DNA of 64,000 nt, from positions 124,001 through 188,000 of the IMG/VR virus record IMGVR_UViG_3300029267_004162. One strand, 5' to 3'. Made by a program: the position numbers and the translations under genes. How positions within the stretch are numbered: position 1 is the first letter of the stretch; every line of letters starts with the position of its first letter. The notes under the pieces are model-generated. The model was given only the letters and a program-made list of their open reading frames with translations. It was not told where the DNA came from and did not search any database. Below, one piece after another: positions 1 through 64,000 of this stretch.

Positions 1-510
1 TTTACCCTTTACGCCTTCTCTGATTAACTGCGTTTTCTCAACTTCACTAGGACAAAAATGGTGGGTGGCTATATCTGCCATCAGAACCCGGTTCAGTTCT
101 TCAGGAAAGGGATTGTGCTGATAAGTTCGTAAACCAGCTTCAACGTGTCCAACAACTTCGATCCCGGCCAACTTAGCAGCAAGCCCCATTGCTAGTACAG
201 TTAGTGTGTCACCTTGAACCAGAACCGCATCGATGGTGCCAATGAGTGAAGCTAAGAAATTGGAGCACAAGCGAAGCATTTCACCAAACTGGTGAGCAAG
301 AGTCGGGCTATTCTGATATTGTCTATTCGCTCGGGCATTCAGATAAAAACTTTTAGGTGACTGAATACTGAATTCCTTCAGGAAACTATCCAAATCATCA
401 TGCTGGCCAGTATTCACAAAAGCAACATCGGCACCCCGTTCTTGCAAGGCCAAGTAAACCGGAATCATCTTGATTGCTTCTGGTCTTGTCCCAATAGTAA
501 CTAGAATCAT
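1..510 (-). CDS. wecB: UDP-N-acetylglucosamine 2-epimerase (non-hydrolysing), runs off the window edge
   Basis: Manual translation from ATG at 510: MILVTIGTRPEAIKMIPVYLAL...NTGQH...LVQGDTLT...HVEAGLRTY...PFPEELNR. These are the hallmark WecB motifs. Not in the ORF track because it is open-ended. Confidence 0.93.
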   Translation of the reverse strand, partial: MILVTIGTRPEAIKMIPVYLALQERGADVAFVNTGQHDDLDSFLKEFSIQSPKSFYLNARANRQYQNSPTLAHQFGEMLRLCSNFLASLIGTIDAVLVQGDTLTVLAMGLAAKLAGIEVVGHVEAGLRTYQHNPFPEELNRVLMADIATHHFCPSEVEKTQLIREGVKGK

Positions 511-519
511 CGAACTTCC

Positions 520-762
520 TCAATACACACATACCGTTTTGGGGGAATGGATGGGAACAAGGATAGATGTAGCTCGTTCAGCCGAAGTCAAGGCAGTCTC
601 TTGATGCTGAACCAGTTTCTCGGGGTCTCTCGATGCCACAATTTGGATTTTTTGGCCATTCCAATAAGCTAAGGCGGCACCACCAGGAACTCGTTTTTCC
701 AACTCATCCCGTTGAAACTCAATTACCTCAAGTCCGTAATTGGCATATTCTAAATCATTCAT
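520..762 (-). CDS. hypothetical protein
   Basis: ORF fills the gap between the glycosyltransferase and wecB; likely start MNDLEYA at 762. Confidence 0.5.
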   Translation of the reverse strand: MNDLEYANYGLEVIEFQRDELEKRVPGGAALAYWNGQKIQIVASRDPEKLVQHQETALTSAERATSILVPIHSPKTVCVY

Positions 763-769
763 ACAACAC

Positions 770-2947
770 CTATTGATGCCATTTAATGGCTTGCAATACG
801 GCTTCAGATAAATCCTGATCAAAGGTGGGGTTCAAGTCCACCGATTCTCGGACGGTCATATGCATGTTAGTATGACATCGTTCCATAGCCTCAGCAATCG
901 ATTCCACTGACACAACAACTTCGGGAAAGATAATACCATCTTCACGAGTAACCAGTTTGTCCACTTTGATCAACTCCCCATACTTGGGGGTGATGAATTC
1001 GTTCATAGGAGGATGGTCTGTTGTCACCGTAGGAATACCGGCGAATATAGCTTCAGGTAAACACAGTCCCAAACCATCTAATTTAGAGGGGTATACGTGA
1101 ATAGCACCTAAGTTATATGGAAGCAAAAGGTCATCTTCCGTACTCTCTTCTATCCAGGTGATGGAGGAATCGCGTTCGTTCAATACTCGTTGACACTCCA
1201 AAGGTAGTTTGTCTCTGCTGGTCTGACACCAAATTCCCAATGTCCATTCGGGGTGTTCCTGGAGCAGTTTATCAAAAGCTAAGATCAGTTTATCTGTTCC
1301 CTTGCGGTAATTGATTCCTAACCAACCAGCATTGTGAACAAAAGTAAACCTCCTATTACGAGTCACACGTTCGAGGGGTGTGTAATAGCCCTCAAGGCCC
1401 TGGGCATCAAACCGCCAGTCCAGTTTGACATAATTGCACAGTCCTTTGATTTGAGCGGAAGCCCATTCAGTGGAGGTCAACACCAGATCATAGATGTTGA
1501 GAGCGGGCTTCCAATCCTCCTTGAAATAATCCAAGTAGGTCATAACCAAACAGTGGCCACGAAGCACAAACGGCAAGGAGAAATCATACTCCTCGTTGAA
1601 TATGACCACATCGAGGTTGTTTGCTTTCACCCAATTCAACAAATCCGTTGGCTTGATCTGATACTGGGGATAAGACGTAATCCTGGGATGTGCCCATTTA
1701 CCTGTGGTTATCGGTGGTTTGTCCTCACCATGCACACCTCCGGTTCTGGCCAAGATGTAGGTTTCAATCTGAGGGTGTCTCTCCAAAGCGCCCGCCATCA
1801 TCCTAGCTACATAAGATTGGCCACGTTCAAACCAGATGTTCACAAACCCTACACGATAAGGAGTGTTTCGACGCGATAAAAGAGGCTTGCGTCTCTTGTA
1901 TGAGGATACGACACGACCAGCATGAGCTAACTTGGTAATATTAGAACCCATTACCGCAGCTTGAACGATGTTCTCTACTTCAGCAGGACTCTCCGTAAAT
2001 ATCTTTGGCGGTATCTCCTGCACCTGTAACGCTACGGAGGGTTCTTCTTTTTGAGGAACAGGGAGTTTTTCTTTTCCTAGTGCGATCCTCTTTATGATGG
2101 AGAGGAATTGTTTGCACTTATTGGAATACGTATGAGTATCCCAGACTTCCGTCTGCCCAGCAGCCGCAGTTCTAGCGAAATCAATGGTCTTATTTGAGAG
2201 AGCTTCGACTACATCATCGGGAGAATGAACTACCACATGAGAAGGTAATTGTGATGCGGAGAGGGGTTCGGTCAGTAAACAAGCACCACAACCCGTAACT
2301 TCAAAAACACGAGTCTCGGTGTTGATTCGTTTCGAGCAGTGGATGTTCAAAAAGAACTGACAGTTCTTGATGAATTTGAACATCTCATCGCCCTCTGTTC
2401 GTCCTCCCTTTTTCCAATTAGCTGGCAGCATAATCTGAAAGTGCTTGCTTATCTGATCGATCCATTCAATCCGACGAGGTGTGGGGTGCCCAACGAATCC
2501 AACCTGAAAGGGTCTCTTTTCCCATTTCGGGCCTTTAACTTCTCGACCAACACTTACACCATAGCTGGGAGCACACACCACACGAGGATGGAGGGTTTGC
2601 ATGTACTCTAAGCAAGAGGGTTCGTGGACAGCAAGAATATCAAAAGCAGCAAGGTTCTGCTGGAGCTGTTTCAGTTTAAGATCGGCAAGGTCATCCTCCG
2701 ATCCATCAGGTAGTAATTCGCTGTACCAATTGATTGTAATACCAGACAGACCCTGAATCCAATTTGGGTTAACTCCATCTCCCTTAATAAACAACTGTAT
2801 ATCGGCTACTTGGGCCTGTTGTATGTAATCTTTTGACTGGCGAGTGTCAAAAGTATTAACCTCTACACCCAGACTCCGAAATCCTTCTGCCATTCCCGCT
2901 TCAGTAGACGCCGGATTAGCAAAACTACCGAACATGTTAATTTTCAA
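770..2947 (-). CDS. two-domain glycosyltransferase (CgeB-like N-half plus GT-B/GT4-like C-half)
   Basis: N-half: GFVGHPTPRR...LNIH...RVFEVTGCGACLLT...HTY. C-half: RKGTD...YPSKLDGLGLCLPEAIFAGIPTVTTDHPPMNE. Confidence 0.85.
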   Translation of the reverse strand: MKINMFGSFANPASTEAGMAEGFRSLGVEVNTFDTRQSKDYIQQAQVADIQLFIKGDGVNPNWIQGLSGITINWYSELLPDGSEDDLADLKLKQLQQNLAAFDILAVHEPSCLEYMQTLHPRVVCAPSYGVSVGREVKGPKWEKRPFQVGFVGHPTPRRIEWIDQISKHFQIMLPANWKKGGRTEGDEMFKFIKNCQFFLNIHCSKRINTETRVFEVTGCGACLLTEPLSASQLPSHVVVHSPDDVVEALSNKTIDFARTAAAGQTEVWDTHTYSNKCKQFLSIIKRIALGKEKLPVPQKEEPSVALQVQEIPPKIFTESPAEVENIVQAAVMGSNITKLAHAGRVVSSYKRRKPLLSRRNTPYRVGFVNIWFERGQSYVARMMAGALERHPQIETYILARTGGVHGEDKPPITTGKWAHPRITSYPQYQIKPTDLLNWVKANNLDVVIFNEEYDFSLPFVLRGHCLVMTYLDYFKEDWKPALNIYDLVLTSTEWASAQIKGLCNYVKLDWRFDAQGLEGYYTPLERVTRNRRFTFVHNAGWLGINYRKGTDKLILAFDKLLQEHPEWTLGIWCQTSRDKLPLECQRVLNERDSSITWIEESTEDDLLLPYNLGAIHVYPSKLDGLGLCLPEAIFAGIPTVTTDHPPMNEFITPKYGELIKVDKLVTREDGIIFPEVVVSVESIAEAMERCHTNMHMTVRESVDLNPTFDQDLSEAVLQAIKWHQ

Positions 2948-2949
2948 CG

Positions 2950-3639
2950 TTATGCCCCTTCCGGTTGAGAATTAGCACTAGAGGAAACTACAATCAGGTT
3001 AGCTCCATCTGGATTGATCTGGACGAAGTTAGAAATGGCAATGTTGTTGGAGAAACCAGTAACGATGAAACCTACGGTTGCTAAAGCGTGATCTATTGCC
3101 AGGTGATCTAGTAAAACGACAGTTTCTGCTCGATTCTGATAGGCTCCAAACGCAATCAAAGCCTGATCATGGGTACCGCTAATTAGGAGAACATCGCTAG
3201 AGGGGACTTCTTCTGGGAATGGAAGGGTTCGCAGGAGACTAAGTTCTGGGCTACAGTGATTTGACGTCCCCTCCAAAACAGGACGATATTTATCGATACT
3301 ATCCTGATCGGTCGTTAGTATCACAACCTCAGCAGCTATTTGAGCTAGATACAAAGACCATTTGTCAAAGCCAATTTGAACGACGTGTTTTTTTGCACAC
3401 AAACTAGCTAAAAACACCACGTCTTTACGGGTACTCCCCTCAACCACAGCGCACGAAAAAGGGTCAAAGCTGTTTGTGGGCTGCTTAGTTGTAGTCACGG
3501 CTCCCTCTACTGCTGGAGCAGCGGTTATCATGTCCTGTGAATTAGTGCCTACTCTTTCCAGAGATAAGCCCAGATTCTCTTCCGGGGATTTACTAGATTG
3601 GATAACTTTAGCCATAGGACCAGTACCAATTCGCGGCAA
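2950..3639 (-). CDS. hypothetical protein, possible degenerate class I methyltransferase fold
   Basis: HVVQIGFDKWSLYLAQIAAEVVIL resembles the VLEIGxGxSTxxLA segment but lacks the glycine loop. Confidence 0.35.
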   Translation of the reverse strand: MPRIGTGPMAKVIQSSKSPEENLGLSLERVGTNSQDMITAAPAVEGAVTTTKQPTNSFDPFSCAVVEGSTRKDVVFLASLCAKKHVVQIGFDKWSLYLAQIAAEVVILTTDQDSIDKYRPVLEGTSNHCSPELSLLRTLPFPEEVPSSDVLLISGTHDQALIAFGAYQNRAETVVLLDHLAIDHALATVGFIVTGFSNNIAISNFVQINPDGANLIVVSSSANSQPEGA

Positions 3640-3640
3640 T

Positions 3641-4441
3641 TTACATCTCCCTAAACCAGCCCGTTAAAACGGGTTCCAAGATTGCGTTCTTTGCAGACAG
3701 ATCCATACCGTTATTATCGATTACCAGATCAAACTCTTCATCTTTCATTTCCTCAACTGCCGTTTCGGACAAATGAGTGTCGGAGAACAAAGATCTCATG
3801 AGCCTAATCTTTTTATGGTTGGGATGACAACAAACTTCATTTGGAAAACGAGCATCAGTGACCAAAGCTAACTTGGTCCCTTTCTTCTCATCTCGTTGAA
3901 TATCCGTCAGAAGAGCGTTGATAAAAGATTCACTGAGCAAAGCTCGAACCATGTCGGTTCCAAATACCTGCATCAGTCTCCTATTAGACATTGACCCGAT
4001 TCGCAGACCGTTGGGGTGTCCGGCCCGTGGGGTAACGAAGAAGGATTCTTGATCATGAAGTGAACACTTTGACAAGTCAGCGTATTGGGCGCGAATTGAA
4101 GTCGGCAGATTATCCCATACACAATTACTGGGGGCGTTCTTCTCTTCATCAGTCCCCCACAGCCCCCCGCGAGTAGTCATTTGTGTTCGCTCAAGAAATT
4201 CCTTCAGGGCCGTGGCATAACTATACGTCTTGACCACTCCAGAGAATAACCCCTCTCTAAGTATTTGAACTTCGGAAATAGAAATGGTTCTACCCGCCCC
4301 TGTAGTTAGAGTCAAACATCCGTTCTGATCAATCTCAAAATCACGGATTAGTTGCTGTTGTTTTAGATAAAGACCTGCCGCCAAATTGGCGGAACTATTT
4401 TTACCACTCTGCTTTTTACCAGCGAAAACAATTACCATCAA
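3641..4441 (-). CDS. deoxynucleoside monophosphate kinase (phage dNMP kinase family)
   Basis: P-loop AGKKQSGKN, SYATALKE, RRLMQVFGTDMVR, VTDARFPNE, HLSE. Confidence 0.85.
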   Translation of the reverse strand: MMVIVFAGKKQSGKNSSANLAAGLYLKQQQLIRDFEIDQNGCLTLTTGAGRTISISEVQILREGLFSGVVKTYSYATALKEFLERTQMTTRGGLWGTDEEKNAPSNCVWDNLPTSIRAQYADLSKCSLHDQESFFVTPRAGHPNGLRIGSMSNRRLMQVFGTDMVRALLSESFINALLTDIQRDEKKGTKLALVTDARFPNEVCCHPNHKKIRLMRSLFSDTHLSETAVEEMKDEEFDLVIDNNGMDLSAKNAILEPVLTGWFREM

Positions 4442-4446
4442 GGCTC

Positions 4447-4866
4447 CTACATCACAGGACGCGAAGTTACTGGAATGGAATTGATTCTGTCCTGATCAAA
4501 ACTGAAATTGGAGCAATGGTCATTGTTCGGGGGTTGACGGCCATCAGATAACTGTGCTCTTCCATCTAGAGCTTCAACCGTTGGCCAACCAACTAAACCA
4601 CCGGATCGCTGCAGGATAGTGGGAGGATAGGCACTGGAAAGATTACCCTGACTGCCAAGGTTTTGAGTCGGCGCCTCATGGACACACCTACCAAAAGTTC
4701 CTTGCACCCTCTTAAAATAACGACAATTCCCACAATCCCTTTGAATTTCTTGACCTTTCATGGTAGTGGTGAATTGAGGAGCGGGAGCGACACTACTCGC
4801 AAGCTCCTTGGTAAACTTGAATCGAAAGGTATCTTTTGATGGTAGTTGGTTATCATCGATACTCAT
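4447..4866 (-). CDS. hypothetical protein with CxxC motif
   Basis: CGNCRYF...GRC...WPTV...C pattern; tightly packed gene. Confidence 0.55.
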   Translation of the reverse strand: MSIDDNQLPSKDTFRFKFTKELASSVAPAPQFTTTMKGQEIQRDCGNCRYFKRVQGTFGRCVHEAPTQNLGSQGNLSSAYPPTILQRSGGLVGWPTVEALDGRAQLSDGRQPPNNDHCSNFSFDQDRINSIPVTSRPVM

Positions 4867-4869
4867 GAG

Positions 4870-6147
4870 TTATCTCCGAAGCCGAAGGGCTTTTTTGACT
4901 TGTGGTGGTAGCACTACACCGGTTTCTCTAACTGCTTTAGCGGTTGCTGGTTTCCACTTCTCAGGAGAAACGTGGAGTTTGATTACCCGACGAGAAGCGT
5001 TAATTCTCTTGGTTTGCGAATTTTTCCAAACCTCTATGGTGTCCATTCGGCCAACAAATGCAGTATCCTGTAAGGGTTTTATCAAAAACGCACTAGCAGT
5101 TGGACGAAGATCAAACTGACGATTGAGATACCATTTGCCCTTCTCTAGTTCCGAGTATGAAACAGTGGTGGATTCCTTTTGCGTCTTTACTTTCTTCTTT
5201 GCTTGCTCAATTACTTCATTCAGTTGTTTGGGAGTTGCAAGCACCCATTCATGTCGATGTTCCAACAGGAATTTTCGAATGACTGACTTCCTCTTACCAC
5301 CCTCCATCGTTACCACTCTGGCCCTAATTCGATCTCCGGTCGGGTTTCCTGTATTCCCGTTTTCACGAGGTTGGATGGCGAATAGACCAGATACCGTGGG
5401 ACTAACATACCATTTCCCCTTTAGTAATTCACGGCTTTCCTCAGCAATTAGGAATTCCTTGGGAACCCATTGCGTGGAATTATCGTAGAATTTAACAAGA
5501 CATTTCTGCTTTCCTACTTTCTTTACCGCCACATCCCAGGGGTGAGATTTGGAAGTGCCCTTTTTCACGGGCGTGAGAACAACACTTTTTTCTATTTTTG
5601 AGGTGAAAAATACAAAGACCGTTTGACCAACTTCAAACTGCTTCCATTCCTCTACATCAATAGGGTCGGGACCCGTGTGAGCATAAATCAATTCCTGACG
5701 GAGTAATTCTGGGGCTCCTTTTTTAAACTGAACCAGAAAACCTTTACCACTGACGATCTTGGTTATTTTTCCTTCCCAGGCATGAGCACCCTGGTCTCCC
5801 TTACTGGCGTAGTAGTATTCCTTATTCTTTGTTTCTTCTCGGACAACATATAGTACGGCCTTGCTACCAACTTTCCATTCATCCCCCGAACTAAGAATGG
5901 GACCGGCAGGAGGTCTTACAAGAGGAAAATGAGCAGGAGGTTCATGATCCCAACGACTATCATAAGGAGATATTCTACGACGAGCCCATCTAGCCACAGG
6001 CGCCTCCTTTCTAACATGACGACGAAGCTGATAGGAAGGAATCCATAGATTCGACTTCCAGTAATCGGTTTGGTAATTCCCCTCTTGCTCCAAACCCGCA
6101 GGAGAATCAGGAGCCAATAATTTTAGCAAAGCAGGTAAAAATTGCAT
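4870..6147 (-). CDS. basic hypothetical protein with repeated SH3/Tudor-like segments
   Basis: 425-aa ORF; WKVGSKAVLY...WEGKITKIVSGKGFLVQF and FEVGQTVFV...CLVKFYDNSTQWV. Confidence 0.55.
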   Translation of the reverse strand: MQFLPALLKLLAPDSPAGLEQEGNYQTDYWKSNLWIPSYQLRRHVRKEAPVARWARRRISPYDSRWDHEPPAHFPLVRPPAGPILSSGDEWKVGSKAVLYVVREETKNKEYYYASKGDQGAHAWEGKITKIVSGKGFLVQFKKGAPELLRQELIYAHTGPDPIDVEEWKQFEVGQTVFVFFTSKIEKSVVLTPVKKGTSKSHPWDVAVKKVGKQKCLVKFYDNSTQWVPKEFLIAEESRELLKGKWYVSPTVSGLFAIQPRENGNTGNPTGDRIRARVVTMEGGKRKSVIRKFLLEHRHEWVLATPKQLNEVIEQAKKKVKTQKESTTVSYSELEKGKWYLNRQFDLRPTASAFLIKPLQDTAFVGRMDTIEVWKNSQTKRINASRRVIKLHVSPEKWKPATAKAVRETGVVLPPQVKKALRLRR

Positions 6148-8066
6148 TATGGTACCAGAACTTGGTTGTTGGTAGGAACGGGAATGATCCCCGCCCCACC
6201 GGAGATAGTGTTTTGAACATCCATACTGGCCCCACCTAAAAGATAATTTACACCAGTGACCATGCCAATTCCCTTGACATTGTATTTACCTGCGACTACT
6301 CTCAATACCGCATTCAACAAGTTCAGAGTACCAGTTACATCGAAGCCATCTCCACTGACTGAGCTAGCATCAGACAACCCCAAGGCCAGGACACCACCCG
6401 GCTGAACAATTCCGATATCCCCGGTTTGAGATTCCAGGATACTCAGACTAACATTGGCAGTGCCGATTACTGAAAGTGCACGAGCAGAGCCGGCTGCAAT
6501 AATCCGACCATTAGCCAAACTAAAGTTAGTACCAGAGGCCACTTCAACTGTGTCCTGATTTCCTCGTGCTTGGAATTGGACATTACCCCCAAGGGCAACC
6601 GTACCCATCTGTAAATCAAGGGCCTTGTTATCCCCGAAGTGAATAATAATAGAATCAGTACCCTCATATATTTGAGCACTAGCGTTGACCACCGAAATAC
6701 AGGGATAAGCATTGTGGGTGCTCTGAATGTTCACTCGGCGAGGGTAAAGACGACAAGGAGCAGACCCAGAAGCGGTGATAACCGGCCCACCCGAACTAGC
6801 AAACAGGATCAGGTTTTCCAGATACACGGTGTTGTCAGAAAGAGTACCCCCGACTGGTGCCCATGTGTGGTACCCAGTCAACTCCACAGCTCGGGTAGTA
6901 GGTCCCATCAGGTTAATGCCTGGTTGCAGGGTCAGGTTCTCGGCATACTGACCAGGTAGGATGTAAACGGTAGCAGGCTTACTGCCACCATAACCGTCTA
7001 AACCAGCCTTTGTAATGGCTTCCTGAATCAAACCAAAGGTATCGTTTATTCGACCTGTTGCGCCCTGAGCAGCTAATCTGCCCATTGTAGAAACAAAATA
7101 CAGCCCCTCTGTGGCATGCGAATCCAAATCAATGAGCGTTCCAGCTATGTTGGAAACAGGCAAACTCCCCGACAGGGGATAGAGGCTGCCGATCACCAAA
7201 GCACCGGTGCTGGTTTTAGTGATGATAGGATTAGACCCAGAATCAATCTGGGATCCCTTCATAATACCCCCAGATGTCCCGATCATCAAAATTTGACCAA
7301 GGCAGGAGTGGTTTGTCAAATCAAATTCGCAGGTTCCCTGCACATCAATGGAGGTACCTGAATTACTGGCCGCGTTGGTTTGACTGTTAGAGCCATTCAA
7401 CTTACATCCATTTTGTAACAGCACAGCCGGACCAGAGGAGGTGTTATTCCAACTCACATTTTCATGAACTACGAGACTACCCGTTCCAGAATTGGTGGCC
7501 AAGAGAGCCGGGTTAACACTGGCAGACGTAACCTCGCAATTGAACATGTGAAATTGTTGGACGTTGGTTCCGATGAACTGAACAGGAGCACCTATCCCAT
7601 AGTTGATGTCTATGCCAGACCAAGCTGTCACATTAGTTGCACCAGCAAGATCAATTGTAAGGAACCCTGATAGTCTGGTTAGGTTGACTTTTTGTCCAAC
7701 CGTAGCAACGACCGAAATTCCAGGGTGCATGGTGATGTTTTCGGCGTAGTTCCCTGGCTTAACCAGAACGGTGGCTGGGCTATTAAAGTTATGCCCATCG
7801 GTGACCGCTTGATCGATAGCTGCCTGAATGGTGACAAAAGGATCACCTAGGTCTAAACCAACCACATAACGAGCCAAACCAGTTAGCTTGGTTCTTTCGG
7901 CAGATGTAAGAACATTGCCCGATCCTGCATCGGCGAGAGCATCCAGAACAGTTTGATTGGCGTGAAGGTGTTGATCGGTAAGAAGATCACCGAAAGTAGT
8001 CTCGTTAAGGTCACTACTTAAAGTCCCGATCTTTAATGCATCGACTTGAAAAGGTTGCGCTGCCAA
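6147..8066 (-). CDS. putative tail spike/fibre with two pectin-lyase-like beta-helix modules
   Basis: Duplicated motif TIQAAIDQA...VLVKPGNYAENITMHPGI and LIQEAITKA...VYILPGQYAENLTLQPGI; rich in G/S/T/N. Confidence 0.65.
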   Translation of the reverse strand: MAAQPFQVDALKIGTLSSDLNETTFGDLLTDQHLHANQTVLDALADAGSGNVLTSAERTKLTGLARYVVGLDLGDPFVTIQAAIDQAVTDGHNFNSPATVLVKPGNYAENITMHPGISVVATVGQKVNLTRLSGFLTIDLAGATNVTAWSGIDINYGIGAPVQFIGTNVQQFHMFNCEVTSASVNPALLATNSGTGSLVVHENVSWNNTSSGPAVLLQNGCKLNGSNSQTNAASNSGTSIDVQGTCEFDLTNHSCLGQILMIGTSGGIMKGSQIDSGSNPIITKTSTGALVIGSLYPLSGSLPVSNIAGTLIDLDSHATEGLYFVSTMGRLAAQGATGRINDTFGLIQEAITKAGLDGYGGSKPATVYILPGQYAENLTLQPGINLMGPTTRAVELTGYHTWAPVGGTLSDNTVYLENLILFASSGGPVITASGSAPCRLYPRRVNIQSTHNAYPCISVVNASAQIYEGTDSIIIHFGDNKALDLQMGTVALGGNVQFQARGNQDTVEVASGTNFSLANGRIIAAGSARALSVIGTANVSLSILESQTGDIGIVQPGGVLALGLSDASSVSGDGFDVTGTLNLLNAVLRVVAGKYNVKGIGMVTGVNYLLGGASMDVQNTISGGAGIIPVPTNNQVLVP

Positions 8067-8076
8067 GGGCGATCTC

Positions 8077-9042
8077 CTAAGTAAGGGCCTGCATTCCCTT
8101 AGTGAATGTGCTACTGGATTTCTTCATAATCGTTTTGAGAGCTTTATTGGGTGGTCTGGTAGGTGGTCGTTTAACCTGAGGTAAATTAGACCGCTTAATT
8201 CGTTTCAGCCGACGAGCCACTTTCTTTAGGATTTCTTCTTTTTTTGTTCTAGCCTCGCCCTTCCGTTGTTGGGCAGTCTTTGGAACGGGGGGCTTGGGCT
8301 GTTTCGCGTATTGTTCCCCTCGGCGTTTCCACCAAGTACGATTATAGACGCGATGACGACGTTTATGGCGTCTGTAGTCCTGCCTTCTCTTTCTATTTCG
8401 TTTCAATTCTTCCGATGTCTGGGGAGTGGTCCTGGCTCGCATCATCTTGCGATACCATTTTAGTCTCTCTGACCTAGTTTTCTTTTTGCGGAACCACGCC
8501 TTGCTAGACAACTCTGTTTTCCCCGTCTCTTCCATTTCATCGAGACGAGTGTAGTAATCAGGCAACTCGCGTAAATGTGCCCAAGCTATCTTCCCGATTA
8601 CCTTTAGATCGGTGGAAACATCAAAGTGTTCTGTTTCTACTTCCAACCCACGTCTAAATTCGGAAAGAGAAATTCCTGCCTTAGCTAGGTTAAACCCAAT
8701 TTTATGGGCAATGTCCGCAGCTTCTTGTGGAGTAATTTCTAACTCGGCTGTGACTGATACACGGAGAAGACCTTGAATTTTGCCAATGTTTTCCTTTACC
8801 TGGTCATCCTTACTACGTAAACGCAACAGGACTTTTTTATAACCTTCTAACCCATCTCGATCAGCCTGCTTCAAGTAGTATTTGTCAGAATGTTTGTCGA
8901 ATTCGATCAACATGATTTCGTCTTGAAGACGAAATATCTCCATGGCATCTCGTGGAGAATACAACCGTTTGATGGCCGTATACGCATTGGGCATCAAAGC
9001 AGGAAATTTGTTGTTCGAAACCAGGTCTTGAAAAGTTTGCAA
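8077..9042 (-). CDS. DUF5661-like domain protein with Arg/Lys-rich C-terminal tail
   Basis: EFRRGLEVETEH...KIAWAHLRELPDYYTRLDEME, followed by ~140 very basic residues. Confidence 0.7.
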   Translation of the reverse strand: MQTFQDLVSNNKFPALMPNAYTAIKRLYSPRDAMEIFRLQDEIMLIEFDKHSDKYYLKQADRDGLEGYKKVLLRLRSKDDQVKENIGKIQGLLRVSVTAELEITPQEAADIAHKIGFNLAKAGISLSEFRRGLEVETEHFDVSTDLKVIGKIAWAHLRELPDYYTRLDEMEETGKTELSSKAWFRKKKTRSERLKWYRKMMRARTTPQTSEELKRNRKRRQDYRRHKRRHRVYNRTWWKRRGEQYAKQPKPPVPKTAQQRKGEARTKKEEILKKVARRLKRIKRSNLPQVKRPPTRPPNKALKTIMKKSSSTFTKGMQALT

Positions 9043-9051
9043 GAGACTGCC

Positions 9052-9252
9052 CTACCTACCTCTTAGCTTTCGAGCCGCGGAAAGAAGGGTCTGGGCTTTG
9101 TGTTCTAAAGCCGCAGCTACGGTTAGTCTTCTGGGTCGTTTCTTAGCGGCTGCTGCTTCTCGATTCCTCTTCACCTGTTTCAGTCGTTTCTGAATCTTTC
9201 TTCGGGTAGGACTTATTGCCCTTTTCAGCCTTTTGAATACGCTACTTTCCAT
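9052..9252 (-). CDS. small basic protein
   Basis: 66 aa, K/R-rich, tightly packed. Confidence 0.55.
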   Translation of the reverse strand: MESSVFKRLKRAISPTRRKIQKRLKQVKRNREAAAAKKRPRRLTVAAALEHKAQTLLSAARKLRGR

Positions 9253-9261
9253 CGTATTTAC

Positions 9262-10089
9262 CTACTTTCTAAACCAAGGACAAATTGATTTGGGACGAGG
9301 GGTCGGAGATGGAATGGGTTCTGATCCATCCTCTATCTTACGACAAACCCAAAAATCATCAGCGTAGCAGCTATCGTCTACCATCGCAAAAGGAATGTAG
9401 CAATAGCCATCAGCGCCCCAGTTAAGCCCCCAAGAATTCCTGACGATGTACAATTTTGATACCATGTCGTACCCCACCAATAACATGGCGTGCCCTCCAT
9501 GGGCACTCTCGTCTGAACCAGGAACAGCAACTACACCATCAGAACCGGTTCGATAAAAGGATTCATACAGCATAATCCCAAAACTGACAGGAAATCCCTC
9601 CGCCAAAACAGTAAGCAGATCACGCCCAGTACGAACTCGCGTGTATTCCAAAGCCTGATACCTCTGGGCTTGGGTATAACACTTTTTAAGGGGCTTATTC
9701 TTCCACTTATCCGACTGATAAGGCCACATGCGTTCATCGCACGCCCCATCAGTAGCTAGGCTCTTGAATACGTCCCGTAGATGAGCACCACTGTCCACAT
9801 TCTTATGAGTTCGAGAGTTGTAATAGACGAATAGCCTACTAAAATCGTCTATCTCAGACGCAGTTTCAGTGATAACATCCAAATATTCCAGGGCTGCCGT
9901 TACCGCCTGAGCAGTACAAGACCCAATTCGTCCCTGATCGTCTGGAGAAGAGAAGTGTTGTCTGAGATCAACCTGCTTGGGCAAACGAATAGAGCGAAGG
10001 CCGTATTGTTGATGATACCATTTGTCCCGTGCATCGGGTACATCAGGTATCCAGCCAAGAGGAATTTCCATTAGTTCTTCGGGGGTCAT
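9262..10089 (-). CDS. papain-family (C1A) cysteine peptidase
   Basis: VDLR...DQGRIGSCTA (Gln/Cys), GGHAMLLVGYD (His), VRNSWGLNWGADGY (Asn). Confidence 0.93.
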   Translation of the reverse strand: MTPEELMEIPLGWIPDVPDARDKWYHQQYGLRSIRLPKQVDLRQHFSSPDDQGRIGSCTAQAVTAALEYLDVITETASEIDDFSRLFVYYNSRTHKNVDSGAHLRDVFKSLATDGACDERMWPYQSDKWKNKPLKKCYTQAQRYQALEYTRVRTGRDLLTVLAEGFPVSFGIMLYESFYRTGSDGVVAVPGSDESAHGGHAMLLVGYDMVSKLYIVRNSWGLNWGADGYCYIPFAMVDDSCYADDFWVCRKIEDGSEPIPSPTPRPKSICPWFRK

Positions 10090-10098
10090 GCCGGACTC

Positions 10099-10428
10099 CT
10101 AGGCAGCACCACCAGCAGCATCTATCCAACCACTACCGTCCCAGTAATTGGGGATTCCGGTGCTGGTATTAAAGAAAGAATAACCCACGGGTGGAGTAGC
10201 GGGACGGGTAGCGGGAAGGCCACTAGGATACAATTCTTCTTGGGCAACGCCACTAAGAGCACTGGTATCAAAACTGATAACCGCCAGTACACCATTAGTA
10301 ATCAGTCCATCCACTTCTGGATCAGACCGCAGAGCATCAAGAATGGTGGCTTGTTGACCTATGGCAATCTCGGTGGGATGGGCTTTTGAACAAAAAATGG
10401 GAATCGTACTAATGTTCTCTACGATCAT
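10099..10428 (-). CDS. probable virion structural/decoration protein
   Basis: TRPATPPVGYSFFNTSTGIPNYWDGSGWIDA, a motif typical of tail-fibre/decoration proteins. Confidence 0.55.
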   Translation of the reverse strand: MIVENISTIPIFCSKAHPTEIAIGQQATILDALRSDPEVDGLITNGVLAVISFDTSALSGVAQEELYPSGLPATRPATPPVGYSFFNTSTGIPNYWDGSGWIDAAGGAA

Positions 10429-10438
10429 GGGAATTTTC

Positions 10439-10675
10439 CTATAAGGTAAAGTTGGTGGCTATCAATACCGCCTCTTGTATGAGAGAACTAATCTCGGATT
10501 GGGTTAATTTGTAGTCATAATCAGTAGCAATAATACCACTAGACGTTTGATTCATTGCCCGTGATTCACCTGTATCAGGATCGGCATAGTAAAAGGTTAC
10601 CGTACCCCCAGACACATGAGAATTGACATCACACCAGGTGCGAACTGGGATTTCAAAATCAATATCAATTGGCAT
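10439..10675 (-). CDS. hypothetical protein
   Basis: Packed ORF with RBS-like sequence upstream. Confidence 0.5.
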   Translation of the reverse strand: MPIDIDFEIPVRTWCDVNSHVSGGTVTFYYADPDTGESRAMNQTSSGIIATDYDYKLTQSEISSLIQEAVLIATNFTL

Positions 10676-11021
10676 CTCGAATCTCAGCTTGTTTAGTGGT
10701 TTGTTTAGTGAAGATATTTTCCCGACCTAACTCACCCAGCCTTCGAAGGGATTGAATGTACGCAGCTTCAAGTGGGGTATACAAATCCCTAATCTCGGAA
10801 AACCTACCAGTTACCGAAGAGAGCAGTTTTCTCTCTTTGTTCTCAAAGGACTGGTATGTCTCAATGCGAAAACTCCCCACTTCTGGTAAATACAGTACCA
10901 CATCGATTCGACCGATATACCATTCCCACCGTTCCTTGGTATCAGCATCGATGTATACGGATAGACTCCCTCTGAGAATCATATTTCGTAATTCGGATGA
11001 ATAGTTTAATCGGGCTCGCAA
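10665..11021 (-). CDS. hypothetical protein
   Basis: Packed ORF overlapping the next gene. Confidence 0.5.
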   Translation of the reverse strand: MRARLNYSSELRNMILRGSLSVYIDADTKERWEWYIGRIDVVLYLPEVGSFRIETYQSFENKERKLLSSVTGRFSEIRDLYTPLEAAYIQSLRRLGELGRENIFTKQTTKQAEIRDAN

Positions 11022-11031
11022 GGGGTACCTC

Positions 11032-11304
11032 CTACGGAAGAGATTTAGATACGGTCAAATCTAATCCACTAAGTTGAGCTGGAGTGATTGTTATCTGTGG
11101 TCTCAAAACGGTAGGAACAAACCTGACCGGAACCATGGTTTCGTTTGCTATGTTGGCCCCCACCTCAGCGGTGTATTCTAGCACAGCATCAGCCAGTTCC
11201 ACTTCTGTATCAAAAGACCCTTGTAGAATATACTGAGGATCTTCGTCCGTGGCGTTATCTTCTTTTATGAAAAGAAGGTATGGTTTTATGTCGTCGAGAG
11301 CCAA
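11032..11304 (-). CDS. hypothetical protein
   Basis: Packed acidic ORF. Confidence 0.5.
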   Translation of the reverse strand: MALDDIKPYLLFIKEDNATDEDPQYILQGSFDTEVELADAVLEYTAEVGANIANETMVPVRFVPTVLRPQITITPAQLSGLDLTVSKSLP

Positions 11305-11418
11305 CTAACACCCACCTTTGCAATGAGCCACCCGAGGAATAGTAAATCTAGGGAAAGAGAGAACCATAACACGCCTCCTAATCTTCTTCTTTATACGGGC
11401 AGAAGAGTTCTCTCTTCT

Positions 11419-11949
11419 CTATACTCCTATCGCAGCAGAAGCAAGAGTGAAGGCAGTAAAAATACTAATGGGTTTGAAGTTGTGGCAGTCTACCCCCACG
11501 TCAAGCCGATGAGTCTGAAAAGGGCTTTTCCCGTGGGAGTGTCCATGAAAGTGAAAACTCCCGTGTATTCGGCGATCCCAAGATTCCAAAGGATAATGAT
11601 CAAGGACAAAAATCCCATAATCCAAAGACAAGGTTAGACGCTGAAAAACAGACGTGAAAACTTCAGAGAGCCGCTGCTTAGGAAGACCCTGCTTAGTTTT
11701 AGGATCGTGATTACCATGAATCAGAATTACATGGCGACATTGGATTTGATTTCGCCAAAAAAGAAGTCGTCCCTTGGAATAATTTTTACAGAAGTCCCCA
11801 AGAATGAATAACTGATCTTTTTCGTCTACCGCGGAATTGATCCCCCCGATCATGGTCTCGTTCATTTCATGAGTAGAAACAAAAGGACGATCACAATGAG
11901 AAATGATTTTCTCATGATCTAAATGAAGATCAGCTGTTAACCAAATCAT
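11419..11949 (-). CDS. calcineurin-like metallophosphoesterase (phage type)
   Basis: ADLHLDH, LGD, GNHD, HYP, HGHSH, DVGVD. Confidence 0.9.
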   Translation of the reverse strand: MIWLTADLHLDHEKIISHCDRPFVSTHEMNETMIGGINSAVDEKDQLFILGDFCKNYSKGRLLFWRNQIQCRHVILIHGNHDPKTKQGLPKQRLSEVFTSVFQRLTLSLDYGIFVLDHYPLESWDRRIHGSFHFHGHSHGKSPFQTHRLDVGVDCHNFKPISIFTAFTLASAAIGV

Positions 11950-12766
11950 CTTGATACCGCTCCATCTTCATTTCCGGCAATTCAATTAGCACATAGGAGA
12001 GTCGCTTCATCTGTCCCGGCTGTACACACCAGGTCTGACCAAGTTCAGTGCGCCAAGTACCACTCACGTCTGGGGACTCGTGAATATGTCCGTGGAGTGT
12101 CATTAGTGGCTGATGGTGCTTGATAAATTGGTGTATCGCTTCCGATCCGACGGTATCCCCAGACCCACACATATCCAAACGAAGGCCCGCTGGAGGCATA
12201 TGAATGACATAGATAGCAGTTTCTGGATTTCGTGGTAGTGGTAGACAATTAAGTTCTTCTTCGATGGTTGGCCAAGCACGCATCTGGGCGGGCCAATCAG
12301 GGACATCTTCAAAGCCATCAGGCTGAGAAAGTAAGCCAGTCCCAAGTTGCCAGTCAGGGCGATAATTCTCTGTGTCCCTACGGCAACGGTCCTTCAAGCG
12401 GAAGGGGTAGTCTACTACCCAGTTCATACCGATTAGATCAAATTCATCAACTTCCAATCGCGATTGTGCTAAGTTCGTCACCAATGGATAATGGGAACAC
12501 ATCTTATCAAATTGCTCATTGTAAATACGAAGATCATCATTGCCTAGCATCGCTGCGTAACGAATCCTGGCCTCCTGATATTCTCCCAAATGTGGATCAA
12601 GGAAGTCGAAAAACTTAGCTTGCACCGTGTGTAAGTCACCACCAGACTTGGGCAATATATCACCACCGTTGACGACGATATCGACACCCAGGTCGCGGGC
12701 AATGCGGAAAATCTGCCGATACTTGGCATGGTGTCCATGAAGATCAGTAACGTAAAGCAGTTTCAT
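11930..12766 (-). CDS. Icc-related metallophosphoesterase
   Basis: TDLHG, GGD, GNDD, HMPP, HGHIHE, QPG; start taken at MKLLYVTDLHG. Confidence 0.9.
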   Translation of the reverse strand: MKLLYVTDLHGHHAKYRQIFRIARDLGVDIVVNGGDILPKSGGDLHTVQAKFFDFLDPHLGEYQEARIRYAAMLGNDDLRIYNEQFDKMCSHYPLVTNLAQSRLEVDEFDLIGMNWVVDYPFRLKDRCRRDTENYRPDWQLGTGLLSQPDGFEDVPDWPAQMRAWPTIEEELNCLPLPRNPETAIYVIHMPPAGLRLDMCGSGDTVGSEAIHQFIKHHQPLMTLHGHIHESPDVSGTWRTELGQTWCVQPGQMKRLSYVLIELPEMKMERYQDDLVNS

Positions 12767-12801
12767 ATTTTTCCTTGTGGGAATCCCATCAGTGTCTTTA
12801 T

Positions 12802-12868
12802 TAAATCGTGTGGGACTCGAACCCACATTCTCGATCGAGCGAGGCTTATCCAATTAGCTGAACGATTT
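12802..12868 (-). pseudogene. tRNA-like element (67 nt) with shortened anticodon arm, possibly a degenerate tRNA-Arg
   Basis: Minus strand: AAATCGT-TCA-GCT AATTGGATA AGC-CTCG CTCGAT CGAG-AAT-GTGGG TTCGAGT CCCAC-ACGATTT-A. Acceptor stem (7 bp) and T-arm are perfect; the anticodon arm has a 4-bp stem and 6-nt loop. Confidence 0.7.
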
Positions 12869-12882
12869 ACTTACGAACAACG

Positions 12883-14841
12883 CTACTTCTTCTCTCGTAG
12901 AATGGCAATCACTTCTGTAGCAGATGAAACCCAATCTGATGATCCTGGATACATAATCAAATAAGGACGGTCCTTACCACGTTCCAGAATTTCACGAATC
13001 TGAGTATTACGCCAGTAAAGAGTGCTCCCAAAATACTCCAAGTAAATCATAGGAGCGGCTACATAATCGTTGGACAGATCCACCAGTGCTGCCTGAGCCG
13101 TTTTGTTATCTCGGCGGTTTGGTGGTTCACAAATGGTGATATCGGCTAACTGGCAATCAATAGTGTCCTGCACCATCTTCATCAGAGGGACATAAACCGA
13201 TCGCTGATCATTGTTTGCCAATAACACGGGGTACCAGATGTATTTCACACCCTGCGGTAAATACTCCAGACCCTTCTTCACTTGTTCAAGGTCCAGGGGA
13301 TCCCCGCCTCTCCATAGATCACCCAAGCATGATTCATGTTCAAAAACCAGGGTTCGTTGACCAGAAGTTTTTAATACAGCATTCACTTCTACAGCGAACG
13401 CTTTCCAAGCATCGGGAGAATCAAACTTCCCCTTCAGCATGTCGTTGGTTTTGAGCCCAGGAATGATGGTCATATTGGGTAGACGTTCGCGAAGTTCCAT
13501 ATACAAGTCGGCGTGACCAGTATTGGTGGAAACAATAATCGTATCGGTAACCCCAGCCCAAATTTTTGCTCCAGCTACACAAGTATCTCGCTCAACCTTT
13601 CTGTCTTCTTCCCTAGAAGAACCTTGGTTCACTTCCAACCAAGGAATTAGAGGCGGGTTTGTGGTAATTGGGTCAATGACTGGTGGATCAACCGGGGGTG
13701 GATCAACAGGAGGCAGAGGTGGTTTCTCAGGATCCTCCGGTTCTGTAGCGATAGCCTTAGCGATAGCGAGAGCAGATTCAGCCCAGAGCGTTGACCCAGG
13801 ATACGGAATAATGGTCTGGGCTGAAGTATGTCTCAGTATTTCTTCTATTTGATCTGGTCGCCAATATTGCGTGTAAAAATACACAATAGGAAGAGTGGGC
13901 TTCTCAGCAACCTTAGCGATGCCTTCTGCGTTCGTCTTACGTTGGGGCGCGTACCAACTTCTCGTAGCCGCCTCACAACTGATATCGAAATCAACGAAAC
14001 GAACATCGAGAACTTCTTCTACTGCCTCGATAATTCGACTGCCTCTTTCCTTACCAGGAGACACCACTGGATACCAGATGTATCTTACACTCTTCGGGAG
14101 TAGTTGTAGACCCGCTCGAAATTTGTCGATGTCAATCTCAACTTCACCATCCCAATAAGCCTTAAGGGCGGATTCATTCTCCAAAACAACAGTTCGTTCT
14201 CCGGACGTTTCCAGAATCTCACTCACATCTTTTGCAACCAGTGCCCAACCTTCTAATGAGTCCGGGGTTGCCTTCAGTCTTTTGTAAGTTTTCATACCTG
14301 GAATAACACGAATGTCTGGACCGAAAGCTTGAAGAAGAGCATACAGACCACTTGCCCCCGGTGCAGTAGATACTATTACGGTGTCGGTTAACTCACTCCA
14401 AGTCTCTAATCCAGCAATGATACCTTTGATTCGAGTTGAATTCATATCATTGCATTCAACCCAGGGGACAAACCCTTTTGGCAGGGGTACCGGAGGTTCA
14501 AAATGAACCACCCCATTACGTCGGTCACACTCTATTTGTCCCAAAACTGCAGTTGTTACTAGATCGCCTTCTAAGAATGGCCCTTCCTTAGTCATATAGG
14601 TGGTGACAGTTCCACTAGCTGAGATGCAGACTTGAATCTCGATGACACCTAGGGGAGTAGAACTACACACCCATGCCGAGGCCATTTCATGGGTTTGCTT
14701 ACACTGAGGACAAGTCACCACCTCTTTGGTTTCTTGTAACACGAAAACAGGGTCGCCGATAGAATGAATGGGAGTGATCTGTCCATACGCGGAAAAAACG
14801 AAGAACAGACTCAAGAAAATTAACAACAGATTACGTAACAA
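12883..14841 (-). CDS. secreted protein with two tandem homologous ~250-aa domains (possibly glycoside-hydrolase-like)
   Basis: Signal peptide and CPQC. Repeats VPWVECN...TDTVIVST...IPGMKT...LENES...YIWYP and IPWLEVN...TDTIIVST...IPGLKT...FEHES...YIWYP are joined by a PPVD linker. Confidence 0.6.
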   Translation of the reverse strand: MLRNLLLIFLSLFFVFSAYGQITPIHSIGDPVFVLQETKEVVTCPQCKQTHEMASAWVCSSTPLGVIEIQVCISASGTVTTYMTKEGPFLEGDLVTTAVLGQIECDRRNGVVHFEPPVPLPKGFVPWVECNDMNSTRIKGIIAGLETWSELTDTVIVSTAPGASGLYALLQAFGPDIRVIPGMKTYKRLKATPDSLEGWALVAKDVSEILETSGERTVVLENESALKAYWDGEVEIDIDKFRAGLQLLPKSVRYIWYPVVSPGKERGSRIIEAVEEVLDVRFVDFDISCEAATRSWYAPQRKTNAEGIAKVAEKPTLPIVYFYTQYWRPDQIEEILRHTSAQTIIPYPGSTLWAESALAIAKAIATEPEDPEKPPLPPVDPPPVDPPVIDPITTNPPLIPWLEVNQGSSREEDRKVERDTCVAGAKIWAGVTDTIIVSTNTGHADLYMELRERLPNMTIIPGLKTNDMLKGKFDSPDAWKAFAVEVNAVLKTSGQRTLVFEHESCLGDLWRGGDPLDLEQVKKGLEYLPQGVKYIWYPVLLANNDQRSVYVPLMKMVQDTIDCQLADITICEPPNRRDNKTAQAALVDLSNDYVAAPMIYLEYFGSTLYWRNTQIREILERGKDRPYLIMYPGSSDWVSSATEVIAILREKK

Positions 14842-15022
14842 AACGAGTCTCCTAAAATATGATTATTTTTTCTGCGACCCATTGTCACAGGATTGTTTTT
14901 CATCACATAAGTCTTCATCGTCATCACAAGGAGGCGATTTCTCTACTACTGGAGGGAAGGCAAGTTCCCAACGGTCTTTCATCTCCTTTTCGCTACAAAA
15001 TTGGGGACGGCGTACCGATCCT

Positions 15023-15286
15023 TTACTCACTGGACGCCTCCTTCGTAGTGATGCTTTGTTCAATCAGATTTATAAGGTCGGTCATTGTTTCTATTCCATC
15101 GATTTTTTCATCAGGAATAGTAATATCGAAGGTGTCTTCAATATCCATTACTACTTCCATGATCCCCAAAGAATCGGCATCCAACTCCTTAAACGTGAGT
15201 AAGACCGTGAAGTCATCCTTGTGAACACCGAAGTATTCTTCTGCTAGAGATTGGACTTTTGCTTCAATTTCATTACGTTTCATCAT
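15023..15286 (-). CDS. acpP: acyl carrier protein
   Basis: ELDADSLGIMEVVMDIEDTFDITIPDE with the phosphopantetheine Ser (DSL). Confidence 0.9.
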   Translation of the reverse strand: MMKRNEIEAKVQSLAEEYFGVHKDDFTVLLTFKELDADSLGIMEVVMDIEDTFDITIPDEKIDGIETMTDLINLIEQSITTKEASSE

Positions 15287-15489
15287 AACAAATCCCTTTG
15301 TTTCGCTTCTACCAATTCATGAAGATACTGAGCTAAAGGAATACCGAGTGCTTGGGATTTTTCCAAGGCGGAACCCAACTCCTCATCAGTTACTTTACCC
15401 CGCATTCCCCTTTTGCCAGAAGAATACCGCCCCTTTTTAGGTGCTACCCGAGCAACTCTCCGACAATTCCTTCTCTTCATTGATTCCAT
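15283..15489 (-). CDS. small basic hypothetical protein
   Basis: AGGAG RBS; overlaps the acpP start. Confidence 0.5.
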   Translation of the reverse strand: MESMKRRNCRRVARVAPKKGRYSSGKRGMRGKVTDEELGSALEKSQALGIPLAQYLHELVEAKQRDLL

Positions 15490-15746
15490 AGTGGTCTCCT
15501 ATGACGTTAAGGAAGCCGACGACAATATACAGAGGTGCTAAGAGAGAAGCAGTTCGCCATTAACGGGAATCCCCCACCCAACAACCCCAACAACAGTAAT
15601 TGGCTTGGTCTTTTATTCAGCATGTATAAATAACGAACTATGAGAGCCCATGAAAGAACGCCCGTCCCCGCTGGTCAGGTGTGTCAATCAAGGTGCATCC
15701 ATCCTGGTCGGCCAGCCAGTCGCGGCCCATTTTCCTTTTCTTTATA

Positions 15747-16331
15747 CTATTTGGCTCGACGGCATTGGCTTTGACCCCAACAGCCACACCATTTGGCACG
15801 ATGAACGTATTTGCGTTCCAATTTCTTCATTTCGACCAGATTGGTGCTACAGATATTGTTCCAAATATCAAACCACGCAACTGAGTATCGCTGGTCACGT
15901 GGAGGTTTCCACTCGAAAACGTCGGCTTTATGAATTGTTAACCGTGCTGGGTGCCGCGAGAGCATATGTGGCCCAACAAGACTTATTACATCGGAAGATT
16001 TCTCGATAACAGTGACGTGCTCAATATTATCACACACCAAAACCAAATCTATCACTACACCCAGACCAAGACCCGCAACTAATACATTCCCACCGTATTG
16101 TTGTGCCTGAGACAAAACTCCATAGTGGTCTCGGATTTCATCTGGCGTATCTGACATAACAAGACGTGCGCCCCGCTTAAGCATAGTGTACCTTCCGGCC
16201 GGAACGAATCGGCCACCATCATTACCTATAGAAGCACGCAGACGACCCAAATTGGCTTCTGCCTCGGTTACTTCGTATCGTTCTACCGCCCATTCACCAG
16301 CACATCCAGTAGGAACGGTACTCTTATACAT
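15747..16331 (-). CDS. class I SAM-dependent methyltransferase (spermidine-synthase-like fold)
   Basis: VMSDTPDE, VLVAGLGLG, VTVIEKS, ADVF, WFDIW; start MYKSTVP. Confidence 0.8.
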   Translation of the reverse strand: MYKSTVPTGCAGEWAVERYEVTEAEANLGRLRASIGNDGGRFVPAGRYTMLKRGARLVMSDTPDEIRDHYGVLSQAQQYGGNVLVAGLGLGVVIDLVLVCDNIEHVTVIEKSSDVISLVGPHMLSRHPARLTIHKADVFEWKPPRDQRYSVAWFDIWNNICSTNLVEMKKLERKYVHRAKWCGCWGQSQCRRAK

Positions 16332-16347
16332 AACCACCTTCCGGTTC

Positions 16348-17850
16348 TCAATGAGGGAGCCTGATGCAAAACGCAGCACCATTTTCCTCTTGTTCCAGTA
16401 GTTCAATTGTGCCGTCATGCCGTTCGATGATCTGTCGGCAGATTGCCAACCCTAATCCTGTGCCTTTCGCCTTGGTGGTGAACAGGGGCTCAAACAGGTG
16501 TTCGCAGTCCTCAGGCGTGATACCAGGGCCAGTGTCCTGAATCTTAATGGTATCATAATCCTCACCCTGTTGGGCAACTATCGTAACATCCCCCTGACCG
16601 TCCATCACTTGAATGGCATTAAGCAAGATGTTGCTGATGACCTGCTGTAATTGCCCAGCATCGGCGTTTATTGAAAACGGACCCGGCTTCAGCGATATGT
16701 CACATTGAATGATCCCCGAATAAAGTTGTTCCCAACAATCTCGGAGTAACGAACCTAAATCCACCGGCTTCTTCACAGGTTCTTTAGAACGAGCCATTTC
16801 CATCATGTCACAGATAACGCGGTTGGCAGCGTTAATTTGCTGATCGATAATGTCAAGATATTCCTGTAGCCTTGGATTCTCCGTAGGCACATGCCGTTTC
16901 AGGTAATAAGCAGCGTTACGTACAGATCCCAAAGGATTGCGAAGTTCGTGTGCGATGCTCGCGGCGATCTGGCCAATAGTTGCTAGCCGAGCGTTGCGAA
17001 CCAGTTCCCCACGGGCCTTGGCCAGTTCTGCCTCGACTAGCTCCTTCTCTCTTTCTTGGCGGTCAAGTAATTCCTCCTGTGCCTTCTGTGCCACTTCCTC
17101 GGCCTGTTTGCGTTCAGTGATGTCCTGGAAGGTTCCGCACAGCTTGACTGTCTTGCCGTTCTTGACCAGGGGCTTACAGATGGCGTGAGTCCAGAGTTGC
17201 TTCCCTTTGGCCGTAGTGAAGCGCATTTCCATGTCAAATGAATCGCAATGTTCGAGGGCCTGTTCGATGGCATCTGTCAGACGTTGGCGATCATCAGGGT
17301 GGAAGAAGTTGATGGCCTCATCCAGCGGCGGCTGGTAGTTCAGGGGGACTTCGTGAATACGATAGACTTCCTCAGTCCAACTCATCTTTCTTGTGGTTGC
17401 ATCGAGTTTCCAACCGCCCACCTTCGCCATTCGCCCAGTCACATGAAGGAACTGTTGGGTTTCTCTCAGCGTCTGCTCCACTAACTTAAGATTGGTAATG
17501 TCTAGCCCCAGACCGACGAGATGTGGTTTCCCGTTGAACTCCCGACGTAAGCCGGTGAAGTAGTACGGAATTCGCTGACCATCTTTCGTCACCAAATCCG
17601 CCTCAGCATCCGCAGCACCCTCGCGGAAGACCTTCATCATTTGCTTTTCCATCATCTTTTTGACTGGGTCTTCAAAGAAATCCGGACCATACATCTCACC
17701 CAGTTCTTCATCGCTGTAGCCAGTCACCTCTCCCCATACCTTGTTCCACTTGACGAACTGCCGTTGCTCATCGAACACATAAAACAAGCCAGGCAAGCTA
17801 TTGATGTATTCCTCGGAAAGCAGTGCATCCTCCGACCACTTCATGTTCAA
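16348..17850 (-). CDS. soluble PAS-PAS sensor histidine kinase
   Basis: Two PAS/PAC domains (ending GLDIT and FQDITE); H-box AHELRNPL, N-box NILLNAIQ, G1 DTGPGI, F-box LFEPLFTT, G2 GTGLGL; no TM segment. Confidence 0.95.
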   Translation of the reverse strand: MNMKWSEDALLSEEYINSLPGLFYVFDEQRQFVKWNKVWGEVTGYSDEELGEMYGPDFFEDPVKKMMEKQMMKVFREGAADAEADLVTKDGQRIPYYFTGLRREFNGKPHLVGLGLDITNLKLVEQTLRETQQFLHVTGRMAKVGGWKLDATTRKMSWTEEVYRIHEVPLNYQPPLDEAINFFHPDDRQRLTDAIEQALEHCDSFDMEMRFTTAKGKQLWTHAICKPLVKNGKTVKLCGTFQDITERKQAEEVAQKAQEELLDRQEREKELVEAELAKARGELVRNARLATIGQIAASIAHELRNPLGSVRNAAYYLKRHVPTENPRLQEYLDIIDQQINAANRVICDMMEMARSKEPVKKPVDLGSLLRDCWEQLYSGIIQCDISLKPGPFSINADAGQLQQVISNILLNAIQVMDGQGDVTIVAQQGEDYDTIKIQDTGPGITPEDCEHLFEPLFTTKAKGTGLGLAICRQIIERHDGTIELLEQEENGAAFCIRLPH

Positions 17851-18176
17851 TCCTCATAGACGAAAATTGGGTCCAATTGTCCAAACTTTCCATCCACCCC
17901 CGCCTCAGGAGCGTCCCACGAACCCTCTAACACCATTCAATGCGAGCACCCTCACCCAAGTTTCGGATAGCACGAGCATAATTACGTACATACGTTTTCG
18001 TGTAATGACGACGGCTAAACCGAACCGGGACTGGCCACTCACCACCAACACCGCTAATAGGCGTTATCCAAACTTTAGCTAAGATCATTCATTTCTCCAT
18101 ACCGCGTGGCGCGTTTACTCGAAGACGACTTTCCCCTCCACTTCGGCGTATTTTACGATAACCCGTTTACATCCTG

Positions 18177-18665
18177 CTAGTGCAACACAACGTCAATCGG
18201 CCGAAGAACTTTGATTTCATCTCTTGGCGCAAGAATACAACTACCGTCTTGTAGAATAACTTCTATTCTACTTCGTCCCTCTCTTATATCACCAATCTTA
18301 GCCAGAATTGGATGATTTTCAATTGTGCAAGGCGAATTCCCCACTTCACCTGAAAGGAAAACGACACAGATGTCACCCTTGTGAGGGGCCGGAAAAAACT
18401 CACAGACCTTTTCTCTTAGGCAATCAAAGATTACCTTCGGAAGTAGATTAACACTGTTGACCGGACACACGTAAAAACATTTCATATTGTTGGTTATATG
18501 ATCCGGAAACGCTTCCCAAAGCCTAACCAAGTTCCCCTGATCTACCTGGATTTCTGCCTTCTTTGTCTGCTCCGCACTAGAGGCAAAGTAGAAGCCATGA
18601 TTTGACACCCACTCCATAACCGATTCACGTTCTCGCATAATTGCTCCTAACTTCTGGATCGCCAA
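18177..18665 (-). CDS. hypothetical protein
   Basis: ORF overlapping the thyX end. Confidence 0.5.
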   Translation of the reverse strand: MAIQKLGAIMRERESVMEWVSNHGFYFASSAEQTKKAEIQVDQGNLVRLWEAFPDHITNNMKCFYVCPVNSVNLLPKVIFDCLREKVCEFFPAPHKGDICVVFLSGEVGNSPCTIENHPILAKIGDIREGRSRIEVILQDGSCILAPRDEIKVLRPIDVVLH

Positions 18666-19254
18666 ATACCGCCGGTGCTTCCTGACGTAATAATTGCCGA
18701 GCCTGGATCATAAGACCGCGTATTTGGGGATGAGCGGCCGGGGCACACCTCAAATCAAAAATGTGCAACCACTCCCGGAAGTTAGCCGTACAAACGATCT
18801 CGGTTTTGAGACAGATAGGCAATGCGGCTCGCGCTATTTGAGGCTTAGCTCCAGCTTCTCTCAATTGCTCATAAGCGTGAACTGAGGCTTTTACGCCTTC
18901 CAACCAGATCGCGTGCTGTGTATCATCCAACCCAGGCGGCTCGATAACTCTCACACCACTAGAACGGCCATCACCGGCATAATCGCAGTACCGCGTAGAC
19001 TCTTGAGAATACGCTGCAAGACGATGGCGCACCAACTCATGAGTTACGCCGCGATCACAGATGAATCTCATGCCAGCTACAGCGTGTTCAAGCACAGACA
19101 TGTGCCCCCGCTTCTTAATCATCAGCACAAACTTGCCGGGGTCTCCCTGTGATTCCGATTTATAACACGTCCTACCGGCCTTCTCGATTACCTGGAGTGC
19201 ATTTGGGGTGATGCTCTCCAGTGTTACTGACGGTTTTATGATTTCATATGACAT
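18625..19254 (-). CDS. thyX: FAD-dependent thymidylate synthase
   Basis: GHMSVLEH, RGVTHELVRHRLAAYSQESTRY, ARAALP, NFREWLH...LRC...AHPQIR. Confidence 0.96.
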   Translation of the reverse strand: MSYEIIKPSVTLESITPNALQVIEKAGRTCYKSESQGDPGKFVLMIKKRGHMSVLEHAVAGMRFICDRGVTHELVRHRLAAYSQESTRYCDYAGDGRSSGVRVIEPPGLDDTQHAIWLEGVKASVHAYEQLREAGAKPQIARAALPICLKTEIVCTANFREWLHIFDLRCAPAAHPQIRGLMIQARQLLRQEAPAVFGDPEVRSNYART

Positions 19255-19274
19255 AAATGTCCTCTTATGGATTG

Positions 19275-19505
19275 TCAATTGAACCCCTTGATAAACTCAC
19301 GCATTTTAGCTTCAGTGTTGAGGTGGCCGCCTACGAGTAATCGTGAACCCAGTTGCATCCCAGTGTGCCCTTGAGTTTCGGGATGTTTGCCTAGATCGGA
19401 GAACATAGATGTAAATGCTTGTTCCAAGTCTCCGTCATCAACCAATGCTAAGGCTCGCTCTTTGCACCACGTCACGTGTTCATTTCTAGTCATCTCATCC
19501 CTCAC
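19275..19505 (-). CDS. small phage hypothetical protein
   Basis: HVTWCKERAL...SMFSDLGKHPET; packed ORF. Confidence 0.6.
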   Translation of the reverse strand: MRDEMTRNEHVTWCKERALALVDDGDLEQAFTSMFSDLGKHPETQGHTGMQLGSRLLVGGHLNTEAKMREFIKGFN

Positions 19506-19810
19506 TCGATTATTTCTTCGCCAACACTGGCGAATGCTTCATCAAACACTGCCCTAGCAATCTCCATCGCTTCATCATCGGACAAGTCCAAGTTGGACCA
19601 CAGAGTAGCATTGGCTAATGTGGTCCGACCCTTCCCAACAGAATAACCATCGAACAGCAAGTCCCCTTGATTGCCACCAATGCAACGATAATGACCTCGC
19701 ATACAAGAAGAGAGCGCCTCTGCCCTCCTGATCTCGGTGATAGAGGGATCGGCGAACCGTGATTTTGCTGCAAAATTCAGTACAAACGGTTGCTTCAATG
19801 GGTATAGCAT
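19502..19810 (-). CDS. hypothetical protein
   Basis: Packed ORF. Confidence 0.5.
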   Translation of the reverse strand: MLYPLKQPFVLNFAAKSRFADPSITEIRRAEALSSCMRGHYRCIGGNQGDLLFDGYSVGKGRTTLANATLWSNLDLSDDEAMEIARAVFDEAFASVGEEIIE

Positions 19811-19815
19811 GGTAG

Positions 19816-20376
19816 TTATTCCCTCCCCTTCAATGGGTAGTATGGTGGTTGTTCCCTCCCGAAGGCTCTGCTCAGAGCCTCTTCTAGGTCTTTCATAGGA
19901 CCAGCAAGACGGGTACCCGCCCAGTGACCAGCAGTATACGTACTACCGGTGTCTGGGTCCATGACGTGTTTGGCTCCATCGGTTTGCATGAGAGTTTCAT
20001 ACGCCGCAAGGACTTTACTCATAGCGGTAAGTAAGTCTGGCGTAGTGGTAGCAAAGGCGTCAAGCACAGAAACGGCTTCTCCCTGAGACAGATCGAACAG
20101 GTGCCGAAGATGACTAAGCGTAGCTGCCCTAAGAAACCCTCCGGCTTCGGTGGTCTTCGCCTGGAAATCAACGATTTCTCCGGTTACTACTACCTCGGTT
20201 AAGAAGCGTAAAGCCTGAACGCTAGCCGGGACGATGCCTCCGCTATCACTCGCGGCGTTTTCGGCACCGGCGTCTTTGTAGCACTCCAAGCAAAGCTGGA
20301 CATCAGCCTCACCTTCCCCAGTGTCGCGGGTTATCTTATTACAAGCACGGCACTGGTAGCTTTTTATTGCCTTCAT
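19816..20376 (-). CDS. hypothetical protein with N-terminal Zn-ribbon
   Basis: CRAC...CLEC; GGAG RBS. Confidence 0.6.
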   Translation of the reverse strand: MKAIKSYQCRACNKITRDTGEGEADVQLCLECYKDAGAENAASDSGGIVPASVQALRFLTEVVVTGEIVDFQAKTTEAGGFLRAATLSHLRHLFDLSQGEAVSVLDAFATTTPDLLTAMSKVLAAYETLMQTDGAKHVMDPDTGSTYTAGHWAGTRLAGPMKDLEEALSRAFGREQPPYYPLKGRE

Positions 20377-20391
20377 GGTCGTCTCCGTGTA

Positions 20392-20465
20392 TGGGCCTGA
20401 CTGGATTTGAACCAGTGACCGGTAGATTATGAGTCCACTGCTCTAACCAACTGAGCTACAGGCCC
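20392..20465 (-). tRNA. tRNA with CAT anticodon, most likely tRNA-Ile2 (lysidine-type); CCA not encoded
   Basis: GGGCCTG TA GCTC AGTTGGTTA GAGC A GTGGA CT CAT AA TCTAC CGGTC ACTGG TTCAAAT CCAGT CAGGCCC A. Paired position 1:72 rules out an initiator; the body resembles bacterial Ile2. Confidence 0.9.
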
Positions 20466-20713
20466 TCTTGGTTAATAACGAATCCAAAAACCGCCTTGAT
20501 AGTAGACATATCCCCACCATGACATCTGTTGTCGGACACTGCGATTGGGTCGAATATTCTGGTTGGGACGGGGACGAGGCCGGACCAAAACTGCCCCATT
20601 ACTGAGAGTTTGACTTGATCGTTTTTCGAGCAACTTCAAACCTTCGATGATCTGACCAGACCGGTTTAAGCGACACCGTCCCGTTTTACCTTTCCCAATC
20701 GACATAATCTCTC

Positions 20714-21280
20714 CTACCAATCAATCCCCGATTGAAGCGTCAAGGACGTACCCACACAGCCGGATCGTCCGCAGTGCTTACAACTCACGTCCAAAAACAA
20801 CCTGCCGTGGTCCCAAGTAGGTGTAACGGAATCCCAATCAGGTTCATGGAGTTTGCCTGTTGTACAGATGCCCGTCGTTTCCCCCAGTTGGTTCCAACCC
20901 ATATCCGTACAGACATGAACTACGCCATTAATTACGAGGGCATCGCCCACACTCATGCTGGTGTGCTTGAGACCTTTGCCACGAATCAGATTGTTTGCCT
21001 CACCCCTGGGCGACCAAACCTCACCTTGCAACTGATGGAATACAAGGTCCCGGTCTTGGCTCTTTACCTTGCCCAATAGGATATGAGTCTGACGAAAATT
21101 AGGCCCCGTCGCATCAGCATCAAAAGTGGGGTTTTTGGCGTACCAAATCTCGGTGTCACCTCCGGCTAAATCTCCAAGGGCGTGGGTGTTTGCCGCATCA
21201 TTGAGGGTGGTGTACTGCTTCGATTTTCCATCACACATTATCGTTCTCCGAACCAACGTTGCTTTGCTTTTTACACTCAA
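20714..21280 (-). CDS. YodL-like domain protein with C-terminal Cys cluster
   Basis: HTSMSVGDALVING...CTDMGW; CKHC. Confidence 0.55.
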   Translation of the reverse strand: MSVKSKATLVRRTIMCDGKSKQYTTLNDAANTHALGDLAGGDTEIWYAKNPTFDADATGPNFRQTHILLGKVKSQDRDLVFHQLQGEVWSPRGEANNLIRGKGLKHTSMSVGDALVINGVVHVCTDMGWNQLGETTGICTTGKLHEPDWDSVTPTWDHGRLFLDVSCKHCGRSGCVGTSLTLQSGIDW

Positions 21281-21485
21281 TAATTGGTCGCGGTACTCCT
21301 TCTAATCCAGGTTTGATCTCGTCTTCGTACCGAGGAACAGGGGCGGGGTGGCCATCAAGAAGTACCCAATACGTGTTGGTAATTGTCGCCTGACCTACTT
21401 CTGTGATTATTCCAGGACACCACGAGTTATCCTGTTTCTTTACAAGAACTCTTTGATCGACCTCATACATATTTCTCCTCCTCAC
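21231..21485 (-). CDS. small SH3/Tudor-like protein
   Basis: YEVDQRVLVKKQDNSWCPGIITEVG...YWVLLDG. Confidence 0.5.
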   Translation of the reverse strand: MRRRNMYEVDQRVLVKKQDNSWCPGIITEVGQATITNTYWVLLDGHPAPVPRYEDEIKPGLEGVPRPIIECKKQSNVGSENDNV

Positions 21486-23356
21486 TCTACTGATCGGAGA
21501 AAATCTTCTTCTCCGATTACGGTCGTACCCAATTTTCGAGCTTTTTGAGCTTTGGTGCTGGTACTGTTGGGGTCAGCCATTACCAAGTAATCAAGACCCT
21601 TTGACACGCTGCCCTTGACTTCTCCACCATTCTGCTCCACCAGAGCTTGTAATTCCTTTCGAGGACGACTAGCGGCACCAGTGAAACAATAAGATTTCCC
21701 AGCCAAGGAACCACCCACGACTTCTTCCTTCTCAGCTTCTACCACCGTTACGGTCAACAGCCTTGATAGGTTGGTAAGCGTGTTCTTTCGACCCTGAATC
21801 CCTCGTGCAATGGTTTTAGCCTTAGTTTCTTGGAAACCAGGAAACTCCAGTAATTGTTCCTCAGTCAGAGCGAGAAATTTATCCACCGTGTCTACACCAA
21901 GGGATACGAGATTAGCCGCTTCAGTACGACCTAACATATGAATAGACACTGAACCCACCAAGTCGTGCAAATCACACTTCCGAGATTTATCTAGTTCTCG
22001 CATGATCTTCGCGGCCATCTTTTTTCCAACGCCTGCGTCAACCAAATCAGAAGTAGACATTTTGTACAACTTCGTAACCGTTCTGATGCCGGCTCCCCAC
22101 AGTTGAGCCAAAGTCTTATCCCCGATGTAGAGGATATTCCTAGCCTTAATCCATCTGTGTAACCTAGCCATTAAAACATCTTCGCATTTCCCCGGACGGG
22201 CACATTTTAATAATGGCCCGACTTGTTTGATAGGCCCGCCACAGCTTGGGCATTTTTTACAGGTGATGACCTTTCTGGTTTTACCCTTCCTGACTCGACG
22301 AACACAATAGGGAATCACATCCCCAGATCGGATCACTTCAATGGTATCCCCTATCTGCACATCCAACCGTTTGATCTCGGCTTGATTGTGAAGAGTCACG
22401 CTGGTTATGGTAGTACCCCCAACTGCCACCGGCTGAACCTTCCCAACCGGGGTTAAGCGACCCTGAGAACCCACCTGCCAATCGACTCGGTCCAAAACCG
22501 TATGACCACCTTGTGGAGGAAATTTCCACGCCCTAGCCCAGTACGGACGGCCATGCCTCTCACCAAGATGCTCTTGTTGAGTTAGAGAATCGACCTTCAC
22601 CACCGCCCCATCGATCTCAAAACGATTGGAGTCCCGCGAAGCCAGGATTTTAGCATATGCCTTCTTGGCACCTGCAAAGTCACAGGACACGGTGGATACC
22701 GCATCGAATCCATGATCCTGCAACCACTTGATCTTCCGAGTTTCAGTGGGAAGATCAACCCCCACAAGATCGAACGCAACGCATCGAATGCTAGCAGCCC
22801 CCACAGCGTCTAGCCTTCTGACCAGACCAGCCGCAGCATTCCTGGGGTTGGATTTCCCAGAAAAATTCTGCTTCCATTCTTTGATCGGCAGCAACGCCTC
22901 ACACCTAACCGATACAGACAGGGACGATGACAACTTCTTAGGGAGACCTTTTGCCTTCCGGATCGTGTGAGTGACGTTTTCTCCGATTGCCCCATCCCCT
23001 CGCGTGACGGCACGTACGAATTTGCCCCGTTCATAGATCAACTCAATACTGATACCATCCAGTTTATCCTGAACAACCAGAGCGGGAGTTTTCATCGCCA
23101 GCAACCGGTACCACTTGATGAATTCCCCTTCCGAGTGAAGATTGTTCAATGAACCCATTGGGATCTGATGCTGGGTCTTCTCCAGCGGGGAGTCCACGCT
23201 CGGCGTGGCCCCAATCTCCTTTAGAAAGGGGTTTCCAGGGTCTTCTTTCTGCAGGGACGCCCGGAGTTCATCGAAACGCGCATCGGACATGACGGGAGAG
23301 CCATCATAATAGGCCTGTGAGGCTGAACGCAATAGCCGCTCTAGTTTCGCTTCCAT
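21482..23356 (-). CDS. ligA: NAD-dependent DNA ligase
   Basis: YYDG...SDARFD, KLDG, TRGDG...GENVT, NPRNAAAG, IDGAVVK, TLHN, RSGDVIP, Cys4 Zn finger, C-terminal BRCT. Confidence 0.97.
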   Translation of the reverse strand: MEAKLERLLRSASQAYYDGSPVMSDARFDELRASLQKEDPGNPFLKEIGATPSVDSPLEKTQHQIPMGSLNNLHSEGEFIKWYRLLAMKTPALVVQDKLDGISIELIYERGKFVRAVTRGDGAIGENVTHTIRKAKGLPKKLSSSLSVSVRCEALLPIKEWKQNFSGKSNPRNAAAGLVRRLDAVGAASIRCVAFDLVGVDLPTETRKIKWLQDHGFDAVSTVSCDFAGAKKAYAKILASRDSNRFEIDGAVVKVDSLTQQEHLGERHGRPYWARAWKFPPQGGHTVLDRVDWQVGSQGRLTPVGKVQPVAVGGTTITSVTLHNQAEIKRLDVQIGDTIEVIRSGDVIPYCVRRVRKGKTRKVITCKKCPSCGGPIKQVGPLLKCARPGKCEDVLMARLHRWIKARNILYIGDKTLAQLWGAGIRTVTKLYKMSTSDLVDAGVGKKMAAKIMRELDKSRKCDLHDLVGSVSIHMLGRTEAANLVSLGVDTVDKFLALTEEQLLEFPGFQETKAKTIARGIQGRKNTLTNLSRLLTVTVVEAEKEEVVGGSLAGKSYCFTGAASRPRKELQALVEQNGGEVKGSVSKGLDYLVMADPNSTSTKAQKARKLGTTVIGEEDFLRSVE

Positions 23357-23372
23357 TTCTTTCTCCTACCCC

Positions 23373-23400
23373 ATTAACCACAAGAGGGGCTTTTTGTCAA
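23373..23400 (-). promoter_or_regulatory. putative sigma70-type promoter of ligA
   Basis: Minus strand TTGACA-aaaagcccctcttgtg-GTTAAT, followed by AGGAG RBS; spacer shares CCCCTCTTGTGGT with the promoter at 32778. Confidence 0.55.
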
Positions 23401-23633
23401 GTATCAGCCACCCATTTCTAGGTTAAGTAACCCCAGGTCGACCCCGGCGTCGAGTGCCTCGATCCAATGATACATTTGAGTCGTGGTCAAACGCGGCCCA
23501 ATATCGCGAAGCCCACCTTCAGGACTCTGTAGGACAATGCGTGGACGGTTGGCCGTCCAATCAAACCGCAGGTCAAGGCCAGTTTTGTTGCATACAACGT
23601 TTAGTGCTTGTTCAATGTCGGCTCTGGTTCTTC

Positions 23634-23921
23634 TCATCTTGATTCCTCCTCGGTTGGCACGGTGTCTCGATCTGAACCACAATCGGGATCAAACTTTGCC
23701 CAGTGCGTCACTTTGTCTTGCGTTCTCTGATCTAACCGCTGCCATGCGTTAGACAATTGATTAGGACCACCGAACGAACCATCGGGCGTTTCTGGCATGG
23801 GGCTATCATCACGTACCATTGCAGCCCACAACGCACGATACGTTGTATCATCTGTACCTGCTTTGGTACACTCGGCGATTTGGTCCAACGTCCAATCAGC
23901 CCAATTCTCAGGATAACTCAT
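23634..23921 (-). CDS. hypothetical protein
   Basis: Packed ORF with ATGA overlap. Confidence 0.55.
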   Translation of the reverse strand: MSYPENWADWTLDQIAECTKAGTDDTTYRALWAAMVRDDSPMPETPDGSFGGPNQLSNAWQRLDQRTQDKVTHWAKFDPDCGSDRDTVPTEEESR

Positions 23922-24664
23922 GCCGATCCCTCTTTATCGTACTCCCGTTTCCGCCATTCCTCAACCAAATCAATCACGGCCTCGCCCAACTCGCGGTCTG
24001 CGTATCTCAGCGAGATAGATAAGGTTCCCTCCCCGTGACACTGCACTTCATGGTATGGAAAAGGCGTGCGCAACATCTCCGAAGAACGAGACAACTCAGC
24101 CCCGGCGATGCGATTCCTGGTAGCGTTGACGAGTTCCTCAAGATCAGAGGTATACGCGTTATGTGCAGTAACACGATTGGTAACGGTTTCCCAAGCGGAA
24201 TCGAAATCAGGCAGAAACCGGCGGGAAACATCTCTGGATATGGCTTCTGGAGAACGAGTAGCTGCGACAGTAATAGAAACGTTGATGTCCATGTGATGGT
24301 GGGAATTACCGGTTCCCGTTGGCCAATCTCCATCGATCACGAGACGGCTTGGCTTTCTCCACTCAGGACGGATGATAAAGTGTCGTTCAGCGAGATCGAC
24401 AAAAACTGCTCCCCACATAGAACCCACGCTTTTCACGAGGATCTTTAGTGCGAAACATCCACCAGAAGCCTTGGCGATGGCCGCGTAAAACTTACGACAG
24501 GCTGCCTTGTTGTGACCCACGTCGAACATGCTGCTCATCTCAATCCTCTCAGTACCGTTGATGCCCCGAATTTGAAAGGCCGGCCATCTTGGCGAACGGC
24601 CAGTATTGGATAGCGTCTGGCTTTTATCGACAAACCAGTAATGGTGTACGTGTTTCCACGACAC
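23918..24664 (-). CDS. hypothetical protein (true start probably near 24538)
   Basis: Long ORF; its N-terminal part overlaps the preceding gene. Confidence 0.55.
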   Translation of the reverse strand: MSWKHVHHYWFVDKSQTLSNTGRSPRWPAFQIRGINGTERIEMSSMFDVGHNKAACRKFYAAIAKASGGCFALKILVKSVGSMWGAVFVDLAERHFIIRPEWRKPSRLVIDGDWPTGTGNSHHHMDINVSITVAATRSPEAISRDVSRRFLPDFDSAWETVTNRVTAHNAYTSDLEELVNATRNRIAGAELSRSSEMLRTPFPYHEVQCHGEGTLSISLRYADRELGEAVIDLVEEWRKREYDKEGSA

Positions 24665-25068
24665 GTGAAAGAACGTCCCAGCATCTCAGGTTCCAGTCCG
24701 TGGGATTTGGCGTGTGCCCGGAAGTACCCTGCTTCTGGAGTCAGGACCGTACCATCCGACTCTACCACAGATATATCGAGTTTGAATGAACACGATGTTG
24801 GGCTGAAACGGGCGGAGCCCAATACCACTGATACTCCCCAGCAGTGTTCGAATTCAGCAAGAGCCTCCTGCAAAGCGGGCCGCATCAACTGTACTACGCT
24901 ACGATCCAAATGTTCCAGCGCTCGTGCTCGAATTTCACTCCCTGAAAAGAGAGCGACATAACCGTCCTCGAATTCGACGCGGTACTGCTTCCCTACTACC
25001 GCAGTAATCACGCCCGGAAAGAACTGGCCCTCATACGGAGCCTTCACCAGTTGTCCTGTTTTAAACAC
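24535..25068 (-). CDS. hypothetical protein with N-terminal Tudor/SH3-like domain
   Basis: FKTGQLVKAPYEGQFFPGVITAVVGKQYRVEFEDG. Confidence 0.6.
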   Translation of the reverse strand: MFKTGQLVKAPYEGQFFPGVITAVVGKQYRVEFEDGYVALFSGSEIRARALEHLDRSVVQLMRPALQEALAEFEHCWGVSVVLGSARFSPTSCSFKLDISVVESDGTVLTPEAGYFRAHAKSHGLEPEMLGRSFTCRGNTYTITGLSIKARRYPILAVRQDGRPFKFGASTVLRGLR

Positions 25069-25257
25069 ATTCCTTCTCCTGATTCGCCATAGCAGCAGAA
25101 AGGAGCGGACTCAGGGTTATTCCTCTTCTATGGCAGTGCTGCGCAAAGAAGAACAACGCTCCTCGGAAATCAGCTCGCTCTACTGCTCGCCTAAAACGGC
25201 GGTTCACTCTGCCATAGTAATGCTCGACAATGACTCCAATTTGCATGCGATTCCTCA

Positions 25258-25524
25258 CTAAAAAGCACCCTTGCTCTGAACGACTGTAATCTGGAATTCA
25301 CTGCCATCAGCCAACGTGAGAACGAAACCAGCGTCTTTCGTCAAGACCACAGCCGCCTCGAACGATCTGGCGTGCAAAATTTGGCTGAACCGATTGTCAT
25401 CACAGATGGCATCCATTGCATCCTCAATGTCTATCGGATCGGTATTGAGGTCCACATCGACCATTTGCTCAAACACTTGTTCCATCGTCTCAGCGACGTG
25501 TGTTGCTGTTATACCCAACACCAT
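25258..25524 (-). CDS. small acidic phage protein
   Basis: GGAGGAG RBS before ATG at 25524; C-terminal SFEAAVVLTKDAGFVLTLADGSEFQITVVQS. Confidence 0.6.
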   Translation of the reverse strand: MVLGITATHVAETMEQVFEQMVDVDLNTDPIDIEDAMDAICDDNRFSQILHARSFEAAVVLTKDAGFVLTLADGSEFQITVVQSKGAF

Positions 25525-25532
25525 TCTCCTCC

Positions 25533-25561
25533 AAAAGGGGCGGGGTACTTCACCCCGCCCC
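25533..25561 (-). terminator. intrinsic terminator
   Basis: GGGGCGGGGT/ACCCCGCCCC 10-bp stem followed by TTTT on the - strand, just after the gene at 25574. Confidence 0.75.
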
Positions 25562-25573
25562 ACGAACAATACA

Positions 25574-26815
25574 CTAGCGAGTGAACACGAACTCGTCCAG
25601 GAGCAACCAGCGACCCTTGGGGCCAGCAGTAAACTCCACCTGACAGTAACGGCCACGCCCATCAACTGCGATTTGAGTGAAGGACGAGCCCGTAACGGCT
25701 CGTTCATCAGCAGTGGGCTCATACGACAGACCATCTGACCAATTCTGGCCATCATCACTGAAACTAACCACGGCTGAGCCGAACAACTCAACGCCACCAG
25801 CGGCCTGATTGTTGCAGTGAACCGCGACCTCGGACAGGGTGATTTCCTCACCAAAATCAAAAACGACTGCCATGGTACCGAACTTATCCCAGCCAACCCA
25901 GATGAGGGCGTCATCAGCGGTTTCGGTAAATTCACCAGGAGCCATCTCGTCCCAGATACCATCGATCAACTGACCCGTGCCACCACTGAGGTAGGCCCTG
26001 GCGACAGTGTTATCACCATCACCATCATAAGACGAATCAGCATGAGGCAGATTGGGCCACCAGCCCTGATCTCCATTGTGCATGGCGTAGCTGATTGGGA
26101 CAGCAGCAATAACTTCTTCGGCGGCAGCTTCACGAGCAATCGCGTTGTCCCACGTTACCTGAAACTCCACCAGGAGCGGACCAGCTTCATCCCAAATCAC
26201 CATAGGGTGAGATACGAACAGGTACTGCTCACGCGTAAACGTCATCTCATAGCGATACTGAGAATGCTCATCATCCCAGCCGATCAGTTGAGGCTGCGTA
26301 AACTTGCACTCCTCAGTTGAGTCATCAGGGTAAACGCCGATTACCGCGACTGCGATTTCCTCCTGGTACTCAGGTTCAAAGACCAACTGCGTCGGACACC
26401 AGATCGTGAAAGTCTGGTCATCACCCGGCGAGAACAATCCTTCTTCCTTCGAAGAAGAAATGTACTGCTTGGTGATGTACCCTTCATATTCCACATCCTT
26501 CACCCAGTTCCCGGATTCCGTTCCAGCGGGCGGCTCAACAAACACGGTACTGCGAATACCGGGCTCAGGGCCAAACGGGTTCCCAATGATCTCCTCGGGC
26601 TCAGCCTCGTCCTTCCCCCTCATCAAAGGTGCGGCAGGGGGTTCAGCAGCGGGGGGTTCAGCTACCAGTGCAGTAACACCGGCTACGGTTGAATCTATCC
26701 CCAGGGTGTTGAGCAAACCTTTCATGCTCTCCACGTCCTCAGGAAGACAACCAGTGAGACAAATTCCCAATACGACGACGACGGCGGCAAATTGCTTCTT
26801 CATCTTACGCTCCAT
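25574..26815 (-). CDS. acidic lipoprotein with C-terminal discoidin (F5/8 type C)-like domain
   Basis: Lipobox LTGC(LPED); VVFDFGEEITLSEVAVH...SFSDDGQNW...GRYCQVEF...LLDEF. Confidence 0.7.
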   Translation of the reverse strand: MERKMKKQFAAVVVVLGICLTGCLPEDVESMKGLLNTLGIDSTVAGVTALVAEPPAAEPPAAPLMRGKDEAEPEEIIGNPFGPEPGIRSTVFVEPPAGTESGNWVKDVEYEGYITKQYISSSKEEGLFSPGDDQTFTIWCPTQLVFEPEYQEEIAVAVIGVYPDDSTEECKFTQPQLIGWDDEHSQYRYEMTFTREQYLFVSHPMVIWDEAGPLLVEFQVTWDNAIAREAAAEEVIAAVPISYAMHNGDQGWWPNLPHADSSYDGDGDNTVARAYLSGGTGQLIDGIWDEMAPGEFTETADDALIWVGWDKFGTMAVVFDFGEEITLSEVAVHCNNQAAGGVELFGSAVVSFSDDGQNWSDGLSYEPTADERAVTGSSFTQIAVDGRGRYCQVEFTAGPKGRWLLLDEFVFTR

Positions 26816-26919
26816 TCAGGTCCACGAAACAGAATCACGACAGGGCCTGTCCTCCAGGGGAGCATATAGTGGCGATTGTTTCTCCTCTCTTTCTCTGTCA
26901 GTGTGAAAGGCTACCCGAC

Positions 26920-27207
26920 CTAGGCCGGACACGCATAGCGGTCTCCATCAACTCTCCATGTGCTCTTCCCATCACCCACTCGGACCATAGGTCCATCCTC
27001 CGCTCGAATGTCATCATGTTTGATAGACGTAATCTTCACTTTGACGTACTGACCGTCAATGTAAGTGATGGCCTCCTGCCCTCGCTTCAAAGTAGCGAAC
27101 TTCTTAAAAACTTGTTCCCAAAATGCGAAATCCCCCTCCGCGAACTTCACGTAGGCAGGAGAAATTGCAAGGGCTTGCTCTCTCGTGATAACCATATCAG
27201 TCTCCAC
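26920..27207 (-). CDS. hypothetical protein
   Basis: AGGAGG RBS; packed ORF. Confidence 0.55.
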   Translation of the reverse strand: METDMVITREQALAISPAYVKFAEGDFAFWEQVFKKFATLKRGQEAITYIDGQYVKVKITSIKHDDIRAEDGPMVRVGDGKSTWRVDGDRYACPA

Positions 27208-27212
27208 ACCTC

Positions 27213-27431
27213 CTAGTCGAACAGATTGAACAGAAAACCTAAACCCCCATCGTTCCCACGATCATCATAGTAGTAGTCATCATAACGATGACCACGGTCA
27301 CGGTTGTCATAGTCAATATCAACCCAATAACCCCCGCGATCCTCCCCGAAGTTGATGGCCACATCATCACATCCACAGCAGCCGAATGCGACAACGACGA
27401 GCAACGACAGACAGCACAAAGTCTTCTTCAT
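27213..27431 (-). CDS. small lipoprotein
   Basis: MKKTLCCLSLLVVVAFGCCGC signal/lipobox; D/Y/G-rich mature part. Confidence 0.6.
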   Translation of the reverse strand: MKKTLCCLSLLVVVAFGCCGCDDVAINFGEDRGGYWVDIDYDNRDRGHRYDDYYYDDRGNDGGLGFLFNLFD

Positions 27432-27447
27432 GGTAATCCCTTTCGGT

Positions 27448-27615
27448 TCACATTTGGTCGGTGTCTTCTTCTGATTCTTGGCAGTCAGGACACAAGTCCC
27501 GATCTGGGGTACAAGACCACCCGAACACCTCAGCCTGTAGAGGCTCGGTTACATCTTCTGGGAACAAGGTACGACAGTGTTCGCCATCACACCTCAGTTG
27601 TCGGTCTTCGATCAT
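27448..27615 (-). CDS. small Zn-finger protein
   Basis: MIEDRQLRCDGEHC...GW...DLCPDC; GGAGGAG RBS. Confidence 0.6.
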   Translation of the reverse strand: MIEDRQLRCDGEHCRTLFPEDVTEPLQAEVFGWSCTPDRDLCPDCQESEEDTDQM

Positions 27616-27649
27616 GATGCTCCTCCACCCAAGTGAATCATAGGCGAAA

Positions 27650-27928
27650 TCATTTGATTTCCTCCTCCACCATAGGACCAATATTGGCCCATTCAGCGGC
27701 AAACGCCGCACGAGCCTCCACCGGACAAGCAGCGAAGATCGACTTGCTCTGCTCCCACGAGATGCTCCAGTCACTGGGTTGAGCCTTCTCGGGCAGCAGC
27801 GACAAATCATCCACCTCCAGAATTGTCTGCCACAGCAGGAACAGACCTTCCATCGGGGACTTGGTGATCTGCTTGGTAATCGCTCGCAAATCTTTAGCGG
27901 AAAACTCAACGTGTTGTGCAATCTTCAT
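27650..27928 (-). CDS. hypothetical protein
   Basis: Start MKIAQHV after GGAGGTG RBS. Confidence 0.55.
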   Translation of the reverse strand: MKIAQHVEFSAKDLRAITKQITKSPMEGLFLLWQTILEVDDLSLLPEKAQPSDWSISWEQSKSIFAACPVEARAAFAAEWANIGPMVEEEIK

Positions 27929-27929
27929 T

Positions 27930-28220
27930 CTATTCACCTCCGAATAGGTCAGAGAGTTTCTCCAAGTACCCCGCCGTACAGCACTCCCGGCTGATGACAA
28001 AATCCTCGAAAGCCTGCTCGGCCATCGGACTCGTTTGAACCTCAACCACGAGGTTGGCATCTTCCCCTAGGCGGGTAATGAGCTTTATATGTTCCATCAC
28101 CTTCGCGATAGAAGAAGAGACGAACCCATCCGTGTCTAGTTGTGGCCACTCTACCAGACACTCCCATAGACCGTCCCGGTAGTAATCCACTACGATTTTT
28201 ATAGTGTTGTCATCGGACAT
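27930..28220 (-). CDS. hypothetical protein
   Basis: Start moved downstream of tRNA-Leu (MSDDNT). Confidence 0.5.
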   Translation of the reverse strand: MSDDNTIKIVVDYYRDGLWECLVEWPQLDTDGFVSSSIAKVMEHIKLITRLGEDANLVVEVQTSPMAEQAFEDFVISRECCTAGYLEKLSDLFGGE

Positions 28221-28255
28221 CACATTCTCCATTTGGCGATCCATGGTTAGGACAC

Positions 28256-28330
28256 TGGCCACGATGGGACTTGAACCCACACTGGACGGATTTTAAATCC
28301 GTTGCCTCTGCCGAATTGGGCTACGTGGCC
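28256..28330 (-). tRNA. tRNA-Leu(TAA) with short variable region; CCA not encoded
   Basis: GGCCACG TA GCC CAATTCGGCAGA GGC A ACGGA TT TAA AA TCCGT CCAGT GTGGG TTCAAGT CCCAT CGTGGCC A. Confidence 0.9.
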
Positions 28331-28333
28331 TCC

Positions 28334-28363
28334 CCGATGCCCCAACAAGGGGCATCGGTTTTT
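28334..28363 (+). terminator. 10-bp hairpin with T-tract on the + strand, abutting the tRNA-Leu 5' end
   Basis: CCGATGCCCC-AACAA-GGGGCATCGG-TTTTT. Confidence 0.6.
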
Positions 28364-28377
28364 CTAGTCAGCGACGA

Positions 28378-29139
28378 TCACATCCCCTTGTTCCAAGCCA
28401 TGGCGAACACATCAGCGTAATCAGCATCACGGGGATCAGACATTTCAATGAACTGATACTCCAGGTACGTGGCAGCACGATCTTCCATGGTCAGCTCATA
28501 GTAGAGCAGTCCATTCTCTGACCAGCTCTCGATCTTGATATCCAATGCTTCGATCTTGGTGATGTTCATGTCTTCGTCCATGACGGCTCCAAAACCACCA
28601 TCCCAACACTGGGAGTATTGGAATTCCAGCGGAACATTGGATTCAATCACTACCACCGAACTCTCATGGTTATTGCCCGCGAAACCAAGGAACCAATCAT
28701 CGGGCTCACCATCATCATCACAGTCGTTCCAATAGTCGTTCAGGTCGAAGATCACGACCTCACGCTCCACATTTGAGTAATCCACCGGAGCGTTCTCAGC
28801 CTCAGCCTCAGCGTTGTTCTCAGCCTCAGCCTCAGCGTTGTTCTCAGCCTCAGCCTCAGCGTTCTCAGCCTCAGCGTTCTCAGCCTCGAAACCATCGGAC
28901 GACTCAATCGTGGGGACTACGCCCGACTCGCCAGCATCAGCAAAACGGACACCCGGTTCAGCAACAGTAGCAGGACCCTCGGTGATGTACGTGTTGGTCA
29001 CGTTGTTAATAACGTTGGTCGTCACGTTGGCGTCGGCGTGAACATCAACCAGGCCATCCAGACTGCCATCCTCGGGCAGACAACCTACGACACAGAGAGC
29101 AGAAACAGCAACAGCAACAGCACAGTAATTGCGAAACAT
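28378..29139 (-). CDS. acidic lipoprotein with AEN low-complexity linker
   Basis: VVGC(LPED) lipobox; very D/E-rich. Confidence 0.7.
   Translation of the reverse strand: MFRNYCAVAVAVSALCVVGCLPEDGSLDGLVDVHADANVTTNVINNVTNTYITEGPATVAEPGVRFADAGESGVVPTIESSDGFEAENAEAENAEAEAENNAEAEAENNAEAEAENAPVDYSNVEREVVIFDLNDYWNDCDDDGEPDDWFLGFAGNNHESSVVVIESNVPLEFQYSQCWDGGFGAVMDEDMNITKIEALDIKIESWSENGLLYYELTMEDRAATYLEYQFIEMSDPRDADYADVFAMAWNKGM
28790..28887. repeat. coding tandem repeat (CTCAGC/GTTCTCAGC units) encoding AEN/AEAEAENN repeats
   Basis: Directly visible periodic sequence. Confidence 0.9.
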
Positions 29140-29213
29140 GTCATTCTCCACTCGGCGATAAACCTATTTTGTTACGACCCAACACAAACGTGATTCAGTT
29201 GGCTTTGGCTGCC

Positions 29214-29495
29214 CTACTTGGGCTTCACGGCCTCAGGATTCTTCCCTCTCACATATCGCGTAGCGGTGTACTGCTCAGGTCGAACCTCGACACATCTTAG
29301 TTTGAGATCACCCACAAACTGCCTGTGATAGTCAACCCAGGTCAACCTGTAGTACCGATCCGAGGCGATGTGCCGCACGACCTTTGCATAGGTCGTTGCA
29401 TAACGGTCCTCATCAGTAGCGTACGCTTGCAAAACTACTTCATATCCCTTGACATCCTCATCATCGATTAGGGCGTTCTTTTCAGCGAGTCTCAT
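29214..29495 (-). CDS. hypothetical protein
   Basis: GAGAGGA RBS; 93 aa. Confidence 0.55.
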   Translation of the reverse strand: MRLAEKNALIDDEDVKGYEVVLQAYATDEDRYATTYAKVVRHIASDRYYRLTWVDYHRQFVGDLKLRCVEVRPEQYTATRYVRGKNPEAVKPK

Positions 29496-29741
29496 GTTTT
29501 CATCCTCTCTCAGTTACCCCGGAAAACGCGCCCGGAGCTACAGCTCCCGGATGGATACCAAATCTCGACCGACCACGCGATAAAGCGTACAACTGCCACC
29601 TTCGGCTTGATGTTGCCAGTTCCGCACGCAACCCGCGACAACAACCACGTCACGGTGAGCGGCAACACACACTCCCTCGGAGTTCAGAGCAAAAAACATA
29701 GCGGTTCCTTATCGGCGACTGTCTCTCAAACCTGGACGCAG

Positions 29742-29894
29742 GGTGGGGTACTGAACCCTACCCACTAGTAGTATAGCAATCAGGAGAGGTTCTGTCAAGT
29801 CCTTTTTTGACCTCCTTGACCCCCCAGGAGAGGCCAGAAAGGGCCACGTTATAGGACGTTCCAGGACGTTCCAGAACGTCCTATAACGTGGCCC
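29742..29894 (-). repeat. copy 1 of ~150-bp hairpin-promoter cassette
   Basis: Near-identical to 32573-32725; contains a perfect 21-bp inverted repeat (29841-29861 / 29874-29894). Confidence 0.95.
29770..29798 (-). promoter_or_regulatory. consensus sigma70 promoter (early)
   Basis: TTGACA-17 nt-TATACT, with a TG dinucleotide before the -10 and an A-tract upstream of the -35. Confidence 0.88.
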
Positions 29895-29955
29895 AGAGAA
29901 GCCCAGAAAGGGGGTATCCAGAGAAGCCCAGAAAAGGGGTATCCAGAGAAACCCA
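29893..29955. repeat. 25-bp tandem direct repeat, ~2.5 copies
   Basis: CCAGAGAAGCCCAGAAAGGGGGTAT / CCAGAGAAGCCCAGAAAAGGGGTAT / CCAGAGAAACCCA. Confidence 0.9.
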
Positions 29956-30007
29956 TGGAAAATGGTGGGAATCGAACCCACACCCCCCCAGCCGAGGCCA
30001 GTGACAG

Positions 30008-30403
30008 TCAGATCCTGGCAATGTCACCTGGGTACTCACCGGTTTCTTCACCCCAAAGACGACGAGGCGCCAGTTGAGTCCCATTCCAGTTGTAGTCAGC
30101 CCCACATTCGCAGGTAGAGGTGAAGCCCGCACAACATACGGTTTCACCACAATCACACTTGACTTCTACCCACCCCGGAACCCTCTGGTCGAAGTCTCGA
30201 ACCTCGTGCTCAAGAATACCTCCACACTCACACTTCATACCGATTTGCTTGCGATTATCGGGAAATTCTAGTTCCACCTTGTCATCAACCGTGTGGATGA
30301 TGGTCACGCCACAGCCACAATCCTCGCACATGGCACTTTCACTATGATGTTGGCGATACTGGTCATCAACGATACGTATTTCAGACATCAACAACCTCCT
30401 CAA
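30008..30403 (-). CDS. Cys-rich Zn-ribbon protein
   Basis: CEDC, CECG, CDCG, CECG...YNWNGTQLAP. Confidence 0.65.
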   Translation of the reverse strand: MRRLLMSEIRIVDDQYRQHHSESAMCEDCGCGVTIIHTVDDKVELEFPDNRKQIGMKCECGGILEHEVRDFDQRVPGWVEVKCDCGETVCCAGFTSTCECGADYNWNGTQLAPRRLWGEETGEYPGDIARI

Positions 30404-30678
30404 ACTCTGTCTTGCTCTGCGAGATAGGCGGCGTAGCAGTCAGGACACGCATCACTAATCGTCTGATCCAGCGGAACCAACCGCCTACAACGAACACAGT
30501 TGATTCTGAGAGAAGAGCCAACTGCTTTTTCCCAACGAGGGATATGAAGGATTGTTTTCTCTCCTCCAAACGTGGTGACTGTAACATGAGCGGCAGGCCC
30601 TTCCCGTTCCACTTCGATGGACTGGATTCCTTGATCCTGCAAGAAGGCCAGGACGGCATCAAGTTGGGTGGCTGACAT
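30400..30678 (-). CDS. small Zn-ribbon protein
   Basis: CVRC...CPDC; AGGAG RBS. Confidence 0.6.
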   Translation of the reverse strand: MSATQLDAVLAFLQDQGIQSIEVEREGPAAHVTVTTFGGEKTILHIPRWEKAVGSSLRINCVRCRRLVPLDQTISDACPDCYAAYLAEQDRV

Positions 30679-30681
30679 GGA

Positions 30682-31245
30682 TCAGTTCTCCTGGTATTCC
30701 ACAAAGTCCCGGTACATGCCACCATCTCGGATAGACACGGTGTCTTCGGTCAGCAGAGCACCATTCATGTAGATGCTCACAGTAACCTCGGTGTACCCGA
30801 TTTCATCCTCGAAAGGATAACCAGCAGACAACTGAAACTGGTACAGCGATTCGTCTTCGCAGTATCCCTGCCGGAAACCAAACGCCACCTTCCCAGATTC
30901 ACCATCGCGGGGGTAGGGCGTTCCATCGGAGTCCATCACCCAAAGTTGCATGGGAACGATCTCGTCCCACTCAAACGCGAAGTAGAGGTCATATCCCTCA
31001 GATGGATGCCCCTCCTCATCGTCGGCCAGGGTGTCATCGACATCACCGGCAACCGCTCCCGTATCGGCGGTTACGTTACCGATTGACACGTTAGAGTTAT
31101 CTCCAACCTCGATATTGAAGACATTCGTCGCCACGTCGGTGTCCACGGTCGTATCAAGGCCCAGTTCAACTGGAACGTCTCCAGCGATCGGACAGCCACC
31201 AAGAACGACACACAGCATCAGATTTAGCAGAACGATTGCTCTCAT
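30682..31245 (-). CDS. acidic lipoprotein
   Basis: MRAIVLLNLMLCVVLGGC lipobox; D/E-rich. Confidence 0.7.
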   Translation of the reverse strand: MRAIVLLNLMLCVVLGGCPIAGDVPVELGLDTTVDTDVATNVFNIEVGDNSNVSIGNVTADTGAVAGDVDDTLADDEEGHPSEGYDLYFAFEWDEIVPMQLWVMDSDGTPYPRDGESGKVAFGFRQGYCEDESLYQFQLSAGYPFEDEIGYTEVTVSIYMNGALLTEDTVSIRDGGMYRDFVEYQEN

Positions 31246-31248
31246 CGG

Positions 31249-31464
31249 TTACTCTCCTCTCAATTCCCAGCCTTTTTGGAACCCCTCGCAGTACGCTTGG
31301 AACCAAATTTCCGCCTTCGAAGTTGCGTGATCGTAACTCATCTCATAATCCACAACCCAACCCCATTGTGGGTCTTTCCGGCATTGCGGATTAAGCGAGG
31401 CGGAGTTTGGGTGCATCGCGATATGCTTTGCGACCGCTTCACTTGCACATGACAGGGTTCTCAT
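31249..31464 (-). CDS. hypothetical protein
   Basis: Packed ORF. Confidence 0.5.
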   Translation of the reverse strand: MRTLSCASEAVAKHIAMHPNSASLNPQCRKDPQWGWVVDYEMSYDHATSKAEIWFQAYCEGFQKGWELRGE

Positions 31465-31628
31465 GCTTTATCCTCTCGCCCCGGTTCCGGTTTCACTTCG
31501 GGCTCTTCTTTGGGGGAGTTGCAATTCGGACAATGCGTAGTCTCAGGTGCTGCGAAGAACTGAAAGTAGCACCCACTGCATCGCACTAATGGCGAATTGC
31601 GACATGGTAAAAACTTAACGGTCTGCAT
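31461..31628 (-). CDS. 55-aa Zn-ribbon microprotein (not in ORF track)
   Basis: MQTVKFLPCRNSPLVRCSGCYFQFFAAPETTHCPNCNSPKEEP...; AAGGA RBS; ATGA overlap with the next gene. Confidence 0.6.
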   Translation of the reverse strand: MQTVKFLPCRNSPLVRCSGCYFQFFAAPETTHCPNCNSPKEEPEVKPEPGREDKA

Positions 31629-31670
31629 AGTGATCCTTTCTGGTCGTTAACATTCATCATCTGCTCCGAT

Positions 31671-32021
31671 TCATTCCCAAGGGAACTTCCCGCAGCGTTC
31701 CACACAATCTTGTAACTCCCGTCTAATCTGACGGACACGTTCTCGGGACAAGCCATGCTTCTTGGCGAGAGTGGCACCCTGGCCCTGCTCCATTCCCAGG
31801 ATATCGGCTACGATTCCAGGGTGGTTCCGTTCGATTTTGCCAAACGGGGTGGTTATACCACGTTGAGGTAGTAAATCCCGATAAAGAACTGCCAACTTCT
31901 TCACGACCTCAGCCATGCCTTGGGATACGTCCCATTGCTCGGCGATCTCCCTGCATGAGAGGGAAAGGATGCCCGGCTCGCGGGCCAGTTTATCTACGGT
32001 TGTAGTCATCTGTTTGCACAC
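31671..32021 (-). CDS. HTH protein with sigma70 region-4-like recognition helix
   Basis: LAKKHGLSRERVRQI; a second HTH-like segment LSCREIAEQWDVSQG; AGGAGGT RBS. Confidence 0.7.
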   Translation of the reverse strand: MCKQMTTTVDKLAREPGILSLSCREIAEQWDVSQGMAEVVKKLAVLYRDLLPQRGITTPFGKIERNHPGIVADILGMEQGQGATLAKKHGLSRERVRQIRRELQDCVERCGKFPWE

Positions 32022-32126
32022 CTCCTATACTCCTGACGGGTGAGCCTGAAAACGAACCTCGTTCGAGCGGGGTTTTGTTCGTTTGGCTCCAACGTTACGA
32101 AAATTAGGGGTTGGCGACCCGTCCAC

Positions 32127-32489
32127 TCAATCAGTTCTCAGTGGCGTCCATTCACCACTCAGAAGGAGCATTAGACACCCTTCATCACCTTCGAGGTTTA
32201 AGATACCATCGAGTTGGCGAACCCATCCATCTTCTAACCATTGTTCTTGGCTGGTGGGCGGCGTTTCAGAGTCGGGGTCATACTCACTACAAACTGGGTA
32301 GATTCTCGTAGGGTCAAACTCTACCGTTTCTGCCGTTGCCAACGCTTCTTGTGCTTTCTTCGCCGATAGTTTCTCTTGTGCTTGTGCACTAACACTTCGA
32401 AGATGTACTAGTAAATTGGCAGCGCTGGCTCCCAGCTGCCTTCGCAAGCGGGGCCGACCGGCAGGATCATTCTTATCGTTGTGCTTCAT
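32127..32489 (-). CDS. hypothetical protein, first gene after early promoter
   Basis: GAGGAG RBS; 120 aa. Confidence 0.6.
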   Translation of the reverse strand: MKHNDKNDPAGRPRLRRQLGASAANLLVHLRSVSAQAQEKLSAKKAQEALATAETVEFDPTRIYPVCSEYDPDSETPPTSQEQWLEDGWVRQLDGILNLEGDEGCLMLLLSGEWTPLRTD

Positions 32490-32572
32490 TGTGATTCTCC
32501 TCGGCGAGGTAGAGCGAATGGAAAACGCCCGGCCCCGACCGGACTGGGACTACCACGGACGGGACGACGCGA

Positions 32573-32725
32573 GGTGGGGTACTGAACCCTACCCACTAGT
32601 AGTATAGCAATCAGGAAGGCTCGTGTCAAGTCCTTTTTTGACCTCCTTGACCCCCAGGAGAAGGTCAGAAAGGGACACGTTATCGGACGTTCTAGAACTT
32701 CTAGGAACGTCCGATAACATGCCCC
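32573..32725 (-). repeat. copy 2 of ~150-bp hairpin-promoter cassette
   Basis: Near-identical to 29742-29894; the hairpin shows a compensatory base change. Confidence 0.95.
32601..32629 (-). promoter_or_regulatory. consensus sigma70 promoter (early, leftward)
   Basis: TTGACA-17 nt-TATACT on the - strand. Confidence 0.88.
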
Positions 32726-32777
32726 TTGGGGGGCTCCCCTTGGGGGTATATTCAAGACCAGCCTGGAAACCCGAGGG

Positions 32778-32807
32778 TTGACAGATACCCCCCTCTTGTG
32801 GTATAAT
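32778..32807 (+). promoter_or_regulatory. consensus sigma70 promoter (rightward, divergent)
   Basis: TTGACA-18 nt-TATAAT with extended -10 TG, upstream of the only + strand operon. Confidence 0.85.
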
Positions 32808-32901
32808 GGAAATAGGATCAACATAGGAAAACGGCCCGATACCCAGTGGGTGCTCACCCACCGACCGCAGTCCATGATGATCCGTGAGGAAGGAAGTACC
32901 C

Positions 32902-33741
32902 ATGCCTAAGAAGAAATCCGCCCCGAAATCCAAATCCGTAAAGAAGAAACCCACCCCTGGATCCATACTTGATCAACTAGAGGAGGCCGCACCCGCTCCC
33001 AAGAAGAAGATGCCCTCCAAACGGACTGCGCCAATCAAGACCCTCACCGAGGAACAGACCGTCGCAATAGCCAACCTCGCTCTGCTCACGAGTCGTGCCA
33101 AAGACTTAGACGCCCAGATTAAAGCTCTAAGGGCCGACCTGCATGAGGACATCCTAGAATGGTTCAACCAACGGTGTGAAGAAGACGGGGCGGCCCATTC
33201 CTCCGCTGATTTGGCCCCTCACCTAGAAACGAGTATGGCTTACGTTTTGAGCGTTCGTCCAGGATTCGACAGGAAAAGTCTGCGTGAATTCGTCAAGTCT
33301 ACCTTTGGGAAGGGGGCATCCAAGACCTGGAAAGCTTTAACCGAAGATGGGGGTCCGATTCAAATCACCGCTCTCCCACTAAAGCTAGACCAAGACCATG
33401 TTGCTCAAGTTATTTCCCAGCACCGGGGTGGAAGTGTGCTGAGTAAAAACAGTGGTCTGAGTGCTTCACAAATCAAACTCATGGGTGGCCGTCGAGTGAT
33501 TCTTGCCCTCAAACCACAGTTTGCGACCGGTGACAAAGTAGAACAGGTCGTAAAGGATCTGAAAGAGGCACTCGGGGATAAATTCGCCCAGTTTTTCGAA
33601 ATTGAGGTTGTTGTTGACGTTAGTGGAGATTTCCTCAAGAACAGAATCTCTTCCCAATCCGCATTAAGGGATGCCGCAAAACAGGCCATTGAAGTGGGCT
33701 GTGGTAAAGTTGTCCAGTACATCCGACCAGTGTCCAAATAA
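32902..33741 (+). CDS. hypothetical protein with Lys/Pro-rich N-terminus and coiled coil
   Basis: MPKKKSAPKSKSVKKKP...; AGGAAGG RBS. Confidence 0.7.
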   Translation: MPKKKSAPKSKSVKKKPTPGSILDQLEEAAPAPKKKMPSKRTAPIKTLTEEQTVAIANLALLTSRAKDLDAQIKALRADLHEDILEWFNQRCEEDGAAHSSADLAPHLETSMAYVLSVRPGFDRKSLREFVKSTFGKGASKTWKALTEDGGPIQITALPLKLDQDHVAQVISQHRGGSVLSKNSGLSASQIKLMGGRRVILALKPQFATGDKVEQVVKDLKEALGDKFAQFFEIEVVVDVSGDFLKNRISSQSALRDAAKQAIEVGCGKVVQYIRPVSK

Positions 33742-33753
33742 GGGAGTGATCAC

Positions 33754-34026
33754 ATGGCTGCTAAGATATCGGATATGATCAAAGAAATGGACTTTTTTGA
33801 CTTGCGATCCTTAATGAACGCCGTCAAGGAAGAGATCAGTTTGCGAAAGAGCGCTGACCGCTTCGTAATCGGTCAGAACGTAATAGTAAGACTGGGGGAT
33901 GAAATCGAATACCTCGCTGTAGTCGTCGATCACCAGTCAACCCAAAAGATCAAGCTGGAATTCCCAGACGGAACAACCAAAATCGTCTTGGCACACCGCG
34001 CTAGACCAAATGTGGGAAAATCATGA
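33754..34026 (+). CDS. small protein with SH3-like C-terminal half
   Basis: GGGAG RBS; FVIGQNVIVRLG...KIKLEFPDG. Confidence 0.6.
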   Translation: MAAKISDMIKEMDFFDLRSLMNAVKEEISLRKSADRFVIGQNVIVRLGDEIEYLAVVVDHQSTQKIKLEFPDGTTKIVLAHRARPNVGKS

Positions 34027-34601
34027 TCGCAATAACAGCCCTGCGACTCCCAGACAAACCTCAACGATGTACGACTGATGCTCTACATCGTTTGGATGAT
34101 GGGAGGCACGTAGCCCAGAAGAAATGGAATGGATGGCGGTGCGTTATCGTCTGGCAAAAACCCACATTACAAATCCTGTCCCGCTACAAGACCAGAACGA
34201 TCCCAATTTCTAAGTCGGCAAAGCAAGCAATCACCGCTATGTGTTTGCGTGCCAAGACCAAGGGACTTGTTCTGGATGCGGAGTACATGGGAATGAGGAG
34301 TGGAGCCCGTCGAGAAAGCGTGGTTCTGCTAGACGTGTTGTATCTCGAAGGGGTATGGCAAGGCAGCAAGCCATGGAATGAACGAGATGCCATGTTGCAA
34401 AGTCTACCGGTGTCTGCCCCCATACAACTGGTGGAGAATTTCTACACCGACTTCGCTGAAACGTATGCTCATCAACAACAAGATTCAGAAAGCGAGGGTC
34501 TCGTGATAAAGAGACTCAAGAGCAAACTGATCGGAGGAATCGATGGTTGCAAGAGGAATCCTCACTGGTTCAAGGTTAGGTACCGGGAGGATCAAGTATG
34601 A
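34023..34601 (+). CDS. ATP-dependent ligase-like nucleotidyltransferase, adenylation domain only
   Basis: Motif I QKKWNGWR, III LDAEY, IIIa LLDVL, IV EGLVIK, V WFKV; the ORF ends without an OB domain. Confidence 0.8.
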   Translation: MIAITALRLPDKPQRCTTDALHRLDDGRHVAQKKWNGWRCVIVWQKPTLQILSRYKTRTIPISKSAKQAITAMCLRAKTKGLVLDAEYMGMRSGARRESVVLLDVLYLEGVWQGSKPWNERDAMLQSLPVSAPIQLVENFYTDFAETYAHQQQDSESEGLVIKRLKSKLIGGIDGCKRNPHWFKVRYREDQV

Positions 34602-34881
34602 TGACATCAACCAGATGAGCTTCGCTCAATCTCAGGGACAGATCATAGTCCCCAACTCGAAGTTGTAAAGGGTCACCCAAGGGTGCGCGTCGCAGTACCC
34701 GAACCCCCGCCCCCTCAATGAGTCCCATCTCCATCATACGGAGTGACCAGGGACCAGGACGCACACCAACGATACGGCAACTCGCACCCTTGGGCACAGC
34801 ACTAAGTTCCTCCTCATTTCTCCCGGTCAAACTTATTCCAAACCTGAAAAATCTTGAGCAGGTTGTCTTCCATATGGTCAA
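34576..34881 (-). CDS. feoA: FeoA-family protein (start uncertain)
   Basis: RMMEMGLIEGAGVRVLRRAPLGDPLQLRVGDYDLSLRLSEA. Confidence 0.88.
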   Translation of the reverse strand: MTIWKTTCSRFFRFGISLTGRNEEELSAVPKGASCRIVGVRPGPWSLRMMEMGLIEGAGVRVLRRAPLGDPLQLRVGDYDLSLRLSEAHLVDVIILDPPGT

Positions 34882-35047
34882 GACGATCTGCCCATTCTCT
34901 TAGGGCTTTACGAAGCTGTGCTTTCATTTTCTGTCGTTTAACGTCCTTCTCCACACCAAAGGAATTAGCTAGACCTTCCACATCTTCTATAAGATTAGAT
35001 ATCTGCTTGATAATTTGATTTTTCTTCGATTCGTAATCAGCTCGCTC

Positions 35048-35437
35048 CTATTCGCACAACAAATCTTTCTGAGAATGACAGGGAACCACCTGATGCCACT
35101 GAGCCATGTTTTCTTCTATCGTTTTGAGACGTTGGTCTTGTGTGGCGTCTATAGCGGGTACTGTCTGGTTCCACGCTTCTAACCAATCCTCTATCCGCGC
35201 AAGTCTTGCTTCCGTATCCTCGGAAGCAGTTTTCAATGAGGCTAACTCAGCAGCTATATGGCCTTGATGTTTTACACCTGCATCGACCACCTTCCTCATT
35301 TCTGACACTTCTTTTTGTTGATAATCAATTTGCATACGCATAGGCTGAACCATTGCGTATACACCAGCAATGATCGCCAATATCGCTACTACACCCCCGA
35401 ATGCTTTGGCGTTGCCACCACTACTGTCTTCTGGCAT
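35048..35437 (-). CDS. single-pass membrane coiled-coil protein
   Basis: N-terminal TM (FGGVVAILAIIAGVYAMV) followed by heptad-like helices; ends in TAG with an open frame beyond it. Confidence 0.65.
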   Translation of the reverse strand: MPEDSSGGNAKAFGGVVAILAIIAGVYAMVQPMRMQIDYQQKEVSEMRKVVDAGVKHQGHIAAELASLKTASEDTEARLARIEDWLEAWNQTVPAIDATQDQRLKTIEENMAQWHQVVPCHSQKDLLCE

Positions 35438-35873
35438 TTTTTATCCCTGCGTGTACTTGTTGGATTAGTTCACCTGGATCGCCGGCTTTCTCCACGTACG
35501 CGAATGCACCCAGGTTCAGAGCTTCCTTGGCAGAAGCAAGAGTCCCATGGGCTGTGTTGATTATGACGCGAACCTTGCCATTCATGTTCTTGATCTTCGC
35601 CAAGAGTTGGGTGCCATCTAAATCAGGTAAGCGTTGGTCCACTACCGCTACGTCAAAATCCTCATGCTGAACTTGTTCTAAAGCTTCAGTCGCATTCGGA
35701 CAGCCAACAACTTGAAAACCTTCACCCTCCATGAGACCAGTGAGTGTGAATAGTTGTGACTCCTCATCTTCAACGATGAGCAGACGAGCGCGTTTGTTTG
35801 GTGATACCGTAGAATCTGCGAAGAGGAGAATCCACGCTAGACCAGCGAGCCCTATTAGTATAGCTCCCATCAT
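35421..35873 (-). CDS. stand-alone response-regulator receiver domain with N-terminal TM anchor
   Basis: TM MMGAILIGLAGLAWILLF; LLIVEDE, VVDQRLP (phospho-Asp), NTAHG, YVEK; no output domain. Confidence 0.88.
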   Translation of the reverse strand: MMGAILIGLAGLAWILLFADSTVSPNKRARLLIVEDEESQLFTLTGLMEGEGFQVVGCPNATEALEQVQHEDFDVAVVDQRLPDLDGTQLLAKIKNMNGKVRVIINTAHGTLASAKEALNLGAFAYVEKAGDPGELIQQVHAGIKNARRQ

Positions 35874-35874
35874 T

Positions 35875-35982
35875 TCAATCCTTCGGCCAGAACAACCAGT
35901 GATACCAGTGATTAGTAATCCAAGTCGGTTCAAAAAGTAGAATCCACGCCAGACCAGAGAGAGCTATTAGGATAATCCCCAT
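35875..35982 (-). CDS. 35-aa membrane microprotein, paralogue of the receiver's TM anchor (not in ORF track)
   Basis: MGIILIALSGLAWILLFEPTWITNHWYHWLFWPKD; GGAG RBS. Confidence 0.6.
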   Translation of the reverse strand: MGIILIALSGLAWILLFEPTWITNHWYHWLFWPKD

Positions 35983-36055
35983 AGCATTCGTACTCCATAA
36001 CCATGACAGCGTTACACTGGGCTATTTCCCCCTCTTTGTAGTGACAGAACCCCGG

Positions 36056-36496
36056 TTACCCTGTACTACCAAATCCAGTAGCCCCTCGCTCAGTAACAGG
36101 TAACTCTTGAACTGATTCTATTTCCATTTGCGGGACGGGAAATACCATCATTTGACTGAGCCTTTCCCAGGGATCAACTGTAACTGATAAAAGACCCGAA
36201 TTCCAAACCACACTATAAAGGGGTCCGGTGTATCCGGAATCAATCAACCCCGTTATAATTGTTAAGCCCTTTTTCACAAAAGCAGAGGACCGAGGGATAA
36301 TCAGCCCGCAGTATCCCTCTGGAATTTTGACTTGGATTCCTGCCGGTATTAATTCTTTTGCATTGGGGAGTAAGAGGATTTGTTTACCGGATGCGTTGGC
36401 CAAATCCAGTCCACAATCCCCCGATTTGGCGTATTTAAGAGGTGCTTGTGCTTCTATTTCTGGACTAGCATACTTTACCATTAGCTTGGGAATCAT
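36056..36496 (-). CDS. dut: trimeric dUTPase
   Basis: GDCGLDL, PRSS, GLIDSGYTG, ERLSQ, RGATGFGSTG. Confidence 0.95.
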   Translation of the reverse strand: MIPKLMVKYASPEIEAQAPLKYAKSGDCGLDLANASGKQILLLPNAKELIPAGIQVKIPEGYCGLIIPRSSAFVKKGLTIITGLIDSGYTGPLYSVVWNSGLLSVTVDPWERLSQMMVFPVPQMEIESVQELPVTERGATGFGSTG

Positions 36497-38351
36497 CAGA
36501 GTCTCCGAACAACAACTTTTTGCGGTGGGAAGAATCACTCCCCATCAGTTGATCTACTCTGATATCGTCCTGATCTAACGCTCCAGGTTTAATCTGACTG
36601 ATAACCCTGGTCGCGGGGTCTAAAGCTACATACTGAAGTTGGTCCGCATTCATCTCACCCAGTCCCTTAAAACGGGTGACCCTCCAACCCTGCGGGTTCT
36701 TTCCTATCGCTCGTTTCAATTCTTTTCTGGTGTTTCCATAAATTCGTTTCTTACCCTTGCTAGCACCAAACAAAGGGGGTTCAGCAACATAGACACACCC
36801 GGCTTCAAGTAAAGGACGGAACCACTGGTGGAAAAGCACTAGTAATAAACATGCGATGTGATGACCATCACTATCAGCATCAGCTAAGATGATGATTTTC
36901 CCGTACCGAGTTTTCTCTACCACACACTTATCAATGATGTTGGTGCCAATGGTATCGGCTATGGCTCGCAGGGTACCATTATCTAGTGCCCGTGTTGGGT
37001 TGAACCTGAGTACATTCAGGATCTTACCCCGCATGGCCAGAATAGCCTGCGTATGGGGATCCCGGCCCATCTTAGCAGTTCCTGCCGCAGACTCACCCTC
37101 AACAATGAACAATTCTCGCTCGGCGGGATTGGGATTGCTACACTCAGATAAACCCCCAACCATCAAGAAATCGTTTTTCCTACGACCCTGTTTTCTGAGT
37201 TTCTTAGCAATCTCTTTCCAGTCCTGAGCTTCGGTCTTGGCTTGATATGAAGCGGAGAGTTTCTCAAAAAGCTGAGTTAGGTCTTCCTTACCCACAAGTT
37301 TAGTCAACGTGCGAGTAACACACTTCTTCACCAATGCTCGGGCTGTCTTTGTAACCAACCGTTCTTTTGATTGCGAGCTATAGCTGGGTTCTTTTAGTAG
37401 AACATGGATTACCCCCGATAATCCTTCCATTAACTCATTGCGGGTAAATTCGAATCCTTCTTTCTTCCCTAGAGGAACCAAGGTTTCTTCTAGCCCGTCC
37501 AAAAACCCCTCGTAATGCCGGCCGTGTTGGGGAGTTTCTACCACGTTACAATAGGAATAAACTGACCGCTCGCTACTGTCTACAAATAAAATGGCAGCTT
37601 CAATACGGTCTTTCCCCTCTTTGTCAGACACATGAAGCGGACCGAGCAGACTTTCTCCCTTGGGTGCCCAATCAGTTACGAATTGGGTTAAACCAGTGCT
37701 GGAGTATGTGGTTGTTTTCTTTCCGCATTGGAAGACCAGGGTTAATCCTGGACAAAGGTACCCAACCTCTTCCAGCCTCTCCGAAATCAACTGAGGATCG
37801 AACTGAATTTCCTCGAACTGTTTTTCTAGGGACGTATCTGGGGTAAAGGTAACTTCGGTTCCGGATTGTTTCTTAGTCGCCTTCCCCACCTTTCTCAATT
37901 TAGTCGTTTCTGTTCCCCGACTAAACTCCTGCTGCCATTCATGACCATCTCGCCACACCCGAACCTTGAGATGGCTGGAAAGGGCGTTAACAACGACTGA
38001 CCCAACACCATGCAACCCACCAGCAGTGGCATACACCTTATCGTCAAATTTACCCCCACTGAACAAGGTCGTGAACACGGTAGTAAGGGCAGGCTTACCG
38101 GTTTTCTTGTGGAGCCCAGTAGGAATTCCCCTACCATAGTCACGGATCGAAATCGTTGTCTTGTCCTCAGACAAGACGACCTCGATTTGGTTTCCTTCTT
38201 GCGCTAGGTGTTCGTCAACAGCGTTGTCGAGGATTTCCCGAAATAATTTGTAAGCAGTAACTTCACCAACCCACATCCCAGGCCGATGACGGATCTGTTC
38301 GACCCCCTCCATCGCTGTAATGTTGTCAGCGGTGTACTTCTTCTTAGCCAT
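36465..38351 (-). CDS. gyrB: type IIA topoisomerase ATPase/TOPRIM subunit (GyrB/ParE-like)
   Basis: EILDNAVDE, DYGRGIP, GGLHGVGSVVVNALS, IVEGESA, MRGKILN, DADSDGHHI, RFKGLGEM. Confidence 0.93.
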   Translation of the reverse strand: MAKKKYTADNITAMEGVEQIRHRPGMWVGEVTAYKLFREILDNAVDEHLAQEGNQIEVVLSEDKTTISIRDYGRGIPTGLHKKTGKPALTTVFTTLFSGGKFDDKVYATAGGLHGVGSVVVNALSSHLKVRVWRDGHEWQQEFSRGTETTKLRKVGKATKKQSGTEVTFTPDTSLEKQFEEIQFDPQLISERLEEVGYLCPGLTLVFQCGKKTTTYSSTGLTQFVTDWAPKGESLLGPLHVSDKEGKDRIEAAILFVDSSERSVYSYCNVVETPQHGRHYEGFLDGLEETLVPLGKKEGFEFTRNELMEGLSGVIHVLLKEPSYSSQSKERLVTKTARALVKKCVTRTLTKLVGKEDLTQLFEKLSASYQAKTEAQDWKEIAKKLRKQGRRKNDFLMVGGLSECSNPNPAERELFIVEGESAAGTAKMGRDPHTQAILAMRGKILNVLRFNPTRALDNGTLRAIADTIGTNIIDKCVVEKTRYGKIIILADADSDGHHIACLLLVLFHQWFRPLLEAGCVYVAEPPLFGASKGKKRIYGNTRKELKRAIGKNPQGWRVTRFKGLGEMNADQLQYVALDPATRVISQIKPGALDQDDIRVDQLMGSDSSHRKKLLFGDSDDSQANGKVC

Positions 38352-38356
38352 GGCAC

Positions 38357-38914
38357 CTACTCGCGATCTTTGTACATTTCTTCAAGAGCCTCATTGTAGT
38401 TTCCTTGGGCTACTTTGTCAATCCATTCTTTGGCTACGTTTTGTCGCTCTTGCCAATTTGCCAGACCCACAAAATCAATTACTTCGTGAGCGGCTTGACG
38501 CATTCTCTCTATACTATCTTCCTCTACTAAAGGACTGAGGTCCCCTTCAACTACGATCATGGACCGACTTCCGTCCAAATGAGGGCATAGTTGAAAATAA
38601 TACTCCGCATCACCATGAGATTTAAAACAGAATTCAGTGACTATCTGTGATGGGGTCGTATGCTTATGATCGGTTCCACACTCGATGTAATAAAACCAGA
38701 TTCCTGGTGCAAAGGCAGTCCGATAGCAATAAGAAACACGCCATTCTTTGTCCTTGAAATAAACTTTCTTTCCTGGCGGGTATTTCGGGGGTGGAAGAGG
38801 TGGAAAATGACTGCTCTGAATTACGGGTATCGAACCCCCATTCCTACCGCCCAATGTTTTAGTGGACTTAGTACGAGGTAAAGGAACTCTTATTTCCGGT
38901 AATTCTGAAATCAC
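38357..38914 (-). CDS. hypothetical protein
   Basis: AGGAG RBS; 185 aa. Confidence 0.55.
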   Translation of the reverse strand: MISELPEIRVPLPRTKSTKTLGGRNGGSIPVIQSSHFPPLPPPKYPPGKKVYFKDKEWRVSYCYRTAFAPGIWFYYIECGTDHKHTTPSQIVTEFCFKSHGDAEYYFQLCPHLDGSRSMIVVEGDLSPLVEEDSIERMRQAAHEVIDFVGLANWQERQNVAKEWIDKVAQGNYNEALEEMYKDRE

Positions 38915-38926
38915 GTGACCACACTC

Positions 38927-39160
38927 CTATACACATAGTCGCAGAACATCAGTCTTGCCCAACATCCCAGTAGTCAACAAAGCCTGAACTTCTTTCCGAA
39001 GCTTGATCAACACAGTGTCTCTTCCAAGGAGCTTCTCGGAGAAAACCAACTCACCTTCTTTTAAGCAAAAGACACCGGCTGGCTCTCCCGCAGCGAACTT
39101 GACGGAATACAGGAATTCAACGCCTTCAGGAAGCAGACCCATTTTTCGAGCAATAAACAT
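38927..39160 (-). CDS. hypothetical protein
   Basis: Packed ORF. Confidence 0.5.
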   Translation of the reverse strand: MFIARKMGLLPEGVEFLYSVKFAAGEPAGVFCLKEGELVFSEKLLGRDTVLIKLRKEVQALLTTGMLGKTDVLRLCV

Positions 39161-39514
39161 CAGCGGGGCTTTTCCGGGCGATAAGTATCAGGACTCAACT
39201 TCTGACTACTGAATACCAGCGAGGCAGCAAAATCAGGTAACCCAACGCCACGGACACCATTCACGAACATCGTTAATACTTCGACGATACGTTGACTCGG
39301 AATCTCATTGAGGGCTGCGGCAGTTAAGAATGTCCTTAACCCGTCCAGGGATACAACATCCTTACGATGACAAGGAGGCGGTAATTCTTTGCGCGTCTTC
39401 ATATTCCTCTCATGCGATAAGCGGGTGTCACGTGATCCCCAAGGGGGACGAGCTAACCAAGTTCCAGGCGCCATACTTTTCTTCCTTTCCTGTTATTTTA
39501 ATAACGAAAGGAGG

Positions 39515-40453
39515 TTACTCGGAAAGAAGAAGAAAAAGACCATTACGAAGGCTATCTAGATCGGGCTGAAACCGCTCTTTGACTTCTTCATCAACCCAGT
39601 TCAAAGCGCGGTGAAGCCCGTGGGAACCAGGCAGGAGATTAGCTCGACAGCGGCTGGCCAATACTCTGGCATAACCAGACGTAATATTGCTACCATCGGG
39701 CTTGGTAATGGTATCTTCGATATGCTTGGAATTACCCCCAGATAAGACAATGCTAAACGCCATTAATTGACTTCTGTTTAAACTGGCCAACGCTTTGGCG
39801 ATTTGAAGGGGGTGTGCTTCGGGCTCAGAAAGTGCCCAATCAAAATGCTTCCCCAAATGGTGTACTCGGCTAGCGAGCAGAGTTTCGAACAATTTGAAGA
39901 CGGGGACTGATTCGGATCGCCTTTGTAAAATTTGTGCCAAACCTCTTTTTTGAAGTCGGCCTTCATTCATAAAGGCGAGATAGTCCAATGCGGCCACTGC
40001 TTCAGGATATTCCCTTATCTCTGTGATAGCTTCAATAACACCATCTTCAATTTCGCAACCTAGAGCAATATACCGTTTTCGCAATCGCCGGATTAAAACA
40101 CCCCCCGATTCTCCGGTTAATTGAAAACAGGTGTACTCCGCATCCTGAGCTTCTTTAATTTTTTCCTCAGGCAACCGCATTAACAGACAGTATCCTAGTT
40201 TCGCTTCCTTTTTTGCCCATCTATCAATTTTCTTTAGGTCAAAACCAGCGAGAACGACGTGGTGATCATGAAAAATACTGGGACCATATTTACCCTCACC
40301 ATGAGTTTGGAGAGCAAAACCGTCCTCTTCTAACCCAGCCAGAAGACGAGCCCAAACGTAATCAGATACTGGGGAGATGAGGTAATAGGGTAATTCCCTC
40401 TCAGTCAAATGACGAATAAGGGCTTTTTGGCTAACCGTCTGTGGTTTAGCCAT
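39515..40453 (-). CDS. divergent DNA Pol III delta (HolA)-like clamp-loader subunit
   Basis: Size ~310 aa; helical pattern (GCEIEDGVIEAI...VFKLFETLL...HPLQIAKAL...LNWVDEEVK); a holB-like gene and a clamp-like gene are nearby. Confidence 0.55.
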   Translation of the reverse strand: MAKPQTVSQKALIRHLTERELPYYLISPVSDYVWARLLAGLEEDGFALQTHGEGKYGPSIFHDHHVVLAGFDLKKIDRWAKKEAKLGYCLLMRLPEEKIKEAQDAEYTCFQLTGESGGVLIRRLRKRYIALGCEIEDGVIEAITEIREYPEAVAALDYLAFMNEGRLQKRGLAQILQRRSESVPVFKLFETLLASRVHHLGKHFDWALSEPEAHPLQIAKALASLNRSQLMAFSIVLSGGNSKHIEDTITKPDGSNITSGYARVLASRCRANLLPGSHGLHRALNWVDEEVKERFQPDLDSLRNGLFLLLSE

Positions 40454-40976
40454 CCCCAGATTCCTCGCCTGTGTAGTATTGGACCCGCCAATACCCATAA
40501 TCTGCGGCTACTTCACATGCTTTAAATATGGGTTGGATTTTTTCACGCTCAGTGGTAAGTATCCGAGTCGTTAACACCCCGTTGGTACCCCTTCTCCGGT
40601 TCTTACGAGCTTGTAACACTTTGGACGTAGGGTCTAGCATCTCTATCTCAACTGCTGAGTTATCAACCAACCAAGTCCCGAGGTTAGAGGCAAGCCACCA
40701 TACTTGATCCACACTCCGGGGGAACCCGTCTACTGCCAAAGGTTTTTCAAGAGCAACGGCTAGTAGAACGGATTCTTTTACCAGGGAACGAACCATGTTT
40801 TCTACCTGGGGATTAGCTAGGTGTGATCCATGTTTGACGAAGAAGTCTTCTCCTAAAAGCACTCGCATCAGCTTTCCACATGACAGAACAATCGTTTCAG
40901 AATTATCGCTTTTGTGGTGATCACACCGATACGATTTTCCGCTACAGGGTAAACCAGTTATGAAGGTTAGCTGCAT
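40446..40976 (-). CDS. adenylate-kinase-like NMP kinase
   Basis: ITGLPCSGKS P-loop, LSCGKLMR, DGFPRSVDQ. Confidence 0.8.
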   Translation of the reverse strand: MQLTFITGLPCSGKSYRCDHHKSDNSETIVLSCGKLMRVLLGEDFFVKHGSHLANPQVENMVRSLVKESVLLAVALEKPLAVDGFPRSVDQVWWLASNLGTWLVDNSAVEIEMLDPTSKVLQARKNRRRGTNGVLTTRILTTEREKIQPIFKACEVAADYGYWRVQYYTGEESGDG

Positions 40977-40986
40977 CCGTCATTCC

Positions 40987-42048
40987 TTAATCCGGGAGTT
41001 GCCTAAGTTCCACTTCATCATTTTTGGGGCCTGTTCCCAGCATCCACAGTTTACACCCGTGAGCATTTAGACACTGCTGCAGTTTTTCGTAAAAAGGCTC
41101 TGGGTCTGTTAGATAATTAACGAAATTCAAAAACATGTAATTTGGACGAACGTGTTGTAGGAATCTTTCTAGTTGCAAAAAGCTGAAATCAAAGACTCTC
41201 CGTACTCGACCTGTGACGGTCGTGTACTCTTCTATTTGTTGACCAATCTTTTCACTAAGGTGCGCCCAGGTTGTTTCTTCATGGTCTGAGTAATAGGGGC
41301 CTGAGGTCGATCCTTCCAGACTACCGACTCGAATGGGATAGGTTCGAATAATTCCTACTATGTCACCATAGTAATCTGGATGGGGTGGAATACCAGCGTT
41401 ATCAAAAGCACGTCCTACCAAACAATCCCGACTGGTGGTGTAGGGGTATTGATGCCCAAAGTTAATGCCGAGATCAAATCCTTGAGCAGTTTCAGAAATC
41501 ACCGCGGCCCCTGCCAACAAAGATTCTCTGACCAGTGTGCCAGTATCAGCAACAAATTTGGCAACACGCAGATCATGTTTAGCAATATTGCTATCTTTGG
41601 GGTCGCGCCGCATCTTACGTATCACGGCTTCAGCACTACCCTGCATGGTGGAACTGATACCAGTCAGTCTTTGTTTCTCAACGTCAGCATCAGCTTGTGA
41701 CAAGACACACGCACGAGGGTGAATAGCCAGGGTGAAATCTCCCCGTTCTTTTTGGGCCGCTGCAACTTCCATTAGTAGGCGATCCACGTCAAATACAGCA
41801 TGAGGTCCAATTATCACGGTGTGGACAGTGGGGAACCATGCGCCTACTGGCAAGGCTTTAGACACATGTTTTTCGCCGGAAACTGGGCCATAAAAAGAAT
41901 GGCCTGCATTGGGCATGTTGTCCCCAACTACTACAGAAACTTGGGGATTCTGCTCGAAGATAAAGGCCAGCAATTTGCCTTTACCGGTTGATCCCCATTG
42001 CCCGTCAATAACTATTGAAAACTTGCCTGTGGGAAACATACTCATCAT
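40987..42048 (-). CDS. purZ: PurZ-type adenylosuccinate synthetase homologue (N6-succino-2-amino-2'-deoxyadenylate synthase)
   Basis: QWGSTGKG (Ser where PurA has the Asp of GDEGKG), NAGH, AQGFDL, YPYTTSR, RTYPIRV, SGPYYSD, TTVTGRVRRVF, FLNFVNY (NFxN rather than PurA TKxD); short 353-aa form. Confidence 0.85.
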   Translation of the reverse strand: MMSMFPTGKFSIVIDGQWGSTGKGKLLAFIFEQNPQVSVVVGDNMPNAGHSFYGPVSGEKHVSKALPVGAWFPTVHTVIIGPHAVFDVDRLLMEVAAAQKERGDFTLAIHPRACVLSQADADVEKQRLTGISSTMQGSAEAVIRKMRRDPKDSNIAKHDLRVAKFVADTGTLVRESLLAGAAVISETAQGFDLGINFGHQYPYTTSRDCLVGRAFDNAGIPPHPDYYGDIVGIIRTYPIRVGSLEGSTSGPYYSDHEETTWAHLSEKIGQQIEEYTTVTGRVRRVFDFSFLQLERFLQHVRPNYMFLNFVNYLTDPEPFYEKLQQCLNAHGCKLWMLGTGPKNDEVELRQLPD

Positions 42049-42699
42049 TCACCAACCTTCCTGGTCTTCTTCCGAAAAAGAATCCCCTACCCCAACATCA
42101 AAATGAATAAACGACCGGCGATGATACTCGGTCATTCCATACAAACGAAGAGCCTCAACATGACTACTGTCGTAATACCCATGATTCACATCCCACCCAT
42201 ACACGGGATGACAGGTGTGTAATGCATCCATAAAACTGTCTCTGGCGGTCTTGGCCATAATTGAGGCACAAGCAACAGCAAATTCAGATGAATCTCCTTT
42301 AATAACGCACTTATCAACCGGTGCATCACACAGGGGCCTATTGCCATCGAACACCACCAGAGTTTGATTTCCCAGTGGTGAAAGAGAAAACAATTGCCTC
42401 AAACACCGCTCGGCTGCTTTTGATATGGCGGGGTTAATCCCCTCTTTGTCAATATAGCTGGCGTCCACCATTTCAACAGAATAAGGTAGTTTATCAGCGA
42501 TCCATTGCGCTGCGTGTTGTCGTTCAGTTAGGGTCAATTCTTTGCTGTCATTTATTTGTGGAACAGATACCCCGACTTGATCCATTTTTAACAGAGTGGC
42601 TCCCACCGCCACCGGACCAGCGATAGACCCCCGGCCCGTTTCATCGACCCCAATCACAACCTCGTGGCCATCAAGCGTTTCAGTGGTAATACTCAACAC
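42049..42699 (-). CDS. rnhB: ribonuclease HII
   Basis: GVDETGRGSIAGPV, DSKEL, FDGN, IKGD...ASIMAKTARD, NHGY, HRRSF. Confidence 0.93.
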   Translation of the reverse strand: MLSITTETLDGHEVVIGVDETGRGSIAGPVAVGATLLKMDQVGVSVPQINDSKELTLTERQHAAQWIADKLPYSVEMVDASYIDKEGINPAISKAAERCLRQLFSLSPLGNQTLVVFDGNRPLCDAPVDKCVIKGDSSEFAVACASIMAKTARDSFMDALHTCHPVYGWDVNHGYYDSSHVEALRLYGMTEYHRRSFIHFDVGVGDSFSEEDQEGW

Positions 42700-43004
42700 G
42701 TGACTACCACCCTTTAGGATACTCGTATGTGCGAAACGTACCACCGTCCAGATCGTCACCCAGATCGTCGGATGAACATCGCGGGTAAACGGCCACATAT
42801 GTGTCGCCACTAGCAATCAGTCGGGTAAGCACGTCTGTGGTTACAACCGCGAAGGTGTTATCGTCGAAGCCAATCCCAAGCTCCACTACTCGCCCACCAA
42901 CACGATTCGCATGGCGATGAGCGTTATCGATGTCCTCGAAACCCACTGTCTTGAACGTGTCGTTTTTCGTCTTCGTCGTCATTTTCTTGTTATCTTGGTT
43001 CATA

Positions 43005-44027
43005 TTACCCATCCACCGCCGTAACAATTTTTCTGGCCTCATCTTTAACCACTTGAGTTTTCTCTTCGGAAAGGTCGTACCCACCCTGTTTAAGTATGTC
43101 TTCTATCCCACTCAAAGGGTCTTCTACAGTCGCCGATTGGATTTCAATGTCTGTTTTAACAGCGGTGGTTTCCACTTTTGTGACCCTCTTATCTTCACCT
43201 AGGTCAATTGTTACGCCTTGTTTGACCTTGACTTTCACGGTGTAAGAAGGGGGAATTTCGGCCAAGCGACTATTTAGTTGATCTTGAGTCTCTACCTCTA
43301 TGGTTATAAGTGGATAGTCCTGGGGAATGTTAACTGGTTTTGCTTTAGGACCGGATTTCGTCCACTTGACCAGTAAGTAACCCCGCTTAAGAGACTTCTC
43401 TCCAAATTTGGTTTGATAGGCAGACCCCGGATAAGCAGCATTGTTTATTCGCTGTCTAGAGTGGAAATCTCCCAACGCGATATAGGGAATAGAAGAATAG
43501 GGGGATAAATCCAGCCCCCGGTAGGATTTCACCCCATTGTCATACGCCCCACCTTTTACATCAGCATGAATCACCAAGATATCGGGGTCTTCACCCACCA
43601 AATCCGAGACACATTCATTGCGGTGCCCCGGAACGACCGCGACCTTTAACCCCCACAAATCATACACCTTGGGGTCATTTACGAGTATGACATTCGAAAG
43701 CTTACCCTGAAGAGGACGCAAATGATCCAAAACCGTCGTAGTGGGGTTCTGTTGATCATGGTTTCCCGGAATAATGATGCAAGGCACACCAAGAGTGTCT
43801 AATTCCAGAAGAAAACGAATTACCGCCCCGATTTCTTCTGGAGTGGGGTTTTTAGTGTGCCACAGATCCCCAGCAGAAATTACTCCGTCAACTCCTTTTG
43901 AACGAAAGGATTCTACTAGCCTATCGCAAGCGGATACTGTCCGATCCAGATAAGAGAATTCGCCCCCCATTGAGAATAAACCTTTCCCGGATCCGAAATG
44001 CTGGTCAGCACAGTGAGCTATTAACAT
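43005..44027 (-). CDS. sbcD: SbcD/Mre11-like nuclease
   Basis: ADQH, AGDLWH, PGNHD, IHA, ALGDFH, YPGS...FGE. Confidence 0.88.
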   Translation of the reverse strand: MLIAHCADQHFGSGKGLFSMGGEFSYLDRTVSACDRLVESFRSKGVDGVISAGDLWHTKNPTPEEIGAVIRFLLELDTLGVPCIIIPGNHDQQNPTTTVLDHLRPLQGKLSNVILVNDPKVYDLWGLKVAVVPGHRNECVSDLVGEDPDILVIHADVKGGAYDNGVKSYRGLDLSPYSSIPYIALGDFHSRQRINNAAYPGSAYQTKFGEKSLKRGYLLVKWTKSGPKAKPVNIPQDYPLITIEVETQDQLNSRLAEIPPSYTVKVKVKQGVTIDLGEDKRVTKVETTAVKTDIEIQSATVEDPLSGIEDILKQGGYDLSEEKTQVVKDEARKIVTAVDG

Positions 44028-44419
44028 TGTTCCGGAACCCACTTCATGTCTTGCCATCGATATACAACCAAACTGGATTCACCTTCTAATTTCAAGATGA
44101 CCGAATTTGGCTGGGTTTCTATGGGGGTGACCTCCAACATATGCTGCAAGGAGGGGTTGGGCCCGTGCCACATACCAAATTCTCCTGGCTTATGCTCGCA
44201 CCCTATCGCGTACACACATTCGTGAGGAGGATCACTAGTACGAAAACTAACCGCTTGTTCAAACTCTTGAACCGCCCTAAGAGGAACTCTATTTATAACA
44301 GTTCTCGCTAAACAGGCATCAACAGTTTGACCCCCAGCACCTGATTGGCTACGAGGACATTTGGCAAGAATGGTGAGAAATTTAGTTGCTGCTTCTAAGA
44401 GATTGGACATGATCATCAC
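44021..44419 (-). CDS. hypothetical protein
   Basis: Packed ORF. Confidence 0.5.
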   Translation of the reverse strand: MMIMSNLLEAATKFLTILAKCPRSQSGAGGQTVDACLARTVINRVPLRAVQEFEQAVSFRTSDPPHECVYAIGCEHKPGEFGMWHGPNPSLQHMLEVTPIETQPNSVILKLEGESSLVVYRWQDMKWVPEQC

Positions 44420-44691
44420 TTTTTGGAGAGCGTTCGACTACGAATAATACAAGTCTGAGATACTTTCCGACCAACTGGTGTTATACGATATTTGATTCTA
44501 GGGACTGACTTAAGATGGCATATGCGAATCAGACCACGTGATACCAGAGAGCGTACACTTCTGCCATCGGCTTTGACGTGCGTATCGCTCCAAACAATAA
44601 CACCATCGTTGCTCTTCTTGAATAAATAACTTCCTTTAACATGAACCAAACGATCTAGAATGAGAGTTTGTTGTCTGGACAACACAATCAC
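44416..44691 (-). CDS. small basic winged-helix-like protein
   Basis: LSRQQ..IL...RSVRSLVSRGLIR...YRITPVGR. Confidence 0.5.
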   Translation of the reverse strand: MIVLSRQQTLILDRLVHVKGSYLFKKSNDGVIVWSDTHVKADGRSVRSLVSRGLIRICHLKSVPRIKYRITPVGRKVSQTCIIRSRTLSKK

Positions 44692-44885
44692 TTCTGAACT
44701 CCTAAATCGACTCCCCGATCTTGAAACAGTTTTAACAACCTTTGCTCCGTTGCGTCAATCAACTCCCTGGCCTTACCCAACTCCAATAAGCTCCAGTGTT
44801 CGACGTATTCTTCTCTCGAATACTCTTCCAAAGCCTTTAACACTTCAGGCAGTGTAACGGAAACTCTGATAGTCACTGCTGCCAT
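44688..44885 (-). CDS. hypothetical protein
   Basis: GGAG RBS; packed ORF. Confidence 0.5.
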   Translation of the reverse strand: MAAVTIRVSVTLPEVLKALEEYSREEYVEHWSLLELGKARELIDATEQRLLKLFQDRGVDLGVQK

Positions 44886-44898
44886 ACTAATCTCCGAT

Positions 44899-45669
44899 TC
44901 ACTTTATCATTCGAACGATGGGGTAATCATCATGGATTATTGATGATGTAATTTGACAAAGAGAAGACCAAGATAAAACATGCGACTCACTGAACCCAGC
45001 GTGTTTAGCCATTTTTACCAATTCCCCCGGACTAAAAACACCCAGCTTAATTGCCTCGGATGTCTTGTGCAGGTTTTTCCCAACCCGAGTGTTATCAGAG
45101 GCAATACTCATGAAAGCAGAAGTAGCATTGGATACCCAGTCTATATCTAACCCTGACAATTTAATGGACGCTTTGATATCTTTCCGCGACCTACTCCAGG
45201 AATAATTCTGAAGCGCGTGTAAACGAAGGTACCCATCGTAGATATGACCAAAATATACCAGATACGATCCTCCCTTACGTAAAGCGGCGTGCACTTTACG
45301 TAAATGTTTAACCATAGCGGATACGGTGGGGAGTTTGTATTGCATCAACAGGATATTCGTCGTAATGGCTAAATTTATCCCTTGTGGACTTTCCCCTGGT
45401 TCCAATATTTCAACAGAAAAATGGTCAAAGATGCCCTCTTCTGCCCACTTATAATGCACATATTCGGAAGCCTGTAAACAAGAGGGAGTTAAACTAGCCT
45501 TACCCAATTCCCGGTAAAGAACATCTTTAGTATAATCCCCAGTAACCGATATAACTTCCCAGACACTACTCGGGGTTAAACTAGATGCCGCCAAAAGTTT
45601 ATCAGTCACCTCAGGAATGGAAGCGTGATCGACAAACAACAATTCGTAAGTGTCGGGGCACCGATCCAT
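44899..45669 (-). CDS. degenerate class I methyltransferase-like protein
   Basis: VWEVISVTG at the motif I position; HLRKVHAALRKGGSYLV; FSPGELVKMAKHAGFS. Confidence 0.55.
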   Translation of the reverse strand: MDRCPDTYELLFVDHASIPEVTDKLLAASSLTPSSVWEVISVTGDYTKDVLYRELGKASLTPSCLQASEYVHYKWAEEGIFDHFSVEILEPGESPQGINLAITTNILLMQYKLPTVSAMVKHLRKVHAALRKGGSYLVYFGHIYDGYLRLHALQNYSWSRSRKDIKASIKLSGLDIDWVSNATSAFMSIASDNTRVGKNLHKTSEAIKLGVFSPGELVKMAKHAGFSESHVLSWSSLCQITSSIIHDDYPIVRMIK

Positions 45670-46283
45670 TAAAGCAATGACCCCCTAGTCGAACTAACTC
45701 GTTCGATAAATTCCGCTTTAACATGACCCTCTACGAAAGCCCCCAAAACAGTAGTGGTGGTTATTCGAGACGTGGGACTTTGCACTCCTCGACAACTCAT
45801 GCAATTATGCATTGCCTCTACCATCACAGCGGTTCCCCTTGCATGAACACTATTGTGTAAGGTCGTGGCTAGCTCATAGGTGTAGGATTCTTGCAGGATG
45901 GGCTGCTTAGCCATAGTAGTCGCGAGGCGAGTTAGTTTACTAATACCCAGTATTCGGAATTCTTGCCTTTCTGCGGCTGGAACGTAGGCTATGTGAACCA
46001 AAGCCATAACCGGAAGAAGGTGGTGGGGACACATAAAATTCACGATATTTTGCGTACTGCAAATCATTGCATCATACACCCCGTTTCCTTGATCTGGGAA
46101 TGAACAAGAAAGAATTTTGGCGACTTCTTTATTGATCTGATCTTTCGACCACACCATTTCATGCAGGGCTTTAGCAGCTCGCGAATCAGTACCTTTGAAG
46201 TTATATCCGGAGTGGCCCATCTCGGCTAAACCTTCTAGGATTAGCGCGTACCCCGTTTGAAATTTGTCTTCGTTTGATGACAT
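45669..46283 (-). CDS. folE: GTP cyclohydrolase I
   Basis: MCPHHLLP, GISKLTRL, LQESYT, HNCMSCRGV; Zn ligands intact. Confidence 0.93.
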   Translation of the reverse strand: MSSNEDKFQTGYALILEGLAEMGHSGYNFKGTDSRAAKALHEMVWSKDQINKEVAKILSCSFPDQGNGVYDAMICSTQNIVNFMCPHHLLPVMALVHIAYVPAAERQEFRILGISKLTRLATTMAKQPILQESYTYELATTLHNSVHARGTAVMVEAMHNCMSCRGVQSPTSRITTTTVLGAFVEGHVKAEFIERVSSTRGSLL

Positions 46284-46285
46284 AA

Positions 46286-47557
46286 TTATCCTTTAACCTC
46301 AGTCGTGGCCACGATTAAATTGGCAGAGCCATCTTCAGCAAACACCATTCTACCGTCAGAACGAAGTCGAAGAGTCTTGTCTACTACCAACGTTGAACCC
46401 GCCTTTAGCACGAGATCCCACGCTGTACGATTAGTCCGCATCGTTTCTCTGTAGTTTTTACACCCCTTAACTACAGTGTCGGCAGCTTTTTTCTTGGGTT
46501 CTTCTTTTTCCGTCTTTTTGCCAGGCTTCTTAATGGGTTCCTTGTCTATTTCCACCTTTTCAGTAGCGGCAAAGCTTTCCCCAACCTTTCCCAAATTCAG
46601 GCTAGACCTAGCCTGGGAATCTTCGGCAAAGAGAGAAAACACTTTTTCTTCTCGACGCAGTTCAATGGCTGGGTCCCCCGGTAAACAACTACACGCCATG
46701 TTGATAGCAGTGGCCATACTGGGGCAGAATACTACCAGATCATTTTTGCCTTTAAACTTCTTATCATTACGACGCTTCATGATTGATTGCACGTCTTTGA
46801 ACCGATCCGATTCAGGAAGAGCGTGCACAATTTTCCACCGATCAGTGTGGATAGCCACGCAAGAATCTTCTTCTTCACTGGAAAGAAGCAGTTTGATTTT
46901 TGACCCCTTCCCACCACGAATCAAATGAGGCCACGTTGCTAACCAATCAGCCGGAACCAAAATTTGACCCTTGCCAAGGGTCTTTGATAAATGAACCCGG
47001 CGGAAAAAGGCACTATGAGAATCAGTTGCCTCGATAGTGATTTCCTTGCCGTTTATGCTGATTCTAACTAATGAATCAGGGCTAAACGTAGTGATAGATT
47101 CAGCGAATGTACACGCTGATGGAATTGATCCAATTAACTCAGTGGCCGATTCAATTGGAATCACCAATTCTTGTGGCTCAGAAACCTTTAACCTATTCCA
47201 ACTTTCATCGCCGCCTTGACCTACCTCTCGCGTGTACTGCTTATTGCGAATGGTAAGTGTTGTATCATCAGTGGCTCGGAATTCGTAATTCCCCGCCATA
47301 TCAGGCAAGGACTGAATAAAGGACCCGTCGATTACGATAGGGGTCATGTCTTTTGATAACCAGTCGACTTCATTCGGCTTTAGGACTGTCTTTCCATAAG
47401 CCTTCTCTCCAACCATTTCGATTACCAACCATCTGCCATCTTTCTTTTTCAAGACAGAGAACCGAGTATTAATAGTGACGGTACCAGCCACCGAGACGGT
47501 TCGAGAAAGGATCGACATGATTGACTTGATCAGTGCAGTTTCTACTGTAAATTCCAC
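46286..47557 (-). CDS. divergent DNA polymerase sliding clamp (DnaN-like)
   Basis: MEFTVET...LSRTVS N-terminus; ITIEATDSHS (cf. VATDGHRL); ~420 aa; replication context. Confidence 0.55.
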   Translation of the reverse strand: MEFTVETALIKSIMSILSRTVSVAGTVTINTRFSVLKKKDGRWLVIEMVGEKAYGKTVLKPNEVDWLSKDMTPIVIDGSFIQSLPDMAGNYEFRATDDTTLTIRNKQYTREVGQGGDESWNRLKVSEPQELVIPIESATELIGSIPSACTFAESITTFSPDSLVRISINGKEITIEATDSHSAFFRRVHLSKTLGKGQILVPADWLATWPHLIRGGKGSKIKLLLSSEEEDSCVAIHTDRWKIVHALPESDRFKDVQSIMKRRNDKKFKGKNDLVVFCPSMATAINMACSCLPGDPAIELRREEKVFSLFAEDSQARSSLNLGKVGESFAATEKVEIDKEPIKKPGKKTEKEEPKKKAADTVVKGCKNYRETMRTNRTAWDLVLKAGSTLVVDKTLRLRSDGRMVFAEDGSANLIVATTEVKG

Positions 47558-47744
47558 GGTTTCTTATCCTATATCGCTTGACGTGTCTTTCTCAGATGTT
47601 GGGACCGGAGTTTCTCCAGCGGCTTTTTCACTGTCTGGTCTACCCTCCGCGGTACCAACAGGACCGAGCGAATCAAAAGTCCAAATTTGAAGAGGGGGTG
47701 GCTGTCTATTGATAATTTTACCCACACCTTTACTCCGTGGTTTC

Positions 47745-48266
47745 TTATCCTATCAACTGGGAAAACCCAAATTCATCATCGGGCTCGGACTCATCAGATT
47801 TACCTAACTCATAATCCATCAGGCCATTTTCTATTGATGTGATTTCACAGTGCTCTCCCTGGTAAATAACGACATCCCCCCTCTTCTTCCCCAAAAGCGT
47901 TTGACCAAAGGGAGATTCATAACTTATCACGCCCCCATCGGGGTTGGAGTCAAACGGCCCCAGTACCCTAAAGACAATCGTTTTTGATCCCTTGAAAGTG
48001 ACCTTTGAACCAACCCCCACAACATCGGTTGGAACCTCTGCTTCATCAAGAGGCACAGCCGCAGACAACGATGTTTGTAAATCCTGGAGTCTCTTGGAAA
48101 GAAAATCTCGTTCTTCTATGGCGAATTTCCATTCAGAGTTTTCACTCAGATCTCCGTGTTCAGCCGCTTCACCAATCCTTTTAATCACCGCAGGAAGATC
48201 AACCATTTGCATCTTCTCAGCAAGCAATAACTTGGCATCGATTGCTTGCGTACTATGATAACTCAT
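47745..48266 (-). CDS. greA: transcription elongation factor GreA/GreB
   Basis: HGDLSENSEW (acidic tip intact), VGVGSKV, ISYESPFGQTLLGKKRGD. Confidence 0.9.
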   Translation of the reverse strand: MSYHSTQAIDAKLLLAEKMQMVDLPAVIKRIGEAAEHGDLSENSEWKFAIEERDFLSKRLQDLQTSLSAAVPLDEAEVPTDVVGVGSKVTFKGSKTIVFRVLGPFDSNPDGGVISYESPFGQTLLGKKRGDVVIYQGEHCEITSIENGLMDYELGKSDESEPDDEFGFSQLIG

Positions 48267-48853
48267 TTGGACTCCGTCACTTGAGGAGACAAAGTGAGTT
48301 TCCAATCTCCAAGAGGGAGTTCTACTTGACCATCGTAATCAGGAAAACCTGGGGAAGGGCCATCACCACATTCCCATATATCTGATAACCCCCGATATTT
48401 GCCTTTCAGGTCCATCCCAAACCCAATCACGAACTTGCCCGAAACATCAAGACTAGAGTAATTACCAACATGCCCTGACTTCTTCGTGTCCAGTAAGAAA
48501 CACGCGTCTGCATCTCGAAATCCAAAATCCGCTAGCATGGTCAGAATCTTATCATAAGTCTCGCCTGTGTTTATGATGGCATCAATTACTAGCACAGAAT
48601 AATCGGCTGGGTTGCTTGGCGGTTCCCAATCGTGTGCAATGGTTACCCCACGATCAGCAGAATAAGTAGCCGTCCAAACCGGACGAATTATCATGTCAAT
48701 TCGCAAAGTCCTGAATAGTTCCATTACAAAGAGACTGGCGCCCCACAAGACCGGAACTACAACCACCTTTTCTCCACGGTAGGCATCGTTTATTTGATTG
48801 GCGATTGTATCGATGTGAGTGACAATGTCTCTATGTTCTAGAAATTTTTTCAT
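48263..48853 (-). CDS. HPRT-like phosphoribosyltransferase, paralogue B (altered PRPP loop)
   Basis: VLWGASLF, VLVIDAIINTGET, FVIGFGMDLKGKYRGL. Confidence 0.85.
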   Translation of the reverse strand: MKKFLEHRDIVTHIDTIANQINDAYRGEKVVVVPVLWGASLFVMELFRTLRIDMIIRPVWTATYSADRGVTIAHDWEPPSNPADYSVLVIDAIINTGETYDKILTMLADFGFRDADACFLLDTKKSGHVGNYSSLDVSGKFVIGFGMDLKGKYRGLSDIWECGDGPSPGFPDYDGQVELPLGDWKLTLSPQVTESK

Positions 48854-49377
48854 GACCTTTCATCCTGACCCTTACATTCTTCGATTATGCATATGTCTGG
48901 TAAGCCCCGATATCTACCACCCATGTCCAATCCAAACCCTACTACAAATTTATCCGGGATAACAAATCCAGTATAATTTGGGCAACGGCTAGATTTCTCT
49001 TTGTCCAACAAAAAACACGTTCTTGTGTCGTGAAACCCGGAACCTTTCAACAAAGACACTACGCCATTGATGGTTTTACCAGAGTCCAAAATGTCGTCTA
49101 CTATTAACGCCGAACAGGCGGCGGGATCTATTTGGGATAAATCCCAATCATGTTTGATAGATAAATTACCCTGAGAAGTCCCAGAATAAGAAGTAGCCCA
49201 TATTGGAAGAATAGTCACGGTAGTTTTTAAACGATTAAATAGCTCCATCGAAAAAGTGCAAGCACCCCACAAAACGGGAACAACTATTAGTCTTCGGCCC
49301 TCAAAGTCTGAGTCAATCTGACTAGCTAATTGATCGATACGAACAAGAATCTGCTGGTGTTCCAATAGTTTTTTCAA
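48850..49377 (-). CDS. hpt: hypoxanthine/guanine phosphoribosyltransferase, paralogue A
   Basis: VLWGACTF, ATSYSG, LIVDDILDSGKT, FVVGFGLDMGGRYRGLP. Confidence 0.9.
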   Translation of the reverse strand: MKKLLEHQQILVRIDQLASQIDSDFEGRRLIVVPVLWGACTFSMELFNRLKTTVTILPIWATSYSGTSQGNLSIKHDWDLSQIDPAACSALIVDDILDSGKTINGVVSLLKGSGFHDTRTCFLLDKEKSSRCPNYTGFVIPDKFVVGFGLDMGGRYRGLPDICIIEECKGQDERS

Positions 49378-49389
49378 TTTTACCCTCGG

Positions 49390-50334
49390 TTATTTATGAA
49401 ACCCAATCTGAGGGGCTTCATCTCCTGGAGCTATATCCAATAGAGTGTCTCTACAAGCGGTTAAATTCTGCCAAGCCAAATGAAACACTTCTCGGCCAAC
49501 TGATTGAGCATTCTCAGTTGTATCCACATGAGCCATGAACCGATCAAAATCACCCAGCAAAGAGTATTGTTTTATCGGTGATTTAAAATCTTTCTTACTT
49601 AGTTTAACCAATTTCCAGTTGGTTTTTGCCCGAGGGACAAAAGCAAGTAGAGCCTCTCTGGCTTTGGCTGTCATGGCCCCTTTCGATTCCTCAGATTTCA
49701 ACCAAGCAATTGATTCCTTCATCTTCTTAAATGGGGCGATCAACAAAGGAGCGATCTTCTTACGGTGTAAACGGGGTACACCCGGTATGCCATCACTAGA
49801 ATCCCCGAACCAAGATTTGTACATGGCGATTTGGCGAGCTTTTACTCCAAACGTGTCTTGACAATCCTTACGAGAGACCAGCCCTGACGATCGCAAGTCC
49901 CAGATTCGAATCCAACGATTGTCTAACAATTGCCACAAATCTCGATCACCCGTTAGGATGTTGACTTCCCAATCAGGTAAAGACAGTGCCATCCAAGCCA
50001 ACACATCATCGGCTTCTTCGCCCTCTGCCCACAGATAAGACTGTGGAACCCATTGTAACAGGGGATCCAGCGCCGTCCAAACTTCTGGGGCTTCCTCTTT
50101 AGCACGATCAGCCTTGTATGTTGCATCGATAGATCTTTTCCTATCAGGTCGAGTATCCAAAACAAAGAAGATATTGGTTCTGTCAGTGTATATCTTCTTG
50201 AGCAACCGGAGTAAGATCCATTTCCAGTTTACGTAGTTTTCACCCGGAGGCCCTGCCTGACATTTGTATACCACTGGACTCATATCCACTAAAGTGATGA
50301 TTTGTTCATCAAATAGAGAAGGCTGGTTAGTCAT
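49390..50334 (-). CDS. 5'-3' exonuclease / flap endonuclease (PolI N-terminal-like)
   Basis: LVD, YKADR, EADD, TGDRDLWQL, GDSSDGIPGVP. Confidence 0.9.
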   Translation of the reverse strand: MTNQPSLFDEQIITLVDMSPVVYKCQAGPPGENYVNWKWILLRLLKKIYTDRTNIFFVLDTRPDRKRSIDATYKADRAKEEAPEVWTALDPLLQWVPQSYLWAEGEEADDVLAWMALSLPDWEVNILTGDRDLWQLLDNRWIRIWDLRSSGLVSRKDCQDTFGVKARQIAMYKSWFGDSSDGIPGVPRLHRKKIAPLLIAPFKKMKESIAWLKSEESKGAMTAKAREALLAFVPRAKTNWKLVKLSKKDFKSPIKQYSLLGDFDRFMAHVDTTENAQSVGREVFHLAWQNLTACRDTLLDIAPGDEAPQIGFHK

Positions 50335-51295
50335 CAGTCGATTCCTCCGCCTTGGTAAATACTTCCTCTGAAACAGCGATAAAGGCACTTTCCATGAACA
50401 GTTGAAGGTTCCTATGGGGACATCGGCTGAGTTGAATTTCACGAGCCTCCAGTATGATCTGGATGATCCGAGCTATGCCATAGGTTCCCCACTGTTCGAA
50501 GACGGCTGGAGCCCATTTTCCCTTGATCCTAAACTGATTAAGAATCATGGATAGGTGTTCAACGCAAATAGCGGTGGTAAGATTGAATTCCTCTTGCAGG
50601 GCGGTGCAGAATTGACTTTGTTCCCAAAATCCAGCAGGACGGATCTGCCATAAGAATTTCAGGATGTTCTCCCCCATCTGGTATAGCTCATCTGGTTCAG
50701 TAGATAAAACCGCCCCCATGTTGTTACCCACCAACTTTAGACACTTGGCGATAACATCTTCTTCTGCGTCTGGGTAACGGAGCTTAACCAAGGCGGTTAA
50801 ATCATCATGACTGGGCGTGTTGAATCGAACTGTTACAGAGCGGGATAGAATAGTTCCCAGCAGATAGTCTAAATCCGGTACTATCAGAATGATAGTCAAA
50901 CGCCCAGGGGGTTCTTCCAGAGTCTTGAGCAGGCCCGGTAGGATTGAGTTATTGCCCTTGCTGGGGGCACTAAGAAAATCCACGACATGGAATTTGTGAT
51001 TTGAAATGATGGGCCTGAAATTATCGCCCTTGACGAAAGCCGAAACCTCCCGAGGAAGCATCGAACCAATTTCATACTCCAACCATTTTACATCTGGGTG
51101 TTCTTTCCCCGTTTCTAACAGCCATCGAGATTTGGGGTCTCCCAGAACCTCCCACATGTATTCTAGGGCGGCAGTAGCTTTCCCCACCTTCCGAGGACCA
51201 ACCAGGATTAGGCAATTAGGTGGTTTTTTAGTAAGAGCCATCAATTGTTTGATAGCCCGTGAATTACCTATGAAATCAGAAAAGGCTTTAACCAT
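50327..51295 (-). CDS. holB: DNA Pol III delta-prime (HolB)-like clamp-loader subunit
   Basis: FIGN, GPRKVGK, HPDV, LLKTLEEPP, LLGTILSRS. Confidence 0.8.
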   Translation of the reverse strand: MVKAFSDFIGNSRAIKQLMALTKKPPNCLILVGPRKVGKATAALEYMWEVLGDPKSRWLLETGKEHPDVKWLEYEIGSMLPREVSAFVKGDNFRPIISNHKFHVVDFLSAPSKGNNSILPGLLKTLEEPPGRLTIILIVPDLDYLLGTILSRSVTVRFNTPSHDDLTALVKLRYPDAEEDVIAKCLKLVGNNMGAVLSTEPDELYQMGENILKFLWQIRPAGFWEQSQFCTALQEEFNLTTAICVEHLSMILNQFRIKGKWAPAVFEQWGTYGIARIIQIILEAREIQLSRCPHRNLQLFMESAFIAVSEEVFTKAEESTDD

Positions 51296-51329
51296 AACAC
51301 GCCTTAATTACCTGGTGTTTACCATGTCT

Positions 51330-51371
51330 AAATATAATAACGAGGCCCAAGGAGAGTATCCTTGAGCCTCG
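51330..51371 (-). terminator. intrinsic terminator
   Basis: Minus strand CGAGGCTCAAGGA-TACTC-TCCTTGGGCCTCG-TTATTATATTT. Confidence 0.7.
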
Positions 51372-51397
51372 CAGGAGGGGGAGGGGAAGGGGTTTGG

Positions 51398-51847
51398 TTA
51401 GGGCTTATTGGCGGCTGCCTCATCAACCGCCTCAAGCACCTTTTTAGTCGCTTCGCTAAATTTGCCCCCCAGATAGTTAAGGATACCAATGTCGCTGTAT
51501 AACTTCATATCAACAGTGACATACTTGTATGCATTTGCTCTTTCAAAATCCTGAGACCATTCTAGTTGCCGGTCTCTCTTCGTAGCCAGTTCCACCAGAA
51601 TCGCCTCAGCGGCTGGTTGATCCTGAGCTTCAACTGCTTTCTGAAGTTTCAGGCGTGCGGTTTCGAAATTTTCTCTAGACAAAGCATTGAAAGTGTCATA
51701 GAAGACGCCGTCCTTCACAGCTTGAGTACGCAAACTGGCTTTTTGAGCCACCAGGGTACTAGTGGAAGTACAACCAACCATAACGAACAAACACAAACAA
51801 CCGGTTAACAGAAGGAAGAAAACGCTGAACCACTTCGTTGATCTCAT
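51398..51847 (-). CDS. lipoprotein, helical
   Basis: Hydrophobic N-terminus with MVGC lipobox. Confidence 0.6.
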   Translation of the reverse strand: MRSTKWFSVFFLLLTGCLCLFVMVGCTSTSTLVAQKASLRTQAVKDGVFYDTFNALSRENFETARLKLQKAVEAQDQPAAEAILVELATKRDRQLEWSQDFERANAYKYVTVDMKLYSDIGILNYLGGKFSEATKKVLEAVDEAAANKP

Positions 51848-51850
51848 CGC

Positions 51851-52168
51851 TTACCCCAATCTCGAAAGAAGTTGAACAGCCATAAAGAACCCCGCAATCC
51901 AGTTCTCACCAGCAATACTCTCAGCCATTTTTTTGTTGGCCTCTATGATTTCTTGTTTGGTAATCGGGGTGTAGGTCTTCTTGTAACTGTCAATTGCTGG
52001 AGCCCCATAGTCGGGGCCAGAAGAGGGCTGCTCAGGTAGCTGAACTTCAATGTCGTTCCTAGCCATCACCTCAACAAAGATACTGGCCTTTTCCACGAAC
52101 TCGCGGACAGCCTTAGCTACTTCCGCATTGGACTTTAGTGTTGCTTCAGACAACGGTTGGGGCATCAT
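51851..52168 (-). CDS. hypothetical protein
   Basis: GAGAGG RBS; ATGA overlap. Confidence 0.55.
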   Translation of the reverse strand: MMPQPLSEATLKSNAEVAKAVREFVEKASIFVEVMARNDIEVQLPEQPSSGPDYGAPAIDSYKKTYTPITKQEIIEANKKMAESIAGENWIAGFFMAVQLLSRLG

Positions 52169-52674
52169 ACACCTCTCGTTTCAATCATAGGATCATCCCC
52201 TCGAATAAAAGGATCAACCGAATAACAATACGAGGCAGTATCCCGGAACAAGCTGAGTTTTTCTTCGAAGCTCCAGACCTCTACTTCTTTTCCTCTAGCT
52301 CGAACCCGTGCAAACAGATCGGAAAAAGTTGTCAAACCAGTCACTATCGCCAGGACATCGAACATAGGTAACGATTCAATTACATCAAGAACTATACTCA
52401 CGTTCCACGCCGTGTAATCTCTTGTGGTTTTAGTTTGAACGTCAAACCCGGATTGATTCAGCATAAAGGCGAACTTCTTTATGTTCTTTCCTGGCTCCTC
52501 TACGGCGTAGTAAGAGGCCCTCTGTAAGGTTCTAGCACCACGAATATGAGACAATAGAGCTTCATAATCCAAAAGCTTCTGACCGTTAAATATGCCAGAC
52601 CCATCCACGATTACCAGAAGCTTTTTACTATCATTCAAACGACCTTGAATAATTTGCGAAATTTGCTTATCCAT
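52165..52674 (-). CDS. NYN/LabA (DUF88)-like domain protein, catalytic Asp residues degenerate
   Basis: VIVDGSGI, LDYEALL, WNVSIVLD, IVTGLTTF (cf. SGDGDF), RARGKEVEV. Confidence 0.7.
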   Translation of the reverse strand: MDKQISQIIQGRLNDSKKLLVIVDGSGIFNGQKLLDYEALLSHIRGARTLQRASYYAVEEPGKNIKKFAFMLNQSGFDVQTKTTRDYTAWNVSIVLDVIESLPMFDVLAIVTGLTTFSDLFARVRARGKEVEVWSFEEKLSLFRDTASYCYSVDPFIRGDDPMIETRGV

Positions 52675-52733
52675 TTATTGTTCTCCAGTTAAAACTTTAT
52701 ACCTCTTTGTAGAGCCCCGATCCAAATAGGCAT

Positions 52734-54143
52734 TTAGTCTATTTCTGGAAAAACCACCCCTTCTGTGTCTCCTTCTTTTCGTTTCCCTTTTTGGCCACCA
52801 TATCTGGCCAAAGGAGATCTAGTAGTCACCTTTTCATCAGCATCCCCCAGACGGCTTTCACCACAATCAGTAACGCGCATAATACTAAAATCAGCCCGTA
52901 GTGGAAACTGAAACTTCTCTATATTCCTGCCCTTATCGATCTGACAATCAAAGGTCTGAATCGGATCATATATCCCTTCCTCTTCATCCGTTGCGTCACC
53001 TTCACTCTGAAGAACCCAGGTCAACATAATGTCACAGTGTTCACGAACTGCCCGACTATAACGAATCTGTTGCTGCTTTTCATCATATTGTGCCGCGACA
53101 ACAACCACGATCTTCTGGTCCATGGCCAGGATTTTCAATTCTCGGGCTATATCGCCTAGCTGCTGCCATAAGGATTCATCTGCCCCGCCTCCGGTCATCA
53201 TATTCAGGTAGTCAATAAACACAACCTTGTACCCGCCCACCATCACATCAGATAGAATGTCGATCACTTTTAGATTTGGGGTGTTTTTAACCCAGAAGAT
53301 AGAATCCTTCCTGCTCCTATCCTCCGATGCTCCCTTGATGGTCTCAACTATCGTTTCCCTAATCTCATCATCCCATTTCTTTGACGACCGCAACTGACTG
53401 AAGGGGACTTGAGCTAGATTAGCCAAACACCTGCGATAAACTTGACCCTTGTCCAATTCCAGGGATTGAAACAACACCGGTACTTTCTTAGACATATTCA
53501 GGGCCATCTGGATCATGACGGTGGTCTTCCCCTGATTAGATGGAGCAGCAATCACCACCATATCTCCGGGTTGAAAACCCCCGACTCTTTCATCAAACCC
53601 AGTGAAACCAGTTGGCACCAATAAAGTTTCTTCTGAATGTAGAAACCTCATTATCTCTTCATGGGAAATGCCTTTACCAAAACCAATCCCATCATCTCTC
53701 CGGTTCATCATTGTGGAGAGTTCTTGACACGCCAAATAAGACTGGCCCAAAGCCTCATCGGGGGTGGATTGTTCCTCAGCTAAATCCCGCCAAATGTCTT
53801 TGAAACGATTAGCTATTTCAGATCGGTGATAATCCGACAAGATGGCAGTTGTGATATCCTTTACCACCCCATCAGAATCAATGATAGTGAAGTTGGCTAA
53901 CGATTCTAAATAAGCCGCCTGATCATCTGGGAGATTTCTTCCTGCTGTCGCTGGGATGATACTGATATCAATGTCCCGATCACCCAAGACCATTTTTGAC
54001 AGAATGTCCCACACCGGTCTGATGTGGATTATGGCTTCCGAAGGAACCATCTTCAGCACATAAGCCTTGTGCGCTTTACTCCCAAAGGCTAGCACTCCCG
54101 CTAACCTCAATTCCCTTTCCATCGCTTTTAGATCAGCAGACAT
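52734..54143 (-). CDS. dnaB: replicative DnaB-like helicase
   Basis: PTGF...GGFQPGD, AAPSNQGKT, SLEL, FIDYL, ARELKILA, AAQ, KGRN. Confidence 0.9.
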   Translation of the reverse strand: MSADLKAMERELRLAGVLAFGSKAHKAYVLKMVPSEAIIHIRPVWDILSKMVLGDRDIDISIIPATAGRNLPDDQAAYLESLANFTIIDSDGVVKDITTAILSDYHRSEIANRFKDIWRDLAEEQSTPDEALGQSYLACQELSTMMNRRDDGIGFGKGISHEEIMRFLHSEETLLVPTGFTGFDERVGGFQPGDMVVIAAPSNQGKTTVMIQMALNMSKKVPVLFQSLELDKGQVYRRCLANLAQVPFSQLRSSKKWDDEIRETIVETIKGASEDRSRKDSIFWVKNTPNLKVIDILSDVMVGGYKVVFIDYLNMMTGGGADESLWQQLGDIARELKILAMDQKIVVVVAAQYDEKQQQIRYSRAVREHCDIMLTWVLQSEGDATDEEEGIYDPIQTFDCQIDKGRNIEKFQFPLRADFSIMRVTDCGESRLGDADEKVTTRSPLARYGGQKGKRKEGDTEGVVFPEID

Positions 54144-54617
54144 CTAGAACACCCTCTTGTCAACAGAAACAAAATACTCGGGTGTATATCGAAACGTAGT
54201 CATCCACTCTCTCTTACTTCCAGCGAATGTGACCAACAAAGTGTGCCTACTGAACATACCCCGAATTCGAGTCAGAATGTGTTTAGGTACCATAGCAGAG
54301 ACCGCATACACCACCACTCTTTGTTTTTTGGCAAGGGACTCAGGCGTAACTTCTATAACACGATCTGCTGAAATGGCTAGCGAGGCTGGTTTGTTTACGG
54401 CCACCAATGCCTTGAAAGCTTCCAAAATGGCCCCGTTCTCAGGATTGGACAAGAAAACCACGCTGGTTCTATCACCGGTGATCTTCGCTATAATCTCTGG
54501 TTTAGTGAACTTAGGCCCTTCTTTTATCCAAGACCAATAAAACTTCGGTATGCCCCACTGCCATAAAACTCGGTTGTAATCATCATGATGTTGAAATGCA
54601 TGATCCGCGATTATCAA
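54144..54617 (-). CDS. hypothetical protein
   Basis: Packed between the two helicase genes. Confidence 0.55.
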   Translation of the reverse strand: MIIADHAFQHHDDYNRVLWQWGIPKFYWSWIKEGPKFTKPEIIAKITGDRTSVVFLSNPENGAILEAFKALVAVNKPASLAISADRVIEVTPESLAKKQRVVVYAVSAMVPKHILTRIRGMFSRHTLLVTFAGSKREWMTTFRYTPEYFVSVDKRVF

Positions 54618-55039
54618 TCGAAAACCTCCGCTTCACTCAGATCGAAAGGGTCTAAGGTACTTTTCCGCCCTAGAATGAGTTTGCTCTGTTGTGGCAGTCC
54701 AAACAAAGATTCCATATTAGCACATGTTTCTAGATCATTGCCTACATAGATGGCCGGTTGACCGGTTTGCAAAGTCAGGATTGAATGTGGACCCCACCAA
54801 GTGGTAATCTGACTTATCAACCCTTTCTCATTTATTAACGGAGGGGTGTTGTTAGAAAACACCCCAACCACTTTGTCATCATATGTGGAGACGAAAGTGT
54901 GAAACCGATTAAGCAGAGCAAGGTCTGTGTCTTCTCCTACCAAAATACAGAAACCGGTAGGGGAAGTCTGTGTCTCTACCCCCGAACAAGAATCTCTACT
55001 AAGAAGAGTATACACCATACGTAAAACATCGTTTGTCAT
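54614..55039 (-). CDS. hypothetical protein
   Basis: Packed ORF. Confidence 0.55.
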   Translation of the reverse strand: MTNDVLRMVYTLLSRDSCSGVETQTSPTGFCILVGEDTDLALLNRFHTFVSTYDDKVVGVFSNNTPPLINEKGLISQITTWWGPHSILTLQTGQPAIYVGNDLETCANMESLFGLPQQSKLILGRKSTLDPFDLSEAEVFD

Positions 55040-56572
55040 TCAATCAAAATCCCTGATGTTTTTATTGGCCCAATCGATAGACCGCTTTTTCTTCCAAGTC
55101 CCCAGCCTTTTAGTGACTGCACCGACCTCACTATCAATATCCGAATAAGTGGTGTCTATTGTTACAGGGATGCTGAGATTCTTAAACGCTTTTTTAACGG
55201 TGTTAACACAACCGTAGATTACATTAGGTCCAGAATCTGCCAAATACACCACTACGGGGGTTTGCTTGCCTGGTACCCGGCGTTCAACTCGACCGGTCCA
55301 TTGTTCAATGTTAGCTGGATTAGCACTCGGAATGGTAATACACAACAGCGATAAAGCGGGGAGATTGAACCCCTTTCCAAACAGTTTCTCAGTAGCTACT
55401 AAACAGGTGAGTTCCCCACTAGTGATTCTCTGCTTGAAATCGTCTATCTGCCACTTGTTATCACCATTCAAACTCTCTGCCCGAATCTTGTATTTCTTTC
55501 GCATCAATTCAGCTAAATCACGGCAATGAGCTTTTCTGCTGACCAAAACAATTACTTTATGACCGGCCAGTATTGCTTTCTTGACTTCTTTAGCGATAAC
55601 GTTGTTACGAGATTCATCCACCATCAAGTAATTCAAGATGTTGTTGAAATTCCGCATGTTGGCACTGAGTTTACATCCAGTGTAAACTATACGGGCTATC
55701 GTACCAACATTGCGTTCTGCTTCGTGGCGAACCGGACCAATTAGATCATCGAATAAGAAATGCAACCCATCTTTTCTGTATGGGGTAGCAGTCATGCCGG
55801 CTCGAACAAGGGGGTTCAAACTGGTAGCAGCACGAGAGAAATATTTAGCACCAACAACATGAACCTCATCAAATATCGCCACCCCGAATTGGTTTTTTAT
55901 CATTCTCAGGTACTTAGGGTTGGCGAAGAAATACTGGTAAGGTGCGTAACTGATAGGACAAACATTATCGCCCAGTCTCTTGTTCACTGGACCCAGGAGT
56001 CTGCGACCTAAAGCATCTTCCAATTCGTCTATGTTGGTGAACGCCCGAAATTCCTTCTCGAATTGGTCTAATAGATTAGTTTGATCAGCAATGAACACTG
56101 CCCTTTGACCTTGAGCAACTATATAAGCTACGGCAACCACCGTTTTACCAAACGCAGGCGGAGCCTTTAAGATACCACCCAAATTGGGGTCTAACCAGTC
56201 TCGCAGAGCTTCAGTTTGGCCCTCCCTGTATGAAAATTTTGCCCCTTCTTCCCCACCACGCATACGAAGATGAAAACCTAAAGGCACATTGGCCCGTTCA
56301 TCTTTTATGCGAAAATCATCCCCAAAAAGATGCTCGATCTTTTCCAAGTCCCCTCGATTAAAGCCGTACCAGTCCCCATCAGGCGAAATTTGGTAAGTTT
56401 GGATTAGTTGAAAATCATACCCCAAATCATCGCCGAATGCCTTGGTCGGATCGTAGTCCTTAAACTCGTAGGGGTATTCAAAGGGCTTTGTGTGTTCCGG
56501 TTTTACGTGTTTGGCGGGAACAAAAAGCCTATTTCGGAGAATTGCTTGCGGTCGGGCCATGGTCCAGCTCAA
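55040..56572 (-). CDS. superfamily 2 DNA helicase
   Basis: PPAFGKT, DEVH, MTATPYR, GKGFNLP, QWTGRVER. Confidence 0.92.
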   Translation of the reverse strand: MSWTMARPQAILRNRLFVPAKHVKPEHTKPFEYPYEFKDYDPTKAFGDDLGYDFQLIQTYQISPDGDWYGFNRGDLEKIEHLFGDDFRIKDERANVPLGFHLRMRGGEEGAKFSYREGQTEALRDWLDPNLGGILKAPPAFGKTVVAVAYIVAQGQRAVFIADQTNLLDQFEKEFRAFTNIDELEDALGRRLLGPVNKRLGDNVCPISYAPYQYFFANPKYLRMIKNQFGVAIFDEVHVVGAKYFSRAATSLNPLVRAGMTATPYRKDGLHFLFDDLIGPVRHEAERNVGTIARIVYTGCKLSANMRNFNNILNYLMVDESRNNVIAKEVKKAILAGHKVIVLVSRKAHCRDLAELMRKKYKIRAESLNGDNKWQIDDFKQRITSGELTCLVATEKLFGKGFNLPALSLLCITIPSANPANIEQWTGRVERRVPGKQTPVVVYLADSGPNVIYGCVNTVKKAFKNLSIPVTIDTTYSDIDSEVGAVTKRLGTWKKKRSIDWANKNIRDFD

Positions 56573-56966
56573 TGAAATAAGGAAGTTCTCTCAAACCTTT
56601 CTCTTGAATTAACGAATATAGTTTGTGAGAAGCCCCTTTCATCACAGAACTGGCTACCACGGCTGTGAAAATGGGTTTACTCTGAGGCGTCATCCGCACC
56701 CTGGAATATGTCTTCTGAATAGTCAGGGTAAGTTTGACTGCTTCGCCCATTATTTCTAACTGAACCCGCTCCCCCACTTCAAATTGAGTAGAAGTTTCCC
56801 TGAGCCATAAAATTAGGGGATCGGCAAAGGGGGATTTCTCTGGAATGCGCAAAGCTTCAACGAGTAGGGAGAAGTCCGACTTCTTGAAAAGTTCTACAGA
56901 CCTGTTCCCTCCAGTGTTTTTTATGTGAACAACAACACCATCAAGAATAATCATCGGAATACCCAC
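56529..56966 (-). CDS. hypothetical protein
   Basis: ORF; likely start MIILDG overlapping the upstream stop. Confidence 0.5.
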   Translation of the reverse strand: MGIPMIILDGVVVHIKNTGGNRSVELFKKSDFSLLVEALRIPEKSPFADPLILWLRETSTQFEVGERVQLEIMGEAVKLTLTIQKTYSRVRMTPQSKPIFTAVVASSVMKGASHKLYSLIQEKGLRELPYFIELDHGPTASNSPK

Positions 56967-57115
56967 AAAGCGAATGCCAGCATACTAAATAATAAGGGCA
57001 CAAGTAAGGTTGGCCTGTTGCTAAACCTTATACGCCATATGAACGCTGGTAAGTTCATCAAGATAGCGCACACCAGAATCGCTATAATCATTGCTTGTAG
57101 CATCAATGGCTGCAT
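56951..57115 (-). CDS. 54-aa two-TM membrane microprotein (not in ORF track)
   Basis: MQPLMLQAMIIAILVCAILMNLPAFIWRIRFSNRPTLLVPLLFSMLAFALWVFR; GAGG RBS. Confidence 0.55.
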   Translation of the reverse strand: MQPLMLQAMIIAILVCAILMNLPAFIWRIRFSNRPTLLVPLLFSMLAFALWVFR

Positions 57116-57126
57116 TTCTTTCCTCG

Positions 57127-57945
57127 CTAATTTGATTGCTCCGGAGAATCTGGGGGAGATTCAGGCCCGTTCCGAAGTCCAATCTCAACGCTCTTCTTGA
57201 CCGATTCAACGAAGGAAGAATAGCGTTGCATCATTTCTTCATCGAACGTCCCAGAATTGGCCAAGAATTCCTTACATACACGACGACACAAAACCTGTGT
57301 AACAATGCCAATTACCGCACTGGTTATTTCCCAAGGGCAATCTGATACCGTAAGAGAGTATGCTTTCCATAAATCCTGATCTGGATCACTAGGTCTAGAC
57401 CGGACAGCGCAGATGGTAACCATGTCTAAGTTAAGAATAGTCCCGATGAGGTTGATCAATTGCCCCAATTTTCCTCCACTAGGACCAACGGTCAATTTTT
57501 GAGCGAGTTCTCGAGTGAAAGCATCGCTAAATCCCCCAGAAAGATTCTCCTCATCTATGTCGTCCCCCACAGTGGAAAGCCCCACCCGCTCACTGAGAAC
57601 AACTTCCCTACGTCGCTCCCAAATCAAGTCGTTACACGCCGAATCAAGATCCTTGATCACCTTTTGGCATTTTTGCTTGAAACTTTTGTCGAATTTGGCC
57701 CTCTCCTGTTCAGACAAACTAGAGAGTTTTCTCCCCTTGAATGAACCGTCTAAAACTTCTAGCTTAACCGCCTCCCGAACAGATTTTTTAGCTCGTGAAT
57801 GCGTGGTTTTGAGGTCATATTCTATAGCGGTTAGAGCCAATAAAACTTCCGGAGGTAACAAATTAATGCACCTCTTCCACTCAGTTTTACTTTTATGTTC
57901 AAGGGCGTGAAGAACCGGCTTATCCCTGTTGTTACTTGCCATCAA
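57127..57945 (-). CDS. hypothetical protein
   Basis: 272-aa packed ORF. Confidence 0.6.
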   Translation of the reverse strand: MMASNNRDKPVLHALEHKSKTEWKRCINLLPPEVLLALTAIEYDLKTTHSRAKKSVREAVKLEVLDGSFKGRKLSSLSEQERAKFDKSFKQKCQKVIKDLDSACNDLIWERRREVVLSERVGLSTVGDDIDEENLSGGFSDAFTRELAQKLTVGPSGGKLGQLINLIGTILNLDMVTICAVRSRPSDPDQDLWKAYSLTVSDCPWEITSAVIGIVTQVLCRRVCKEFLANSGTFDEEMMQRYSSFVESVKKSVEIGLRNGPESPPDSPEQSN

Positions 57946-58610
57946 ACCCTCTCCTGAGCAAGACGATAGATGGCGTCATAGTCAAACTTGGAAACCAAAT
58001 CTCTATTGACTAATTTCAGAATGATTCTGATTATATCCGGAGTCAAATCATCTAAGTAACGGTGTTGGAGATAATACGAAGGATCAAATGGCTTTCTGGT
58101 CTCCTGACTACCTTTATTCATTATCTTTTGGGCCAGGACAAACGCTTTGGTGGTAGTTCGGGTGAGTTGAAGTTTCTTAGCTAATCGACTGAGAACCCGA
58201 TGCGAAGACCCGAGGAGGGCTTCATATCGAACAAACCCACAATTAGCTTTGTGGGCTTCAAAGTATTGCAGATAGTGGGCGTTCCTTTGGTTCCACATCT
58301 GCATAGCCTCTGTCAGAGATGCCCCCTGTCGATACGCACGAAAGCTACGGTACCAAGCAAAGGGGTTTTTCACGCAAAAACACCACTTCAGTTCCCCCTG
58401 CTGATAAGCAGCTTGAAGAGCGGGTACTTTCCCTCTCAGTTTGGGGACAGTTGCCAGTTGAGTCCAATCGGGGTCATTGGTGTTTATCGAGCCGTGTTTC
58501 CACCCCATCTCATTAACCAGTACGGTCACATCAAAATTAGCGGCTAAGATCCACTCCATCCAATTGGTGTGAGTCCGTTGAAGGCCATACATTTTTATAA
58601 ATCGCATCAT
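57942..58610 (-). CDS. sulfotransferase-like protein
   Basis: YGLQRTHTN (5'-PSB-like loop), GWKHG, VKNPFAWYRS (3'-PB-like), VRYEALL. Confidence 0.7.
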   Translation of the reverse strand: MMRFIKMYGLQRTHTNWMEWILAANFDVTVLVNEMGWKHGSINTNDPDWTQLATVPKLRGKVPALQAAYQQGELKWCFCVKNPFAWYRSFRAYRQGASLTEAMQMWNQRNAHYLQYFEAHKANCGFVRYEALLGSSHRVLSRLAKKLQLTRTTTKAFVLAQKIMNKGSQETRKPFDPSYYLQHRYLDDLTPDIIRIILKLVNRDLVSKFDYDAIYRLAQERV

Positions 58611-59047
58611 TCATGACTCTCCCAATAAGCAAGAGGATTAAGATGGTCGGGGAAGTGTGATATCAACCACCCAATAGCTGTTTTACGGACTTCCCGTTCT
58701 ACTTCAGGAAAATCAGGCAGATAACAATCCACCTTATCGGTTTGATACAATGAGGTGTTCCCACCTCTTGTATCATATACTACGGCCCGAACTTGTTTAG
58801 CAGATTGTTGATCCAGACGGATGTCCAACGTTTCTACCTGGATAATATAACGGGTTTGTGGGAAGATCGCTTTCTTGGTGTACAGGATTCGAACATTTCT
58901 ATCCATATCCAATACAACGCGCCAATGCTTCACACCTCGTTCAGTATCCACCCACCCTTTAGGCGGGGTGTTCCCGTCAAACCCCATTTTGTCTAACACG
59001 TCTCGTATGGCTTCAAGTAGAGGCGGGAAATCACACTCGGTAGTCAT
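58607..59047 (-). CDS. hypothetical protein
   Basis: Likely start MTTECDF. Confidence 0.5.
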   Translation of the reverse strand: MTTECDFPPLLEAIRDVLDKMGFDGNTPPKGWVDTERGVKHWRVVLDMDRNVRILYTKKAIFPQTRYIIQVETLDIRLDQQSAKQVRAVVYDTRGGNTSLYQTDKVDCYLPDFPEVEREVRKTAIGWLISHFPDHLNPLAYWESHE

Positions 59048-59624
59048 AATGAAATATCCACTCCCAAATAAACTTGGACTTAACAGGAACCAGCAACACT
59101 GGCCTCCCTTTCTTGGTACTGATTCTGATCCCCTCCATTCCTTTGAATTCTTCAGGACCAAACAACATCCCTGTATTAGTCAACGGAATTTGAAATACAG
59201 TTTTTCCCTTGGGGGGCCGGGACAAGACAATGGAATCCAATAGCTGAATCTTAAACCGAGGCATTTGTTGTAAACACCACACACAAAATGCTCGGCATTC
59301 CCCCTTGAGAAAGTTAAAGACGGGGTTAACTAGAGCCTGGGAAGAAGACACTCTCTTAACAAAAACAGAGGAGAGTACCCTCCCGAATAAAAGGTATTCA
59401 TCCAGGGTAAGAACCAGGTCGTTTTTTCCGGGGCTCGATTTGGGCAAAAAAGGCAATTTGAAATACCCCGATTCTGACAGAGTTAGACGAAGCTGGATCG
59501 CCTCCTTGTCCAAAGCTATCCTGTGTATTCTGCATTCAAAATCCCCCACCACCCCCTGGAGAAGATCCGTCCAAGTCTTAGTAGACACTGAATGAGGGTC
59601 AACTCGTAATTTACCAAATTTCAT
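59031..59624 (-). CDS. hypothetical protein
   Basis: ATGA overlap with sbcC. Confidence 0.55.
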   Translation of the reverse strand: MKFGKLRVDPHSVSTKTWTDLLQGVVGDFECRIHRIALDKEAIQLRLTLSESGYFKLPFLPKSSPGKNDLVLTLDEYLLFGRVLSSVFVKRVSSSQALVNPVFNFLKGECRAFCVWCLQQMPRFKIQLLDSIVLSRPPKGKTVFQIPLTNTGMLFGPEEFKGMEGIRISTKKGRPVLLVPVKSKFIWEWIFHYDYRV

Positions 59625-61984
59625 CCAACCACCGTCTCCAAAGAGCTAGACCCCTTTTTCTTATTAACTCTGATAACCCTATTCCAACAGTCCCGAGTCT
59701 GAACCCCCTCTGAATGGGTAATAACCCAAATAGCGGTCTCGGGGTTTTGAGACCGGTGGTCTTCTAAAGCATCGATGATTCGATGACGGTTGTCCTCAGT
59801 ACAATGCTGGTCAAACTCATCGAGGACCAGTAAATTAGACTGCTTGTGGTGAGGGGTGTAATCCCGAAGCGAGAGCATGGCTGCTATGGCTACCTTTCTT
59901 CTCTCGCCTCCACTAAGGCTAGCCATGGTAGCTTCATACCCCTGACTGCTTTCACAATCTAAGTATATCTCTTCCTCTGAACTAGCGATTCGACAACGAA
60001 ATCCATTGCGGTATTCTGGAAATAGAATACTGATGTATCGTTCAAACCGTTCATTCAACTGCTTGACTATCCCCCCGATGCGAAGTGAAAAGCCTTTAGG
60101 ACCAAACAAGTAAGAGAGGATTTCATAAGTCGAAATCTTCTCCCTTTTAGCATCAAGTCCCTGCCTTCGTTTTTTCAAATCTCGGACAAGCTTGTTCAAT
60201 TCCTTGACCCGAGCGATTTTCTGTTTTAGACGAGCCCGCTCTTCTAAGATAGAATCTATCACAGCCTGGAGAGCTTTCGTGTCCTCGCTAGATACCTCTG
60301 TTACCTTTCCCATTTCCTTTAGTTGTGACTTGAGATCTGCGATTCGTTTTTGAGTGGCTATTTTAGTCGTTTCATAATCGACCCACAATCCATTCTGTTC
60401 TCTAGCCTTAGCGAGTTTTCCCTTCAGTTTAGCAATTTGATCAGATACATCTTCTGGACATCCGTCTTCGACTTCCCCTATATCCCCTAAGGATTCTTGA
60501 AGTTCGGTGATTCGTCCAAAGGTCCGCTGTAACTTCTCAAGCCGTCTAATCTTCTTCTGTAGAAGCTTAACCCGTTCTTCAGCTTCAATCAGTCCAGTGA
60601 AAAAAGTGGAAAGAGAAGTCGTCGGTAACTTCCCGAACAACTTGTCCACGACTGCGTTTGTTTCTTGGTTACCAACTTCATTCTTTATCCGTTGACAATC
60701 AGTCTTACACTGCGATATGGCCGCATCCAAAGTTTCTACTGTTTGATCATCATGAATGTCCTGGCCACACTCTGAACACTTCCCGGCCTCGACAAGTTTT
60801 CTTCGGTGGGAAAGCTCTTTCCCCTCGACCTTCAGATTAGCTACCTGGGTTTTCAACTGATCCAGATGTTCCTGTCCAGAGAATTTGAATTCAGAAGCAT
60901 CCCTCTCCCCGATCAATTCTTTCAATTCATGTGCGATCCCCAGGGATCGGTTAAGCTCCAGATAAAGTCCTGCGTTTTTCTTGAGCTTTTTGGTAAGACG
61001 AACTATCTCTGGTCCCAGCGCTTCTGGCTCATCTACGTCTTGAACTTTCTCTTCCAACGTCCCCAATTCTTCCGTTATACGTGACCTTCTCTTTAACAGA
61101 GGCAGAGCCGATTCCAACCCCGAGATCGAGTCGACCCAATCAGTTATCATTGCTTGGGGAGTTTTTTTGGCGGAAGGTTTAGTGGTGGTGTCTTCTAAGG
61201 CAGTCTCTGCTTTGTCAATGGACGCCCGCAGTTTAGAAAACTCCTTGAATCGAGTAGCCTGGACCTCTTTGTGCTTCTTCTCTTCCCTCTTAGCGAGCAA
61301 CTCAACAGCTACCGATTCTAACTTCTCGACAGTTTCATCGAGATCAATCTCTTTCCTTTCTTCCTCGGCCTGTTCAAACCTACCCTGAATATTTGATTCG
61401 GATTCGGTCAAATCATTCTGTAGTTGTTTGAGTTGATCCTTGGTCTCTCTGAGATAATCCCCGAATCTCAGAGAATAAATCTGGCTGAGCAAATCCCGAC
61501 GACTTTTCCCGCCACGAGTGTTATCGAGGAAGGGGTGAGCATAACCCTGCATGAGATAACACAAGCAAGTCCATTCGTGGGGAGTCATACCCAGTATTTG
61601 CTGGGGTAGTGTTTGAGTCGTATTCAAATCAGAACTGAGATCTTCCCCAGCTAAAACCACCCGCATTCCGTTCCCCGATTTGGGAACGCCCCGCCACTGT
61701 TCGATTTGGAGGTCTTTACCGCCTATACTAACGCACAGAGACCCCCTGTACCCAGAGTCACTGGACCAACGAATGATAGAATCTTTTTTAATAGTCTTGC
61801 CAGTGTTCCCGAATAGGATGTGATTGACTATCTCAAAAATGTTGCTCTTTCCAGACCCATTGCTTTGACCATCCTCGGAGTTATGCCCCAGAATCAAATT
61901 CAGACCGGGGGTACCTAGGTCAATCTTCAGGTGTTGGAAAGTAGTCGCATTTTTGGCTTCTAAAAGACCAAATTGAATGTGCAT
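59621..61984 (-). CDS. sbcC: SbcC/Rad50-like SMC ATPase
   Basis: NGSGKS, coiled coils, CSEC Zn hook, LSGGE, LVLDE, ITH. Confidence 0.92.
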   Translation of the reverse strand: MHIQFGLLEAKNATTFQHLKIDLGTPGLNLILGHNSEDGQSNGSGKSNIFEIVNHILFGNTGKTIKKDSIIRWSSDSGYRGSLCVSIGGKDLQIEQWRGVPKSGNGMRVVLAGEDLSSDLNTTQTLPQQILGMTPHEWTCLCYLMQGYAHPFLDNTRGGKSRRDLLSQIYSLRFGDYLRETKDQLKQLQNDLTESESNIQGRFEQAEEERKEIDLDETVEKLESVAVELLAKREEKKHKEVQATRFKEFSKLRASIDKAETALEDTTTKPSAKKTPQAMITDWVDSISGLESALPLLKRRSRITEELGTLEEKVQDVDEPEALGPEIVRLTKKLKKNAGLYLELNRSLGIAHELKELIGERDASEFKFSGQEHLDQLKTQVANLKVEGKELSHRRKLVEAGKCSECGQDIHDDQTVETLDAAISQCKTDCQRIKNEVGNQETNAVVDKLFGKLPTTSLSTFFTGLIEAEERVKLLQKKIRRLEKLQRTFGRITELQESLGDIGEVEDGCPEDVSDQIAKLKGKLAKAREQNGLWVDYETTKIATQKRIADLKSQLKEMGKVTEVSSEDTKALQAVIDSILEERARLKQKIARVKELNKLVRDLKKRRQGLDAKREKISTYEILSYLFGPKGFSLRIGGIVKQLNERFERYISILFPEYRNGFRCRIASSEEEIYLDCESSQGYEATMASLSGGERRKVAIAAMLSLRDYTPHHKQSNLLVLDEFDQHCTEDNRHRIIDALEDHRSQNPETAIWVITHSEGVQTRDCWNRVIRVNKKKGSSSLETVVG

Positions 61985-62093
61985 ATTTTCATCGGTTAAA
62001 AGAACCGGTGAAACGCTCTAAAAAGATCCTAATTCTGATTTCTTAATCTGGACAACCGCGTATCAAGTTCAGCAATTTCGCTTTAACAGGCGG

Positions 62094-62522
62094 TTATTCC
62101 AAAGTGGTAGGCCGATAAGAAGGATTACTAGAATAAGGCAATCGCGAAGGAACCGTGTGGAGTAGAGTTAAGGAAAAGAAAGGGTCCTTTTCCAAATCAG
62201 TATACTCATATACGTTGATACCGATTTGCCAAGCAACCAATACCTCAGTATTAGCGCCGGTTGACTCCCGCCAATTAGGAAGGATAATCACACACCCGCT
62301 CTGTCCATGACCCTCCGATTTGTTTAAATTCAAAACATGTTGTACATCTCGAAGCATGCATTCTCGTCTACCCCCTCCCAGAGCCTTGGTCATTTCAGCG
62401 GGGCACACAACTTTAAACCGGTTTTTACGCAGGATTTCCCTAACCCTTTTGAATTCAGGGAAATTGGCCTCGGGTAGTCCAGACATAGGACCAGCTAAAT
62501 ACACTCTTTTTTCGGGAACCAT
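62094..62522 (-). CDS. DUF4406 / nucleoside deoxyribosyltransferase-like protein
   Basis: VYLAGPMSG...NFPEF...CPAE...LPNWRESTGANTE. Confidence 0.8.
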   Translation of the reverse strand: MVPEKRVYLAGPMSGLPEANFPEFKRVREILRKNRFKVVCPAEMTKALGGGRRECMLRDVQHVLNLNKSEGHGQSGCVIILPNWRESTGANTEVLVAWQIGINVYEYTDLEKDPFFSLTLLHTVPSRLPYSSNPSYRPTTLE

Positions 62523-63247
62523 TACACTTGCCTCATTTTGTTACCAACCGTTATAGCGTTATCAAACCCCTCTGATTCTGCATCAGCGAAATCGGATTGA
62601 TATGCCCTTTCTTTAATAACCCCCGTCCAGTGCTCTCTGCTAAACCCTCTGGCGTTTTCCATTCGACGATCGATTAGTTCTTCGGGACTCGAAGCAGTGG
62701 CGAATAAAACCAGTGTAGTTCGGGCGTGTAGTTGTTGAGCGAGTTCCCGAAAACGAACTCGCGTACTCCTGAGGTGACACACTTTATCAACAATCACGTC
62801 TCGACCATTTAAGAGGGCGTTTTTAATGCAGTCCCATTCTATGGCCTTGTACAAAGGTTGGAATTTTCGCTGGTAATCAGTGTACACCCCACCGTGCAAC
62901 ATTGCAGTAATACAATCAATATCAATAACGACTGTATCTGGGTGGTCTTTCAGGTGTTCTTTTGCCCACTTGGTTTTCCCCACACCCGGTAGACCACACA
63001 AGACATGCAAAGTAGGTGGGTGTTCTTTTTCTGTGTGCACCTCTGTTGCCCTCTTAAGTTGAACTAAGGCTTGGTCTAAAACTGTGGCACGCTTTTGTTG
63101 ATCTTTATTCGCTTGAACACAAGAAGGTCCAGTGGTATTCCATCTGACATCACAACTACGGCGATAGGCCTCCAGTATCCGAACCGGGTACTCTTCATCT
63201 GGAGTAACATCTATAGTCATTGGAAAACTGATTTCAGGATTCATCAA
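62522..63247 (-). CDS. P-loop kinase (AAA_33 / polynucleotide-kinase-like) with N-terminal extension
   Basis: LCGLPGVGKTKWA, IDID, VIVD...R...R, EGFD. Confidence 0.8.
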   Translation of the reverse strand: MMNPEISFPMTIDVTPDEEYPVRILEAYRRSCDVRWNTTGPSCVQANKDQQKRATVLDQALVQLKRATEVHTEKEHPPTLHVLCGLPGVGKTKWAKEHLKDHPDTVVIDIDCITAMLHGGVYTDYQRKFQPLYKAIEWDCIKNALLNGRDVIVDKVCHLRSTRVRFRELAQQLHARTTLVLFATASSPEELIDRRMENARGFSREHWTGVIKERAYQSDFADAESEGFDNAITVGNKMRQV

Positions 63248-63818
63248 CTGCCTCCTCGGTTAATTCTGGCACCCATTTACGCAACCACGCCTCGGTAAAG
63301 GGGGCCAAATCTGAACCAGATAAAAGATCCCGATTAGTATAGACAGTATCGAACTCGATTATTGGTTTACTCAGTACCCTATCGATGTTCTGCTCGATCC
63401 AGGCCCACAACTCCACACGGTCTTTAGTAAGAACCTCTTGAAAACCATGAAAGTATACAGCTGTACGAACGTCTTCAATAGCTAGTGATAGGAAACATTC
63501 CTTTACTTCGATAGTAAAAACCCAACGATTTGACCAGCCCCACCAACGATTTGGTAGCCACAGGTAGACATCCCACCACCCAAATTTGTCTCGTGGTTTG
63601 TATTGCACACTGAAGAGAGGAAAGCTGGCTTTTCCTGCTCGATGACACCGACAAAGACGACGCAACCTCTGAGCCGTTAGTTTATGCCATTGTCGAGCGT
63701 GCTTGGCATCACGAAATCGAATTTTAGAATCTCGGTATTCATCCGCTGGAGTTCGCGAACAAACTCGATCCATTTGTTCTAAAACACTCCGCGTTTTATT
63801 CATATTATCTCCACCCAC
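63234..63818 (-). CDS. hypothetical protein
   Basis: Packed ORF. Confidence 0.5.
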   Translation of the reverse strand: MGGDNMNKTRSVLEQMDRVCSRTPADEYRDSKIRFRDAKHARQWHKLTAQRLRRLCRCHRAGKASFPLFSVQYKPRDKFGWWDVYLWLPNRWWGWSNRWVFTIEVKECFLSLAIEDVRTAVYFHGFQEVLTKDRVELWAWIEQNIDRVLSKPIIEFDTVYTNRDLLSGSDLAPFTEAWLRKWVPELTEEAVDES

Positions 63819-64000
63819 ACCGAGGACACTCGTGTTGAATTAGCCCTTCTCGCAGCCGTGACAATGTTCTACGTTTCTCAGGAACAGTGAACTGCTGAAT
63901 AGTTTGAACTCTAATGTTCCCTCGTTTAACGTAGTTCTCACTGATTTCGAGACCCACACCCCTCCGACCCACCAATTCACAAACAGCCAAAGTGGTGGCC
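63805..64000 (-). CDS. C-terminal end of an N4-C/N6-A DNA methyltransferase (starts outside the window)
   Basis: ATTLAVCELVGRRGVGLEISENY matches the (GSG)TT...GR..IGIE...Y tail; ends HECPRCG. Confidence 0.7.
   Translation of the reverse strand, partial: ATTLAVCELVGRRGVGLEISENYVKRGNIRVQTIQQFTVPEKRRTLSRLREGLIQHECPRCGWR

What the first reader, a model, noticed from the sequence alone, without database searches (positions are those of the whole stretch)
29742..32725. Duplicated ~150-bp cassette: long covarying hairpin, consensus promoter and leader hairpin
Seen: two near-identical copies 2.83 kb apart. Each has, on the - strand, a ~21-bp-stem hairpin, an A-tract, TTGACA-17-TATACT, and a GTGGGTA...TACCCCAC stem at the transcript start. 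The long stem shows a compensatory change (GTTATAGGAC/GTCCTATAAC vs GTTATCGGAC/GTCCGATAAC). Its two other deviations in copy 2 are G-T wobbles only on the - strand, which points to selection on a single-stranded structure. Inference: a portable early-expression module (terminator or RNase III site plus promoter) that could also let the intervening gene block be deleted or shuffled by recombination.
Basis: partly seen in the sequence, partly recalled or inferred. Interest (0 to 1): 0.62.

Follow-up and report, generated by a model that had tools for sequence, protein, structure and literature searches.

The report
Duplicated hairpin–promoter cassette in jumbo phage
Two diverged copies of a 160-base control cassette (a very long hairpin, a near-perfect bacterial promoter and a hairpin at the RNA start) head two successive blocks of small orphan genes in an uncultured 263-kb marine phage, which resembles the promoter/stem-loop cassettes of T4-type phages but has a different build and only two copies.

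Summary
A 160-nt direct repeat lies at 29735-29894 and 32566-32725. It is 84% identical ungapped and 89% gapped, and the copies are 2831 nt apart. It is the largest dispersed repeat of a 262,650-bp phage genome and has exactly two copies.

On the - strand each copy has:
- a 21-bp stem (RNA fold -46 and -43 kcal/mol, z about -11), followed by a conserved TTTCTG;
- an A6 tract;
- TTGACA-17-TGcTATACT;
- a hairpin that starts at the predicted +1.

Conservation is patchy. Blocks of 29 and 43 nt are identical, while the hairpin tip and part of the promoter spacer are only about 40% identical. This points to old copies kept by selection.

Four of the five stem substitutions fall on two partner positions and keep pairing.

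Best reading (about 0.5): an insulating or processing hairpin, a strong host-sigma-70 early promoter and a 5' stabilising hairpin, heading two early ORFan operons. This is analogous to PeSLs.

What is not shown:
- Termination or RNase III cleavage was not tested.
- Recombination or excision was not tested; only unitigs could be laid.
- Covariation in homologues could not be tested, because no relatives exist in any collection searched.

A serious rival is a DNA-level operator array, because ACGT cores recur every 10 bp and the hairpin-promoter spacing is kept exactly.

Verdict: new variant of a known kind, moderate interest.

The parts
29841..29894 (-). Copy 1 long hairpin: 21-nt arms at 29874-29894 and 29841-29861, with an apical 12 nt at 29862-29873. 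ACGT cores recur every 10 nt.
29835..29840 (-). Copy 1 tail TTTCTG directly 3' of the stem, identical in copy 2.
   Evidence: not called as a terminator tail
29812..29926 (-). Copy 1 extended imperfect hairpin (about 100 nt, four helices). The 5' flank is not homologous to copy 2 but still pairs with the conserved 3' flank.
29799..29821 (-). Copy 1 upstream promoter block with the A6 tract (29803-29808); UP-element-like. Together with the -35 it is identical in copy 2.
29770..29798 (-). Copy 1 promoter: -35 TTGACA at 29793-29798, 17-nt spacer with TG at 29777-29778, -10 TATACT at 29770-29775. Predicted +1 about 29763.
29743..29765 (-). Copy 1 leader hairpin that starts at the predicted transcript start.
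32672..32725 (-). Copy 2 long hairpin: arms at 32705-32725 and 32672-32692 with two G-U pairs. The apical 12 nt are largely self-paired.
32666..32671 (-). Copy 2 tail TTTCTG.
32643..32757 (-). Copy 2 extended imperfect hairpin.
32630..32652 (-). Copy 2 upstream promoter block with the A6 tract.
32601..32629 (-). Copy 2 promoter TTGACA-17-TGcTATACT. Predicted +1 about 32594.
32574..32596 (-). Copy 2 leader hairpin, identical to copy 1.
30008..32489 (-). The block between the copies: seven or eight small ORFan genes. They include a 112-aa HTH protein (31671-32009), a lipoprotein-like 187-aa protein (30682-31245) and Cys-rich small proteins.
32778..32807 (+). Divergent consensus promoter (12 of 12 matches, TG) next to copy 2. 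It drives the three-gene + strand island at 32902-34601.

Best explanation
Each copy is a composite transcription cassette that heads an early operon of an uncultured marine jumbo phage.

(1) Promoter (sequence shown, function inferred). This is a very strong promoter for the host's primary sigma factor: A6 tract in the place of the proximal UP subsite, consensus -35, 17-bp spacer, TG-extended -10 (TATACT).

(2) Leader hairpin (inferred). The transcript begins at about 29763 or 32594, directly with a stem-loop. The most likely role is to stabilise the 5' end against 5'-end-dependent decay, as the ompA-type 5' hairpins do in E. coli (established knowledge).

(3) Long hairpin (inferred). It ends 42 nt upstream of the -35 and is followed by UUUCUG. 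It would act on - strand RNA arriving from upstream, as a terminator/attenuator and/or a host RNase III substrate (21-27 bp of duplex). At copy 1 that RNA comes from the copy-2 promoter through the 2.83-kb block. At copy 2 it would be read-through from the next leftward gene array, antisense across the three-gene + island.

Effect (inferred): each operon gets one dose of the same promoter instead of summed read-through, and the promoter is shielded from occlusion.

The two copies are old duplicates held by purifying selection on these parts. They are not a recently spread mobile repeat.
For: - Promoter quality and orientation. Only 8 intergenic, co-oriented hits with at most 1 mismatch occur in 263 kb, and all have TG.
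- The phage has two sigma-70-family genes, so host-type consensus promoters mark the early class.
- Both cassettes precede small ORFans. Copy 2 is at the head of the 129-gene leftward array.
- Patchy conservation: UP/-35 block 29/29; -10 plus leader 43/44; arms 18/21 and 19/21; tail 6/6; apical loop 5/12; variable part of the spacer 3/8. No similarity remains beyond the leader.
- Pairing is kept through two two-sided changes and one one-sided change. Four of five stem substitutions fall on two partner positions, p about 0.009 for placement alone.
- The apical 12 nt differ between the copies but extend the helix in both.
- The non-homologous 5' flanks still pair with the conserved 3' flank. The extra energy is -26 and -27 kcal/mol, against -17 to -19 (sd 2-3) for shuffled or random flanks.
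- The - strand RNA folds better than the + strand in both copies: -70.9 against -61.3, and -66.8 against -59.4.
- A U-rich tail exists on the - strand only.
- No strong - strand hairpin lies between the upstream array and copy 2.
- These are the two most stable intergenic hairpins of the genome.
- A tested analogue exists. In T4-type phages the PeSL promoter and stem-loop were shown to act as promoter and terminator (PMC2839356).
Against: - No transcript data exist: no RNA run holds the phage.
- The tail has only 4 T in 8, and the scan does not list it as terminator-like.
- The stem is two to three times longer than the genome's ordinary terminators and is not GC-rich inside.
- Copy 2 lies between divergent promoters, where no co-oriented gene ends.
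- The stem sequence is more conserved than pairing alone would require.
- ACGT cores phased every 10 bp and the exactly kept hairpin-promoter distance suggest reading as double-stranded DNA.
- Strand bias of the wobbles is not significant over the whole palindrome.
- The leader hairpin is not significant by energy alone.
- With two sequences the shuffle control of covariation is uninformative: 107 of 500 shuffles reach the observed value.
Confidence: 0.5

Rival explanations
1. The long palindrome works as double-stranded DNA. It is an array of five ACGT-centred sites on one face of the helix, bound by a phage or host regulator. A candidate is the sigma-region-4/Mor-like 112-aa HTH protein encoded in the block. 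The regulator would switch the cassette promoters on or off, and at copy 2 also the divergent + promoter. Hairpin formation would be incidental.
For: - ACGT recurs every 10 nt. The three-core pattern hits only the two cassettes, 5 matches against 0.04 expected.
- The stem sequence is highly conserved: 37 of 42 positions.
- The distance from hairpin to -35 is kept exactly through two compensating 1-nt indels.
- Copy 2 sits between divergent promoters. Their -35 starts lie 69.5 and 79.5 bp from the palindrome centre, one helical turn apart.
- An HTH gene lies in the operon driven by copy 2.
- The hairpin is unlike the genome's ordinary terminators.
Against: - Substitutions in non-core positions are matched on the partner arm.
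- Non-homologous flanks keep complementarity.
- Two of five cores are degenerate in copy 2.
- The 10-nt phasing partly follows from palindromy plus a local 10-nt tandem duplication.
- The half-site GGACGTTC is not clustered anywhere else in the genome.
- The HTH assignment is a weak lead: Pfam 21.6 bits, below the cut-off; Atlas scores under 0.9.
Confidence: 0.22
2. The cassettes are PeSL-like recombination modules whose relevant property is homology. Crossing-over between the two copies excises, circularises or swaps the 2.83-kb ORFan block.
For: - Direct orientation, with identical tracts of 32 and 44 nt in register.
- They flank ORFans.
- PeSLs in T4-type phages do this (PMC2839356, PMC4122927).
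Against: - There are only two copies.
- The copies have diverged strongly outside the functional blocks, so there has been no recent homogenisation.
- No joint, gap or depth change appears in four runs, and all assemblies are identical. However, the unitigs seem to break at the shared tract, which suggests an assembly word shorter than 44 nt. If so, a crossover there would make no new word and the test is blind.
- No relatives exist to show indels.
Confidence: 0.1
3. The palindrome is a selfish or structural DNA element that happens to lie next to duplicated promoters. Examples would be a MITE-like insertion, a single-strand initiation site or an origin hairpin.
For: - It is an imperfect palindrome of about 100 bp.
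- In copy 1 it is flanked by direct repeats of a roughly 20-nt motif.
- As DNA it folds at -25 to -28 kcal/mol.
Against: - It is never found without the promoter and has only two copies.
- Its spacing to the promoter is fixed.
- There is no GC-skew turn at the site beyond that caused by the + strand island.
- No flanking repeat exists in copy 2.
Confidence: 0.05
4. The two palindromes are lox/FRT-like sites, with inverted arms around an asymmetric spacer, for a site-specific recombinase that excises the block.
For: 21-nt inverted arms around a 12-nt asymmetric centre, with two sites in direct orientation.
Against: - The central 12 nt differ at 7 positions between the sites.
- No tyrosine or serine recombinase domain is found in the genome, and the controls for those families rang.
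Confidence: 0.02
5. The conserved core encodes a small peptide. An AGGAGG-like motif lies 11 nt before a TTG that coincides with the -35, opening frames of 30 and 47 codons.
For: An open frame exists in both copies, and my crude gene finder picked 32486-32629.
Against: - All three codons that differ in the shared part change the amino acid.
- The frames end differently.
- The JGI gene calls leave both regions intergenic.
- The promoter match is far better than chance.
Confidence: 0.03

Closest known systems
PeSLs (promoter-early stem-loops) of T4-type phages RB49/phi1, PST/T4 and nt-1/KVP40 (PMC2839356, PMC4122927)
   Same: - Repeated intergenic cassette that combines a sigma-70-type early promoter, A/T-rich DNA upstream of the -35 and a stable stem-loop.
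- Same orientation as the genes.
- Associated with database-orphan early genes.
- The proposed logic is the same: stop upstream transcription, then restart.
   Different: - Two copies here, not dozens.
- They bracket a block of seven or eight genes, not single ORFs.
- The main stem is 21-27 bp and ends 42 nt upstream of the -35. PeSL stems are short G/C or A/T runs that lie within or against the promoter.
- There is a second hairpin at +1.
- Leaders are 64-105 nt, rather than a Shine-Dalgarno directly at the 3' end.
- The phage is not T4-like by its terminase (about 28% identity to Dickeya/Erwinia jumbo phages).
- Recombination is not shown.
RNase III processing hairpins of phage early transcripts (T7 early R sites; lambda sib/tI). 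From established knowledge, not tested here.
   Same: - Long, nearly perfect duplex of about two helical turns between early transcription units.
- Flanked by further helices with symmetric internal loops.
- As in sib/tI, the same hairpin could either terminate or be cleaved.
   Different: - No cleavage data.
- No sequence or Rfam similarity.
- The phage has no RNase III gene of its own.
- Copy 2 is not obviously inside a transcript.
5'-terminal stabilising stem-loops of bacterial mRNAs (ompA type). From established knowledge.
   Same: The hairpin begins at or within a base or two of the predicted +1 and is perfectly conserved between the copies.
   Different: The start site is predicted, not mapped. 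The energy is modest (-13 kcal/mol, z -1.4 to -1.8).
Operator palindromes between divergent phage promoters, and phased repeat operators such as MetJ met-boxes. From established knowledge.
   Same: Copy 2 lies between back-to-back promoters. It carries phased ACGT-centred repeats.
   Different: - The period is 10 bp, not 8.
- Copy 1 has no divergent partner.
- Partner-arm co-variation is not expected for an operator.

Membership tests
PeSL cassette (T4-type phages) | Sigma-70-like early promoter consensus | tested here: met
   TTGACA-17-TATACT with TG, 11 of 12 matches, in both copies
PeSL cassette (T4-type phages) | [quoted passage not shown] | tested here: inconclusive
   An A6 tract lies at 29803-29808 and 32634-32639, but the surrounding 23 nt are not A/T-rich
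PeSL cassette (T4-type phages) | Stable stem-loop placed within or against the promoter: between or over the boxes, in the A/T-rich region, or just downstream of the -10 | tested here: inconclusive
   The leader hairpin fits the 'just after the -10' class. The main hairpin ends 42 nt upstream of the -35, outside the described positions
PeSL cassette (T4-type phages) | Many copies, dense in hyperplastic regions, between single ORFans | tested here: not met
   Exactly two copies by BLAST, pattern search and covariance model. They bracket seven or eight genes
PeSL cassette (T4-type phages) | Host genome is a T4-type myovirus | tested here: not met
   The terminase is nearest to Dickeya/Erwinia/Pseudomonas jumbo phages at about 28% identity. 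The Gp23 family search was blank, but its control was blank too, so it says nothing
PeSL cassette (T4-type phages) | Mediates indels, swaps or mini-circles by recombination | not testable with these tools
   No relatives exist. Only unitigs could be laid, and they seem blind to a crossover inside the 44-nt identical tract
Intrinsic (Rho-independent) terminator | Stable stem-loop directly followed by a U-rich tract | tested here: inconclusive
   The stem is very stable. The tail TTTCTG is conserved but has only 4 T in 8, and the consensus scan does not list it
Intrinsic (Rho-independent) terminator | Lies at the 3' end of a co-oriented transcription unit | tested here: inconclusive
   Copy 1 lies 113 nt after the stop of gene 30008-30388. 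Copy 2 follows no co-oriented gene; only read-through across the + island could reach it
RNase III processing site | About 20 bp or more of RNA duplex | tested here: met
   21 pairs, extended to 24-27 by the fold
RNase III processing site | Cleaved by RNase III in a transcript | not testable with these tools
   No RNA run holds the phage. There is no phage RNase III gene
Sigma-70 promoter with UP element and extended -10 | Consensus hexamers at 17 bp, TG at -15/-14, A tract at about -47 to -42 | tested here: met
   Activity was not tested
lox/FRT-like recombination site | Identical crossover spacers and a cognate recombinase | tested here: not met
   The spacers agree at only 5 of 12 positions. 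No integrase or resolvase domain is found in the genome, and the controls rang

The most novel reading that the evidence does not exclude
The roughly 100-bp palindrome is not a terminator. It is a double-stranded control element: five ACGT-centred sites phased on one helical face, held at a fixed distance from the promoter and bound by a phage early protein. A candidate is the sigma-region-4/Mor-like HTH protein made from the copy-2 operon. The element would form an autoregulatory switch that governs the two cassette promoters together, and at copy 2 also the back-to-back + promoter. That would be a new kind of early on/off switch for a jumbo phage that later moves to its own sigma factors.
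Probability: 0.2. Interest if true: 0.6.

Novelty: new variant of a known kind. Interest (0 to 1): 0.42.

Why it matters
Composite terminator/promoter cassettes have so far been described in T4-type phages. There they organise early ORFan expression and drive modular gene shuffling.

A cassette with the same logic but a different build, in an unrelated uncultured marine jumbo phage, would suggest that 'stop-and-restart' early cassettes are a convergent solution in large phages.

The two diverged copies also act as a natural mutational scan. They mark which nucleotides matter: the UP/-35 block, the -10 with the first 30 transcribed nt, the stem pairing and the tail.

Practically, the element offers:
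- a compact, probably very strong, insulated promoter part;
- a defined test case for whether very long hairpins upstream of phage promoters act as RNA (terminator or RNase III site) or as DNA (operator).

Tried and rejected
- **More copies in the genome.** BLAST, motif searches and a covariance model (R1) over 258.65 kb found only the two copies. One weak hit (L008 900-932, E 0.29) lies inside or antisense to coding sequence and was dismissed. Genome bases 120,001-124,000 were not in the covariance-model search, but they were covered by the BLAST and pattern searches.
- **Relatives for covariation.** All of these returned only this same phage:
  - megablast against phages;
  - two exact-pattern scans of IMG/VR;
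  - protein-anchored scans with three neighbouring proteins;
  - a word search of 5.8 billion proteins with the 285-aa neighbour;
  - a JGI metagenome scan with the 23-nt leader.
The other contigs are 100% identical.
- **Reads for excision.** Four runs from three studies hold the phage, but only as unitigs. They show no joints, no loose ends at the cassettes and flat depth. This does not test recombination inside the 44-nt identical tract.
- **Rfam.** Nothing apart from chance microRNA-like hits at E about 0.6.
- **Tandem segmental duplication.** The gene blocks after copy 1 and copy 2 share no protein similarity. The two lipoprotein-like proteins align only at E 3.1.
- **tRNA remnant upstream of copy 1.** It is only a T-arm-like hairpin. 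ARAGORN and Rfam do not call a tRNA.
- **Homology beyond the 160 nt.** The alignment shows none upstream of the hairpin or downstream of the leader.
- **Strand bias of wobbles as proof of an RNA structure.** Not significant over the full palindrome.
- **Family searches with blank controls.** Gp23 and T7-like RNA polymerase were blank, but so were their controls, so they are uninformative.


Full report
**Source.** The window is bases 124,001-188,000 of a 262,650-bp virus record rated 100% complete. The first and last 144 nt of the record are identical, and a tandem array lies at both ends. Its large terminase is only about 28% identical to those of Dickeya, Erwinia and Pseudomonas jumbo phages. 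The same genome occurs, without a single difference over the stretches compared, in a 262,608-bp JGI contig, a second IMG/VR contig, and unitigs of four sediment or seawater runs from three studies. It is an uncultured marine jumbo phage without close relatives.

**The observation.**
- The repeat finder reports one 160-nt direct repeat, 29735-29894 and 32566-32725, 84% identical without gaps, 2831 nt apart. BLAST gives 89% with gaps.
- In a self-comparison of the whole genome, tandem arrays aside, this is the highest-scoring dispersed repeat.
- Motif searches and a covariance model of the hairpin find no third copy.
- On the - strand each copy reads, 5' to 3': a long hairpin, the tail TTTCTG, a 13-nt linker, a 29-nt block with an A6 tract ending in TTGACA, a 17-nt spacer with TG, TATACT, six bases, and then a hairpin GTGGGTA...TACCCCAC.
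- The long hairpins fold at -45.9 and -42.9 kcal/mol as RNA (z about -11 to -12) and at -27.7 and -24.6 kcal/mol as DNA.
- The promoter scan lists both promoters at 11 of 12 matches with TG.
- The leader hairpin is real but unremarkable by energy: -13.1 kcal/mol, z -1.4 and -1.8.

**How the copies differ**. Identity in register is:
- 29/29 for the A-tract/-35 block;
- 43/44 for the stretch from the 3' half of the spacer through the -10 and the leader hairpin;
- 6/6 for the tail;
- 18/21 and 19/21 for the arms;
- 5/12 for the hairpin tip, 3/8 for the 5' half of the promoter spacer, and 7/13 for the linker.

Identity falls to background right after the leader and right before the 5' arm. Such sharp alternation of perfect and near-random stretches is not what a recent duplication or a conversion tract leaves. 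It is the footprint of purifying selection on old copies, and it marks the functional parts.

**The stem.**
- Of 21 pairs, 18 never vary, one changes on one side (C-G to U-G), and two change on both sides (A-U to C-G, C-G to G-U). All remain paired.
- Four of the five substitutions fall on two partner positions. For random placement that has probability 0.009, before asking that the new bases pair.
- With only two sequences the tool's own shuffle control is uninformative (107 of 500).
- The tips differ in sequence but extend the helix in both copies, to 24 and about 27 pairs.
- Outside the stem, the 5' flanks are not homologous, yet each pairs with the conserved 3' flank. This gives a four-helix hairpin of about 100 nt at -70.9 and -66.8 kcal/mol.
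- The flanks add -26 and -27 kcal/mol. Shuffled or random flanks give -17 to -19 (sd 2-3), and at most 2 of 500 shuffles do as well.
- So a folded single strand, or a process that copies one arm from the other, has shaped this sequence.

Within the 21-bp stem both mismatches of copy 2 are G-U on the - strand, and the - strand folds better than the + strand in both copies. A gapless symmetry count over 45 nt each side of the centre gives 9 G-T against 5 A-C, which is not significant. The better argument for the - strand is that a U-rich tail follows the stem on that strand only and is conserved.

**Context.**
- Only eight intergenic, correctly oriented sites in the genome match the sigma-70 consensus with at most one mismatch. 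All eight have the TG extension, and the two cassettes are among them.
- The phage has two sigma-70-family genes of its own. The consensus promoters are therefore best read as the early, host-dependent class.
- Genes run leftward in one block of 129 from 156,629 to 61,174 in genome coordinates. Copy 2 sits at the head of that block. Copy 1 lies 2.83 kb further in.
- Between the copies lie seven or eight small genes without Pfam or PHROG families:
  - one is a 112-aa HTH protein with a sub-threshold sigma-region-4 match and Mor/HTH look-alikes;
  - one looks like a lipoprotein;
  - several are Cys-rich.
- The genes after copy 1 are also orphans and are not paralogues of the first block.
- Copy 2 lies back to back with a perfect + strand promoter at 32778-32807. 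That promoter drives a three-gene island, including an ATP-dependent-ligase-like protein.
- That island ends overlapping the last gene of the next leftward array, with no strong - strand hairpin in between. Read-through from that array could therefore reach the copy-2 hairpin.

**Mechanism proposed.**
- The promoter part is close to certain as sequence and highly likely as function.
- The predicted start, seven bases after the -10, is the first G of the leader hairpin. A 5'-terminal stem-loop is a known protection against 5'-end-dependent decay in bacteria (established knowledge). The perfect conservation of the first 30 transcribed bases shows they matter, but not for what.
- For the long hairpin I favour an RNA-level role on the - strand: attenuation or termination, and/or cleavage by host RNase III. 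The effect would be that the two operons are each driven once by the same promoter. This is the logic shown experimentally for PeSLs (PMC2839356).

**Evidence against a plain terminator.**
- The tail has 4 T in 8 and is not called by the scan.
- The genome's other terminator-like hairpins have 8-13-bp GC-rich stems with clearer T tails. The two cassette hairpins are outliers, at -44.7 and -42.3 kcal/mol against -32.8 for the next most stable.
- The phage has no RNase III gene, so any cleavage would depend on the host.

**The main rival.**
- The stem carries ACGT every 10 nt: five perfect cores in copy 1, and three perfect plus two one-off in copy 2. The three-core pattern matches nothing else in the window, 5 matches against 0.04 expected.
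- The hairpin-to-promoter distance is identical in both copies, although the linker carries two compensating 1-nt indels.
- At copy 2 the two -35 elements lie 69.5 and 79.5 bp from the palindrome centre.
- The stem sequence is more conserved than pairing alone needs.
- These features fit a phased protein-binding array on duplex DNA. I give this reading 0.22. It cannot easily explain the partner-arm co-variation or the pairing of the flanks.
- Part of the phasing follows from palindromy plus what looks like a 10-nt tandem duplication at the tip.

**Recombination.**
- The copies are direct repeats with identical tracts of 32 and 44 nt, so homologous exchange is possible in principle.
- Nothing shows that it happens. 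There are no joints and depth is even in four runs, all assemblies are identical, and there are no relatives to reveal indels.
- The unitigs appear to break at the shared tract. They would then be blind to a crossover inside it, so this is no evidence against exchange either.
- A lox-like reading fails. The central 12 nt differ at 7 positions, and the genome has no integrase or resolvase domain, with the controls positive.

**Comparison with the known.**
- The nearest described system is the PeSL of T4-type phages (PMC2839356, PMC4122927).
- Shared features: sigma-70-type early promoter, A/T-rich upstream tract, stem-loop, link with ORFans, and stop-and-restart logic.
- Not shared: copy number and density, stem size and position, the +1 hairpin, the long leaders, and the phage lineage.
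- It works like a PeSL but is not a member of that family as defined. I file it as a new variant of a known kind.

**Limits.**
- No transcript ends and no RNA run were available.
- There are no homologues.
- The host is unknown.
- Gene calls outside the JGI set come from a crude script.

Noticed in passing
window 32778-32815; twin at genome 223363-223400 (L012:15363-15400): The + strand consensus promoter (TTGACA-18-TATAAT with TG) that diverges from copy 2 has a twin identical at 37 of 38 nt, 66 kb away, in front of another + strand gene. This is a second pair of duplicated promoters in the genome.
   Followed up: partly
window 29965-29981 (-), window 12810-12826 (-), L006:488-504 (+), L012:13673-13689 (+): Four intergenic hairpins look like tRNA T-arms (GTGGGTTCGA..CCCAC), but no callable tRNA surrounds them. 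GTGGG...CCCAC hairpins occur at 13-14 loci against about 2 expected and are mostly intergenic. The cassette leader and the + promoter leader (32846-32861) belong to this set.
   Followed up: partly
window 29893-29942: Two tandem 25-nt units lie directly 5' of the copy-1 hairpin. They repeat the CCCTTTCTGG motif that also forms the hairpin's 3' tail. Copy 2 has no such units.
   Followed up: partly
window 32527-32544 (-): A terminator-like hairpin with a GTTTTCC tail lies inside the 105-nt leader of copy 2, before the first gene (start at 32489). It could be an attenuator.
   Followed up: no
window 28792-28878: Three to four tandem 24-nt repeats lie inside the 253-aa lipoprotein-like gene (28378-29139) and encode an acidic Ala/Glu/Asn repeat. 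Unitigs of all four runs break there.
   Followed up: no
window 32902-34601 (+): A three-gene + strand island sits within a leftward genome. It holds a 279-aa singleton with a basic N-terminus (weak structural look-alikes: DUF3164, Mu Gam), a 90-aa protein and a 192-aa ATP-dependent-ligase-like protein. Together they might be an early DNA-end protection or repair unit.
   Followed up: partly
window 65242-65436 (-) (L020:1501-1695) and L021:1501-1686 (+): The phage encodes two sigma-70-family proteins, found by region 2 matches above the Pfam cut-off. The HTH of the 112-aa block protein weakly resembles region 4 of the first one.
   Followed up: partly
L008:3025-3103 and L008:4144-4222: A 79-nt direct repeat, 97% identical, flanks a single 333-aa leftward gene. 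It is a second case of dispersed repeats bracketing a gene.
   Followed up: no
L005:1-513 and L014:14424-14650: Tandem repeat arrays lie at both ends of the record, and the last 144 nt equal the first 144 nt. The record is probably circularly permuted or terminally redundant, although it is listed as linear.
   Followed up: no
window 35421-35873 (-) and 34576-34797 (-): A stand-alone response-regulator receiver domain protein (150 aa) and a FeoA-like 73-aa protein lie among the early genes to the right of the cassette.
   Followed up: no

Follow-up and report, generated by a model that had tools for sequence, protein, structure and literature searches.

The window analyzed here is a 64,000 nt stretch of DNA taken from a ~262.6-kb contig, IMG/VR virus record IMGVR_UViG_3300029267_004162. 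The contig was recovered at nearly the same length in JGI, ENA and IMG/VR assemblies, placing it among the jumbo-type phages by size. No capsid or terminase gene was recognized in the parts of the genome that were read. No near-identical DNA was found in the phage collection. Two adjacent open reading frames (ORFs) on the minus strand were of particular interest, a 353-aa PurZ-type enzyme and a 176-aa adenylate-kinase-like protein. Both start with ATG. The features of the locus and of the surrounding window are as follows.

40987-42048 (-), PurZ-type succino-aminodeoxyadenylate synthase, 353 aa
40977-40986 (-), 10-bp spacer between PurZ and the kinase; an AAGGA ribosome-binding site, 7 nt before the kinase ATG, spans the PurZ stop codon and the start of this spacer (TAAGGAATGACGGATG)
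40446-40976 (-), adenylate-kinase-like NMP kinase, 176 aa, member of a PurZ-linked family and candidate dZMP kinase
39515-40453 (-), orphan ORF of 312 aa and unknown function whose ATG overlaps the kinase stop codon (ATGGCTAA)
42049-42699 (-), RNase HII, 216 aa, abutting the PurZ start codon
36056-36538 (-), trimeric Dut of the PurZ-associated (DutZ-containing) clade, candidate dATP/dGTP/dUTP pyrophosphatase
62094-62522 (-), NDT-superfamily protein (DUF4406), speculatively a dNMP N-glycosidase analogous to DmtZ
3641-4441 (-), T4 gp1-like dNMP kinase, a second phage nucleotide kinase
45669-46283 (-), GTP cyclohydrolase I (FolE), first enzyme of a separate 7-deazaguanine pathway
48263-49377 (-), two tandem HGPRT-like phosphoribosyltransferases (48263-48853 and 48850-49377)

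RNase HII was identified by Pfam (RNase_HII, 2e-22) and NCBIfam (1e-48) and is not shared with other PurZ loci. The 312-aa ORF gave no family hit, had no relative in 5.8 billion proteins and was absent from the other PurZ loci. It was considered as a hidden DatZ analogue but nothing supported this. The T4 gp1-like kinase matched Pfam DNMK (6e-9) and PHROG 139 'deoxynucleoside monophosphate kinase' (1e-21). A promoter and terminator scan around the cassette found fewer sites than in shuffled sequences and was uninformative.

Identification of PurZ

The 353-aa protein is a homolog of adenylosuccinate synthetase over its full length (Pfam PF00709, 9e-30) and has 2774 database relatives at E<=1e-10. 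The best NCBIfam hit was PurZ NF038379 (214 bits, E 2e-63), compared to 117 bits for archaeal PurA. The score is below the curated cutoff of 300 for NF038379, although PurZ remains the best-scoring model by about 100 bits. Among solved structures the best matches were phiVC8 PurZ (2e-59; 6FM1, residues 11-350) and S-2L PurZ (3e-40), followed by P. horikoshii PurA (2.5e-20). The protein is 37-38% identical to phiVC8 PurZ, and its clade is only 37-38% identical to the PurZ sequences of cultured phages.

The motifs GSTGKG (residues 19-24), YPIRVG (237-242), SGP (249-251) and NFVNY (308-312) are present. Residues S20, T276, F309 and Y312 correspond to phiVC8 S14, T262, F295 and Y298, which are cited as defining dGMP and ATP specificity. 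S20 replaces the catalytic Asp of PurA, which is found in the GDEGKG motif of Salmonella PurA. At the F309/Y312 positions PurA has K/V and HunterDalle PurZ0 has V/D. An aromatic residue, W18, is also present and W is the commonest state at this position in the clade.

A phylogenetic tree of 77 sequences was rooted on PurA. The window protein lies in a 32-row subclade (SH-aLRT 97) inside the PurZ group (99), with PurZ0 (locus L009) outside. Archaeal PurA and solved PurZ0 sequences were not included in the tree and their distance is shown only by scores (2D7U 2.5e-20 and 7VF6 1.7e-13).

The PurZ-linked kinase

The 176-aa protein carries the motifs GLPCSGKS, GKLMR, DGFPRSVDQ and RKNRR. Its hits to known families were weak (Pfam ADK PF00406 4e-4, TIGR01351 3e-5) and below the thresholds of both models (20.9 bits against 26.8, and 23.8 against 168, respectively), indicating a divergent sister family rather than a canonical Adk. 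A word-indexed homolog search returned only the kinase itself. An exhaustive HMMER search of 1.84 billion proteins found 39 cluster representatives at E<=1e-3. The kinase was absent from 50,697 phage records.

In an alignment of 30 family members, with a mean column identity of 25%, G13, K14, G34 and Q91 were invariant while R38, D83, G84, P86, R87, R124 and R128 were near-invariant. HMMER aligned GKLMR and DGFPRSVDQ with the NMP-site Arg and the adenine-reading Gln of adenylate kinases. The P-loop and LID Arg pair are also conserved. An AlphaFold2 model (pLDDT 89.9, pTM 0.87) predicted an adenylate-kinase fold. The top 50 Foldseek hits were nearly all adenylate or UMP/CMP kinases (TM 0.6-0.72, probability 1.00), the best being short adenylate kinases and UMP/CMP kinases.

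Homologs with 28-31% identity lie directly after PurZ in L005 and L006, two other PurZ loci. In 80 IMG/VR PurZ loci the kinase is on the same strand and adjacent, at 0-40 bp in most loci and at most ~300 bp. On the tree the kinase lies directly downstream of PurZ in 43 of the 49 members of one clade, and in 31 of 32 in the subclade of the window. This distribution needs 6 changes on the tree, against a mean of 24 in shuffles (0 of 500 as low). Unbiased reverse look-ups found the PurZ-kinase-Dut arrangement again. The clade lacks DatZ, MazZ and DUF550, with one exception (locus L076). It always pairs the kinase with a dNTP pyrophosphatase, either a trimeric Dut of the DutZ clade or a fused all-alpha dUTPase_2 domain. 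Seven kinases were fused to Pfam dUTPase_2 above the gathering score. A profile comparison of this fused domain with MazZ gave only 7% probability and the dUTPase_2 assignment was retained.

Accessory genes in the genome

The Dut of the window (Pfam dUTPase, 7e-22) lies 4.4 kb downstream. It is 42-47% identical to the Duts that directly follow PurZ-kinase in L005 and L006. Identity did not discriminate between types, as it was 38% to Ghobes DutZ and 39% to bacterial Dut, and the NAR paper gives no sequence determinants separating the two. A tree with only five canonical references placed the window Dut in a clade (SH-aLRT 97) with Ghobes gp55 and the C-terminal domain of HunterDalle gp49, excluding the five canonical Duts. 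The NDT-superfamily protein matched Pfam DUF4406 (8e-13), Nuc_deoxyrib_tr (5e-4) and PHROG 355 'nucleoside 2-deoxyribosyltransferase' (6e-17). It showed no sequence similarity to the Wayne or Ghobes NDT domains.

DatZ, MazZ and DpoZ were absent from the window by tblastn and Pfam analysis. No DatZ, MazZ, DUF550 or PrimPol was found in the ~152 kb (58%) of the genome examined, including with a DatZ profile built from 3 references plus 18 loci, although a DatZ could lie in the remaining 42%. No HD-family Pfam hit was found among the called genes. A family-A polymerase is encoded ~27 kb beyond the end of the window (L099:12320-15211, L099 denoting the sequence of this genome that carries it). By sequence identity rather than by a formal tree it is not DpoZ-like, being nearest to the PolAs of Motura, Yoloswag and SP-10-type large phages (25-29%) and only 23-24% identical to the PolAs of PurZ loci.

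The same genome encodes a full preQ0/preQ1 (7-deazaguanine) pathway. In addition to FolE (Pfam GTP_cyclohydroI, 1.3e-33), QueD, QueE, two QueC and QueF lie elsewhere in the genome. The HGPRT-like proteins had NCBIfam HGPRTase hits of 1e-21 and 7e-33, both below the curated cutoff, and Pfam Pribosyltran hits. Candidates for DpdA/TGT next to FolE (423 aa), next to the second QueC (an ATP-grasp protein) and in 20 kb beyond the Que cluster were not recognizable as DpdA, and none was found in the 58% of the genome examined. No description of the kinase, of a jumbo PurZ phage or of the co-occurrence of these pathways was found in the literature that could be searched.

Proposed function of the cassette

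The original prediction was that a PurZ, rather than a PurA, is followed by an Adk-like kinase in a jumbo-type phage lacking recognizable DatZ, MazZ and DpoZ in the window, and that the phage may replace some or all A with 2-aminoadenine (Z) using a different accessory set. Both ORFs were confirmed, and every computational test that could have refuted this reading came out in its favor. The PurZ-kinase pair is not, however, special to this jumbo phage but is a cassette shared with many smaller uncultured phages. The accessory set also includes the Dut and possibly the NDT-like protein, and the genome does encode a family-A polymerase outside the window. The substrate of the kinase and the presence of Z in virion DNA remain inferences.

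The best explanation, with a probability of roughly 0.6, is that the two genes are the core of a compact three-part cassette for making dZTP. It would consist of a PurZ that condenses dGMP with aspartate using ATP or dATP, the NMP kinase encoded immediately downstream and a dNTP pyrophosphatase. In the proposed flow the Dut-type enzyme turns dGTP into dGMP, the PurZ substrate, and dATP into dAMP, excluding adenine. PurZ makes dSMP and host PurB releases dZMP. The phage kinase converts dZMP to dZDP and host Ndk makes dZTP, which is incorporated by the phage's own non-DpoZ family-A polymerase. The identity and signature residues of PurZ, the motifs and predicted fold of the kinase, the conserved gene linkage and the near mutual exclusion with DatZ/MazZ support this. 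The kinase substrate, the purine-dNTP activity of the Dut and the presence and extent of Z are inferred, without biochemical or DNA-composition data for this phage or any member of the kinase-linked clade. Sequence alone cannot separate dZMP from dAMP, AMP or dGMP as the kinase substrate. The Gln suggesting a 6-aminopurine would equally fit dAMP, whose phosphorylation would work against adenine exclusion. Substitution might be partial as the polymerase is not DpoZ-like, and a DNA N6/N4 methyltransferase in the genome could mean that some adenine remains.

A less likely possibility is that the kinase is a general-purpose (d)AMP/NMP kinase which boosts or replaces host adenylate kinase, its position reflecting co-transfer in a nucleotide-metabolism cassette. 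Its closest sequence and structural relatives are ordinary adenylate and UMP/CMP kinases, the adenine-reading Gln is invariant, and phages often encode nucleotide kinases, with two more in this genome. On the other hand the family is small, it is absent from the phage records searched, it was next to PurZ and/or the Dut wherever context was available, and its NMP-binding segment is shorter than in Adk with a family-specific G-x-x-F-F motif. It is also doubtful, but not excluded, that the kinase manages side effects of the pyrophosphatase and functionally replaces DatZ, either by re-phosphorylating dGMP to protect the dGTP pool or by draining dATP as phosphate donor. The near mutual exclusion of kinase and DatZ, the constant coupling or fusion to a dNTP pyrophosphatase and the known acceptance of dATP as donor by S-2L PurZ are in line with this. 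However, guanylate kinases belong to a different family, the Adk-type Gln argues for a 6-aminopurine acceptor, and transfer from dATP only yields dADP which Ndk would recycle. The Dut or all-alpha pyrophosphatase is the more obvious replacement for DatZ/MazZ.

It is improbable that PurZ in this genome aminates a 7-deaza-(d)GMP analogue rather than dGMP, in the manner of toyocamycin biosynthesis. The FolE, QueD, QueE, QueC and QueF genes, the two HGPRT-like PRTases, a HAD hydrolase and the lack of a DpdA/TGT in the 58% examined seem to resemble the toy cluster (McCarty and Bandarian 2008). But the PurZ-kinase-Dut cassette occurs in many phage contigs with no Que gene homologs in the fetched flanks (within 8-10 kb), the Que genes here are dispersed and far from PurZ, all dGMP-recognizing residues of characterized PurZ are conserved, and no PurB-like or GMP-reductase-like gene was seen in the sequence examined. 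An ordinary PurA acting as an auxiliary metabolic gene to raise AMP supply is very unlikely and is already largely refuted by sequence. The protein does belong to PF00709, and real PurA-like genes occur in phages (L005 898-2013, with GDEGKG, and a 735-kb megaphage). However, the catalytic Asp is replaced by Ser, the GTP-reading site is replaced by the PurZ F/Y pair, the PurZ model scores about twice the PurA models and the protein branches inside PurZ.

More tentatively, this phage may replace both purines, adenine by 2-aminoadenine through the PurZ-kinase-Dut cassette and guanine at least partly by a 7-deazaguanine derivative. The complete FolE-QueD-QueE-QueC-QueF pathway is accompanied by a second QueC-like protein and an ATP-grasp ligase. 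As no DpdA was found in the part of the genome examined, and two HGPRT-like PRTases and a HAD hydrolase are present, the deazapurine might enter through the nucleotide pool rather than by post-replicative base exchange.

Comparison with known systems

Z-DNA biosynthesis is currently described with two accessory sets, DatZ/MazZ/DUF550 for PurZ and DutZ/DmtZ/DUF5664 for PurZ0. Both leave the step from dZMP to dZDP to host enzymes, and no phage kinase is mentioned in the literature consulted. A conserved PurZ-linked kinase family would fill this gap with a phage-encoded enzyme and would define a third, widespread configuration that so far exists only in uncultured phages. The kinase is small and could improve engineered Z-DNA production in bacteria.

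The Z-cluster of the phiVC8, S-2L and Acinetobacter SH-Ab 15497 type comprises PurZ with DatZ and MazZ/DUF550, usually with DpoZ-2. The core enzyme type is the same, with Ser for the catalytic Asp, T262 and the ATP-type F/Y site, as are the coupling of Z synthesis to pool manipulation in one tight gene cluster and the presumed dependence on host PurB and Ndk. In the present genome an Adk-like kinase sits where DatZ or MazZ usually follows PurZ, no DatZ, MazZ or DUF550 was found in the 58% examined, and the polymerase is not DpoZ-like. The genome is about 6 times larger and its PurZ belongs to a separate clade.

PurZ0 phages of the Gordonia Ghobes and Arthrobacter Wayne type use PurZ0, DutZ, DmtZ (and DUF5664) and DpoZ-1 (Poubanne et al. 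2026, PMC12884076). The present genome likewise has a trimeric Dut of the same clade as DutZ, which hydrolyses dATP and dGTP to the monophosphates, holds an NDT-superfamily protein, as DmtZ is, and has no DatZ in the part examined. The synthase, however, is PurZ (GSTGKG, F/Y) and not PurZ0 (GSEAKG, no F/Y). The kinase has no counterpart in Ghobes or HunterDalle by profile search, including the ORFs right after PurZ0 (gp51 and gp47, respectively). The NDT-like protein is a DUF4406 with no detectable similarity to DmtZ and lies 20 kb away.

The kinase shares the predicted fold and the catalytic apparatus of the adenylate and UMP/CMP kinases (short-LID type, e.g., AK1), namely the P-loop, NMP-site Arg, DGFPR-x-x-x-Q and LID Arg pair. 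Like T4 gp1 it would be a phage-encoded monophosphate kinase serving a non-standard dNTP supply, but it is unrelated to T4 gp1, of which the genome has a separate homolog. It is 18-21% identical to solved kinases and has a shorter NMP-binding segment. It was found only next to PurZ and/or a dUTPase, and in some members fused to an all-alpha dUTPase_2 domain.

Gene organization of the PurZ locus

Four genes were found to be packed as one unit in this part of the window.
40987-42048, minus strand, a 353-aa PurZ protein
40446-40976, minus strand, a 176-aa adenylate-kinase-like NMP kinase
42049-42699, RNase HII
39515-40453, a 312-aa orphan ORF

The PurZ and kinase genes are separated by 10 bp, with an AAGGA ribosome-binding site located 7 nt before the ATG of the kinase. 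RNase HII abuts the PurZ gene, while the orphan ORF overlaps the stop codon of the kinase (ATGGCTAA). The window is part of a contig of ~262.6 kb which was assembled independently in JGI, ENA and IMG/VR data. At the DNA level no record in the phage collection resembled it.

Identification of the 353-aa protein as PurZ

The best family model for the 353-aa protein was NCBIfam PurZ (214 bits, E 2e-63), compared to 117 bits for archaeal PurA and 112 bits for bacterial PurA, although the score was below the curated cutoff of 300. The protein also matched PHROG 1211, the phage PurZ family (2e-58). Among solved structures the closest match was phiVC8 PurZ (2e-59), followed by S-2L PurZ (3e-40), P. 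horikoshii PurA (2.5e-20) and the "PurA-like" 7VF6 (1.7e-13). The residues used in the literature to distinguish PurZ from PurA and PurZ0 were all in the PurZ state. S14 of phiVC8 PurZ corresponds to S20, which lies in GSTGKG (GDEGKG in PurA and GSEAKG in PurZ0), T262 corresponds to T276, and F295/Y298 correspond to F309/Y312 (K/V in PurA and V/D in PurZ0). P233, Y244, W252 and P144 were also kept, while G256 was replaced by S and S273 by D. In a tree of 77 PurZ-like proteins rooted on Salmonella PurA the window protein was located deep inside the PurZ group.

An adenylate-kinase-like protein encoded downstream of PurZ

The 176-aa protein is an adenylate-kinase-like NMP kinase of a new, small family. 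Family libraries gave only sub-threshold Adk hits. A word-indexed search found only the protein itself and no homolog was present in the phage collection. An exhaustive HMMER search of 1.84 billion cluster representatives found 39 relatives, most of which were 150-210 aa in size. A few were much longer with several matched stretches, and these were taken to be multi-domain adenylate-kinase-like proteins. In an alignment of 30 members (mean column identity 25%) the P-loop G-x4-GK[ST], an NMP-site G-x3-R, D-G-F-P-R-x3-Q and an R-x3-R pair were conserved. HMMER aligned these with the corresponding adenylate kinase motifs, including the Gln which probably reads the 6-amino/N1 edge of adenine. An AlphaFold model built with this alignment was confident (pLDDT 89.9, pTM 0.87). 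The best PDB matches of the model were short-LID adenylate kinases (TM 0.72) and UMP/CMP kinases.

Conservation of the PurZ-kinase pairing

The two closest PurZ relatives with genomic context, L005 and L006 (49-52% identity), have a 196-197-aa homolog of the kinase directly after PurZ (E 3e-12 and 2e-16), followed by Dut and DnaB, with a PolA upstream. L005, a 96-kb phage contig, also encodes a second, PurA-like adenylosuccinate synthetase (L005:898-2013) which keeps the catalytic Asp (GDEGKG) and sits on a very long branch in the tree.

To investigate the pairing more widely, 80 IMG/VR loci with a PurZ alignment were searched with profiles for the kinase, DatZ, MazZ, DUF550, Dut, PolA and PrimPol. 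Nearly every locus whose PurZ is close to that of the window has the kinase adjacent downstream on the same strand. The gap was 0-40 bp in most of these loci and ~300 bp at most. Almost none had DatZ, MazZ or DUF550. The phiVC8-, S-2L- and Acinetobacter-type loci showed the reverse. A few loci had both a kinase and DatZ, namely locus L062 and, weakly, loci L067/L068. On the tree 43 of 49 members of one clade (SH-aLRT 94) carried the kinase, as did 31 of 32 in the subclade of the window (SH-aLRT 97), where the single exception was a locus that ends at PurZ. The kinase label required 6 changes compared to a mean of 24.1 in shuffles (0 of 500 as low). Two kinase homologs found without reference to PurZ were also looked up. 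One lies in PolA...PurZ-kinase-Dut-DnaB and the other, on a 1-kb contig, is followed by Dut. Only PurZ, the kinase and Dut are shared between the jumbo genome and these loci. The cassette is therefore a mobile unit inside an otherwise unrelated genome.

Association with dNTP pyrophosphatases

The third partner of the cassette is a dNTP pyrophosphatase. In much of the kinase-linked clade a trimeric Dut follows the kinase. In a sister group without Dut, seven kinases carry a C-terminal Pfam dUTPase_2 (all-alpha) domain above the gathering score. Two unrelated pyrophosphatase folds in the same position argue for a functional requirement. The Dut of the window (36056-36538) was 42-47% identical to the cassette Duts and 38% identical to Ghobes DutZ. 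In a tree it fell in a clade (SH-aLRT 97) with all PurZ-associated Duts, including the biochemically characterized DutZ enzymes. This clade excluded five canonical Duts, which had been chosen as its best database matches. DutZ hydrolyses dATP and dGTP to the monophosphates.

Other features of the genome

In total ~152 kb, or 58% of the genome, was read. This contained one PurZ, one kinase, one Dut and one PolA, and no DatZ, MazZ, DUF550 or PrimPol was found in it. The PolA is 963 aa with UDG-like, exonuclease and polymerase domains and is located ~27 kb beyond the end of the window. It resembled the PolAs of other large phages at 25-29% identity, not DpoZ. The UDG-like domain is N-terminal (L099:12320-15211), and a UDG-PolA fusion also occurs upstream of PurZ-kinase-Dut in an unrelated 28-kb contig (L100:1-969). 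No capsid, portal or terminase gene was recognized in the parts read, and the identification as a phage rests on the IMG/VR listing, gene content and size.

A number of genes may provide additional control of the nucleotide pool. These included a weak NT5C-like hit and the following genes in the window.
62094-62522, an NDT-superfamily DUF4406 protein (PHROG "nucleoside 2-deoxyribosyltransferase", 6e-17)
3641-4441, a T4 gp1-like dNMP kinase

The DUF4406 protein and an AAA_33/KTI12-like kinase (62522-63247) are translationally coupled. They form a second nucleotide-processing gene pair which may be relevant to the removal of dAMP.

A complete preQ0/preQ1 (7-deazaguanine) pathway is encoded in the same genome, together with a second QueC-like protein and an ATP-grasp ligase. 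The genes are listed below, where L092, L097, L099 and L109 denote stretches of the genome outside the window.
Window 45669-46283, FolE
L099:7868-8320, QueD/PTPS
L092:3490-4203, QueE-like radical SAM
L097:14259-14927 and 17760-18494, two QueC
L097:16578-17039, QueF
L097:18491-19753, ATP-grasp, PurD-like
L109:14079-14777, HAD

No DpdA/TGT-like transglycosylase was recognized in the 58% of the genome examined. The DNA may carry a 7-deazaguanine derivative as well as Z. Two tandem HGPRT-like phosphoribosyltransferases (window 48263-48853 and 48850-49377) are located between a flap endonuclease and GreA, ~2 kb from FolE. These could salvage guanine, diaminopurine or a deazapurine base.

The genome also encodes a PAS-domain histidine kinase, a stand-alone response-regulator receiver, a GreA-like elongation factor (window 16348-17850, 35421-35933 and 47745-48305) and a sigma-70-type factor (L092:6790-7587), an unusually cell-like regulatory set for a phage. 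The GC content of window 16000-34000 is 0.50-0.53, compared to 0.44-0.47 in the rest of the window. This stretch holds the histidine kinase, the NAD-dependent ligase, a discoidin-like domain protein and both tRNA genes (Met-CAT at 20392-20465 and Leu-TAA at 28256-28330). Three ligase-type genes were present: a full NAD-dependent DNA ligase, a short ATP-dependent ligase-domain protein on the opposite strand and an RNA-ligase-family protein (window 21482-23356 and 34023-34601; L099:16559-17635). Outside the window an Acb2/Tad1-hairpin protein (an anti-CBASS/Thoeris sponge family), a pyruvoyl-dependent arginine decarboxylase (3e-57) and a TnpB/OrfB_IS605 fragment were identified (L098:16685-17056; L112:14528-15160; L097:19865-20404).

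Proposed pathway

In the best-supported reading the Dut-type enzyme supplies dGMP and removes dATP, PurZ makes dSMP, host PurB gives dZMP, the adenylate-kinase-like kinase makes dZDP and host Ndk makes dZTP. The first and fourth of these steps are inferred from clade membership, motif logic and gene linkage. A further inference could explain why the kinase is associated with pyrophosphatase-type clusters and not with DatZ-type clusters. A pyrophosphatase leaves dAMP, which host Adk could recycle, and a kinase selective for dZMP would make the pathway independent of host Adk.

Comparison with known PurZ phages

Among 203 phage records with a PurZ/PurA-like gene the largest genuine phage was 83 kb. 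PurZ in a jumbo phage, a phage dZMP kinase, and PurZ together with a 7-deazaguanine pathway were not mentioned in any paper in the literature searched, although most subscription-journal papers fell outside that search and this absence is not proof. Two more jumbo-size viral contigs with PurZ genes carrying the full S14/T262/F295/Y298 signature were present in IMG/VR, L066 (IMGVR_UViG_3300004151_000006, 286,688 bp) and L075 (IMGVR_UViG_3300032132_000001, 395,473 bp). Neither had a kinase, DatZ, MazZ, Dut or PolA within 8 kb, so further accessory configurations may exist. While the Z pathway itself is known, the arrangement found here was considered to be a third accessory configuration of that pathway, with a new kinase family.

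What the first reader, a model, noticed from the sequence alone, without database searches (positions are those of the whole stretch)
39515..54143. Bacterial Pol III-style replisome surrounding purZ
Seen: HolA-like, HolB-like, DnaN-like, DnaB, 5'-3' exonuclease and RNase HII genes flank purZ. The exonuclease begins MTNQPSLF, resembling the beta-clamp-binding consensus QL[S/D]LF. Inference: the replicase is probably a C-family (DnaE) enzyme encoded outside the window. If the DNA contains Z, that would differ from the family-A DpoZ or PrimPol-encoding Z-phages.
Basis: partly seen in the sequence, partly recalled or inferred. Interest (0 to 1): 0.6.

Follow-up and report, generated by a model that had tools for sequence, protein, structure and literature searches.

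The report
Jumbo phage clamp replisome around purZ
A 263-kb uncultured phage carries the gene for making the adenine substitute 2-aminoadenine among bacterial-style sliding-clamp and clamp-loader genes.

Summary
The gene list is real. On the minus strand of 39515-54143 lie a delta-like protein, an NMP-kinase-like protein, PurZ, RNase HII, SbcD, FolE and a very divergent beta-clamp homologue. They are followed by a Gre factor, two phosphoribosyltransferases, a 5'-3' exonuclease, a delta'-like protein and DnaB. The exonuclease starts MTNQPSLF behind a good Shine-Dalgarno site.

The whole 262,650-bp genome (CheckV 100%) gave no match to the DnaE, PolB or PrimPol models searched. It has one family A polymerase, fused to a UDG-like domain, which is not of the DpoZ clade.

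Outside the window lie a DnaX (gamma) ATPase, a DnaG-type primase and a second, canonical beta clamp 4.4 kb upstream of the polymerase. Six other large phages with DnaX-like loaders also have PolA and no DnaE. The replisome type therefore already exists in databases, though I found no biochemistry on it.

New here:
- purZ in a jumbo phage. It has the Ser-for-Asp13 signature and is PurZ type, not PurZ0.
- No detectable DatZ, MazZ, DUF550 or DpoZ.
- Two clamp paralogues.
- A modelled clamp-exonuclease contact (score 0.65, best control 0.00).
- A complete preQ0 pathway.

Whether the DNA contains Z is untested.

The parts
39515..40453 (-). Clamp-loader delta-like subunit (HolA-like), 312 aa, no P-loop
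   Evidence: No Pfam, PHROG or NCBIfam hit. ESM Atlas features 0.95 to PF21694/PF06144 clusters; TM 0.52-0.61 to bacterial delta clusters. Only remote relative is P0004 (E 1.9e-8, 25% identity), which carries a weak PF21694 hit. AF2 model is poor (pLDDT 49), but nearly all of Foldseek's top 50 are clamp-loader subunits, including 1jr3_D. VIA Z 9-11 for residues 114-180 against the AAA+ lid domain. No GxxxxGK[ST] motif.
40446..40976 (-). P-loop nucleoside-monophosphate-kinase-like protein directly downstream of purZ
   Evidence: Weak ADK and AAA_17 hits (4e-4; NCBIfam adk 3e-5), Walker A GLPCSGKS. A role as dZMP/dGMP kinase is inference only.
40987..42048 (-). PurZ (succino-2-amino-deoxyadenylate synthase), PurZ subgroup
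   Evidence: NCBIfam PurZ 214 bits against PurA 117 bits; phrog_1211 2e-58. 37.7% identity to the characterised phiVC8 PurZ. P-loop reads GS-TGKG, with Ser where PurA has Asp13, and has the TVT motif. The criterion is from PMC12884076. Lies on the PurZ side of a 10-sequence tree.
42049..42816 (-). RNase HII (start codon uncertain; the domain begins about residue 50)
   Evidence: Pfam RNase_HII 2e-22; NCBIfam 1.1e-48.
43005..44057 (-). SbcD-like nuclease
   Evidence: Metallophos 5e-10; phrog_100 SbcD-like 4.2e-38. The SbcC partner is at 59621-61984.
45669..46283 (-). GTP cyclohydrolase I (FolE), first step of the preQ0 pathway
   Evidence: Pfam 1.3e-33; phrog_2197 1.6e-36. QueD, QueE and QueC lie elsewhere in the genome.
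46286..47557 (-). Highly divergent beta-sliding-clamp paralogue, 423 aa, with a Lys-rich insertion at about residues 335-362
   Evidence: Atlas structure TM 0.76/0.85 to a beta-clamp cluster. phrog_947 5.6e-4. pLDDT 76-79 in the ESMFold2 complex runs, with the partner peptide in the domain II / C-terminal cleft. No sequence relatives anywhere.
47745..48305 (-). GreA/GreB-family transcript cleavage factor homologue
   Evidence: GreA_GreB 2.3e-15 and GreA_GreB_N 7e-13.
48263..49377 (-). Two tandem phosphoribosyltransferases (196 and 175 aa)
   Evidence: Pribosyltran 4.5e-12 and 3.5e-18; no PHROG hit. A role in purine salvage is inferred.
49390..50334 (-). 5'-3' exonuclease / flap endonuclease with an N-terminal clamp-binding-like motif (residues 4-8, QPSLF)
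   Evidence: 5_3_exonuc_N 5.3e-13 and SAM-fold domain 2.2e-7; phrog_107 1.6e-18; NCBIfam Pol I N-terminal region 6.8e-25. SD GGAGGA lies 8 nt before the ATG. Complex model 0.65 against control 0.00.
50327..51295 (-). Clamp-loader delta'-like subunit (HolB-like)
   Evidence: DNA_pol3_delta2 2.4e-13; holB TIGR00678 7.3e-19; phrog_5846 1.8e-13. The sequence shows GPRKVGKAT, VVDF (no Walker B Glu) and SRS.
52734..54143 (-). DnaB-family replicative helicase
   Evidence: DnaB_C 7.6e-31; TIGR00665 2.8e-30.
36056..36538 (-). dUTPase-family protein; the only candidate found for a dNTP-clearing enzyme
   Evidence: PF00692 9.3e-23; phrog_135 4.1e-37. Best tblastn hits are canonical enterobacterial Dut at 39% identity.
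21482..23356 (-). NAD-dependent DNA ligase (LigA type)
   Evidence: DNA_ligase_aden 2.7e-44, OB, HHH and BRCT domains.

Best explanation
The region is the core replication and purine-metabolism module of a complete 262.65-kb jumbo phage.

The replisome is not Pol III based. It is of the type 'family A polymerase plus bacterial-type beta clamp plus DnaX-complex clamp loader', which also occurs in other large phages. Its parts are:
- DnaB helicase (in the window).
- A DnaG-type primase (genome about 240.3-241.3 kb).
- A single UDG-like/3'-5' exo/PolA polymerase (genome 215.4-218.3 kb).
- A clamp loader, presumably gamma3-delta-delta' by analogy with E. coli. It would be built from a DnaX ATPase (genome 111.6-112.7 kb) with the delta' and delta genes of the window.
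- Two beta-clamp homologues: a canonical one 4.4 kb upstream of the polymerase and a very divergent one in the window.
- For lagging-strand maturation, a flap endonuclease that probably docks in the clamp's hydrophobic cleft through its N-terminal QPSLF, RNase HII, and an NAD-dependent ligase.

purZ, embedded here, most likely converts dGMP to the precursor of dZMP, so that dZTP is available to the polymerase.

Shown: gene identities, absence of matches to the DnaE, PolB and PrimPol models searched, the PurZ signature.
Inferred: subunit stoichiometry, which clamp serves which enzyme, and that Z actually enters the DNA. No known dATP-clearing enzyme or DpoZ was detected, so substitution may be partial or may use an unknown mechanism.
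For: - Genome scope and completeness. The clamp and delta proteins also occur on other contigs, the longest 262,526 and 262,650 bp.
- No DnaE or PolB match. No PrimPol match.
- One PolA with UDG, exo and pol domains. Motifs A, B, C and Exo I-III read intact in the translation.
- DnaX: dnaX_nterm 8.2e-68; Walker A, zinc module, Walker B DE and Ser-Arg motif present; 362 aa, so gamma length.
- Primase.
- Canonical clamp: PF02767 1.7e-10, TIGR00663 1.2e-25, phrog_947 1.9e-23.
- Divergent clamp and delta.
- Clamp-exonuclease model: median score 0.65, best of 3 controls 0.00. That mark was reached by 51 of 78 solved complexes and 2 of 108 mismatched pairs. Runs agree in at least 74% of contacts; partner pLDDT is at least 45. 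Exonuclease residues 3-8 contact clamp 178-183 and 417-421.
- Comparators: Flasso, GR7B, pEa_SNUABM_5, PaBG, Nodularia kac65v151 and PhiXhv-12 all have a DnaX-like loader and PolA, with no DnaE; PolB was tested and not found in the last five. Those five, tested for phrog_947, all have such a clamp, within about 1-2.5 kb of PolA in four.
- PurZ.
Against: - The window clamp and delta have no family-level sequence hit. An HMM I built from six phage clamps did not find the window clamp (E 2.7) and instead picked up the second one.
- AF2 models were poor: pLDDT 33 and 49. Fold evidence therefore rests mainly on ESM-based models.
- The complex pass may reflect memory of solved beta-peptide complexes.
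- No test was run of whether PolA binds either clamp.
- Four large ORFs remain unannotated (genome 234798-237536 and 118652-121294; window 12883-14841 and 6147-8066). A very divergent polymerase cannot be formally excluded.
- For Z: DatZ, MazG, HD, DUF550, DUF5664 and DpoZ were not detected. The controls for DUF550 and DUF5664 rang in no genome, so those two absences are weak.
Confidence: 0.65

Rival explanations
1. One reading: the replicase is a Pol III alpha (DnaE/PolC). It is either phage-encoded but too divergent to detect, or it is the host's enzyme, recruited by the phage clamp and loader. The PolA would then serve only in gap filling and repair.
For: All accessory proteins are of Pol III holoenzyme type. 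The clamp cleft looks canonical and could accept a host alpha motif. Four large ORFs have no annotation.
Against: No candidate at all for PF07733 or PF17657, while the controls rang in all 10 bacterial control genomes. The DnaX is gamma length, with no room for the tau C-terminal domains that bind alpha and DnaB in E. coli (the tau function is from established knowledge). Six comparator phages with the same loader lack DnaE and have PolA, and their clamp gene lies close to PolA in four of five tested. In this genome too, the canonical clamp lies 4.4 kb upstream of PolA on the same strand.
Confidence: 0.08
2. purZ does not give a fully Z-substituted genome here. The phage makes some dZTP (partial substitution), or uses PurZ to manipulate purine pools, because the A-excluding helpers are missing.
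For: No DatZ (PF12917, PF01966, phmmer with phiVC8 DatZ), no MazG, no DUF550 or DUF5664, no DpoZ. Per PMC12884076, PurZ-type genomes mostly carry DatZ plus MazZ-2 or DUF550, and all 98 PurZ0 genomes carry dutZ. The S-2L triad paper's title and abstract point to the need for helpers beside PurZ (PMC8342488; listing only, not read). The only dUTPase looks canonical.
Against: The PurZ signature residues are intact, so the enzyme looks functional. Dut-family enzymes can hydrolyse dATP and dGTP in Z-phages, and a Dut gene lies 4.5 kb from purZ. Host DNA degradation could supply dGMP without MazZ (inference). Divergent, unrecognised helpers are possible in a genome where many ORFs are unannotated.
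Confidence: 0.35
3. The divergent clamp in the window is not a replicative processivity ring. It is a specialised paralogue. It could be a platform dedicated to the flap endonuclease, ligase and repair; a partner in a heterodimer with the canonical clamp; or a clamp-derived non-ring subunit like PhiKZ Rhc.
For: A canonical DnaN sits 4.4 kb upstream of PolA, as clamps lie close to PolA in related phages. The two paralogues share no detectable sequence similarity. The window copy has a Lys-rich insertion. It lies beside the exonuclease, delta and delta' genes, and the exonuclease motif docks on it in the model. PhiKZ shows that clamp-derived domains can act as single subunits (PMC13648687).
Against: The Atlas model superposes on a full three-domain beta clamp over 361 residues, which fits an ordinary ring-forming protomer. 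No experiment or model distinguishes the roles of the two clamps.
Confidence: 0.3

Closest known systems
Group 3.1 jumbo phages of Iyer et al. 2021 (PMC7824862) and sequenced relatives: PaBG, Erwinia pEa_SNUABM_5 and Yoloswag-like phages, Vibrio GR7B, Xanthomonas PhiXhv-12, Nodularia kac65v151
   Same: Family A polymerase, standard DnaB and a clamp loader, with no DnaE or PolB. All carry a phrog_947 beta-like clamp. The PolA of this phage is 25-29% identical to those of Yoloswag, AD1 and Motura; its DnaX is 30-40% identical to theirs.
   Different: Those genomes are not among the purZ hits shown. The 75 rows listed out of 203 matching records were all 83 kb or smaller. Here delta and delta' are also recognisable and there are two clamp paralogues. 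The 2021 review still stated that no clamp was detectable in this group.
Bacillus phage Flasso (MZ357961), annotated with Pol III beta, gamma/tau, delta' and delta
   Same: A full bacterial-type clamp and loader set together with a PolA and no DnaE.
   Different: 108 kb, not jumbo, and no purZ seen in the region inspected. Its clamp and delta show no pairwise similarity to the window proteins. It has one annotated clamp.
E. coli DnaX complex (gamma3-delta-delta') and beta clamp
   Same: Same subunit families. DnaX has Walker A and B, a zinc module and a Ser-Arg motif. The delta' has a degenerate Walker B. The delta lacks a P-loop. The clamp cleft accepts a QL[SD]LF-type peptide.
   Different: No alpha, epsilon, tau, chi or psi was identified. 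The polymerase partner would be family A. The phage proteins fall far below the equivalog cut-offs.
Z-genome phages phiVC8 (PurZ, DatZ, DpoZ) and S-2L (PurZ, DatZ, MazZ, PrimPol)
   Same: PurZ with Ser in place of PurA Asp13, of PurZ type, 32-39% identical.
   Different: Genome five to six times larger. No DatZ, MazZ, DUF550, DpoZ or PrimPol detected. The polymerase is a UDG-PolA that may be clamp-assisted.
UDG-fused family A polymerases: SPO1, SP-10, SP-15, and the N4-like cluster 17 (PMC10201439)
   Same: N-terminal family 4 UDG-like domain, then 3'-5' exo, then pol. SP-10 and Nachito are among the best hits covering most of the query.
   Different: Those phages carry modified uracil or unmodified DNA, not purZ. 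The paper's text mentions a clamp only once, in its reference list.
PhiKZ Rhc, a clamp-derived processivity subunit fused to RNase H (PMC13648687)
   Same: A jumbo-phage replisome in which a divergent clamp-related protein went unrecognised and is linked to an RNA/flap-removing nuclease.
   Different: Rhc is a single subunit bound to a split B-family polymerase. Here the protein is a full three-domain beta homologue with a dedicated loader, and the nuclease is a separate gene.

Membership tests
PurZ (2-amino-adenylosuccinate synthetase) | Catalytic Asp13 of PurA replaced by Ser (100% of 147 phage PurZ sequences, PMC12884076) | tested here: met
   The alignment shows GS-TGKG where the PurA control has GDEGKG. 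Criterion read.
PurZ (2-amino-adenylosuccinate synthetase) | Scores better on the PurZ model than on PurA, and reaches the curated cut-off | tested here: inconclusive
   NF038379 gives 214 bits against PurA 117 bits, but the curated cut-off is 300.
PurZ subgroup rather than PurZ0 | Groups with phiVC8, S-2L and SH-Ab 15497 rather than the Wayne and Ghobes type | tested here: met
   P-loop reads STGKG as in PurZ, not SEAKG as in PurZ0. tblastn gives 1e-37 to 1e-57 against PurZ types and about 1e-13 against PurZ0. A 10-sequence FastTree places it on the PurZ side, on a long branch.
PurZ (2-amino-adenylosuccinate synthetase) | Uses dGMP + Asp + (d)ATP | not testable with these tools
   Needs an enzyme assay.
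Known Z-genome gene set | dATP/dGTP-clearing partner (DatZ; MazZ or DUF550; or DutZ/DmtZ) | tested here: not met
   PF12917, PF01966, PF03819, PF04447 and PF18909 found nothing, and phmmer with phiVC8 DatZ found nothing. The PF04447 and PF18909 controls rang nowhere. One Dut-family gene exists, but its closest hits are canonical Dut.
DpoZ | Membership of either DpoZ clade of family A polymerases | tested here: not met
   DpoZ_1 79 bits (cut-off 500) and DpoZ_2 23 bits (cut-off 350), against Pol I 221 bits. phiVC8 DpoZ gives E 1.3e-4.
Bacterial Pol III holoenzyme | Alpha catalytic subunit (DnaE/PolC) | tested here: not met
   PF07733 and PF17657 gave zero candidates in the complete genome.
Bacterial Pol III holoenzyme | DnaX ATPase with Walker A/B, zinc module and Ser-Arg motif | tested here: met
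   Genome 111649-112737: TIGR02397 8.2e-68, 229 bits (just under the 250 cut-off); motifs read.
Beta sliding clamp (DnaN), window copy | Three-domain beta-clamp fold | tested here: met
   Atlas model TM 0.76/0.85 over 361 residues to a cluster that is 100% PF00712/PF02767. My own AF2 model failed.
Beta sliding clamp (DnaN), window copy | Recognised by DnaN sequence models | tested here: not met
   No Pfam or NCBIfam hit; phrog_947 only 5.6e-4; my six-clamp HMM gave E 2.7. The second copy, at genome 209691-210944, is recognised.
Beta sliding clamp (DnaN), window copy | Hydrophobic cleft between domain II and the C-terminus binds QL[SD]LF-type peptides | tested here: inconclusive
   The model supports binding: 0.65 against control 0.00, with contacts at clamp 178-183 and 417-421. 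This is a prediction and may reflect memory of solved complexes.
Clamp-loader delta (HolA) | AAA+-like three-domain subunit without a P-loop; PF06144/PF21694 | tested here: inconclusive
   No direct Pfam hit. Atlas features and structure point to delta only. The one relative has a weak PF21694 hit. The lid domain matches clamp-loader subunits at Z 9-11. No Walker A.
Clamp-loader delta' (HolB) | DNA_pol3_delta2 fold, defective ATPase site, Ser-Arg motif | tested here: met
   PF13177 2.4e-13. Best NCBIfam model is holB at 68 bits, far below its cut-off of 180.6. VVDF replaces the Walker B DE; SRS is present.
Clamp-binding motif | Consensus QL[SD]LF at a protein terminus (consensus recalled from the literature) | tested here: met
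   Residues 4-8 read QPSLF, matching four of five consensus positions. It is the only Q-x-[SD]-L-F in the ORF set.

The most novel reading that the evidence does not exclude
This jumbo phage really replaces adenine by 2-aminoadenine, and perhaps also modifies guanine through its complete preQ0 pathway. It would do so with a clamp-assisted UDG-fused family A polymerase outside both DpoZ clades and with none of the known dATP-clearing enzymes. That would imply an undescribed way of excluding adenine. It would also mean a two-clamp replisome in which a highly divergent beta paralogue is dedicated to the flap endonuclease.
Probability: 0.15. Interest if true: 0.85.

Novelty: new variant of a known kind. 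Interest (0 to 1): 0.58.

Why it matters
All Z-genome phages described so far are small siphoviruses or podoviruses. Their purZ travels with DatZ, MazZ or DutZ and with DpoZ or PrimPol. A jumbo phage with an intact purZ and none of these helpers offers two possibilities. It may be a natural case of partial substitution, or it may point to a new adenine-exclusion mechanism. The UDG-PolA, the Dut-family protein, the kinase and the two phosphoribosyltransferases beside purZ are the candidates.

Separately, the locus gives a concrete parts list for the little-studied phage replisome of family A polymerase plus beta clamp plus DnaX complex. A 2021 comparative survey of jumbo phages reported that no clamp was detectable in this group. 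The locus also gives a testable clamp-binding peptide on the flap endonuclease. Family A polymerases are usually thought of as clamp-independent, so biochemical proof of clamp use would interest replication specialists.

Tried and rejected
- megablast of the whole region against phages found no match.
- tblastn, the word search and the IMG/VR scan with the window clamp found only itself, plus one 100% identical contig.
- The word search and the exhaustive 1.84-billion-protein search with the delta-like protein found itself plus one remote relative. A word search from that relative added nothing.
- phmmer or a two-sequence profile against PDB sequences gave nothing useful for the clamp or the delta-like protein.
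- AF2 on the clamp alone (pLDDT 33) and on delta with two sequences (pLDDT 49) gave poor models. The clamp model was discarded. The delta model was used only as weak support.
- Pairwise BLASTP of the window clamp and delta against their Flasso counterparts, and of the two clamps of this genome against each other, gave nothing.
- An HMM from six phage clamps did not recover the window clamp, but it revealed the second clamp. A first version of that script picked a wrong-strand ORF for PaBG and was redone.
- DNA-level 7-deazaguanine insertion: the TGT/DpdA family gave only an 11-bit hit, and that ORF has no PHROG hit. This was left open.
- The 1455-aa ORF is tail-lysin/tape-measure-like, not a polymerase.

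Full report
**Scope.** The window is bases 124001-188000 of a 262,650-bp IMG/VR virus record that CheckV rates 100% complete. The clamp and delta proteins also occur on other contigs, the longest being 262,526 and 262,650 bp. Absences can therefore be judged on essentially the whole genome. I laid the genome out, called 332 ORFs (83,019 residues) and fetched the parts outside the window as loci.

**The observation.** All genes of the finding are on the minus strand.
- Family scans confirm purZ (40987-42048), RNase HII (42049-42816), a 5'-3' exonuclease (49390-50334), a DNA_pol3_delta2 protein whose best model is holB delta' (50327-51295), and DnaB (52734-54143).
- Between them lie an SbcD-like nuclease, GTP cyclohydrolase I, a GreA/GreB homologue, two phosphoribosyltransferases, an NYN-domain protein and a weakly ADK-like P-loop kinase directly downstream of purZ.
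- The exonuclease does begin MTNQPSLF. The ATG at 50334 is preceded by GGAGGA at 8 nt and overlaps the delta' stop codon. The alternative upstream GTG would overlap delta' by 116 nt.

**The two divergent ORFs.** Neither 39515-40453 nor 46286-47557 has a Pfam or NCBIfam hit. The clamp candidate has only a weak phrog_947 hit (5.6e-4). Both are near-orphans in sequence space.
- The clamp has no relative in the phage collection, in 5.8 billion protein clusters or in IMG/VR, apart from a 100% identical contig.
- The delta candidate has one remote relative among 1.84 billion representatives (E 1.9e-8, 25% identity). That relative carries a weak DNA_pol3_delta_C hit.

- The ESM Atlas model of the clamp candidate (pTM 0.72) superposes on a bacterial beta-clamp cluster at TM 0.76/0.85 over 361 residues. 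Its feature neighbours (0.96) are viral DnaN-like clusters.
- The delta candidate's neighbours (0.95) carry PF21694 or PF06144, and its structural matches (TM 0.52-0.61) are all delta clusters.
- My AF2 models were poor, at pLDDT 33 and 49. Even so, Foldseek's top 50 for the delta model are almost all clamp-loader subunits, including E. coli delta 1jr3_D. VIA-align gives Z 9-11 (rmsd 1.4-2.7 over about 65 residues) for residues 114-180 against the AAA+ lid domain of gamma, RFC and delta.
- The protein has no P-loop. It shares an invariant Ile-Phe at residues 60-61 with its one relative. From memory, E. coli delta inserts Leu73-Phe74 into beta at a comparable place. That is a lead, not a test.

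**The replicase.**
- The genome has no candidate for DNA_pol3_alpha or DNA_pol3_finger, none for family B and none for PrimPol. Positive controls rang in the expected genomes.
- It has exactly one family A polymerase, at genome 215357-218284 (+). The ORF is 975 aa, with a probable start at Met23. It consists of a family 4 UDG-like domain, a 3'-5' exonuclease and a pol domain.
- It scores 221 bits on the Pol I model, but only 79 and 23 bits on the two DpoZ models (cut-offs 500 and 350). phiVC8 DpoZ gives E 1.3e-4. Klenow-type structures are its best PDB sequence matches.
- UDG-PolA fusions are known from SPO1, SP-10, SP-15 and N4-like phages (PMC10201439). SP-10 and Nachito are among its best hits covering most of the query, at about 25% identity. 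Jumbo phages Yoloswag, AD1 and Motura follow at 25-29%.

**The rest of the replisome.**
- A true DnaX lies at genome 111649-112737 (-). It scores dnaX_nterm 8.2e-68 and phrog_5846 9e-53. It has Walker A, the Cys4 zinc module, Walker B DE, sensor 1 and a Ser-Arg motif. At 362 aa it is gamma length.
- The delta'-like protein keeps GK in its P-loop but has VVDF instead of a Walker B acid pair, plus SRS. This fits an inactive stator subunit.
- A DnaG-type primase is at genome 240317-241300.
- NAD-dependent ligase, GyrB, SbcC, RecA, a UvrD-type helicase and ribonucleotide reductase are also present.

**A second clamp.** Searching with clamps of other phages revealed a second clamp at genome 209691-210944 (+), 4.4 kb upstream of the polymerase on the same strand. 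Unlike the window copy it is sequence-detectable: DNA_pol3_beta_2 1.7e-10, TIGR00663 1.2e-25, phrog_947 1.9e-23. The two clamps show no pairwise similarity.

**How unusual is the replisome?** Not unique.
- DnaX-like loaders occur in 227 phage records.
- I tested six of them: Flasso, GR7B, pEa_SNUABM_5, PaBG, Nodularia kac65v151 and PhiXhv-12. None has DnaE, and all have a PolA. The last five were also tested for PolB and have none.
- Those same five were tested for phrog_947, and all have such a clamp. In PaBG, pEa_SNUABM_5, GR7B and PhiXhv-12 it lies within about 1-2.5 kb of the polymerase match.
- Flasso is already annotated with beta, gamma/tau, delta' and delta.
- Iyer et al. [quoted passage not shown] PHROGs has since labelled the clamp family.

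The type is therefore known at the annotation level. My literature searches found no biochemistry on it.

**The clamp-binding motif.** Q-x-[SD]-L-F occurs once in the ORF set, at residues 4-8 of the exonuclease. About one such motif is expected by chance (my estimate), so the position matters rather than the count.

The controlled complex test used the window clamp plus exonuclease residues 1-40.
- The median score was 0.65, against 0.00 for the best of three controls.
- That mark was reached by 51 of 78 solved complexes and 2 of 108 mismatched pairs.
- The runs agree in at least 74% of contacts. The partner's pLDDT is at least 45, so its own fold is uncertain.
- Residues N3-F8 contact clamp residues 178-183 (TDSHSA, which sits where E. 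coli beta has its TDGHRL pocket strand; recalled from memory) and the C-terminal residues 417-421.

This shows likeness to solved beta-peptide complexes. It does not prove binding. The polymerase has an internal QLFLDI in the linker between the UDG and exonuclease domains.

**purZ and the Z question.** The protein carries the defining Ser in place of PurA Asp13 and the PurZ-type P-loop (STGKG), not the PurZ0 type (SEAKG) (criterion from PMC12884076). It scores 214 bits on the PurZ model against 117 on PurA. It is 32-39% identical to phiVC8, ZP6, the Ochrobactrum phage, S-2L and SH-Ab 15497 PurZ, and falls on the PurZ side of a small tree.

The usual partners were not found:
- No DatZ, by the YfbR-like model, the HD model, or phmmer with phiVC8 DatZ.
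- No MazG.
- No DUF550 or DUF5664. The controls for these two rang in no genome, so these absences are weak.
- No DpoZ.

A Dut-family gene lies 4.5 kb from purZ. Dut-like enzymes clear dATP and dGTP in PurZ0 phages. This one, however, resembles canonical Dut most closely. I therefore rate 'makes dZTP' as likely, and 'fully Z-substituted genome' as open.

**Verdict.** The Pol III-core inference is refuted. The accessory-subunit reading is right. The combination is a new variant of two known kinds: a PolA/clamp/DnaX jumbo-phage replisome, and a purZ phage. The combination consists of purZ in a jumbo phage without the known helpers, a non-DpoZ UDG-PolA, two clamp paralogues and a clamp-binding flap endonuclease. 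A complete preQ0 pathway in the same genome adds a possible second purine modification (FolE in the window; QueD, QueE and QueC outside it).

**Limits.** The fold evidence comes from language-model predictions. Four large ORFs remain unannotated.

Noticed in passing
outside the window: genome 209691-210944 (+), = L009:5691-6944: A second, canonical beta-clamp gene lies 4.4 kb upstream of the UDG-PolA. The genome therefore has two clamp paralogues with no detectable similarity to each other.
   Followed up: yes
window 45669-46283 (FolE); outside: QueD genome 210941-211393, QueE 192320-193108, QueC 106049-106822, and a QueC-like ORF at 102482-103216: A complete preQ0 (7-deazaguanine) pathway sits in the same genome as purZ. 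No TGT/DpdA was detected (11-bit hit only), so whether DNA, tRNA or neither is modified is open. I found no paper dealing with purZ together with this pathway.
   Followed up: partly
window 16348-17850 (-) and 35421-35933 (-): A phage-encoded PAS/HisKA/HATPase sensor histidine kinase and a separate response-regulator receiver protein, that is, a possible two-component system.
   Followed up: no
window 47745-48305 (-): A GreA/GreB transcript-cleavage-factor homologue sits among the replication genes.
   Followed up: no
window 48263-48853 and 48850-49377 (-): Two tandem, overlapping phosphoribosyltransferase paralogues without PHROG matches lie between the Gre factor and the exonuclease. They may take part in purine-base salvage that feeds PurZ.
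   Followed up: no
window 36056-36538 (-): A dUTPase-family gene next to GyrB. It is the only candidate found for a dATP/dGTP-clearing role by analogy with DutZ, but it is closest to canonical Dut.
   Followed up: partly
outside the window: residues 242-247 of the 975-aa PolA ORF (L009:11357-14284): QLFLDI, which resembles the hexapeptide clamp-binding motif, lies in the linker between the UDG-like and exonuclease domains. It is untested. The N-terminus of the polymerase is Arg/Gly-rich.
   Followed up: no
window 46286-47557, protein residues about 335-362: A Lys- and Glu-rich insertion in domain III of the divergent clamp, not aligned to bacterial clamps.
   Followed up: no
window 20392-20465 and 28256-28330 (-): tRNA-Met (CAT) and tRNA-Leu (TAA) genes.
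   Followed up: no
window 25574-26815 (-); window 770-2947 (-): A protein with a discoidin-receptor DS-like / F5_F8 type C domain, and a 725-aa protein with two glycosyltransferase domains.
   Followed up: no
window 12883-14841 and 6147-8066; genome 234798-237536 and 118652-121294: Four ORFs of 639-912 aa with no Pfam or PHROG match. The two outside the window also have no PDB-sequence match. The 912-aa ORF sits between an SNF2 helicase and an XPD-like helicase.
   Followed up: partly
outside the window: genome 212637-213092, 213074-215029 and 219632-220708: A macro-domain protein and a UvrD-type helicase lie immediately upstream of the polymerase, and an RNA ligase lies downstream.
   Followed up: no
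L014 (IMGVR_UViG_3300017989_006421, 93.6 kb): A second IMG/VR contig encodes a clamp 100% identical to the window's. No diverged relative of this phage was found.
   Followed up: partly
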